Part shown: one piece after another, positions 1 through 32,000 of the stretch | How positions within the stretch are numbered: position 1 is the first letter of the stretch | How the letters are laid out: each line of letters starts with the position of its first letter | Assembly (NCBI GenBank): GCA_029851085.1 | Contig: CP100318.1 | Span: 1 to 32,000, forward strand | From: Candidatus Saccharimonadota bacterium | Lineage (GTDB): Bacteria; Bacteroidota; Bacteroidia; Flavobacteriales; Blattabacteriaceae | Length of the DNA stretch: 32,000 nt | Direction: 5' to 3' | Position numbers and translations under genes: made by a program | Notes under the pieces: generated by a model | The model's database searches: none | Told to the model about the DNA's origin: nothing | Seen by the model: the letters and a program-made list of their open reading frames with translations, nothing else

Positions 1-7
1 AATTTTA

Positions 8-3000
8 TTATTCAAAAATAATATCTAAACCCAATCCTTTAAGCTCTTTACATACTACATTTAAAGATGCAGGTATACCAGGTTCTGGTAATGATAATCC
101 TTTAACTAATGATTCATAAGTTTTAGTTCTTCCTATAACATCGTCAGATTTAACAGTTAGCATTTCACGTAATGTATTAGATGCACCATAAGCTTCAAGT
201 GCCCAAACTTCCATTTCTCCAAATCTTTGACCTCCAAATTGAGCTTTACCACCTAAAGGTTGTTGTGTAATTAATGAATATGGGCCTATTGAACGAGCGT
301 GCATTTTATCATCTACCATATGTCCTAGTTTAAGCATATATATCATACCAACTGTAGCGGGTTGATCGAATTTTGTACCAGTTTCTCCATCAAAAAGATA
401 AGTTCTTCCAAAACGTGGTAATCCAGCTTGATTTGTATATTCAGATATTTGTTCTATTGAAGCTCCTGAAAATATAGGGCTAGCAAATTTTTTATTTAAT
501 GTATATCCTGCCCAGCCTAATACAGTTTCATATATTTGTCCAATATTCATACGTGAAGGTACACCTAAAGGATTTAAAACAATATCTACAGTAGTTCCAT
601 CTTCTAAAAATGGCATATCTTCATCTCGAACTATATTAGCTACAATACCTTTATTACCATGGCGTCCAGCCATTTTGTCACCTACTTTTAGTTTACGTTT
701 TTTTGCAATATATACTTTTGCCATTTTTACAATACCAGTAGGTAATTCATCACCAATAGTAACAGAAATTTTTTGACGTTTAAATTTATTTTTGAGAGAT
801 GTTAATGTTTTTTTAAAATTATGTAATAATTTTGATATTAAATTATTTTTTTCATTTGAAGGACATAATATTTCTGATATATCAGAATAATCTTTTATAT
901 TATTTAATAACTTTAGTGTAAATTTTACTCCTTTAGCTATAACTTTTTTAGAATTAAAAAAAATTCCTTGAGATATTTCTCCATCTAATAATGAAAAAAG
1001 TTTTTCTATAATTTGTTCACGTAATTTAAAAAAAGTATTTTTATATTCTGCATCAATACGTTCTATTTCTGATTTTTCTTTAGCTTTAGATTTTTTATCT
1101 TTTCTATTATTTCTATAAAATAATTTTGTATCTATTACAACACCAAATAAAGAAGGATCTGCTCTTAATGAAACATCTTTCACATTACCTGCTTTATCTC
1201 CAAAAATAGCTCTAAGTAATTTTTCTTCTGGTGTTGGATCATATTCACCTTTAGGAGTAATTTTACCAATTAAAATATCTCCTGGAGAAACATGTGTTCC
1301 TACCATAATAAGACCATTTTCATCTAAATATTTTGTTGATTCTTCACTAACATTAGGAATATCATTAGTAAATTCTTCTACTCCAAATTTTGTATCACGT
1401 ACCTCCAAAGAATATTCATCTATGTGAATAGATGTAAACCAATCTTCTCTAACAATTCTTTCAGAAATTACAATAGCATCTTCGAAATTATATCCTTTTA
1501 ATGGCATAAATGCTACTTTGCAATCTCTTCCTAATGCTAATTCACCATTTTCAGTAGCATATCCTTGACAAAGAACTTGGCCATTAGTTACATAATCTCC
1601 TTTTTTAACTATTGGTTTTAATGTAATACAAGTATTTTGATTAGTTTTTCTAAATTTAATTAAATTATATTTTTTAATGTTTGAATTAAAATTTCTTAAA
1701 GATTCTTCATTAGTTTGGTTATAATTAATAATTATATTATTAGCATCAACATATTCTACAACACCATTTCCCTCTGCATTAATTAAAATCCTAGAATCCA
1801 TAGCTACTTTTTGTTCTAATCCTGTACCAACAATAGGAGCTTTAGGTTGTAATAATGGAACCGATTGTCGCATCATATTAGACCCCATTAATGCTCTATT
1901 CGCATCATCATGTTCAAGAAATGGAATTAATGAAGCAGAAATAGATGCAATTTGATTAGGCATTACATCAATGTAATCTATTTCTTTAGAATTTACTAAT
2001 GGAAAATCACCATTTTTTCGTGCTATTATACGTTCGTTAATAAAATTTCCATCATAATCTAACTTTGCGTCTGCTGTAGCAATTAATTTTCCTTCTTCTT
2101 CGTCAGCACCTAATGATATAGGTTTATTAAAGTTTACTTTTCCATTATGTACAGGCCAATAAATAGTTTCTATAAATCCCATCTTATTAATACTTGCGTA
2201 TGTACATATAGATGTTACTAAACCAATATTTGGGCCTTCTGGAGTTTCTATAGGACATAATCTTCCATAATGAGAATAATGTACATCACGTACTTCAAAT
2301 CCAGCACGTTTTCTTGATAATCCTCCTGGTCCTAAAGCTGATAATCTTCTTTTATGAGTTATCTCAGATAATGGATTAACTTGATCCATAAATTGTGATA
2401 ATTGACTAGTTCCAAAAAAAGTATTAACTACAGAAGATAAAGTTTTTGCATTTATAAGATCAACAGGTGTAAATACTTCATCACGTATATTCATTTTTTC
2501 TCGTATATTTCTAGCTGTTCTAACTAATCCAATACTAAATTGAGTAGCTAACTGTTCTCCAACTGTTTTTACTCTACGATTGGATAGATGGTCAATATCA
2601 TCTATTTCTTTTTTAGAAGTAAATAATTCGTTTAAATATTTTATTATGGATATAATATCATCTTTTGTAAGCACTTTACAATCTATACTAATATTCAAAT
2701 TTAAACGTTTATTCAATCTATCTCTACCAACTGGTCCTAAAGAATATCTATTTTCAGAAAAAAAAAGTTTATCTATAACATTTTTTGCAGTTTCATGATC
2801 TGGAGGTTCAGCATTTCTTAATTGTCTATAAATATATTCTATAGCTTCTTTTTCAGAATTTGTATTATCTTTTCTTAAAGTATTATAAATTAATGAATAC
2901 TCAATATTTTTTTTATGCAAATAAATATATTTAATATTATATTTCATCATTTTATGAAAATGATTTTCTTCTAAAATAATATCACGATCTAAAATTACTT

Positions 3001-3793
3001 TATTTCGTTGTATAGATATTATTTTTCCAGTTTCTTCATCTACTATATCTTCATACCATGTATGTAATACACGTCCAGCAAGTTTACGTCCTAATATTTC
3101 ATTAAAATTATTTTCTTTTATTTCAAATTTATCTGCTATATCAAATAGATTTAATATATCTTCATCTTTTTCATAACCTATAGAACGTAATAATGTTGTA
3201 AGTGGCAATTTTTTCTTTCTATCAATATAGGCATATATTACATTATTAATATCTGTAGTAAATTCTATCCATGATCCTTTAAATGGAATTATTCTTGCAG
3301 AATAAAGTTTTGTACCATTAGCATGATATGATTGTCCAAAGAATACTCCAGGAGAACGATGTAATTGCGAAACTATAACTCTTTCTGCTCCATTAAAAAT
3401 AAAAGATCCAGAAGGAGTCATATATGGATATGTTCCTAAATACACATCTTGACATACAGGTTTAAATTCTTTATTTTCTTGCTCATTACAAGAAGATAAT
3501 TTTAATTTAGCTTTTAAAGATATACAATATGTTAATCCTCTTTCAATACAATAATCTATTGAATATCTAGGATTATCTATATTATAATCAATAAATTCTA
3601 ATACAAAATTATTTTTAGCATCATAAATTGGAAAATTGTCTTTAAAAACTTTAAATAATCCTTCTTTTTTACGATCTTCAATTTTTGTATCTAATTGAAA
3701 AAATTCTTTGAAAGATTTTATTTGAATATTTAAAAAGTCTTTATAATAAACTGGATGAGTTATTGATGTAAAATTAATTCTTTTGGTTTTCAA
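8..3793 (-). CDS. rpoB: DNA-directed RNA polymerase subunit beta
   Basis: Full-length 1261-aa ORF with RpoB hallmarks in the translation ([22 protein letters not shown]) and the conserved position upstream of rplL. The start is TTG at 3793-3791. An in-frame TAA lies only 4 codons upstream and no ATG is available. Confidence 0.97.
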
Positions 3794-3815
3794 TTTTTTT
3801 GTTTTTTAAAAAAAA

Positions 3816-4214
3816 TTATTTTAATTCTATTTCTGCCCCTTTTTCTTCAAATTGTTTTTTTATTTTTTCTGCTTCTTCTTTATTTATTCCTGTTTTTATA
3901 ACAGTATCTTTTGAAGTATCATTTGTAGCAGAATCGACTAATTCTTTAGCTTCTGTAAGAGACTTACCTGTTATATCTTTTACTAATTTCATTATTGCTA
4001 ATTTAGTTGTTCCTACAGATTTTAAAATAACATCAAAAATATTTTTTTCTTCTTTTTTTTGTGATTTTGCATCATTAATATTAGATACAGAAGGTATAGT
4101 AACAGTATTAGAAGGTTTAATATTATATTCTTTTTCTAAAACCATTGATAATTCATTTACTTCTTTTACAGTTAAATTAACTAACTGTTCGGCTAATTGT
4201 TTTAAATCTGTCAT
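3816..4214 (-). CDS. rplL: 50S ribosomal protein L7/L12, read from the internal ATG of the 314-aa ORF
   Basis: The C-terminal 132 aa of ORF 3816..4760 start at MTDLKQLAEQLVNLTVKEVNEL and end EEAEKIKKQFEEKGAEIELK, a typical L7/L12. The ATG is at 4214-4212. No stop codon separates it from the upstream L10 frame. Confidence 0.9.
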   Translation of the reverse strand: MTDLKQLAEQLVNLTVKEVNELSMVLEKEYNIKPSNTVTIPSVSNINDAKSQKKEEKNIFDVILKSVGTTKLAIMKLVKDITGKSLTEAKELVDSATNDTSKDTVIKTGINKEEAEKIKKQFEEKGAEIELK

Positions 4215-4760
4215 TTTATTTAATTTATTAATTTTATTATTTATCTGTAAACTGTGCAGAATATTAAAAATATTATTATTAACTTTTAAAGTTGAAATTA
4301 AATTAATAATAGTAAAATTTAATAATTTGAATATTTCATATATTAATTCTTCTTTAGATTTAATACGTATTAAGGTTTCCAAATGATTATTACCTATATA
4401 AAAACATTTATCAATATAAACACCTTTTATTATAGGTTTATTATTTATACCTGTTTTAATTCTAAAATTTTTAATAATTTTAGCAGGAAGATTATTAATA
4501 TTTGATATACTTATAGTAGTATTACCTTTTAATATATCATAAAATGGATCAAATTCTTTATTTTTATTAAATTCTAATGCTTTTTTAAATAAAGAATTTT
4601 TAATTGTTTTTGTTTTTACTTGAAATTTAAAACATTCATTTCTAAATATTGAAATTTGTTTAGCATTTAATCCAGAAATATCTGTTAAATAAATGGCATT
4701 ATTACTAGATAACCAAGATACTAAAGCTTCTATATTTTTATATTTTTGTTCTTTTGTCAT
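4215..4760 (-). CDS. rplJ: 50S ribosomal protein L10 portion with no stop codon of its own; it runs in frame into rplL
   Basis: The N-terminal 182 aa of ORF 3816..4760 (MTKEQKYKNIEALVSWLSSNNAIYLTDISGLNAKQ...) are L10-like and sit in the conserved rplA-rplJ-rplL order. The last codons AAT AAA TTA AAT AAA are followed directly by the rplL ATG. The ATG overlaps the rplA stop by 4 nt. Confidence 0.85.
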
Positions 4761-5434
4761 AATTTTTTATCTAAAATATTAGTATTTATTTTAATACTTG
4801 GACTCATAGTACTTGAAATATAAATGCTTTTAACATAAGTTCCTTTTAACATTGTATGTTTTAAACTTTTAATTAATTCCAGTGCATTTTCTTCAATTTT
4901 TTTTGAACTAAAAGAAATTTTTCCTATAGAAACATGAATTATACCATAACGATCTGTTATAAAATCTATTTTTCCAGATTTTATTTCTTTAATAGCTTTT
5001 CCTGGTTCCATGCTTATAGTACCTATATTAGGATTAGGCATTAATCTTCTAGGTCCTAAAATTTTTCCTAAAGTAGCTAATTTTGTCATTATCATAGGCA
5101 TAGTAACAATAACATCAAAATCTAACCATCCATTTTTTATTTTATCTAAATATTCATCTAATCCAATATAAGTGGCGTTAGCTTCTTTAGCTTCAGTAAG
5201 TTTATCTGGTGTCACTAATGCTAAAATGCGTATATTTTTTCCTGTTCCATGAGGAAGAGTAACTATGCCACGTATATTAGTTTTACGTATATATAAATTG
5301 ATTGCTAAATCAACTGAAGAATCAAATTTAGTAAAAGAAATATCTTTAATTAAAACAGTAGCTTCTTCAAGAGTATAATATTTATTGTTATCTATTTTTT
5401 TTAATACTTCTTTTCTGTTTTTTGTAATTTTCAC
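4757..5434 (-). CDS. rplA: 50S ribosomal protein L1
   Basis: 225-aa ORF, L1-like, in the rplK-rplA order. The start is GTG at 5434-5432. Confidence 0.93.
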   Translation of the reverse strand: MKITKNRKEVLKKIDNNKYYTLEEATVLIKDISFTKFDSSVDLAINLYIRKTNIRGIVTLPHGTGKNIRILALVTPDKLTEAKEANATYIGLDEYLDKIKNGWLDFDVIVTMPMIMTKLATLGKILGPRRLMPNPNIGTISMEPGKAIKEIKSGKIDFITDRYGIIHVSIGKISFSSKKIEENALELIKSLKHTMLKGTYVKSIYISSTMSPSIKINTNILDKKL

Positions 5435-5447
5435 TTTATTTATTAGT

Positions 5448-5873
5448 TTAACATACTTGAATTCCCATAGATTTAGCGGTACCTACTATCATTGAAATAG
5501 CAGCTTCAATAGAATGACAATTCATATCATAGATTTTATTTTCTGCAATAATTTTTACTTCTTCAAAACTAATTTTAGCAATTTTAATTTTATTAGGTTC
5601 TTTAGAACCTTTTTTCAATTTTGTTAATTCTAATAATTGTACTGTAACAGGAGGATTTTTAATTAAAAAATCAAATGATTTATCTTCATAAACAGTAATT
5701 ATTACTGGACATATTTTTCCTTTTTTTTCTTGAGTCTTTAAATTAAATTTTTTGCAAAAATCCATAATATTTATTCCTGCACTACCTAAAACCGGACCTA
5801 TGGGAGGTGATGGTGTAGCTTTACCACCTTCTATTTTATTTATTTTTAATTTTTTAATTATTTTTTTATTCAT
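5448..5873 (-). CDS. rplK: 50S ribosomal protein L11
   Basis: 141-aa ORF with the PPIGPVLG motif characteristic of L11. Confidence 0.95.
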   Translation of the reverse strand: MNKKIIKKLKINKIEGGKATPSPPIGPVLGSAGINIMDFCKKFNLKTQEKKGKICPVIITVYEDKSFDFLIKNPPVTVQLLELTKLKKGSKEPNKIKIAKISFEEVKIIAENKIYDMNCHSIEAAISMIVGTAKSMGIQVC

Positions 5874-5885
5874 AAATATAATTTT

Positions 5886-6428
5886 CTAAATTCTTTCTAT
5901 TTGAGTAAAATTTAATTCTAAAGGTGTTTTTCTTCCAAAAATCAATACAGCTACTTCTATTTTTTTTTTTTCTTTATTAATTTTTTCTATTGTTCCATTA
6001 AATCCATTAAAAGGTCCATCTATAATTTTTACTGTTTCGTCAATATAAAATGGTATATTTATACTTTCAATATTTTCATATTTATCTATTTTACCAAGAA
6101 TTTTATTTACTTCTTCTTTTCTTAAAGGAATAGGATTACCATTTTTACCTTCACATAAAAAATTTATAACACCTGGTATTTTTTTTATTAGATAATATAA
6201 TTCTACTTCTAAATTAATTTCAATAATTAGATAACCTGGATAATGTATTTTTTCTTTTTTTATTTTTTTTCCATTACGTATTTGAATGATATTTTCAATA
6301 GGAACTAGCATTTGACCTAGATAATTAGTAAGTTTCATATATTTAATCTCTCTTTCAATAGAAAATTTTACTTGATTTTCTTTACCACTTATTGTTCTTA
6401 TGACATACCATTTTTTTTCTTTATTCAT
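5886..6428 (-). CDS. nusG: Transcription termination/antitermination factor NusG
   Basis: 180-aa ORF beginning KKWYVIRTISGKENQV (NGN domain) with a C-terminal KOW-like region, in the secE-nusG-rplK order. Confidence 0.92.
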   Translation of the reverse strand: MNKEKKWYVIRTISGKENQVKFSIEREIKYMKLTNYLGQMLVPIENIIQIRNGKKIKKEKIHYPGYLIIEINLEVELYYLIKKIPGVINFLCEGKNGNPIPLRKEEVNKILGKIDKYENIESINIPFYIDETVKIIDGPFNGFNGTIEKINKEKKKIEVAVLIFGRKTPLELNFTQIERI

Positions 6429-6607
6429 TTAAATATTATTTGTAATATCCATATAAAAAAATCATCTATTAAGTATAATATTAAAGAAAATACTATAATA
6501 AAAGTAATTGTAATTATAGTTAGACATTGTAATTCTTTCCACTTAGTCCATGTTATTTTATGAATAAATTCATTATATAACTCTATAATAAAATTATTTA
6601 ATTTCAT
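6425..6607 (-). CDS. secE: Preprotein translocase subunit SecE
   Basis: 60-aa ORF with the KITWTKWKEL motif followed by one hydrophobic helix. It lies between tRNA-Trp and nusG and overlaps nusG by 4 nt. Confidence 0.85.
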   Translation of the reverse strand: MKLNNFIIELYNEFIHKITWTKWKELQCLTIITITFIIVFSLILYLIDDFFIWILQIIFK

Positions 6608-6644
6608 ATAATAGCACGAATTATTTAATATTATTTAATAATAG

Positions 6645-6717
6645 CACGGGCGGTAAGATTCGAACTTACTACTTCCGGTTTTGGAGACCGGTGTTCTACC
6701 TATTGAACTACGCCCGT
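6645..6717 (-). tRNA. trnW: tRNA-Trp (anticodon CCA)
   Basis: Hand-folded cloverleaf: acceptor ACGGGCG/CGCCCGT, anticodon arm CCGGT-CTCCAAA-ACCGG, T arm GTAAG-TTCGAAT-CTTAC. A GC-rich island in AT-rich DNA at the conserved position upstream of secE. Confidence 0.9.
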
Positions 6718-6745
6718 TAATTAATTTTTTTTACTAAAATATTAT

Positions 6746-7933
6746 TTATTTTAAAATTTTAGTTACTTTTCCAGCTCCCACTGTTTTTCCACCTTCGCGA
6801 ATAGCAAAATGTAATCCTTCATTAAGAGCTACTGGTTGATGAAGTTTTACTTTAATAGTTAAATTATCTCCTGGCATAACCATATCTACACCTTCAAGAA
6901 GATTAACTTCTCCTGTTACATCTGTAGTTCTAAAATAAAATTGCGGACGATATTTATTATGAAAAGGAGTATGACGACCTCCTTCTTCTTTTGTTAAAAT
7001 ATATACTTCTGAAATAAATTCTTTATGAGGAGTTATATATCCTTGTTTTGCTATTACCATACCACGACGAACTTGATCTTTATTTATACCACGTAATAAT
7101 ATACCTAAATTATCTCCTGCTTGGCCATTATCTAATATTTTTCGATGCATTTCTATCCCTGTTATAGTAGAAGTTAATTTATCTTCGTTTAGACCAATAA
7201 TTTCAATAGAATCACCTGTTTTACACATACCTTTTTCTACACGACCAGTACATACTGTACCTCTACCTGTTATTGTAAATACATCTTCTATAGGCATTAA
7301 AAATGGTTTATCTATTTCACGTATTGGATCTGGCATATAGCTATCTATAGCTTTCATAAGCTCATTTATTTTTTCTATCCATTCTGGTTTTCCCTCAAGT
7401 GCTCCTAATGATGATCCTTTTATAATTGGAACATTATCACCATCATAATTATATTTAGATAATAATTCACGAGTTTCCATTTCAACTAATTCCAATAATT
7501 CAGTATCTTGTACTTTATCAACTTTATTTATATAAGGTAATAATACTGGAACACCTACTTCACGTGCTAGTAAAACGTGTTCATGAGTTTGAGGCATAAT
7601 TCCATCTGTAGCTGATATTACTAATATAGCACCATCCATTTGTGCAGCACCAGTAACCATATTTTTTATATAATCAGCGTGTCCAGGACAATCTACATGA
7701 GTGTAATGTCGTTTTTCTGTTTCGTATTCTACATGTGAAGTATTAATAGTAATACCTCTAGCTTTTTCCTCTGGAGCATTATCAATTTCTTCAAAACTTT
7801 TTTCTGTTGCTAATTTTCTTGCTGCTAAAACTTTAGTAATTGCAGCAGTAGTAGTAGTTTTACCATGATCAACATGACCTATAGAACCTACAGTAAAATT
7901 TGGTTTATTTCGTTTAAATATTTCTTTTGCCAT
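6746..7933 (-). CDS. tuf: Elongation factor Tu
   Basis: [27 protein letters not shown]..., unmistakably EF-Tu. I place the start at the ATG at 7933-7931. The longer ORF-track start at 7981 runs into tRNA-Thr and is rejected. Confidence 0.97.
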
Positions 7934-7950
7934 CTTTAAAATATAATTTG

Positions 7951-8022
7951 AGCCAATGACGGGAATTGAACCCGTGACCACTTTCTTACCAAGAAAGTGC
8001 TCTGCCTCTGAGCTACATTGGC
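7951..8022 (-). tRNA. trnT: tRNA-Thr (anticodon GGT)
   Basis: Hand-folded: acceptor GCCAATG/CATTGGC, anticodon arm CTTTC-TTGGTAA-GAAAG, T loop TTCAATT. 72 nt. Confidence 0.88.
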
Positions 8023-8046
8023 TACATTTGCTATAAATAATGCGTG

Positions 8047-8119
8047 AGCGGGAAACGGGATTCGAACCCGCGATCTTCAGCTTGGAAGGCTGACGCTATA
8101 CCAATTAAGCTATTCCCGC
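8047..8119 (-). tRNA. trnG: tRNA-Gly (anticodon TCC)
   Basis: Hand-folded: acceptor GCGGGAA/TTCCCGC, anticodon arm TCAGC-CTTCCAA-GCTGA, T loop TTCGAAT. 73 nt. Confidence 0.88.
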
Positions 8120-8122
8120 AAG

Positions 8123-8205
8123 TGGGGAGAGCAGGATTCGAACCTGCGAAGGTATAAACCAACAGATTTACAGTCTGCTCTCGTTAACCACTTGAGTATC
8201 TCCCC
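8123..8205 (-). tRNA. trnY: tRNA-Tyr (anticodon GTA), long variable arm
   Basis: Acceptor GGGGAGA/TCTCCCC, anticodon loop CTGTAAA, long variable arm, T loop TTCGAAT. 83 nt. Confidence 0.88.
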
Positions 8206-8215
8206 TAACTAATTG

Positions 8216-8289
8216 AGCCGGTGGAGGGATTTGAACCCACGACCCCGAGATTACAAATCACGTGCTCTACCAAACTGAGCTACACCGGC
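8216..8289 (-). tRNA. trnT: tRNA-Thr (anticodon TGT)
   Basis: Acceptor GCCGGTG/CACCGGC, anticodon loop TTTGTAA, T loop TTCAAAT. 74 nt. It completes the widely conserved Thr-Tyr-Gly-Thr-tuf arrangement. Confidence 0.85.
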
Positions 8290-8314
8290 AATAATTAATT
8301 ATAATAAAATTAAA

Positions 8315-10750
8315 CTATATTTTTGTAATAGAGGAAATTTGATCATCATTAGATTTCAAATTAATCAATTTTATACCTTGAGTAGCACGTCCCATAATTT
8401 TAATATCAGATATTAACATTCTAATTGCTACACCCGATTTCTTAATAATCATAAAATGTTGGGTATTTAATACATTATCAATAGCAATTAATTTTCCTGT
8501 TTTTTTTGTTATTTTAATAGTTTTTACACCTTTGCATCCTCTATTAGTAATAGGATAATCTTTTATATTAGAACGTTTTCCAAAACCTTTTTCAGAAACA
8601 ATTAATATAGTTTCATTTTCAAAATCATTAATACATATCATTCCAACTACAAAATCATCATTATATAATTTAATTCCTTTTATACCATAAGAATTTCTAT
8701 TCATAGTACGTATTTTTTTATTTGAAAAACGTAAAATCATCCCATTGTGTGATGCGATTAAAATGTGACTATTATCTTTTTTAATTATTTTAACTTTTTT
8801 TATAAAATCTCCATTTCGAATTTTAATAGCGTTAATACCATTTTTTCTAGGAATAGAATATTGTTGAAGAAGTGTCTTTTTTATAATACCATATTTAGTA
8901 ACCATTATAATATAATGATTTTTAACATATTCTTTATTATTAATATCATCAGTTAATATGCAAGCACTAATTTTATCTCCTGGTTCTATATTAATTAAAT
9001 TTTGTATTGGACGTCCTTTATATATTTTATGTCCTTCTGGTATTTCAAATACCCTAATCCAAAAACATTTTCCTTTTTTTGTAAAAAATAATGCATATTG
9101 ATGAGTAGTTGCTATAAGTAAATGTTCAATAAAATCTTCTTTACGTAAAGAAGCTCCTATATTACCTATTCCTCCTCGTTTTTGAGGTTTATATTCATTT
9201 AAAGGTGTTCTTTTAATATATCCTGCATTAGATATAGTTAATATAACAGGTTCATTAATAATTAAATCTTCCATAGTAACTTGACTACCTAAATAATTTA
9301 TTTTAGTACAACGTTTATCACTATATTTTTTTTTAATTTCAATAAGTTCATTTTTAATAATTTCCATACGTAATGTTTCTTGAGATAAAATATCTTTATA
9401 TTTTTCTATTATTTTTTTACAATCTTTATAATCATTTTTAATATTTTCACGTTCTATATTTGTAAGCCTATGTAAACGTACCTCAAGAATACTTTTTGCT
9501 TGTATTTTTGATAAGTTGAAATCCTTCATTAATACATTACATGCTTCATTATAATTTTTAGAATTTTTAATTAATTTAAAAATAATATCTATATTTTTTA
9601 ATGTAATTAAAAATCCTTCTAATATATGATAACGTTCTTCTGCTTTTTGTAAATCATATTTTGTTCTACGAGTAACTACTTCAATACGATGATTAACAAA
9701 ATATTTTATAATGTCTTTTAGATTAACTTTTGTAGGTTTTCCATTAATTAATGCTATATTATTTATGCTAAAAAATATTTGAAGATTAGTATATTTATAA
9801 AGTTGATTTAAAACTACATCTGGTACAACATTGTGTTTTAATACATAAACTATTCGTATACCTTTACGATTAGATTCATCACGAATATTTGAAATTCCTT
9901 CTAATTTACCTTCTTTAATTATAGTATAGGTTTTGATAAGTAAATCACTTTTAATAACTTGATAAGGTATTTCATCAACAATAATACATTCTTTATTATC
10001 TATATTTTCAAAATGTGTTTTAGCTCTGATTATAATTGATCCACGTCCTGTATGAAAAGCATTTTTTACTCCTTCGTATCCATAAATAATTCCTCCAGTA
10101 GGAAAATCTGGTGCTTTTATATAGTGCATTAAATTATCAATATCTATATCTTTATTATCAATAAATGCAAAAATTGCTTCTATAGATTCTTTTAAATTAT
10201 GGGGTGCCATATTAGTAGCCATTCCTACTGCAATTCCTGATACACCATTAATTAATAAATTAGGTATACGTGTAGGTAATACCGTAGGTTCTTTTAAAGA
10301 ATCATCAAAATTTAACTGCATATCTACTGTTTCTTTTTCTATATCTACAAGCATTTCCTCAGAAATTTTATTTAAACGTATTTCAGTATAACGCATAGCT
10401 GCAGGAGGATCATTATCAATAGATCCGAAATTTCCTTGACCATCAATTAATTTATAACGAAGTGACCAATTTTGTGCCATACGTACAATAGTATCATATA
10501 CAGAATTATCACCATGTGGATGCAATTTTCCTAAAACTTCGCCTACAATACGAGCTGATTTTTTATGTGTACGATTATATAGTAAACCTAATTTATACAT
10601 ACCAAAAAGAACTCTTCGATGTACGGGTTTAAGTCCATCTCTTATATCTGGCAATGCTCTAGAAATAATAACTGACATTGAATAATCTATATAAGATGAT
10701 TTCATTTCATCTTCAATATTTATTGGTATTATTTTTTCTTTATAAATCAT
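8315..10750 (-). CDS. gyrA: DNA gyrase subunit A
   Basis: 811-aa ORF with N-terminal [30 protein letters not shown] and the active-site AAMRYTE motif. Confidence 0.96.
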
Positions 10751-10757
10751 AGTTTTA

Positions 10758-12833
10758 TTATTTTCTAATTTCAGCTCCTAATTTTTCTTTAAAAACTTGT
10801 TTAAGTTTATTCATTATTTCATCTATTATTTGATTTGTTAATGTTTGTTTTTTACTTTCAAAATAAAAACTTATAGCATAAGATTTCTTACCTATAGGTA
10901 ATTGCTTACCATGATATATATCAAAAAGTTTTACTTTTGTAAGTAAGTTTTTTTCCGTATTTATTGCTAAATAATAAATATCTTCAAAAAGTATATTTAT
11001 ATCCAGTAATAATGATAAATCTCTTTTAATACCAGGATATTTAGAAATATTAATATATTTTATATTTTTTTGTTTAAAACAAACATCAGTAAAAATTTGC
11101 AAATTAAATTCAGCATAAAATACATTTTGATAAATATCAAATTTTTTTGTTATAGTTTCTCTAACTTTACCTATTTTAAATAAATTATAATTTAGATATT
11201 TTATTATAAGAGTTTCATATAAAAAATGATCATTAAATATTAATTTCTGAGTTGTATTATTAATACCAATTTTTTGCATTATTTGTTCTATAATACCCTT
11301 TAAATAAAAAAAAGATAGATCTAAAGAATCTACATTTATCCATTTTATATTTTCTATTTTACCAGTTATAGATAAACTTAAATATTTTGTTTCTAAGAAA
11401 TTATTATCTTTATAAAGATAAGATTTTCCAAATTCAAATAATTTTAGATTAAAATTTTTTCTCTTTATATTATAAGAAATACTTTCTAGCATACCGAATA
11501 AAAGATTTGGTTGCATTATAGATAAATCAGTACTTAATGGATTAATAACATTAACTATCATTTTATTTGTACTAGTATTTAATAAATTTATATAATTATC
11601 TTTTTTTAAAGAAATAGTAATTATTTCATTAAAACCATGAGCTAATAATTGTTGAGAAATAGTTTCTTCTATTTTAGAATAAAATTCATATGATGAATAA
11701 TTTTTTTTTGATTCATTGTATGAATAATTATTAATTGATTTTAAATTATTATATCCATAAATACGTAATATTTCTTCTATTATATCTATTTCACGTTTTA
11801 CATCTATCCTATATAATGGAACAGAAAGTATTAATGATTCTTCATTTTTAGAAATAATTTTAATTTCCAAAAGTTCTAAAATTTGACAAATTTTATTATG
11901 TGATATTTTGCATCCAATAATATTATATATTTTATTATATCGTAATCTAATTTTAGAATTAGATATATGTATAGGATATATGTCTATAATATCAGAAGAT
12001 ATATATCCACATGCAATTTCTTTTATTAATAATGCTGCGCGTTTTAATGCATAAATAGTTTTATTAGGATCTATTCCTCGTTCAAAACGAAAAGAATGTT
12101 CAGTATTTAAATTATGTATTTTAACACTTTTACGTATAGATAAAGGATTAAAATAAGCACTATCAATAAAAATATTTTTAGTATTATTAGTAACTTTATA
12201 ATTAATTCCTTCAAATATTCCAGCTAGACAAATAGGATTATTGTTATCGCAAATAATTAAATCATCTAATGATAAATTAATTTTATCTAAAAATGTATTG
12301 TTATTATTAACAGTGGTAACTTTAATATTAAATCCTTTAATTTTATCAGCATCAAATACATGCATAGGTTGACCTACTTCAAACATTACAAAATTAATAA
12401 TATCTATTATATTATTAATAGGATTAATTCCGATAATTTTTAATCTATTTTGTAGCCATTTTGGAGATTCAAAAATTTTAATTTTAGATATAGTTATTCC
12501 TGAATAACGTAAACATTTTTTTGTGTTTTCTACATTTATATTAATTGGAATCCAATCTATATTTTTTTTAAAATTTTTTACAGAAGGCATTATTAATTTA
12601 GCTTTATATTCACGAGTTATTAAAGCTGCATATAAATCTCTAGCTATTCCATAATGACTTATAGCATCAGAACGATTAGGTGTGATAACTATATCAATAG
12701 CCCAATCCATTAAATTATTATAATATTTTATGTTTTCTACTGATAAACCTATATCAGTTAATATATTTGATATTTGATTGATATCTAAGTCTGTAATAAG
12801 ATATTCTTTAAGCCATTTATAAGATATTATCAT
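10758..12833 (-). CDS. pheT: Phenylalanine--tRNA ligase beta subunit (short form)
   Basis: 691-aa ORF starting [12 protein letters not shown] with [18 protein letters not shown]. It is about 100 aa shorter than typical PheT (see findings). Confidence 0.92.
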
Positions 12834-12839
12834 ATTTAT

Positions 12840-13970
12840 TTATTGAGAATAATATGGCATAACTAACATTAATAATTCTTCTTCTTCTAAAGAATCAAAA
12901 GGTTTCAAAATTCCTGCTAAATTTGGTTTTGATAATTCAAATATAATATTTTCTCCATCAATATGTGATATTATATCTATTAAAAATTTTGAATTAAATC
13001 CTATTTTAAAATCTTTACCTGTATAATCACATTTTAATGTTTCAAAAGCTTGATTTGAAAAATCAATATCTTTTGCTATAAGATTCAATTTTTGAGATTT
13101 TAAATCTAAACATATTTGATAATTTTTTTTACTAGAAAAAAGTGCCATACGTTTAAGAGAATTTAAAAAAATATTTTTATTTATAATAAATTTTTTATCA
13201 TTATTTTTAGGAATTACAGATTCATAATTTGGATAATTACCAGTAATTAGTTTACATATTAATGTTTTGTCAGATAAAGAAAATTTTGTATTACTATCAT
13301 TATAATATATTGTCAATTGTTCTTCTTTTTTTGTCTTTAAAATACTTTTTAATATTTTTAATGGTTTTTTAGGAATAATTAATTTAGCAATTTGATTATT
13401 ATTTATAATAATATCTTTTCTAACATATTTTACTAATTTATAAGAATCTGTGCTTACAAAAACAGATTTATTAGTAGTAATATCAAAAAATACTCCTGTC
13501 ATAACTTGTTTAAATTCATCATTTCCTGAAGCAAATAATGTTTTATCAATTATTTTTGAAAATGTATTTGTGGATAATTTTATTGTACCTATATAATTAA
13601 TATTAGAAATATAAAGTGTAGGAAATGTTTCTGCATTTTGTATAGTTATGGTATAATTTCCATATTTAGAAATAATATTAAGTATATGTTCATTTTCTGA
13701 ATAAAATGTAATAGGTTGTTCAGAAAAATTTTTTAACGTATTTATAATTAATTTAGCTGGAACTGCAATTTTTCCTATTTGATAATTTTTAATGATATCA
13801 ATTTTAGTAATTAAAGTAATTTCTAAATCAGAAGCTATAACAAATAGTTTTTTATCTTTTACTTTAAAAATAAAATTATTTAAAATAGAAATAGGATTAT
13901 TGTAATTAATAATACCATTAAAATATTGTAAATATTTTAATAATTTATTACTTGAAATAGTAAATTTCAT
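12840..13970 (-). CDS. dnaN: DNA polymerase III beta sliding clamp
   Basis: 376-aa ORF, MKFTISSNKLLKYLQ..., of clamp-like length with the three-domain repeat pattern and the ending LLMLVMP typical of DnaN. Confidence 0.9.
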   Translation of the reverse strand: MKFTISSNKLLKYLQYFNGIINYNNPISILNNFIFKVKDKKLFVIASDLEITLITKIDIIKNYQIGKIAVPAKLIINTLKNFSEQPITFYSENEHILNIISKYGNYTITIQNAETFPTLYISNINYIGTIKLSTNTFSKIIDKTLFASGNDEFKQVMTGVFFDITTNKSVFVSTDSYKLVKYVRKDIIINNNQIAKLIIPKKPLKILKSILKTKKEEQLTIYYNDSNTKFSLSDKTLICKLITGNYPNYESVIPKNNDKKFIINKNIFLNSLKRMALFSSKKNYQICLDLKSQKLNLIAKDIDFSNQAFETLKCDYTGKDFKIGFNSKFLIDIISHIDGENIIFELSKPNLAGILKPFDSLEEEELLMLVMPYYSQ

Positions 13971-13987
13971 GAAATAGTAAATTTCAT
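13953..13987. repeat. 17-bp tandem duplication (2 copies) covering the dnaN start codon and first 5 codons
   Basis: GAAATAGTAAATTTCAT occurs at 13954-13970 and again, identical, at 13971-13987. Confidence 0.95.
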
Positions 13988-14002
13988 AATTAATATTATT
14001 AG

Positions 14003-14076
14003 TAGCGTGAGGGGGATTTGAACCCCCGACCTCCGGGTTATGAATCCGACGCTCTAACCATCTGAGCTATCACGCC
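14003..14076 (-). tRNA. tRNA with CAT anticodon (Met, fMet or lysidine-Ile; type unresolved)
   Basis: Acceptor GGCGTGA/TCACGCT with a G1-U72 wobble, anticodon arm TCGGA-TTCATAA-CCCGG, T loop TTCAAAT. 74 nt. Confidence 0.8.
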
Positions 14077-14129
14077 TTTTATTTATATTTTTAATAATAT
14101 ATTATTAATTATTTATATTTTATTTTTAA

Positions 14130-14687
14130 ATGAGAATTATTTCTGGAAAATTAAAAGGAAAAATATTTTCAATACCTAAAAATTTATCTAAAATTAGACC
14201 AACTACAGATAGAGCTAAAGAATCATTATTTAATATATTAAATAATAAAATTATATTTAATAATAAATTAGTTGTAGATTTATTTTGTGGAATAGGAAGT
14301 ATAAGTTATGAATTTGTTTCTAGAGGAATTTCTAAAATATATTCTTTAGATATTAATGCTATGTGTATTCAATATATACGAAAAAAATCTATAGATTTTA
14401 ATATCCAAAATAAAATTTTAGCATTAAAATATAACGTATTTTTTTTTTTAAAAAAAAATAGAAATCTTAATTCAGATATAATTTTTGCTGATCCACCTTA
14501 TGGTATGGAAGATAAATATTTTTTATTATTAATAAATTTATGTTTTAATAATGAATTGATTAAAAAAAATGGTATTCTAATTATAGAACATCCAGTTAAT
14601 AAACAAATATTTTGTGATAATAAAAATTATATTAATACAAAAAAATATGGAAGAATTTGTTTTAGTTTTTTTACTAAAAAAAATTAA
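14130..14687 (+). CDS. rsmD: 16S rRNA (guanine966-N2)-methyltransferase
   Basis: 185-aa ORF: MRIISGKLKG...RPTTDRAKESLFNIL, a SAM motif VVDLFCGIGS, and the DPPY catalytic motif. Confidence 0.88.
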   Translation: MRIISGKLKGKIFSIPKNLSKIRPTTDRAKESLFNILNNKIIFNNKLVVDLFCGIGSISYEFVSRGISKIYSLDINAMCIQYIRKKSIDFNIQNKILALKYNVFFFLKKNRNLNSDIIFADPPYGMEDKYFLLLINLCFNNELIKKNGILIIEHPVNKQIFCDNKNYINTKKYGRICFSFFTKKN

Positions 14688-14709
14688 ATTTGTTTTATAT
14701 TTATATAAC

Positions 14710-14791
14710 ATAAATATGTCTGTTCCTATAACATCAAATTTTAAAAACAATAATTAATAAATATGTCTGTTCCTATAACATCAAATTTTAA
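14710..14791. repeat. 35-bp direct repeat (2 identical copies, 12-bp spacer) duplicating the rpsA start region
   Basis: ATAAATATGTCTGTTCCTATAACATCAAATTTTAA occurs at 14710-14744 and at 14757-14791. Confidence 0.95.
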
Positions 14792-16499
14792 TTTGGAAGA
14801 ATTCGATTGGATAACTTATGAAAATGGATTAAATGAATCTGAAAAAGATGAAATAGAAAAATTTAAGGAAAATTATGAAAAAACAATTCCTAATATTAAT
14901 GAATATGAAATACATAAAGGTTTTGTAACATATATAGAAAATAAAGAAATTATTGTTGATTTTGGCTTTAAATCTGAAGGAATTATATCATTAAATGAAT
15001 TTAAAGATGATAAAATTCCTAATATAGGTGATACTATTGAAGTAATGATTTATAAACTTGATTATAAAGGTGAATGTATTCTTTCTTATCAAAAAGCTAA
15101 AATGTTAAAAAATTGGCTTCATATAAATGATTCATATGAAAAAGGGGATGTAATATTAGGAATGGTTACAGCTCGTACAAAAGGAGGATTGATAGTAAAA
15201 ATTTTTGATATTGAATGTTTTTTACCAGGATCACATATTAATATAAAACCAACACGAGATTATGATAATTATGTAGGAAAAACTATAGAAGTTAAAGTAG
15301 TTAAACTTAATAAGAAAACTAAAAATGTTGTAGTATCACATAAAATATTAATAGAACAAGATCTTGAAGAACAAAAAAAAGAAATAATATCTACTTTAAA
15401 TAAAGGTCAAATAGTAGAAGGAACTGTTAAAAACATACTTCCTTATGGTTGTTTTGTAGATTTAGGTGGAATTGATGCATTAATACATATTACTGACATA
15501 AAATGGAAAAGAATTGAACATCCTTCAGAAGAAGTTAAATTAGGTCAAGTTTTAAATTGTGTAGTATTAGGAATAGACAAAGAAAAAAATAGGGTTCAAT
15601 TAGGATTAAAACAATTACAAAAACATCCTTGGGAGATATTAGATTCTAATTTAAAAGTAGGAAATATAATTACAGGAACTGTAACAGTGTTAGCAGATTA
15701 TGGTGCAATTGTAGAAATAATTCCAGGTGTAGAAGGATTAATACATACTAGTGAAATGTCTTGGGATTCAAATTTACTGTGTGCAAGAGATTTTTTGAAA
15801 GTTGGTGATAAAGTAAAAGCTGTAATTATAACTTTAGATCGTGAAGAAAGAAAAATGTATTTAAGTATAAAACAACTAACATCTGATCCATGGAATAGTA
15901 TACAAAAAAAATATCCTGTAGGATCTAAACAGACAGGAATAATTCACAGTTTTACTAATTTTGGTGTTTTTGTGGAATTACAAAAAGATATAAGGGGAAT
16001 TATTTATACATATGATTTATCATGGACTAAAAAAATTAAACATCCTTCAGAATTTTGTAATAAAGGAGATAAAATTGATGTAGTAGTATTAAATTTAGAT
16101 ATTAATGCTCGTCGTTTGAATTTGGGACATAAACAATTATATAAAAATCCTTTTGAAGAATATGAAAATATATTTACTATAGGATCAATACATAAAGGTC
16201 TAGTTATTAAAAAATTTGATAAAGGTGCTTCAATTAAAATTGAAAACAATGATAAATCTATAGAGGCTTTTGCTCCATTTCGTTATTTAGAAACTAAAAA
16301 TAAATCAATTTTAAAAAAAGGAGATATAGCTGATTTTAAGATAATGGAATTTAATAAAGAATCAAAAACAATTATTGTTTCTCATACTTATACATTTATT
16401 AATAAAAAAATTAAAAAACATAAATCTACTTTTGGAGATTTTACAGAATTAACTAATTTAAAAAAATTAATTGAAAGCAAATCCAATAAAAAAGAATAA
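14763..16499 (+). CDS. rpsA: 30S ribosomal protein S1
   Basis: 578-aa ORF with six repeated S1 (OB-fold) modules recognisable from the recurring G.V..I...G.FV.L motif. Confidence 0.95.
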   Translation: MSVPITSNFNLEEFDWITYENGLNESEKDEIEKFKENYEKTIPNINEYEIHKGFVTYIENKEIIVDFGFKSEGIISLNEFKDDKIPNIGDTIEVMIYKLDYKGECILSYQKAKMLKNWLHINDSYEKGDVILGMVTARTKGGLIVKIFDIECFLPGSHINIKPTRDYDNYVGKTIEVKVVKLNKKTKNVVVSHKILIEQDLEEQKKEIISTLNKGQIVEGTVKNILPYGCFVDLGGIDALIHITDIKWKRIEHPSEEVKLGQVLNCVVLGIDKEKNRVQLGLKQLQKHPWEILDSNLKVGNIITGTVTVLADYGAIVEIIPGVEGLIHTSEMSWDSNLLCARDFLKVGDKVKAVIITLDREERKMYLSIKQLTSDPWNSIQKKYPVGSKQTGIIHSFTNFGVFVELQKDIRGIIYTYDLSWTKKIKHPSEFCNKGDKIDVVVLNLDINARRLNLGHKQLYKNPFEEYENIFTIGSIHKGLVIKKFDKGASIKIENNDKSIEAFAPFRYLETKNKSILKKGDIADFKIMEFNKESKTIIVSHTYTFINKKIKKHKSTFGDFTELTNLKKLIESKSNKKE

Positions 16500-16528
16500 T
16501 AATTCTATTAGAATATACTAAATTGATC

Positions 16529-19500
16529 CTAATAATCAATTGTCCAATTTCCTTTTTCTTTTATTAAAAAATTTTCTAATTGTTTATATTTAATACGTTT
16601 AATATCACCATTAATGATATTACGTAATGTAATATAATCCTTACTATTAATATTATTTAATAATTTAAAAAATTCTTCTGAAAGATTCAATTTATTTATT
16701 GAATTTAATTTAAATTTAAATAAAAAAGATACTATATTTTTATATATATCATTAATTACTTTTTTAAAAAGAGTAAAAGCTTTGCTTTTATAAACTAAAA
16801 TAGGATCTTTTTGTTCATAAACTGCATTTTGTACAAAATTACGTAAATCGTCCATTTCACTAAGATGTTGTTTCCATAGAGAATCTATAACATTCAAAAT
16901 AATTTTTTGTTCAATATTATTAAATTGTATATTTACATCATATGATGATATTAATATATTTCTATTTCCATCAGATAATAAAATATTATTTTTATCTATT
17001 AAAGACTTAAACTCATTAAGTTTTATACTTTTAATAAGTTTATAATGTTTCATTATTATAATGAATAATTCATTGATAATATTTTTTTGATTTGAACTAA
17101 AAATTTCAATAATTTGGTTTGTAATTAATCCAAAAATATTAATTAATTCTGATTTAAAATGTTCTAAATTTTTTTTATTATTATTAACAATTTCATTAAT
17201 TACATGATAAATCATCTTTGAAATATCTATATCAATATGTTTTCCTAAAATAGCAGATTTACGTAAATTATAAATTATTTCTCTTTGTTTATTCATTACA
17301 TTATCATATTCTAGTAATCGTTTTCGTATCATAAAATTATTTTCTTCTACTTTTTTTTGAGCACGTTCTATTGAACGTGTAATTAATGAGTGTTGTATTG
17401 CCTCACCAATTATATCCATTAATTTGGATAATCTATCTGATCCTATGAATAAACGCATTAATTTATCTTCTAAAGAAACATAAAATTGAGAACTTCCTGG
17501 ATCTCCTTGACGACCTGCACGTCCTCTTAATTGACGATCTATACGTCTTGACTCATGTCTTTCAGTTCCTAAAATTGCTAAACCTCCATATTTTATAACT
17601 TCTTTAGAAAGTTTAATATCAGTACCTCGTCCTGCCATATTAGTAGCGATAGTTACTACACTAGTAGATCCAGCTTGGGCAATAATATCAGCTTCTTTTT
17701 TATGTAATTTAGCATTTAAAACATTATGTTTAATATTTCTTAATTTTAATGCACAACTTAAAAGTTCTGAAACTTCTACAGAAGTAGTTCCTACTAATAC
17801 TGGACGTTTATATTTTGTTGATAACAGTACTATTTCTTCAATAATTGCATTATATTTTTCACGCATTGTTTTAAAAACAAGATCTTCTTTATCAAGACGT
17901 TTTATAGGTTTATTAGGTGGTATAATTACTACATCTAATTTATATAAATACCAAAATTCATCAGCTTCAGTTTCTGCAGTACCAGTCATACCAGATATTT
18001 TATTATACATTCTAAAATAATTTTGTAAAGTAATACTAGCTAAAGTTTGACTAGGAGATTCTATTTTAACATTTTCCTTAGCTTCAATAGCTTGATGTAT
18101 ACCATCAGCATAACGACGACCTTCTATTATTCTTCCAGTTTGTTCATCAACAATTTTAACATGTCCATCTAAAACAACATAATCAACATCTTTATTAAAA
18201 AGTGTATAAGCTTTTAATAATTGATTAATAGCGTGAATACGTTTTGACTTATATGAATAAATATTTAATATTTTTTCTCTTTGAGTAAATTCTTCTTCTT
18301 TAGATAAATTTATTAATTCTAAATTAATAATTTCCATTGTTATATCAGGTAATATAAAAAACGAGTTATCATTTACACTTTTTGAAATAAAATCAATTCC
18401 TTTATCTGTAAGTACTACAGTATTATTAGCTTCATTTATGATAAAATATAAGTCAACATCAACTGTTGACATATCTTCACAATTATCTTTATTATATTTA
18501 TTTTCAGTATTTTGTAAAATATTGAGTATATTTTTTTCACTTAAAAATTTTATTAAAGGTTTATATTTAGGTAAACCTCTATAAACTTGTAAAAGTTTAA
18601 AACCACCTAAAAGAGTATCACCTTTTTTAATTAATTCACGTGAATTTTTAAGAATTTTACTTAATTCTATACGTTGTTTTTCAATCATAGATTGAACTAC
18701 ATTTTTCAACAAATAAAAATTATTTTCTAAATTATTTTCTTTAGTATCTATTGGACCTGATATAATTAAAGGAGTACGAGCTTCATCAATTAATACCGAA
18801 TCTACTTCATCAATAATTACATAATTAAGTTCACGTTGCATTAAATCTTTTTTATTTTGCACCATATTATCACGCAAATAATCAAATCCAAATTCGTTAT
18901 TGCTACCATAAGTAATATCTGCTTGATAAGCTTCTTTACGCATATTAGTATTTGGAATATATTTATCTATACAATCTACTTTAAGTCCATGAAATTCCAT
19001 TAAAGGTGCTATCCATGCAGCATCCCTTTTTGCTAAATAATCATTTACAGTAACTACATGAACTCCTCTTCCAGTTAAAGCATTTAAATAAATTGGTAAA
19101 GTTGCTACTAATGTTTTACCTTCACCAGTAGCCATTTCAGCAATTTTACCATGATGAAGTATTATTCCACCTAAAATTTGTACATCATAATAAATGATAT
19201 CCCATATTATGGGTTTTCCTGCAGCATCCCAAGATGTTTTCCAAATAGCTTTGTCTTCTTGTAAAATAACATAATCTTTATTTAAAGAAAATTCTTTATC
19301 AAAAAAAGTAGCTTTAACTATAAGTTCTTTATTTTCTTTAAAACGTCTAGAAGTTTCTATAACTACAGCAAAAGCTTCAGGAAGTAATTTATTTAAACAA
19401 TCTTTTTCTATTTGATACATTTCTTTTTTTAATTTTTCTAATTGTATATAAATACTTTCTTTTAAAGAAAGATCAGAAGATTGTTCAATTTTCGTTTTTA

Positions 19501-19708
19501 AACTTTCTATTTTATTATAAATTTCTTGTGTACAATTTTTAATTTTATTTTTAAATTCAATTGTTTTATAACGTAACATCTCATTCGAAATAGAATGTAA
19601 AGTATATTCTATTTGTTTTATAGAGGATAAATATTTTTTAGCCTCTATAATAGATCGTTCATTTTTATTTCCTAATAATTTTTTTAAAATTTTTTTTAAA
19701 AATGTCAT
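16529..19708 (-). CDS. secA: Preprotein translocase ATPase SecA
   Basis: 1059-aa ORF with MATGEGKTLVATLP (Walker A), VHVVTVNDYLAKRD, DEVDSVLIDEARTPLIISG and TNMAGRGTDI motifs. Confidence 0.97.
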   Translation of the reverse strand: MTFLKKILKKLLGNKNERSIIEAKKYLSSIKQIEYTLHSISNEMLRYKTIEFKNKIKNCTQEIYNKIESLKTKIEQSSDLSLKESIYIQLEKLKKEMYQIEKDCLNKLLPEAFAVVIETSRRFKENKELIVKATFFDKEFSLNKDYVILQEDKAIWKTSWDAAGKPIIWDIIYYDVQILGGIILHHGKIAEMATGEGKTLVATLPIYLNALTGRGVHVVTVNDYLAKRDAAWIAPLMEFHGLKVDCIDKYIPNTNMRKEAYQADITYGSNNEFGFDYLRDNMVQNKKDLMQRELNYVIIDEVDSVLIDEARTPLIISGPIDTKENNLENNFYLLKNVVQSMIEKQRIELSKILKNSRELIKKGDTLLGGFKLLQVYRGLPKYKPLIKFLSEKNILNILQNTENKYNKDNCEDMSTVDVDLYFIINEANNTVVLTDKGIDFISKSVNDNSFFILPDITMEIINLELINLSKEEEFTQREKILNIYSYKSKRIHAINQLLKAYTLFNKDVDYVVLDGHVKIVDEQTGRIIEGRRYADGIHQAIEAKENVKIESPSQTLASITLQNYFRMYNKISGMTGTAETEADEFWYLYKLDVVIIPPNKPIKRLDKEDLVFKTMREKYNAIIEEIVLLSTKYKRPVLVGTTSVEVSELLSCALKLRNIKHNVLNAKLHKKEADIIAQAGSTSVVTIATNMAGRGTDIKLSKEVIKYGGLAILGTERHESRRIDRQLRGRAGRQGDPGSSQFYVSLEDKLMRLFIGSDRLSKLMDIIGEAIQHSLITRSIERAQKKVEENNFMIRKRLLEYDNVMNKQREIIYNLRKSAILGKHIDIDISKMIYHVINEIVNNNKKNLEHFKSELINIFGLITNQIIEIFSSNQKNIINELFIIIMKHYKLIKSIKLNEFKSLIDKNNILLSDGNRNILISSYDVNIQFNNIEQKIILNVIDSLWKQHLSEMDDLRNFVQNAVYEQKDPILVYKSKAFTLFKKVINDIYKNIVSFLFKFKLNSINKLNLSEEFFKLLNNINSKDYITLRNIINGDIKRIKYKQLENFLIKEKGNWTIDY

Positions 19709-19730
19709 TTGAAAACATTATGTAAATAAA

Positions 19731-19958
19731 TTATAATTCATATTCTCCTCTATTATACATAAAATCTTCGTCTGTAGTAGGAATATCAGGCCATATATCT
19801 TGTAAAGATTCATATATTTCTTGATCATCTAATTCTTTAAGATTTTCTACAACTTCTAAAGGAGCACCACTACGAATAGCATAATCAATTAGTTCAGTTT
19901 TAGTAGCAGGCCAAGGTGCATCTTCTAAATAAGAAATTAATTCTAAAGTCCAGTACAT
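19731..19958 (-). CDS. Small conserved protein, DUF2795-like
   Basis: 75-aa ORF (PWPATKTELIDYAIRSGAPLEVVENLKEL). My recollection is that this matches the DUF2795 family. Its composition is markedly less AT-skewed than its neighbours, which suggests constraint. Confidence 0.6.
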   Translation of the reverse strand: MYWTLELISYLEDAPWPATKTELIDYAIRSGAPLEVVENLKELDDQEIYESLQDIWPDIPTTDEDFMYNRGEYEL

Positions 19959-20005
19959 AATATTAATAATTTATATATTGTATAATAATAACAAAAAAAA
20001 AATAT

Positions 20006-20908
20006 TTAACATTCTTTTTTATAACGTTTAATATGTTCTTGTATAGATTCTTTTACGGGAATAAATTTGTATTTTAATATTTTAATTATTTTTTCATTTG
20101 AAAAATGAATATAGTTTTTTTTAAAAAAATTTAAAATTTTTTTATTAAAATTTTTTTTTAAAAAAATTTTTCTTTTTTTATTAAAAGAATAAATATTATT
20201 TATATTTCTTATTTCTTCATAAGAAATATTTTCACTATTTAATAGATAACGTTCATTTATATGATTTTCATCCATTAAACGAATACAACATTTAGCTACA
20301 TCTCTAACATCAATACATCCAATAGTACCTATTGGCGATTTATTTATAATAAATTCAAATAAATTTTTTTTTTTCCAAAATCCTGAAGCTAAAACAATAC
20401 TAGGATTTACAATAATAACATTTAATCCTTCTTTATTACCACGCCATACTTCTATTTCTGATAAAAATTTAGTATAATAATCATTATTATATAATTTGTT
20501 TGTTAAAAACAATTCTGTAATATGATTATTTACTTGATCATTAGAAATGAATATTGAATTAATGTAACATATTTTTTTTACACCTGTAGCAATACATATA
20601 TTAATTACATCAGTTATATCAGTAATATTTTTTTTAAAAAATCCTTGCCAAAGGCTTATTAAATTATTTGTGTAATATACTTCATCTATTCCTTCAAATA
20701 TTGATGTATTAAATATATCATCATTAACCCATTCTATATTTTTTAATAAAAAATTAGTTGTTTTTTGTGTATTATAATAATTAAATATATGTTTTAATAT
20801 ATCAATACATTTTTTTGTTCGTAATACTCTAACATTTTTTCCTTTTTTAAGAAGATATAATAATATATAACTACTTATTAAATCATTTACTTTTAAAATA
20901 AAAGTCAT
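20006..20908 (-). CDS. Degenerate NAD-dependent epimerase/dehydratase (extended SDR) family protein
   Basis: 300-aa ORF of SDR-like length and layout (YYTKFLSEIEVW...GLNVIIVNPSIVLASG). The N-terminal GxxGxxG is replaced by KVNDLISS. The start ATG overlaps the ruvC stop (ATGA). Confidence 0.6.
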   Translation of the reverse strand: MTFILKVNDLISSYILLYLLKKGKNVRVLRTKKCIDILKHIFNYYNTQKTTNFLLKNIEWVNDDIFNTSIFEGIDEVYYTNNLISLWQGFFKKNITDITDVINICIATGVKKICYINSIFISNDQVNNHITELFLTNKLYNNDYYTKFLSEIEVWRGNKEGLNVIIVNPSIVLASGFWKKKNLFEFIINKSPIGTIGCIDVRDVAKCCIRLMDENHINERYLLNSENISYEEIRNINNIYSFNKKRKIFLKKNFNKKILNFFKKNYIHFSNEKIIKILKYKFIPVKESIQEHIKRYKKEC

Positions 20909-21498
20909 TTTAGAATAATTCTATTAATATTTTGTTTAACAAATGAATTCCAATTTTTATATTTTTTATTATTTGTTATGTTTTTTCTATTAAGATAATG
21001 ACAAACAGCTGTAGCTAATCCATCTGTAGAATCAATTTTTTTTTTTTTTAAAAAATTACTATTAATATTTAATAATGTTTTTAACATTTTGGATATTTGT
21101 TCTTTTGAAGCATTACCATTTCCAGTTATAGCCATTTTTATTTTTCTAGGAGAATATTCATTAATAATAATATTTTTATATAAACCAGCTGCTATAGCTA
21201 CTCCTTGTGCTTGTATTATTTTAATCATAGATTGTACATTTTTTCCCATAAAATTGGATTCAATTGCTAATTCATTTGGATGATATATATCAATTATATT
21301 TATAGTTTTTTCAAAAATAATTTTTAATTTTAAATGATGATTAGAATATTTTTTTAATAACAATTGATCTAAATATATTAATTCAATATTATTTTTAATT
21401 ATTTTAATTAAACCAAAACCCATTACAATAGTACCTGGATCAATACCTAATATAATTAAATCTTGCACGTTACGTGTAATTTTTGATTTAAAAATCAA
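20905..21498 (-). CDS. ruvC: Holliday junction resolvase RuvC
   Basis: 197-aa ORF with the ILGIDPGTIVMGFG catalytic N-terminus. The only usable start is TTG at 21498-21496, because the first in-frame ATG lies after the catalytic Asp. Confidence 0.88.
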   Translation of the reverse strand: MIFKSKITRNVQDLIILGIDPGTIVMGFGLIKIIKNNIELIYLDQLLLKKYSNHHLKLKIIFEKTINIIDIYHPNELAIESNFMGKNVQSMIKIIQAQGVAIAAGLYKNIIINEYSPRKIKMAITGNGNASKEQISKMLKTLLNINSNFLKKKKIDSTDGLATAVCHYLNRKNITNNKKYKNWNSFVKQNINRIILK

Positions 21499-21511
21499 TA
21501 TAAGAAAATCT

Positions 21512-22141
21512 TCATTTTAAATCATCAATTACATAAACTAAATAATAGTTATCTATTTTTAGATAAAATGCAATAAAAGCTTTACAATATGATTTATCTA
21601 TAATCCAACATATTATATAAGGATCTTTTATTGAAAAAGGACTAATTTTATAATTAAGTAAAAAATTAACTAATTTTTTATTAGATAGTTTGTATAAACT
21701 TTCTTTAATACCCCAAATTATGTGTAATTGATCAACTTCAATACTATAATCAATAAAGTTAGCTTCATCTTTTCTAAGAAATTTATTTTTTACTTTTAAA
21801 ATTTTATTTATTTGACATTTTTCGATATCAACTCCTATAATATTATTACTAGTAGCTACTACTACTTTATTATAAGAATGACTAAATGAAACATTAAATT
21901 TATAATTTTTTATATAAGGTTTACCATTTAAATAATAAACTCTAGTATCTAATCCTAAATATTTTAAACAACAACGTATAGCTAAAAATTCGTATCTACG
22001 TTTTATATGTTTTATACAAGTAAATTTTTTTTTTTGAAAAAAAGGATTTAAATATTTTATTAAATAATTTTCACTTTCAATTAATTCCCATATTATAAGT
22101 TTAGTATGTTTATTTTTTTCTATTATTTTTATTATAGGAAT
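21512..22141 (-). CDS. 4'-phosphopantetheinyl transferase (Sfp type); start codon uncertain and non-canonical
   Basis: Absent from the ORF track. My hand translation of the minus strand gives an open frame of about 209 codons, from a TAA at 22165-22163 to a TGA at 21514-21512. It carries the PPTase motifs GVDIE and WGIKESLYK and a Bacteroidota-type N-terminus KLIIWELIES. The frame contains no ATG, GTG or TTG. Candidate starts are ATT at 22141 or neighbouring ATA codons. Confidence 0.75.
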   Translation of the reverse strand: MPIIKIIEKNKHTKLIIWELIESENYLIKYLNPFFQKKKFTCIKHIKRRYEFLAIRCCLKYLGLDTRVYYLNGKPYIKNYKFNVSFSHSYNKVVVATSNNIIGVDIEKCQINKILKVKNKFLRKDEANFIDYSIEVDQLHIIWGIKESLYKLSNKKLVNFLLNYKISPFSIKDPYIICWIIDKSYCKAFIAFYLKIDNYYLVYVIDDLK

Positions 22142-22146
22142 AACTA

Positions 22147-22941
22147 TTATATTTTTATTATATTATTATTATCTATATTCCAAGTTTTCCATATATTTTT
22201 TGTATTTATAAATAATAAATAAATACAAAATATCAATACTATTATAATAATAAAAATTATCAATTTATAATTTTGTATATAGGATATATTAATATTTTTC
22301 TTATTATAATATAATAAGATTTCTATTAAATTATTAAATAAATGTAAAAAAATACAATTTAATATTGAACGAGTACTAAAATATATAAATCCAATTACAC
22401 TACCTATTATAAATCCTGCAATAAATTGCAATGGATTCATATGGATTATACCAAATAAAAATGAAGAAAATAATATAGCATTTATATAATAAATCTTATT
22501 TTTAATAAGACCATTTAAAATAATACCTCTAAATAATATTTCTTCACATATAGGAGCTAATATTATTGTTGTAATTATAAAAGAAATAGGATGACAAAAA
22601 TATTTAATAATATCTGATGATCTAATTTGTATTAGATATAATATATATTCAGTTAAAATCATTGTTAATAACAATATAATAAAAATTAAAGGGTAAAAAT
22701 ACCATTTTGATAATTTTAAATTATCTTTAATAACTTTTTTATTAAAATTATATTTTAAGGATAAAAAATAAAAAATTAAGATAAATGGTATTACATATGA
22801 AATAGGAAATAAAATATATATCGGTACAAAAAATTTTTTTATTAAAATTGTACTTATACATATTGTTATTATACTTATAAATAACCAATTTATTATTAAA
22901 TAAATTGATTTAATATAATTTAAATTAAATTTTTTATTCAT
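22147..22941 (-). CDS. CPBP family (CAAX-type) intramembrane metalloprotease
   Basis: 264-aa polytopic membrane ORF with the three CPBP motifs: EEILFR (EExxxR), FGIIH (FxxxH) and HLFNN (HxxxN). Confidence 0.8.
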   Translation of the reverse strand: MNKKFNLNYIKSIYLIINWLFISIITICISTILIKKFFVPIYILFPISYVIPFILIFYFLSLKYNFNKKVIKDNLKLSKWYFYPLIFIILLLTMILTEYILYLIQIRSSDIIKYFCHPISFIITTIILAPICEEILFRGIILNGLIKNKIYYINAILFSSFLFGIIHMNPLQFIAGFIIGSVIGFIYFSTRSILNCIFLHLFNNLIEILLYYNKKNINISYIQNYKLIIFIIIIVLIFCIYLLFINTKNIWKTWNIDNNNIIKI

Positions 22942-23030
22942 ATTATATATATAAATAACCTTATTAAATAAATTGATTTAATATAATTTAAATTATTCAT
23001 ATTATATAAATAAATAAATTGATTTAAATT
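22877..23030. repeat. Diverged duplication (2 copies plus a third partial) of the 5' end of the CPBP gene including its start codon
   Basis: Copy A at 22877-22950 is the genuine 5' end. Copy B at 22951-23008 is identical except for a 6-bp and a 9-bp gap. The core AAATAAATTGATTTAA recurs a third time near 23012-23027. Confidence 0.9.
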
Positions 23031-23037
23031 ATATATG

Positions 23038-23108
23038 TAGACTCGTAGGGATTCGAACCCTAACTAACAGAATCAAAATCTGTTGTGCTACCATTACACT
23101 ACAAGTCT
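23038..23108 (-). tRNA. trnQ: tRNA-Gln (anticodon TTG)
   Basis: Acceptor AGACTTG/CGAGTCT, anticodon arm ACAGA-TTTTGAT-TCTGT, T arm TAGGG-TTCGAAT-CCCTA. 71 nt. Confidence 0.85.
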
Positions 23109-23152
23109 TATAATAAAAATTATAATATAAATAAAATTAATAAATATTATAT

Positions 23153-23491
23153 ATGTCTTTAAAAATTCGTTTACAAAGAAAAGGAAGAAAAAAAAAACCA
23201 TATTATCCAATTGTTGTTATTGATTCACGTTTTCATAGAAATGGTAAATTTATAGAAAAATTAGGATTTTATAATCCACATACTAATCCTTCCACTATTA
23301 TATTAAATGTGGATAGTGCACTTAATTGGTTACAGAAAGGTGCTCAACCTACAAATACTGCAAGATCTATTCTTTCTAAAAAAGGTGTTTTATTAAAACA
23401 ACATTTATTAAAAGGTGTAAAAAAACAAGCATTAAATGTTGTTGAAGCTGAAAATAAATTTAAAAAGTGGATTGAAAATAAAAATGCGTAA
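23153..23491 (+). CDS. rpsP: 30S ribosomal protein S16
   Basis: MSLKIRLQRKGRKKKPYYPIVVIDSR...GFYNP, a typical S16 with a C-terminal extension. Confidence 0.95.
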   Translation: MSLKIRLQRKGRKKKPYYPIVVIDSRFHRNGKFIEKLGFYNPHTNPSTIILNVDSALNWLQKGAQPTNTARSILSKKGVLLKQHLLKGVKKQALNVVEAENKFKKWIENKNA

Positions 23492-23679
23492 TAAACATAA
23501 TTATTTTTTTTAAATCTACAAATACTGCAAGATCTATTCTTTCTAAAAAAGGTGTTTTATTAAAACAACATTTATTAAAAGGTGTAAAAAAACAAGCATT
23601 AAATGTTGTTGAAGCTGAAAATAAATTTAAAAAGTGGATTGAAAATAAAAATGCGTAATAAACATAATTATTTTTTTTT
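23349..23679. repeat. Near-perfect direct duplication (163 and 164 bp, 4-bp spacer) of the rpsP 3' end plus the rimM start
   Basis: 23349-23511 and 23516-23679 are identical by hand alignment except for a T-run of 8 versus 9. Confidence 0.95.
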
Positions 23680-24151
23680 AGGAAAACTGATAAAATCACG
23701 TATTAAAAAGTATGATTTTGTTATATTATTAAATAATAATATATGTTTTAATAAAAATATTAAATTTTTATTAATAGAATTAGAGGGAATTTTAATTCCT
23801 TTTTTAATAAAATCATATTTGTTAATTAATAATAAATTTTTAATTGATTTTGAATTTTTTTTAAAAAAAGAATATTACAATATTACAGGAAGTAATATTT
23901 ATTTAGAATTTAAATATTTACTTTTTACAGAAAATGTTAATAATAACATTATAGGTTTTAATGTAAAAGATATAAATAAAGGATTTATAGGTGTTGTTAT
24001 AGATATTTATCGTAACTTAAAACAAGATCTTTTTAAAGTTTATTTTGAAAATAAATATTTTTTAATACCTATAACAAAAGTTTTTATAAAAGAAATAAAT
24101 ATAAATGAAAAATATATTTTAACTGAAATTCCATTTGGATTAATAGAATAA
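23651..24151 (+). CDS. rimM: Ribosome maturation factor RimM
   Basis: MRNKHNYFFLGKLIKS... with C-terminal FLIPITKVFIKEININEKYILTEIPFGL, in the conserved rpsP-rimM order. I prefer the ATG at 23651. The ORF-track start at 23603 lies inside the duplicated rpsP fragment. Confidence 0.82.
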   Translation: MRNKHNYFFLGKLIKSRIKKYDFVILLNNNICFNKNIKFLLIELEGILIPFLIKSYLLINNKFLIDFEFFLKKEYYNITGSNIYLEFKYLLFTENVNNNIIGFNVKDINKGFIGVVIDIYRNLKQDLFKVYFENKYFLIPITKVFIKEININEKYILTEIPFGLIE

Positions 24152-26071
24152 TTATATATCTATATTTGCATAAATAGAATTTGATTCTATAAATTTTTTA
24201 CGAGGTAACACATTATCTCCCATAAGAATTGAAAATATATTATCAGCTTCTACATTATCTTTTATTATTAATTGACGTAAAATTCTATTTTTTGGATTCA
24301 TTGTTGTTTCCCATAATTGATCAGCATTCATTTCTCCTAATCCTTTATATCTTTGAATATTTATTCCTTTATTATTGTCAAATTTATGTTTTATAATATG
24401 TTCTCTATCTTTTTCATTCCATGCATAAAAAGATTTTTTACCTTTTTTTATTAAATATAAAGGAGGCATAGCTATATAAATATAGCCTTTTTCTATTAAA
24501 ATTTTCATATAACGAAAAAAGAAAGTAATAATAAGTGTAGAAATATGACTACCATCTATATCAGCATCTGTCATTATTATTATTTTATAATAACGTAATT
24601 TATCTAAGTTTAAAATAGATGTTTTTTCACAAGAAAGACCTAAAGCCATAAATATATTACGTATATCTTCATTTTCATAAATTTTATTTTGCATTGCTTT
24701 CTCAACATTTAATATTTTTCCACGTAATGGTAATATTGCTTGAAAATTTCTATCACGTCCTTGTTTAGCAGTTCCTCCTGCAGAATCTCCTTCTACTAAA
24801 AATATTTCACAATTTTTAGGTTCATTTAAAGAACAATCGGCTAATTTTCCAGGTAATCCTAATCCTATATTACTTATTAAAATATTATTATGTATTAATT
24901 CACGAGTTCTTTTAGCTGCTTTTCTAGCTTTAGCAGCAATAATAATTTTTTCTATTATTTTTTTAGCATCATATGGATATTCTTCTAAATAACTACCAAG
25001 CATATCTCCTACAATTTTGTCTACAGCTCCGATAACTTCATTATTACTTAATTTAGTTTTAGTTTGTCCTTCAAATTGAGGATACATTAATTTAATAGAT
25101 ATTATTGCGGTAATGCCTTCACGAAAATCATCACCAATTAAATCAATATTTTCTTTTTTTAAAATACCATTTTCTTCAGCATATTTTTTTAGTGTTCTAG
25201 TTATTGCTCTACGAAATCCTGTTAAATGAGTACCACCTTCTTGTGTATTAATATTATTAACATATGAAAGTATTTTTTCTTTAAAAGAAGTATTATACTT
25301 TATAGCTATTTCTACAAAAATATCATTTATTTTATCTTCTATTAAAATAATATTTTTTATAATTGATTCACAATCTTTATCTATAAAAGATATAAACTCT
25401 TTCAATCCGTATTTTGAATAAAAAATTTTTTTTTTAAAATTTACTTCACTATCAATTTCTCTTTCATCAATAAAATATATGAATATTCCTTTGTTTAAAA
25501 AAGATAATTCTCTAAAACGTGTTGCTAATACATCATAATTATATGTTATATTATTAAATATAGTATTATCAGCTTTAAATGTTATTTCAGTGCCTTGTTT
25601 AGAAGTATTACCTATATATTCTAAATCTGTTATAGCTTTTCCTTTAGAATATTTTTGACGATAAATTTTATTATCACGATATATAGTAGCAATTAGCCAT
25701 TCTGATAAAGCATTTACGCAAGAAATTCCAATTCCATGTAATCCTCCAGATATTTTATATGAATTTTTATCAAATTTTCCTCCAGCTCCTATTTTTGTCA
25801 TAACTAATTCAAGTGCTGAACATTTTTCTTTTTTATGTTTATCTATAGGAATACCCCTTCCATTATCTTTAATAGTAATAGAATTATCTTTATGTATAGT
25901 AACCCATATTTTATTACAAAATCCAGCTAGAGCTTCATCTATAGAATTATCTATTACTTCATTGACCAAATGATGAAATCCTTTAGATCCTACATCGCCA
26001 ATATACATGGATGGTCTTAATCTTACATGTTCAATTCCTTCAAAAAATTGAATATTATCAGCTGTATACAT
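24152..26071 (-). CDS. gyrB: DNA gyrase subunit B
   Basis: 639-aa ORF with YTADNIQFFEGIEHVRLRPSMYIG, GGLHGIG, LVEGDSAGG and PLRGKILNVEKA motifs. Confidence 0.97.
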   Translation of the reverse strand: MYTADNIQFFEGIEHVRLRPSMYIGDVGSKGFHHLVNEVIDNSIDEALAGFCNKIWVTIHKDNSITIKDNGRGIPIDKHKKEKCSALELVMTKIGAGGKFDKNSYKISGGLHGIGISCVNALSEWLIATIYRDNKIYRQKYSKGKAITDLEYIGNTSKQGTEITFKADNTIFNNITYNYDVLATRFRELSFLNKGIFIYFIDEREIDSEVNFKKKIFYSKYGLKEFISFIDKDCESIIKNIILIEDKINDIFVEIAIKYNTSFKEKILSYVNNINTQEGGTHLTGFRRAITRTLKKYAEENGILKKENIDLIGDDFREGITAIISIKLMYPQFEGQTKTKLSNNEVIGAVDKIVGDMLGSYLEEYPYDAKKIIEKIIIAAKARKAAKRTRELIHNNILISNIGLGLPGKLADCSLNEPKNCEIFLVEGDSAGGTAKQGRDRNFQAILPLRGKILNVEKAMQNKIYENEDIRNIFMALGLSCEKTSILNLDKLRYYKIIIMTDADIDGSHISTLIITFFFRYMKILIEKGYIYIAMPPLYLIKKGKKSFYAWNEKDREHIIKHKFDNNKGINIQRYKGLGEMNADQLWETTMNPKNRILRQLIIKDNVEADNIFSILMGDNVLPRKKFIESNSIYANIDI

Positions 26072-26119
26072 GGTAATTTAAAAAATATAAATGGTAATTT
26101 AAAAAATATAAATGGTAAT
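26070..26119. repeat. 21-bp tandem repeat (2.4 copies) abutting the gyrB start codon
   Basis: ATGGTAATTTAAAAAATATAA occurs at 26070-26090 and 26091-26111, and its first 8 nt recur at 26112-26119. The first unit includes two bases of the start codon. Confidence 0.95.
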
Positions 26120-26201
26120 GTATATAAATATAATATAAAAATTAACTTTTTTAAAATAATTTTTTATTATATTTATTATATAATTATATAAATATAATAT
26201 G

Positions 26202-26897
26202 TTAATTAATGTTGATATAATATAACATAATTAATGTTGATTAACATAATTAATGTTGATTAATGTTGATAATTAATGTTGATTAACATAATTAATGTTG
26301 ATAATTAATGTTGATAATTAATGTTGATAATTAATGTTGATAAATTAATGTTGATTAATTAATGTTGATAATTAATGTTGATAATTAATGTTGATAATTA
26401 ATGTTGATAAATTAATGTTGATTAATTAATGTTGATAATTAATGTTGATAATTAATGTTGATAATTAATGTTGATAAATTAATGTTGATAATTAATGTTG
26501 ATAAACATAATTAATGTTGATAATTAATGTTGATAAATTAATGTTGATTAATTAATGTTGATAATTAATGTTGATAATTAATGTTGATAATTAATGTTGA
26601 TAAATTAATGTTGATAATTAATGTTGATTAACATAATTAATGTTGATAATTAATGTTGATAATTAATGTTGATAATTAATGTTGATAAATTAATGTTGAT
26701 AATTAATGTTGATAATTAATGTTGATAATTAATGTTGATAATTAATGTTGATAAATTAATGTTGATAATTAATGTTGATAATTAATGTTGATAATTAATG
26801 TTGATTATTAATGTTGATTAATTAATGTTGATAATTAATGTTGATAATTAATGTTGATAATTAATGTTGATAAATTAATGTTGATTAATGTTGATAA
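26202..26897. repeat. Minisatellite array: roughly 50 head-to-tail units of 13-14 bp (core TTAATGTTGATAA) with a 67-bp higher-order period
   Basis: I hand-counted about 50 occurrences of TTAATGTTGA. The unit variants are A = ATAATTAATGTTG, B = ATAAATTAATGTTG and C = ATTAATTAATGTTG, plus occasional 19-nt AACATA-containing units. The block AAABC (67 bp) repeats perfectly at 26301-26367 and 26368-26434. Confidence 0.97.
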
Positions 26898-27518
26898 TTA
26901 ATGTGGTAAATACACTACTTTTTTAGTGTAGAAAAATTTTTGATTAAAATAATCAATTAAATAATATTCTTTTGCTTGTGGAAAATTTTTTAATTCTTTA
27001 GAAAGGTCACCTCCTTTTAAAAAAAAAATACCATTTGGTAAATTATGTCGATTTTTAGATAAAAATTTTCCTTTTACCCATTTATATAAATATTGTATAC
27101 GTGTAACAGCACGGCTTATGATAAAATCAAATTTATCTTTAACATCATTAGCACGTATACAAGATATATTTACATTTATTAATCCTAATTCATATGAAAT
27201 TAATTCTACTACTTTAGTTTTTTTTTTAATAGAATCTATTAATAAAAATTGGCTTTCTGGGAATAATATTGCTAAAGGAATTCCAGGAAATCCACCACCT
27301 GTTCCTACATCCATAATATATGATTTAGGTAAAAAATTAATTATTTTAGCTATACCTAATGAATGTAACACGTGGTGTTCATAAAAATTGTTTATAATTG
27401 TTTTTCTAGAAATTAAATTTATACGTGTATTCCAATACATATATATATTTTTCATCTGAATAAAACGTTCAATTTGTTGATTATTTAGTTCAGAAAAATA
27501 TTTTGTTAGAGTTAACAT
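26898..27518 (-). CDS. rsmG: 16S rRNA (guanine527-N7)-methyltransferase
   Basis: 206-aa ORF with the SAM motif DVGTGGGFPGIPLAI, GidB/RsmG-like throughout. Confidence 0.9.
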   Translation of the reverse strand: MLTLTKYFSELNNQQIERFIQMKNIYMYWNTRINLISRKTIINNFYEHHVLHSLGIAKIINFLPKSYIMDVGTGGGFPGIPLAILFPESQFLLIDSIKKKTKVVELISYELGLINVNISCIRANDVKDKFDFIISRAVTRIQYLYKWVKGKFLSKNRHNLPNGIFFLKGGDLSKELKNFPQAKEYYLIDYFNQKFFYTKKVVYLPH

Positions 27519-27556
27519 AAAATTAATTAATATTGTTTATATAATAATTTAAAATT

Positions 27557-28747
27557 ATGTATCAAATTTCAAAAAGACTTCAAAATATGAGATATTCACA
27601 AACTTTAGCAATGACTGCTAGAGCTAGATATTTAAAGTCGTTAGGTAATGATATAATTAGTCTTAGTGTTGGTGAACCAGATTTTTTACCTCCTGATTTT
27701 ATACTTAATGCTTCTAAAAAAGCTATTGATGATGGACATCATTATTATACTCCTGTAGCTGGTTATTCAAAATTAAGAGAAGTTATTTGTAATAAATTTA
27801 AACGTGATAATAATATATCTTATTCTCCTTCTCAAATAATTGTATCTACTGGTGTTAAACAATCTATTATTAATGTATTATTAGCAATACTTAATTCACA
27901 AGATGAAATAATTATACCTGCTCCTTATTGGGTAAGTTATTGTGAAATGGCAAAATTGTGTGAAGCTAATCCGATTATTGTTTATACAAAAGTTGAAAAT
28001 AATTATAAAATTACTCCTGAAGAATTAGAAAATGCAATTACTACTAGAACAAAAGCATTTATTTTTAGTACACCTTGTAATCCTACAGGAAGTGTTTACA
28101 GTAGAAATGAATTAAAACTTTTATCTAAAGTATTTAGTAAACATCCAAATATAATTATTATTTCAGATGAAATATATGAACATATATGTTATAATAATGA
28201 ACATATAAGTATAGCAACATTTCCATCAGTATATGAACAAACTGTAACATTAAATGGTCTTTCAAAATCTTTTGCTATGACAGGTTGGAGAATTGGTTAT
28301 ATAGGTGCTACTGAATGGTTGACTCAAGCTTGTGAAAAAATACAAGGACAAACTACTTCTTGTGCAAATTCTATAGCACAATGTGCAGCTATTGCAGCAT
28401 TAGAATCATCTCCTAAAAGTATTGAATATATGATATCAGCTTTCAAAAAAAGATTAGATCTAGTTGTAGATTTATTAAATGATATTCCTGGATTTATTTT
28501 ATTAAATAAACCCCAAGGAGCTTTTTATGTATTTCCTAACGTTTCTAATTTTTTGGGCAAAAAATTTAATGGAAAAAAAATAAAAAATACTGATGATTTA
28601 GCAATATATTTACTGGAAACAGCTAATGTATCTACAGTTAGTGGAACAGCATTTGGATATAATAATAGTTTACGTATTTCTTATGCTATATCAGAAGATA
28701 AATTAGAAAATGCTTTTAAAAGAATTAAAAATGCTTTAAAATTTTAG
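27557..28747 (+). CDS. aspC: Aspartate aminotransferase (class I, PLP-dependent)
   Basis: 396-aa ORF: SQTLAMTARARYLKSLGNDIISLSVGEPDF, NPTG, and the PLP-lysine context LNGLSKSFAMTGWRIGY. Confidence 0.85.
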   Translation: MYQISKRLQNMRYSQTLAMTARARYLKSLGNDIISLSVGEPDFLPPDFILNASKKAIDDGHHYYTPVAGYSKLREVICNKFKRDNNISYSPSQIIVSTGVKQSIINVLLAILNSQDEIIIPAPYWVSYCEMAKLCEANPIIVYTKVENNYKITPEELENAITTRTKAFIFSTPCNPTGSVYSRNELKLLSKVFSKHPNIIIISDEIYEHICYNNEHISIATFPSVYEQTVTLNGLSKSFAMTGWRIGYIGATEWLTQACEKIQGQTTSCANSIAQCAAIAALESSPKSIEYMISAFKKRLDLVVDLLNDIPGFILLNKPQGAFYVFPNVSNFLGKKFNGKKIKNTDDLAIYLLETANVSTVSGTAFGYNNSLRISYAISEDKLENAFKRIKNALKF

Positions 28748-28788
28748 TTAAAAAATTGTATTTTGTATTGATTATTATTTTTTTATTT

Positions 28789-30084
28789 ATGCAAAAAAAA
28801 ATATTTATATATTTATTTATAATAATAACGTATTTAATTAATTCTTCTTATACTTATGACAAAATAGAACGTAAAGATGACAAAGTAGATAGTAAAAATG
28901 AAAAAATAGAAGTAGATAGTATTGTTGCCCAAATAGGTAATAAAATTATTTTGAAATCTGAAATAGATAAATTAATAAATGAAAATTTTTGTTATAATAA
29001 AAAAGAACATTGTTATAAATTCTATGATTTATTAAAAGATAAATTATTAATTGATCTTATTAAGAATAATAATCTTATATCTAAGAATGAGATTAATGAG
29101 ATTAATAATGAGATTAATAAAGAAGCAATTTTGAAATTTCAAATTTCAAATTTAAATTTTGATCCAAATATATCAAAACAGATTTTTTATGACATAAAAA
29201 ATAATATTTATTATAATCGTATAATAAAAATTATTAATCATAATAATGATATTTATGTTAGTCCTAAAGAAATACATAATTATATCAATTATATAAATAA
29301 GAAAAATAAAATAATTATACCTAGTATTTTTGAATTATCTACTATTATTTTTTTTCCTAAAATAACTAATGATCATAAAAAACAAATAATAAATAAATTA
29401 TATAAAATAAAGAAAGAAATAGAAAATGGATGTGATTTTAATAAAAAAGCTATTATATATTCTGATGATATTAAATCATCAATAAATGGAGGATTAATAA
29501 AAGGATTAAATTTTGATTTAATAAATAATGACTTAAAAAAAGTTATTTCTTCTTTAAAAGAAGGTGAATTATCAAAACCTTTTGAAATTGAATCAAAATT
29601 TATTCTATTAAAATTAGAAAAAATAAGAGGAAAAGAATTTGATATACGTTTAATACTTATTAAACCAAAATATACAAAAGAAGAATTTTATAAAACATTA
29701 AAATTGGTTTATTCAGTAAATAATGATATTATTAATAATAAAATAAGTTTTGAAGAGGCAAGATATAAATATCCAAATATTTTAATGAATGATAAAATTC
29801 AAGTTAATAAAAATAAAATTCCTGCTATTTTAAAGAATAAAAAAAATGGATATATTAGTAAACCATTATCATTAGAATTAAATGGAATAAAAGTTTTTTA
29901 TTTAATAAAATTTATTAATAAAATTCCAGTACATCAATTATCCTTTGATAGTGATTATGAATATATAAAAAATTTTTTATATACTAAAAAAAGTATTAAA
30001 AATATTATGAATTTTATTAAATACAATATTAAAGATACTTTTATTAAAATTTTTGATGAAAAATATAAAAATTGTTATAAATAA
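28789..30084 (+). CDS. SurA-like periplasmic chaperone / parvulin-type peptidyl-prolyl isomerase (degenerate)
   Basis: About 431 aa from the ATG at 28789, with a signal-like N-terminus MQKKIFIYLFIIITYLI, a SurA-N-like region (VDSIVAQIGNKIILKSEIDK) and a weak parvulin region (INGGLIKGLNF...GELSKPFEIESKFILLKLE). The TTG extension at 28756 is judged spurious. Confidence 0.55.
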   Translation: MQKKIFIYLFIIITYLINSSYTYDKIERKDDKVDSKNEKIEVDSIVAQIGNKIILKSEIDKLINENFCYNKKEHCYKFYDLLKDKLLIDLIKNNNLISKNEINEINNEINKEAILKFQISNLNFDPNISKQIFYDIKNNIYYNRIIKIINHNNDIYVSPKEIHNYINYINKKNKIIIPSIFELSTIIFFPKITNDHKKQIINKLYKIKKEIENGCDFNKKAIIYSDDIKSSINGGLIKGLNFDLINNDLKKVISSLKEGELSKPFEIESKFILLKLEKIRGKEFDIRLILIKPKYTKEEFYKTLKLVYSVNNDIINNKISFEEARYKYPNILMNDKIQVNKNKIPAILKNKKNGYISKPLSLELNGIKVFYLIKFINKIPVHQLSFDSDYEYIKNFLYTKKSIKNIMNFIKYNIKDTFIKIFDEKYKNCYK

Positions 30085-30096
30085 TTGGATTTACAT

Positions 30097-30345
30097 ATGA
30101 TTTTATTTATAAGTTTTGAAGAAAGTTTTTTTATAATTTTTGTTGCTATACTGTTATTTGGTGTAGATCAAATTCCTGAAATAGCAATGGTATTAGGTAA
30201 ATCTATATATAAAATACGTTATTCTATAAATAAAATAAAAAAAGAAATGTGGGAATATTATGAAAAAGAAGAATTTTCAAAAAAATTAAAAAAAGAAAAA
30301 AAAGAATTAGATGATAATTTTTCAGGTTCTATAAAACGAACATAA
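30097..30345 (+). CDS. tatA: Sec-independent (Tat) translocase protein TatA/E
   Basis: MILFISFEESFFIIFVAILLFGVDQIPEIAMVLGKSIYK: a transmembrane helix, then LLFG...IPE, then an amphipathic helix, as is typical of TatA. I prefer the ATG at 30097 over the TTG at 30085. Confidence 0.75.
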   Translation: MILFISFEESFFIIFVAILLFGVDQIPEIAMVLGKSIYKIRYSINKIKKEMWEYYEKEEFSKKLKKEKKELDDNFSGSIKRT

Positions 30346-30348
30346 TGT

Positions 30349-31836
30349 TTATGTTTTAATTTTAAAAGTTGTAATATTCTTATTATCTTCAAGTGTTATT
30401 CCTAATTCTTTTAATTCATTTCTTATATTATCTGATAATATCCAATTTTTTTCAGAACGAGCGTTATTACGAATTTTTATTAGTAAATTTATTAACTTTT
30501 TAGAAACATTATCTATTTTTTCAATTGGTTCAAGTCCTAAAACTTTAAAAATAAAATTATGCATAGTATTTTTAAATAGTAAAAAATCATCAATACCTAA
30601 TTTTAGAACGCCTTTTTCAAGTAATTCTATGTATTTAGTTGCTTTAAATAAAAGTGAAATTAACATTGGACTATTAAAATCATCATCCATAGCTTTATGA
30701 CATTCTTCTTTCCAAGAAAAGACATCAAAAGTTGATACCACATTATCTGTATCGGCATAATAAATATTATCTAATTTTTTAAATTTATTCATTAAACTAT
30801 AATATGTTCGTTCAGCATCAATAAGCGCATCATTAGAAATATTTATAATACTACGATAATGATTTTTTAAAATAAAAAAACGTACTATATTAGGATGAAA
30901 AGGTTTTTCTAAAAAAGTATTTTTACCACTAAAAATATCTTTAGGTAATAATATATTCATAGTAGATTTACTCATTTTATAACCATTTAATGTTAACATA
31001 TTAGTATGTATCCAAAAGTTAATTGTTTTTTGATTATAAATACCTTGAATTTGTGCTAATTCACATTCATGATGTGGAAATTTCAAATCTAGACCTCCAC
31101 CATGTATATCAAAAAATTTACCTAAATATTTAACACTCATAGTTGAACATTCTAAATGCCAACTAGGAAATCCATTTCCCCAAGGAGATGGCCAATGCAT
31201 TATATGATTTATGGGAGCTTTTTTCCATAATGCAAAATCTTTAGGATTACGTTTTTCTTGTTGTTTTTTTAAAAATCTACTTGATTCTATTAAATTATCA
31301 ATTTTATGTTTGCTTAAAATTCCATATTCATAATTTTTATTATAAGCTTCAATATTAAAATATACTGAACCGTTAACTTCATAAGCTAATCCTTTTTTAA
31401 TTAAAATTTTAATATATTCAATTTGATCGATTATATGACCTGTAGCTGTAGGTTCAATACTAGGTGGTAAAATATTAAATAGATATAAAGTCTGATGAAA
31501 ATCAATAGTATATTTTTGAACAATTTCCATAGGTTCAAGTTTTTCTATTTTAGCCTTTTTTCCAATTTTATCTTCTCCTTCATCATTATCATTTTCTAAA
31601 TGACCAACATCAGTAATATTACGTACATAACGCACTTTATAACCTAAATATTTAAAATATCTAAATATTAAATCAAAATGTATAAAAGTTCTGCAATTGC
31701 CTAAATGAATTTTATTATAAACTGTAGGTCCACAAACATACATACCAACATGTCCTTTAATAATTGGATTAAATATTTCTTTTTTTCCTGTAATAGAATT
31801 ATATATTTTTATATTACGTTTAATAATTTTTTTCAT
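30349..31836 (-). CDS. cysS: Cysteine--tRNA ligase
   Basis: 495-aa ORF with class I synthetase motifs: a HIGH-like HLGNCRT in [16 protein letters not shown], and KMSKS. Confidence 0.95.
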
Positions 31837-31874
31837 ACTTTATGTAAAATTACTATTTTTATATAATATATTAT

Positions 31875-32000
31875 ATGGCACAATTAACTTCACGTAGAGA
31901 AGATTATTCTAAATGGTATAATGAAATTATAATTAAAGCTAATTTAGCAGAAACATCTAATGTACGTGGATGTATGATTATAAAACCTTATGGGTTTGCT
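31875..32000 (+). CDS. proS: Proline--tRNA ligase (5' fragment, runs off the window)
   Basis: [42 protein letters not shown] matches the N-terminus of archaeal/Bacteroidota-type ProRS. Not in the ORF track because it is truncated by the window edge. Confidence 0.85.

Follow-up and report, generated by a model that had tools for sequence, protein, structure and literature searches.

Copies of gene starts and ends in the spacers of a reduced Bostrichicola symbiont genome

Gene-end copies in a compact genome segment

The 32 kb window (the whole stretch of DNA analysed, 32,000 nt of a 337 kb genome with 22% G+C) belongs to strain LBRU of Candidatus Bostrichicola ureolyticus, which lives as an obligate symbiont in the powder-post beetle Lyctus brunneus. 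Its GyrB is 98% identical to that of CP100320 and 86% identical to that of CP100321, both named Bostrichicola, and contigs from the L. brunneus data set SRR19201365 match the window at 100% identity. The window is 94% genic. Its non-genic DNA amounts to 1.86 kb, of which ~1.1 kb (~60%, by arithmetic from the coordinates) consists of copies of flanking gene ends; spacer DNA in the window is thus mostly made of head-to-tail copies of the start or end of an adjacent gene. The original prediction, made on the sequence without searches, had named six gene-end duplications and a weak candidate at tRNA-Trp; sequence reading, TRF and exact-repeat scans place all of them where it had put them (Table 1).

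Table 1. Repeats at gene ends in the window, with coordinates, strand and basis of detection
Feature	Coordinates	Strand	Basis
secE start / tRNA-Trp 3' end, tandem copy of ~27-30 nt, old and decayed	6593..6648	-	sequence reading
tRNA-Thr(GGT) 5' end copies, GCTACATTG x 2.4	8012..8033	-	TRF
dnaN start, 17-nt perfect tandem duplication, TGAAATAGTAAATTTCA x 2	13953..13986	-	TRF and exact-repeat scan
rpsA start region, 35-nt perfect repeat x 2	14710..14791 (14710-14744, 14757-14791)	+	exact repeat
CPBP 3' end / acpS 5' junction, 14-nt LBRU-specific insertion in short tandem repeats	~22150..22175	-	TRF and strain alignment
CPBP 5' end and decayed copy in the spacer before tRNA-Gln	22876..23030	-	exact repeat and LCAV alignment
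rpsP 3' end and rimM 5' end, 163-nt perfect repeat, period 167 nt	23349..23678 (23349-23511, 23516-23678)	+	exact repeat
gyrB leader and start codon, 21-nt unit x ~3	26065..26133	-	TRF 3.2 copies; exact part 2.4 copies
rsmG 3' end array, 13-nt unit TAATTAATGTTGA x 51.8	26203..26904	-	TRF; copy number from published hybrid assembly only

The repeats at genes differ in what they carry. The secE/tRNA-Trp copy runs across the start codon of secE (6605-6607) and into the 3' end of tRNA-Trp, of which it takes in the first bases (6644 onward). The dnaN repeat takes in the ATG at 13968-13970, and its upstream copy forms a six-codon open reading frame, MKFTIS, whose TGA stop overlaps the real ATG; the upstream CPBP copy likewise ends in a TGA overlapping the real ATG. 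At CPBP, a perfect core of 35 nt (22893-22927 = 22961-22995) grows to a match of ~58 vs 49 nt over a 9-nt indel, and a third, partial copy (~22 nt) lies at 23005-23027. The rpsP stop and rimM start overlap (ATGCGTAA) and the 163-nt repeat straddles the overlap; 23491 is the last position of the intact rpsP and 23651 the first of the intact rimM. The coding part of the gyrB unit is just 7 nt, and its upstream copies have ATT in place of the real ATG. The rsmG unit corresponds to the last two codons together with the stop and the 4 nt that follow it; the array lies directly against the stop codon (26898-26900) and includes 14- and 19-nt unit variants as well as higher-order repeats of 53 and 126 nt.

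One intact copy is kept of each gene, as had been claimed, with the qualification that the "intact" rpsA has lost coding sequence. Strain comparison gives the origin of this repeat as a 38-nt out-of-frame insertion; the two copies are now separated by 12 nt of unrelated sequence and the present start is the downstream ATG (14763). Three ancestral codons, KNN, are retained only in the orphaned upstream copy (MSVPITSNFKNNN*) and are missing from the gene itself.

Two further loci were absent from the earlier list: the copies at the tRNA-Thr 5' end, and the CPBP/acpS junction, where the 14-nt insertion alters the CPBP C-terminus and leaves acpS without an ATG, GTG or TTG start.

Presence in reads and placement relative to chance

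The repeats are present in the reads. The 17-nt dnaN repeat is found within Illumina-only contigs of both LBRU (L002) and LCAV (L012), and the gyrB 21-nt repeat within another such LBRU contig (L001) at 100% identity. The longer repeats leave their mark as contig breaks: the unitig ends expected from a k=31 graph built on the window (26256, 23649, 14739 and 26875) coincide exactly with the observed Logan contig ends. The end at 14739 corresponds to the rpsA 35-nt repeat, that at 23649 to the rpsP/rimM 163-nt repeat, and those at 26256 and 26875 to the edges of the array.

Placement was assessed with exact direct repeats of at least 17 nt, within 400 nt of each other and not of low complexity. 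In the 32 kb window, six such repeats lie at gene junctions and none inside genes; clustering merges the six into four loci. Dinucleotide-preserving, per-segment shuffles expect 0.09 at junctions and 0.15 inside genes, and a chance origin of the junction repeats is excluded. The concentration at gene ends that the original prediction described is borne out by this count.

Distribution among strains and the indel spectrum

LBRU was compared with its Lyctus-host sisters LCAV (98.7% identical, 1.3% diverged) and LAFR, and with the Dinoderus-host strains DPOR and DMIN; gene order is the same across four strains. LBRU and LCAV have expanded sequence at five junctions (secE|tRNA-Trp, tRNA-Trp|tuf, rsmD|rpsA, CPBP|tRNA-Gln and rpsP|rimM) that in DPOR and DMIN are compact and single-copy. 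Some 5 nt separate the secE start from the tRNA in DPOR, the spacer between CPBP and tRNA-Gln measures 24-31 nt in the two Dinoderus-host strains, and rpsP|rimM in DMIN is a 9-nt spacer with no repeat. Repeats in these two strains comprise just a 54-nt in-frame copy, within a single fast-evolving gene, and a few short repeats. On this comparison, the duplication pattern is specific to the Lyctus-host lineage and does not extend to the Dinoderus-host strains.

Comparison of orthologous junctions, which had been proposed as a means of dating the copies, sorted the events into two groups. Common to sister strains are the dnaN 17-nt copy (partly deleted in LAFR, single-copy in DPOR), the secE/tRNA-Trp copy with its ACGAATTATTTAAT junction in both LBRU and LCAV, the tRNA-Thr unit (x2 in LBRU, x3 in LCAV) and probably CPBP/tRNA-Gln. 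Specific to LBRU are the rpsA 38-nt insertion, the rpsP/rimM 167-nt duplication, the gyrB 21-nt repeat and the 13-nt array; the gyrB repeat was not found in LCAV or DMIN, nor was the array at the orthologous spacer of either. The events therefore differ in age, as had been claimed, but perfect identity is no mark of youth because the perfect dnaN copy is older than the divergence of LBRU and LCAV.

At the same junctions the Lyctus-host strains carry duplications that are shared, remodelled or different. Alignment with LCAV indicates that CPBP/tRNA-Gln probably goes back to a single ancestral ~130-nt tandem duplication that took in the spacer together with ~100 nt from the 5' end of CPBP and 17 nt from the 3' end of tRNA-Gln; in LBRU it would have been followed by losses of 49, 10 and 14 nt and gain of a 22-nt copy. 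LCAV has an extra 16-nt copy at secE, a different rpsP|rimM unit (71 nt of the rimM start, x4 or more) and its own copy of the rsmG 3' end with a period of 98 nt. At rpsA, LCAV and LAFR instead have a distinct copy of 9 or 13 nt from around the ATG, and LAFR has an rsmD 5' copy of its own. These private copies suggest that turnover is ongoing.

The indel spectrum between LBRU and LCAV (n=79) separates genes from spacers. Within coding sequences indel length is a multiple of three in 22 of 24 cases and never exceeds 15 nt; the two exceptions form a +2/-2 pair 22 nt apart, and 11/22 of the coding-sequence indels are tandem copies, perfect or nearly so. At <=30 nt from coding-sequence ends 6/9 are not multiples of three, and in spacers 33/46 are not, with lengths up to 136 nt. 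Polarised spacer insertions and deletions number 27 vs 2, a biased count, as outgroup spacers cannot be aligned. The spectrum fits the selection filter that had been invoked, but the claim that duplications are tolerated only at boundaries is wrong, since short in-frame duplications survive in genes.

Origin of the copies and relation to known systems

Frequent replication slippage or tandem duplication, seen through a filter of purifying selection, probably accounts for the pattern (we put this at about 0.75), and is a better explanation than special machinery. On the branch of the Lyctus-host strains, we infer that slippage or template switching would have produced head-to-tail duplications, with units of 3 to ~170 nt, and their loss, at a raised rate relative to substitutions. 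Purifying selection would clear nearly all events that break a reading frame, and the survivors, fixed by drift, would fall into three classes: short in-frame copies in stretches of genes that tolerate them; duplications of which one breakpoint or both fall outside genes, always leaving a complete copy of each flanking gene and truncated fragments between; and copies inside the few spacers. Spacers are by now largely assembled from gene-end fragments. Because ancestral spacers were 0-50 nt, a tolerated duplication of at least 17 nt is bound to take in the start or end of a gene, and no mechanism directed at start or stop regions is needed. Two copies, once present, would be unstable, expanding (13 nt x ~52; 71 nt in LCAV) or decaying by indels, which may be part of the reason for the differences that sister strains show at a given junction.

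Placement could alternatively reflect mutation and not selection, if gene starts, gene stops and the ends of tRNA genes were more prone than other sites to breakage or slippage, be it from forks stalling at highly transcribed units, from conflicts between replication and transcription or from proximity to a replication origin. Four junctions (rsmD|rpsA, CPBP|tRNA-Gln, rpsP|rimM and gyrB|rsmG) have undergone lineage-specific change in LBRU and in LCAV alike, an overlap for which a hypergeometric estimate among 31 junctions gives ~5e-4, so that a uniform-mutation model needs either unequal tolerance of junctions or duplication that begets duplication. Genes for tRNA border 6/10 affected junctions, rpsA, rpsP, tuf and secE border others, and the largest array lies in the spacer of a gene orientation flip. 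Such hot spots are nevertheless unlikely: the filter already predicts the placement from the short ancestral spacers, in-frame copies inside genes arise from the same process, and at least one apparent recurrence, that at CPBP/tRNA-Gln, probably goes back to one ancestral event followed by decay. Breakpoints also fall at varying distances from start and stop codons, with units beginning 0 to ~140 nt inside genes, and the tRNA association is marginal (6/11 vs 4/21 junctions by our own count).

It is improbable that the copies are functional, whether as upstream reading frames tuning translation of dnaN, rpsA, CPBP and rimM, as a means of uncoupling rpsP from rimM, or as an origin or protein-binding array. 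The TGA-ATG overlaps at dnaN and CPBP would suit the first role; the second draws on the 8-nt rpsP/rimM overlap in Lyctus-host strains, both of which have separated the two genes; and the array's unit junction TTATCAACA is an 8/9 match to a DnaA box, present ~40 times. Yet no copy is conserved in form between strains so little diverged, the ATG is lost in the upstream gyrB copies, early stop codons after a frame-shifted fragment are expected at this base composition, the array with its DnaA-box-like motif is absent from the orthologous LCAV and DMIN spacers, and related Blattabacterium is without dnaA and DnaA boxes. The copies presumably lack function.

Least probable is an artefact of assembly, scaffolding or polishing, in which contig joins in low-coverage AT-rich spacers make false tandem copies: the published genome is a hybrid Illumina/ONT assembly whose SPAdes and MaSuRCA contigs were re-assembled in Geneious, a run of N lies within the LCAV rimM repeat, the DMIN reference departs from its own Logan contig by ~100 nt in the gyrB-rsmG spacer, and the length of the rsmG array comes from one assembly, but the Illumina-only contigs (with the dnaN copy also partly in LAFR) and the four contig ends speak against it, and no complete rpsP product is recorded for the SRR19201365 sample, as expected if the rpsP 3' end is repeated.

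The nearest precedent for the pattern is the genomic instability of Candidatus Portiera aleyrodidarum of Bemisia tabaci (Sloan and Moran 2013, PMC3673631). Both are ancient obligate insect symbionts in which tandem repeats, some of them perfect, proliferate in one host lineage and not its sisters, concentrate in intergenic regions and accompany an indel spectrum without the usual deletion excess. The Portiera repeats are mainly 7-nt microsatellites in greatly enlarged spacers, with a coding fraction of 69%, rearrangements, within-host structural polymorphism and loss of dnaQ, mutL, ruvC, dnaN, ssb and other genes (PMC3673631). Bostrichicola, unlike Portiera, has units that are 9-170 nt copies of gene termini, in a largely genic window of stable gene order, and LBRU has dnaN and ruvC.

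In the tandem duplication and random loss of animal mitochondria, duplicated segments usually hold whole genes and loss reorders them. There too slippage duplicates a boundary-straddling segment, one intact copy is kept and redundant fragments decay into spacer; the Bostrichicola segments are sub-genic and gene order is unchanged. Bacterial variable-number tandem repeats, or minisatellites, form by slipped-strand mispairing, and the 13-nt array resembles them in its unit variants, its 53- and 126-nt periods and its absence from a strain 1.3% diverged; it differs in being seeded by the stop-codon region of a gene, in a class of genomes normally without repeats. The part of the work on Buchnera intergenic spacers that bears on the present case (Degnan et al. 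2011, PMC3164680) poses the same question of what the spacers of a reduced symbiont genome contain, to which the Bostrichicola window offers a different answer, recent copies of flanking gene ends making up the larger share.

Duplicated gene ends in the window

The duplication of gene ends is a real, significant and lineage-specific feature of LBRU, the Candidatus Bostrichicola ureolyticus strain of Lyctus brunneus from which the window comes. All six duplications listed in the original prediction, and its weak seventh candidate beside tRNA-Trp, were found in place, and two further cases were added, one at the 5' end of tRNA-Thr and the other a 14-nt insertion at the junction of the CPBP 3' end and the acpS 5' end. 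The copies lie head-to-tail in the same orientation and are adjacent or nearly so (see the table), as tandem duplication by slipped-strand mispairing or unequal exchange would leave them. Literature searches turned up no account of the pattern in Bostrichicola; the stem 'duplicat' is absent from the Bostrichicola genome paper, which also lists no repair genes for Bostrichicola.

The window is a 32-kb region of 22% G+C, dense with housekeeping genes: rpoB, rplL/J, rplA, rplK, nusG, secE, tRNA-Trp, tuf and four tRNAs; gyrA, pheT, dnaN, tRNA-Met, rsmD, rpsA and secA; DUF2795, a 300-aa ORF, ruvC, acpS, CPBP protease and tRNA-Gln; and rpsP, rimM, gyrB, rsmG, an aminotransferase, a SurA-like protein, tatA and cysS. 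Both dnaN and ruvC are intact. Genes occupy 30,140 of the 32,000 nt (94%, acpS included), and an Rfam search of the window returned seven tRNAs only, with no hidden RNA gene in the spacers. A scan of 22800-27600 for promoters and terminators, which gave fewer promoter-like sites than shuffles and no terminators, was uninformative. By arithmetic from the coordinates, gene-end copies make up about 1.1 kb of the window's 1.86 kb of non-genic DNA.

Enrichment at gene boundaries, as originally predicted, is evident when exact, non-low-complexity direct repeats within 400 nt are counted. Outside the array, the 13-nt repeat at the rsmG 3' end, there are eleven pairs of at least 15 nt, of which nine lie at gene edges or within spacers. 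The other two are gene-internal and no longer than 15 nt; the SurA-like gene accounts for one of them, an in-frame tandem copy of 12 nt. Raising the threshold to 17 nt leaves six junction cases and no gene-internal one, where dinucleotide-preserving shuffles, done separately for each genic or non-genic segment, give expectations of 0.09 and 0.15, respectively. The breakpoints share 0-1 nt of sequence at dnaN and rpsP/rimM, the two cases inspected, and a 4-nt filler accompanies the rpsP/rimM duplication. A mobile or dispersed element (IS, MITE or REP) is dismissed, as all 50 matches to the 13-nt unit fall within the array, every other repeat pairs with its neighbour only, and no transposase occurs among the open reading frames of the window.

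Features of the window and of the sister strains LCAV and LAFR (positions are those of the window)
Feature	Position	Repeat or content	Strain distribution
rplJ (L10) + rplL (L7/L12)	3816-4760 (-)	single uninterrupted 314-aa reading frame	
secE/tRNA-Trp copy	6593-6648		common to LBRU and LCAV
tRNA-Thr 5' end	8012-8033	9 nt x2.4	common to LBRU and LCAV
pheT, in-frame approximate tandem repeat	11684-11740	period 27	
dnaN	13953-13986	17 nt, offset 17	common to LBRU and LCAV; partly deleted in LAFR; single-copy in DPOR
rpsA	14710-14791	35 nt, offset 47; 38-nt insertion	LBRU-specific
secA, +2/-2 indel pair	18315-18337	22 nt apart	
acpS-like frame	21518-22141 (-)	phosphopantetheinyl transferase	
CPBP/tRNA-Gln	22876-23030	offset 59-68	most probably common to LBRU and LCAV
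rpsP/rimM	23349-23678	163 nt, offset 167; 167-nt duplication	LBRU-specific
rpsP/rimM filler	23512-23515	AAAT	
gyrB	26065-26133	21 nt, offset 21	LBRU-specific
rsmG 3' end, the array	26203-26904 (-)	13 nt x ~52, offset 13	LBRU-specific
Aminotransferase 3' end, in-frame approximate tandem repeat	28701-28741	period ~21	
SurA-like gene, in-frame approximate tandem repeat	28856-28911	period 21	
SurA-like gene, in-frame approximate tandem repeat	29094-29120	period 12	LBRU-specific insertion
rimM-start unit		71 nt, at least 4 copies	LCAV-specific
secE-start copy		16 nt	LCAV-specific
rsmG 3' end copy		98-nt period	LCAV-specific
rsmD-start copy		25 nt exact, offset 69	LAFR-specific

Read support and ages of the events

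Contig joins in a hybrid-assembly pipeline could in principle make false tandem copies. The LBRU record, CP100318 (337 kb), was assembled from Illumina and Nanopore reads, with SPAdes and MaSuRCA contigs re-assembled in Geneious (source genome paper). The Illumina-only Logan contigs of run SRR19201365, identified as a Lyctus brunneus run in the same paper, match the window at 100% identity, and the 17-nt dnaN and 21-nt gyrB repeats are carried by such independent contigs with zero differences. A k=31 de Bruijn graph built from the window itself predicts unitig ends at 26256, 23649, 14739 and 26875, which are the exact ends of three Illumina-only contigs (L001, L002 and L003). Such an exact match is to be expected only from reads that contain the 35-nt repeat of rpsA, the 163-nt repeat of rpsP/rimM, whose copies differ by T8 versus T9, and the two array edges, all with distinct flanks. 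Illumina-only contigs and predicted contig ends together counter the suspicion that the LBRU duplications are assembly artefacts; the array figure of ~52 copies comes from the hybrid assembly alone. For the LCAV Logan contigs, the ends and the k=31 predictions disagree by 10 and 27 nt, making read support approximate, and the record holds a run of N within the rimM repeat. An exact look-up of the rpsP product gave no match, as expected if contigs break inside the repeated rpsP 3' end.

Comparison strains were LCAV and LAFR, from Lyctus hosts, and DPOR and DMIN, an outgroup from Dinoderus hosts. The samples were CP100320 for LCAV (loci L004 and L011 joined, 33.4 kb), a LAFR draft genome (L008), a PacBio-derived DPOR contig (L009) and CP100321 for DMIN (L006). 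LBRU GyrB is 98% identical to the Candidatus Bostrichicola ureolyticus protein of CP100320 and 86% to that of CP100321; at the nucleotide level, 28.4 kb of aligned columns give 98.7% identity between LBRU and LCAV, and DMIN and DPOR are ~88% identical to LBRU. Gene order is the same in LBRU, LCAV, DMIN and DPOR throughout the region, with no rearrangement; high synteny is also stated in the source genome paper.

The spacers secE|tRNA-Trp, tRNA-Trp|tuf, rsmD|rpsA, CPBP|tRNA-Gln and rpsP|rimM are expanded in LBRU and LCAV and compact in DPOR and DMIN, and gyrB|rsmG is expanded in LBRU only. Both Dinoderus-host strains have single copies at dnaN, rpsA, secE/tRNA-Trp, CPBP/tRNA-Gln, rpsP/rimM and gyrB. 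Over the 22-33 kb sampled per strain, tandem-repeat proliferation is found in the Lyctus-host strains and not in the Dinoderus-host strains, which have one in-frame 54-nt copy in a fast-evolving gene and a few short repeats only.

Copy number or extent differs among LBRU, LCAV and LAFR at rpsA, rsmD, secE, tRNA-Thr, rimM, rsmG and dnaN. Events of several ages had been proposed, and the strains bear this out: some copies are common to LBRU and LCAV, and others are specific to LBRU, LCAV or LAFR. Age cannot be read from perfection of the copy, for at dnaN the perfect 17-nt copy is a shared one. Nor did independent events occur at every shared junction. The CPBP/tRNA-Gln alignment gives one ancestral duplication of ~130 nt, which took in the spacer together with ~100 nt of CPBP and 17 nt from the 3' end of tRNA-Gln; LBRU afterwards underwent losses of 49, 10 and 14 nt and acquired a secondary copy of 22 nt.

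Two irregularities were seen in the other assemblies. The DMIN reference (L006, 9739-10000) and a Logan contig of the same sample (L007, 1-345) differ by ~100 nt in the AT-rich gyrB-rsmG spacer, so that at least one DMIN assembly is wrong there. In the LAFR draft (L008, 2511-4586) pheT is called in two pieces of 531 and 114 aa, a split that points either to a draft error or to a frameshift or pseudogene.

Indel spectrum, the array and recurrent junctions

The central reading of the original prediction, frequent slippage followed by a selective filter, is supported by the indels that distinguish LBRU from LCAV. Inside coding sequence 22 of 24 indels are multiples of 3 and all are at most 15 nt; the proportion is 3 of 9 within 30 nt of a coding-sequence end (up to 16 nt) and 13 of 46 in spacers (up to 136 nt). 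The secA +2/-2 pair, which shifts the frame for ~7 codons and then restores it, accounts for both exceptions in coding sequence, and half of the coding-sequence indels of at least 3 nt are perfect or near-perfect tandem copies. This spectrum implies that the copy-and-loss process acts everywhere and that selection removes frame-breaking events. Duplication everywhere was correctly anticipated, but not its tolerance solely at boundaries, as short in-frame copies persist inside genes. When polarised, spacer indels comprise 27 insertions and 2 deletions, a count in which outgroup spacers are unalignable and the array enters several times; coding-sequence indels comprise ~7 insertions and 7-11 deletions.

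A duplication with one breakpoint outside a gene would always leave a complete gene and an adjoining truncated fragment. Ancestral spacers measure 0-50 nt, and rpsP and rimM overlap by 8 nt. With spacers this short, any tolerated duplication of at least 17 nt must take in a start or a stop; tolerated duplications necessarily carry gene ends, and a mechanism that targets start and stop regions, also raised originally, becomes unnecessary. A complete gene does remain in each case, as had been claimed, but the filter is imperfect: rpsA has lost three ancestral codons (KNN), which are kept only in the orphaned upstream copy. Two further imperfections of the filter are also due to small indels. The rplJ/rplL fusion in LBRU is due to a 5-nt copy difference, an extra TAAAT creating the rplJ stop in LCAV; in DPOR the two genes are separate. 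An Illumina-only contig (L013) also contains the fused ORF, which excludes Nanopore error. The open acpS-like frame encodes a protein 99% identical to that of LCAV, which starts with GTG, but in LBRU the frame is without an ATG, GTG or TTG start, and so was missed by the ORF listing and makes the region look non-coding.

The array unit comprises the last two rsmG codons, the stop and the four following bases, and matches the rsmG end at 12 of 13 positions when the LCAV state (CAA CAT) is taken as ancestral. The presence of 14- and 19-nt unit variants and of higher-order periods at 53 and 126 nt is typical of growth by slippage. On the minus strand each unit junction reads TTATCAACA, an 8/9 match to a DnaA box, ~40 times. 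In every strain gyrB-rsmG is the longest spacer, and it sits at a flip in gene orientation. To its left (1-26071) the minus strand carries all 7 tRNAs and 19 protein genes and the plus strand 4 genes; to its right (26898 to ~37.5 kb, contig L003 included) 8 are plus and 3 minus. The flip may mark a replication origin; GC skew was rejected as a marker, as it tracks gene strand within the window. The array itself was rejected as an oriC-type DnaA-box cluster or 13-mer unwinding element. It contains no exact box, and in LCAV and DMIN, whether reference or Logan contig, the spacer has neither the array nor any box with at most one mismatch. No dnaA is among the genes of the window, and the related Blattabacterium Bge is without dnaA and DnaA boxes. 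Given this absence of conservation, and of dnaA in Blattabacterium, the resemblance is treated as coincidence, with a small residual probability left to the origin reading.

Four junctions, rsmD|rpsA, CPBP|tRNA-Gln, rpsP|rimM and gyrB|rsmG, underwent lineage-specific changes in both LBRU and LCAV, a coincidence of ~5e-4 if random among 31 (hypergeometric estimate). Junctions possibly differ in their tolerance of insertions, for example at transcription-unit boundaries and tRNA flanks; existing repeats may promote more slippage; or these may be true mutational hot spots. That a real hot-spot mechanism, beyond selection, underlies the recurrence is considered improbable. In one version of it, highly transcribed units and tRNA genes would have ends at which forks stall or change template; in another, a DnaA-less origin within the gyrB-rsmG spacer would be the centre from which instability spreads. 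Were it true, the Lyctus-host branch of Bostrichicola would be a natural system of replication errors aimed at gene termini. Under the preferred reading of slippage and selective filter, a repair defect is a plausible candidate cause of the high rate in this branch, and it predicts the possible loss of a replication or repair gene there.

Comparison with known systems

Tiny genomes of obligate symbionts are textbook cases of structural stasis and deletion bias. In Bostrichicola, strains 1.3% apart allow insertion, expansion and decay to be dated and make the selective filter directly visible. There are practical consequences: small indels leave orphaned start codons, a shifted rpsA start, the rplJ-rplL fusion and the acpS start loss to mislead annotation, and contigs break at gene-end repeats. 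The gene-end copies follow the logic of mitochondrial tandem duplication and random loss, in which a segment over a boundary is duplicated, one copy is kept and the rest decays.

As a precedent, Portiera of Bemisia tabaci comes nearest: a single branch of this ancient symbiont gained abundant intergenic tandem repeats, among them perfect ones, with an unbiased indel spectrum and the loss of dnaQ, mutL, ruvC, dnaN, ssb and others (PMC3673631). LBRU and LCAV likewise show lineage-specific repeat proliferation in spacers. The two systems differ in that coding DNA is ~69% in Portiera whereas the window is 94% genic, and in that rearrangements and structural polymorphism occur in Portiera whereas gene order is kept in the Bostrichicola region. 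Bostrichicola does not reveal a new molecular system but is a fresh instance of a known genome behaviour: after Portiera, it is the second lineage, and an independent one, to have a single host-specific branch with quick gain and turnover of tandem repeats.

Follow-up and report, generated by a model that had tools for sequence, protein, structure and literature searches.

The 826-bp spacer that separates rsmG from gyrB in Candidatus Bostrichicola ureolyticus strain LBRU (CP100318), a symbiont of the beetle Lyctus brunneus, contains on its minus strand an array (26203-26897) in which 50 units, each 10-25 nt and mostly 13-14 nt long, are lined up head to tail. This array is most likely a lineage-specific, non-coding minisatellite of the VNTR type, which strain-level relatives do not have: its units are direct repeats that follow each other head to tail with a period of 13 and in many copies, every reading frame across it is closed, and it is absent from the orthologous spacers of LCAV, DMIN and DPOR, the first two of which are known from short-read assemblies only. 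As to its cause, we consider it quite probable that the array is neutral, that it was produced by mutation, through slippage and unequal exchange, and that no function is required of it.

Genomic setting

The window, i.e. the stretch of 32,000 nt that was analysed, has a G+C content of 22.3% and belongs to a genome of 337,336 bp obtained by hybrid assembly from Illumina and MinION R9 reads at 55x (PMC10284843). Both genes that flank the array are encoded on the minus strand. The rsmG gene (26898-27518) codes for the 16S rRNA m7G527 methyltransferase of 206 aa, which contains the Pfam domain GidB (PF02527), bears this name at NCBI and is 100% identical to a Bostrichicola protein there. The gyrB gene (24152-26071) codes for DNA gyrase subunit B of 639 aa, in which four gyrase B domains were found and which shows 98% identity to the protein of Candidatus Bostrichicola ureolyticus CP100320 and 86% to that of CP100321. 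The names of both genes are, as judged by their domains and protein matches, correct. The neighbourhood of the array comprises gyrB, rimM, rpsP, rsmG, an aminotransferase gene and a rotamase gene. Spacers in the window are mostly short, as had been noted in the sequence-only reading: 11 of the 21 measure at most 38 bp, and the one between rsmG and gyrB is the longest.

The array adjoins the rsmG stop codon, and its other end lies 131 bp short of the gyrB start; outside the array, the spacer is nearly pure A+T. The sequence-only reading had placed the array where the gyrB promoter must be. This placement is not compelling, since 131 bp of non-array DNA (26072-26202, minus strand) directly precede the gyrB ATG, so that the array need not contain the promoter, the likeliest site of which would be this non-array part of the spacer.

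Structure of the array

Tandem Repeats Finder reports a single array at 26203-26904, with a period of 13, 51.8 copies, a score of 1000 and an alternative period of 53, which bears out the minisatellite of about 700 bp and about 50 units that had been read from the sequence alone. On the gene-sense (minus) strand, the unit reads TTATCAACATTAA. Parsing by anchoring on TTAATGT yields 50 units and one degenerate terminal unit within rsmG. Thirty units are of type A (TTAATGTTGATAA), eight of type B (TTAATGTTGATAAA) and four of type C (TTAATGTTGATTAA); the remainder consists of four units of 19 nt, which bear an ACATAA insert, two units of 10 nt and two edge variants. Within the window, the 13-mer, with at most one mismatch allowed, is matched 50 times, always inside the array, as compared to about one match that chance would produce, and a count of 50 was reached in 0/100 shuffles.

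The units are arranged in a higher-order pattern. Read from gyrB towards rsmG, they follow each other as xDsADAAABCAAABCAAABAdABCAAABADAAABAAAABAAAcCAAABsAx, so that the blocks AAAB (53 bp) and AAABC (67 bp) recur along the array and the 14-nt unit comes back regularly, every 4-5 units; the autocorrelation of the array peaks at 13, 53, 26, 40 and 66/67 nt. In particular, the segment 26301-26367 is identical to 26368-26434, an exact 67-bp duplication. This perfect block repeat had been pointed out in the sequence-only reading, and the growth both by single units and by several units at once that was deduced there is indeed implied by the higher-order structure.

The two edges of the array differ from its middle. 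On the gyrB-proximal side (26206-26304, minus strand), the array is degenerate and consists of variant units of 25, 19 and 10 nt, the 19-nt units holding a short quasi-palindrome, ATGTTGATTAACAT. On the other side, the stop codon of rsmG and its last four codons (26898-26910, minus strand) make up a degenerate terminal unit or the seed of the array: this segment, which comprises the final rsmG codons and the stop and comes directly behind the last conserved RsmG residues (..KKVVYLP), has the plus-strand sequence TTAATGTGGTAAA and the minus-strand sequence TTTACCACATTAA; of the last 13 nt of rsmG, 10 agree with the unit, the final seven all being identical to it. The array thus runs into the terminus of rsmG, just as had been claimed.

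Scans for open reading frames, RNA families, terminators, promoters and hairpins revealed no sign of a product or a signal in the array. No open reading frame of at least 40 aa was found when 26192-26897 was scanned, in line with the earlier statement that no frame stays open across the array; the unit itself carries stop codons on both strands (TAA and TGA on the plus strand, TAA on the minus strand). In the array, only 5 of 702 nt on the gene-sense strand are G. A search of 25900-27100 against Rfam gave no match at E <= 1, and the region has fewer sigma-70-like sites than shuffled sequences do (9 found vs 22 expected). Folding of the single strand yields weak AT hairpins only, with a minimum free energy of -7 to -10 kcal/mol per 143 nt and a nearly empty centroid structure; stable hairpins or slipped structures were accordingly rejected. 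Other kinds of repeat array were considered as well. A CRISPR array was rejected because the units are directly adjacent, with no spacers between them, and an iteron or centromere-like (parC/parS) array because no Rep or Par gene is found among the neighbours. With respect to phase-variable contingency loci, the array lies outside both open reading frames, and its distance from the gyrB ATG is 131 bp or more.

The same junction in sister genomes

The orthologous region was compared in three complete sister genomes, LCAV, DMIN and DPOR; LAFR, the symbiont of Lyctus africanus, stayed outside the spacer comparison, its contig ending within rsmG. Such a comparison with related strains had been suggested in the sequence-only reading. 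The rsmG-gyrB spacers of the three sisters contain zero copies of the 13-mer and carry other repeats instead. In LCAV, the GyrB of which is 98% identical to that of LBRU and which yet has no array, the spacer is 286 bp long and nearly pure A+T, with a long (TA)n run and a 98-bp x 2.9 repeat that takes in the 3' end of rsmG, ACACTAAAAAAGTA..TTTACAACATATATAA.. being present twice. The DMIN spacer (262 bp) shows AT-rich, low-complexity repeats only. These two genomes were assembled from Illumina reads alone, so that their spacers may be collapsed; indeed, the Logan contig of DMIN is 120 bp longer than the GenBank record from the same sample, which indicates that spacer lengths obtained from short reads are unreliable. 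In DPOR, which was sequenced with Nanopore and PacBio, the spacer measures 583 bp and opens with a run of 13 units, 15-28 nt in length and mostly AACATTATATTATATATATAT, which are anchored on AACATTAT, the first of them beginning inside the rsmG stop codon. The same junction is, then, repeat-prone across lineages, each with different units, and neighbouring junctions behave alike (see below).

The 7-mer AACATTA is common to the units of LBRU and DPOR, with CAACATAT being found at the corresponding position of LCAV. This sharing could stem from common descent from the gene terminus, from chance in AT-rich DNA, or from a small element that is maintained; the last possibility would speak against a neutral reading of the array. 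It may also be noted that the rsmG-gyrB spacer is long (260-830 bp) in 4/4 complete genomes, though most spacers are short, an observation that likewise fits less easily with neutrality.

The alignment of RsmG proteins shows where the repeats meet the gene. The sequence is conserved up to ..KKVVYLP and is followed by a short tail that is unlike in every strain (H, QHI, NKFI and NNIKYLI); the LBRU array begins one codon past the last conserved residue. Variable tails of this kind are as expected if the boundary between the gene and the repeat tract shifts.

Beyond the sister strains, none of the 185,579 species-representative genomes of GTDB contains the two-unit pattern; Bostrichicola is apparently missing from this collection, and a GyrB-based scan of it found no relatives. 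In a metagenome scan, two unrelated JGI contigs, each with a single dimer, were the only hits, with no array elsewhere. A relative with a 1.6-Mb genome has kept the divergent pair of the aminotransferase gene and rsmG but has no gyrB downstream. Hence, the rsmG-gyrB junction is derived and specific to Bostrichicola, and the spacer is derived DNA rather than an ancient regulatory region.

Tandem duplications at other gene ends

Repeats of comparable placement are found at further junctions of the window. At the opposite end of the same spacer, a 21-bp x 3.2 tandem repeat (26065-26133, minus strand) copies the start region of gyrB; it reads TTTTTTAAATTACCAT[G/T]TATA on the minus strand, and the ATG is retained only in the copy at the gene. 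An exact duplication of 167 bp (23349-23515 and 23516-23678) comprises the 3' end of rpsP and the start of rimM and leaves one intact rpsP and one intact rimM; the Illumina contig breaks 30 nt into this duplication, as expected of a true repeat. In LCAV, the rpsP/rimM junction likewise holds an exact repeat, of 71 bp x 2.8, which is not the one seen in LBRU. The gene at 22147-22941 is overlapped at either end by shorter repeats, and another repeat overlaps the start of the gene at 12840-13970. Altogether, six of the nine repeats in the window that score at least 70 overlap a gene end. It would appear that Bostrichicola commonly gains spacer DNA through tandem duplication of gene ends. The genomes of LBRU and LCAV differ in size by 13.5 kb.

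Support from the assemblies and alternative explanations

Is the array a true part of the chromosome? Two Logan contigs built from Illumina reads only (run SRR19201365, Lyctus brunneus) correspond exactly to 23649-26256 and 26875-32000. They are identical to the flanks across 2.6 kb and 5.1 kb, respectively, which shows that the assembly is well polished, and each of them comes to an end once it has entered the array by two or three units. Breaks at two or three units are expected of a k=31 graph that encounters a multi-copy tandem repeat. As these contigs agree with the window on both sides of the array and stop within it, the existence of the array and both its junctions are verified. The length of the array and the order of its units, in turn, rest on the Nanopore-guided hybrid assembly, the Illumina data confirming the junctions and the edge variants. 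This dependence and the possible collapse of the LCAV and DMIN spacers are two points to be set against the neutral reading.

Accordingly, the array could be real and yet owe its length and internal order to artefacts of the hybrid assembly, the true array being much shorter or longer; MaSuRCA mega-reads, led by noisy Nanopore reads through a cyclic k-mer graph, would provide the route. The combination of Illumina with MinION R9 reads at 55x (PMC10284843), the arrest of the Illumina-only contigs within the first units and the 120-bp difference between two assemblies of one DMIN sample are in favour of such an artefact. We nevertheless regard it as improbable: the exact match of the flanks to the Illumina-only contigs testifies to good polish, the regular spacing of the 14-nt unit and the exact 67-bp block are unlike random homopolymer error, and breaks from two sides in a k=31 graph need a multi-copy repeat. 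Still less probable, in our opinion, is a cis-regulatory array, the copy number of which would tune the expression of gyrB, or of a joint rsmG-gyrB transcript, in the manner of a contingency locus, be it through promoter context, DNA topology or the efficiency of read-through. LCAV, with its 98% identical GyrB, manages without the array; 131 bp of non-array DNA lie beside the gyrB ATG; and promoter-like sites are depleted relative to shuffles, as given above. Moreover, the -7 promoter motif of Bacteroidota is TAnnTTTG, which the nearly G-free gene-sense strand cannot carry. A promoter of the Bacteroidota type on the plus strand, TAATGTTG, which resembles TAnnTTTG, was rejected because it would drive transcription antisense into rsmG, away from gyrB. 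What speaks for regulation is the position of the array upstream of gyrB and on the same strand as rsmG, with no terminator-like site between rsmG and gyrB, as well as the lack of ATG on the gene-sense strand of the units, so that a read-through transcript would be free of false AUG starts. A role of the array in the regulation of gyrB is not needed.

The origin of replication is the most interesting of the functional leads, though a weak one. In many bacteria, rsmG (gidB) and gyrB are located near oriC, and the spacer between them could, accordingly, be the chromosomal origin or a part of it, with the array representing amplified DnaA-box-like or other initiator sites. The spacer is the longest in the window, A+T-rich outside the array and long in all four strains; 39 units contain, on the gene-sense strand, TTATCAACA, an 8/9 match to the DnaA box TTATCCACA; and the cumulative GC skew within the window has its minimum near 25.5-26 kb. 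These 39 copies, however, stem from the amplification of one motif by duplication and hence are not independent evidence, and DnaA boxes with one mismatch are not enriched outside the array (8 found vs 11.6 expected), so that a DnaA-box cluster was rejected. The C of the DnaA consensus TTATNCACA is conserved, and it is this C that the mismatch in TTATCAACA hits; the copies in the array, all of which read TTATCAACA, do not fit TTATNCACA, and the rsmG-gyrB spacer contains no exact DnaA box. Such boxes are also absent from the spacers of LCAV, DMIN and DPOR, i.e. they are not conserved. The skew minimum, in turn, tracks gene orientation, the per-gene skews showing that coding strands are G-rich in both orientations, and was rejected as evidence for an origin, in a window of 32 kb only. 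Finally, dnaA itself is missing from related symbionts: Blattabacterium has neither dnaA nor DnaA boxes (PMC2768785), and the small-genome Bacteroidota symbionts of scale insects have no dnaA (bioRxiv 10.1101/2025.10.31.685726). An origin in this spacer therefore appears very unlikely. A related possibility, to which we would likewise give only a slim chance, is that a small cis-element with AACATTA downstream of rsmG has been repeatedly amplified in Bostrichicola lineages and serves replication initiation or fork arrest; it would cover both the 13-nt units of LBRU and the 15-28-nt units of DPOR, in a symbiont that may lack DnaA. If this were true, the arrays would show where such a chromosome has its origin, which has long been sought. 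As a separate observation that runs counter to neutrality, each unit has its DnaA-box-like 9-mer beside classic origin-neighbour genes.

A possible origin of the array

The structure of the array, with its 30 identical units, AAAB and AAABC blocks, exact 67-bp duplication and degenerate edges, is typical of slippage combined with unequal exchange, and the emergence of the array can be envisaged along these lines. In a first step, a short stretch located at the stop codon of rsmG or immediately behind it (..ACATTAA and the few AT-rich bases that come next) would have been duplicated. Replication slippage would then add single 13-nt units, and unequal exchange, or larger slippage, would copy blocks of 4-5 units (53 and 67 bp). 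The middle units would be homogeneous because they are continually exchanged, the edges being left to degenerate. On the rsmG side, the spread of the array past the last conserved residue would be blocked by purifying selection on RsmG. The array would persist, as we propose, because selection is weak in a bottlenecked symbiont.

The sequence-only reading had offered a choice between recent expansion and some function. The first part stands, as expansion is favoured by the absence of the array from LCAV, DMIN and DPOR, whereas the proposed roles of a spacer, a protein-binding array or a promoter context have found no support: the unit is not conserved, the sisters have unrelated repeats at the same place, and no Rfam match, terminator or excess of promoters was seen. 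Since the sisters have no array but other repeats at the same spot, the neutral minisatellite is most probably junk DNA that expanded recently at a junction prone to repeats, rather than a working element.

Related systems and implications

Minisatellites in the spacers of reduced symbiont genomes are a known kind of DNA, of which the LBRU array is a new case. The closest parallel comes from Candidatus Portiera aleyrodidarum of Bemisia tabaci, where intergenic tandem repeats have proliferated and spacers have become enlarged in one lineage (Sloan & Moran 2013, PMC3673631). This expansion was linked to the loss of dnaQ, mutL and other genes for replication and repair, and no deletion bias was seen (PMC3673631). 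Portiera and LBRU are alike in being tiny, AT-rich obligate insect symbionts with some unexpectedly long, repeat-filled spacers, and in both the repeats are lineage-specific, absent from the sister lineage and read as a mutational by-product. They differ in that Portiera has mostly 7-bp microsatellites, spread over many spacers and tied to the documented loss of dnaQ and mutL, whereas LBRU has a single array, in which about 50 units of 13 bp are organised into higher-order blocks. A homogeneous array in a deletion-biased genome had been read as a surprise; the array is real, but with the precedent of Portiera (PMC3673631) it is less of one.

Similarly, the VNTR loci used for fingerprinting Wolbachia (PMC3287509) are intergenic minisatellites of an intracellular insect symbiont that vary among close strains. 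They have fewer copies than the LBRU array, and their copy-number polymorphism has been proven experimentally, whereas LBRU is known from assemblies. Wolbachia units are longer, e.g. at the 105- and 141-bp loci. In mycobacteria, Supply et al. are said to have found in 1997 that MIRU arrays overlap, at their ends, with the stop and start codons of the genes on either side; the LBRU array, too, overlaps a flanking stop codon, that of rsmG. These mycobacterial interspersed repetitive units (MIRU-VNTR, PMC3635867) are, like the LBRU array, minisatellites between co-oriented genes, but they have units of 40-100 bp, form a family at about 40 loci and can encode short peptides, whereas the LBRU 13-mer is found, within the window, at one locus only and has all frames closed. 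The clusters of DnaA boxes in oriC, finally, resemble the LBRU array in their repeated 9-mers (8/9 to the consensus in LBRU), AT-rich spacer and nearby genes of the rsmG/gyrB type; they consist of a few spaced boxes in both orientations that are conserved among relatives, in contrast to the 39 identical head-to-tail copies that LBRU has on one strand and its close relatives have not.

Much greater importance would attach to the spacer only if it turned out to act as an origin of replication or as a control region, for which the analyses found no support. As it stands, the array carries a warning that spacer lengths in short-read Bostrichicola genomes are unreliable. It also shows that the 337-kb genome of an obligate symbiont can gain DNA via tandem duplication at gene junctions, which counters a simple picture of pure deletion bias and parallels Portiera. 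In addition, the array is a potential, highly variable marker for the typing of Bostrichicola strains and the tracking of bottlenecks in Lyctus brunneus.

Duplications at the rpsP/rimM junction

In LBRU, the Lyctus brunneus symbiont from which the window derives, the end of rpsP and the beginning of rimM have been duplicated in tandem: window 23349-23678 comprises an exact repeat of 167 bp, with a second copy of 163 bp, that covers the 3' end of the former gene and the start of the latter. Each gene retains one intact copy (rpsP at 23153-23491; rimM with its true start at 23648), the duplication having yielded an extra partial rpsP and a false N-terminal extension of 15 codons on the rimM ORF. 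An Illumina-only Logan contig of LBRU (L006) ends 30 nt inside the duplication, and this break within the repeat supports the duplication being genuine.

In the sister strain LCAV (L002), the rimM-rpsP spacer (L002 8360-8664) carries repeats unlike those of LBRU at the matching junction, namely an exact 71 bp x 2.8 repeat and a 108 bp x 2 repeat, with a further repeat of 132 bp x 2 farther along (L002 9105-9362). Since two strains bear differing repeats at one and the same junction, the duplication of gene junctions is a process that recurs independently within the genus Bostrichicola.

The rsmG-gyrB spacer

The spacer of another sister strain, DPOR, contains a separate and different minisatellite (L007 4621-4886) of 13 units of 15-28 nt with the anchor AACATTAT, the first bases of which lie within the rsmG stop codon. 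The 7-mer AACATTA is common to the DPOR units and those of the LBRU array, and could reflect either homology or convergence. In DMIN, a 120-bp indel and a single substitution set the spacer of the GenBank genome (L004 5739-6000) apart from that of a Logan Illumina contig from the same sample (L005 1-345); either polymorphism or misassembly of the published genome would account for this mismatch.

At the gyrB end of the LBRU spacer, the start region of the gene has been copied as a 21-bp x 3.2 repeat (26065-26133; minus strand TTTTTTAAATTACCATGTATA), with ATT replacing ATG in both upstream copies.

The conserved 3' coding end of rsmG (..YTKKVVY..) includes, on the minus strand, a hairpin of 6-7 bp, ACACTAAAAAAGTAGTGT (window 26918-26935). 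Present in both LBRU and LCAV, and in a near-identical form in DPOR, it is located immediately ahead of the repeat-prone junction, where it might promote polymerase stalling and slippage.

Other repeats and a possibly decaying gene

Exactly two tandem copies of TTAATGTTGATAA occur in each of two unrelated environmental contigs from JGI metagenomes, L012 (636-661) and L013 (1357-1382). These dimers, which share a similar local context (..CGA..TTAATGTTGATAATTAATGTTGATAAGA..), have no relation to the LBRU array and may represent an operator-like direct repeat of some other organism.

Window 21499-22146 (648 bp) is devoid of ORFs of at least 90 aa. The corresponding position is occupied by a 209-aa gene with a weak ACPS match in LCAV and by a 147-aa ACPS-domain gene in DMIN. 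In LBRU this gene may be undergoing decay. The adjacent Rce1-like gene (22147-22941) has tandem repeats across both its stop (26 bp x 2.6; 22110-22179) and its start (32 bp x 3.2; 22892-22997).
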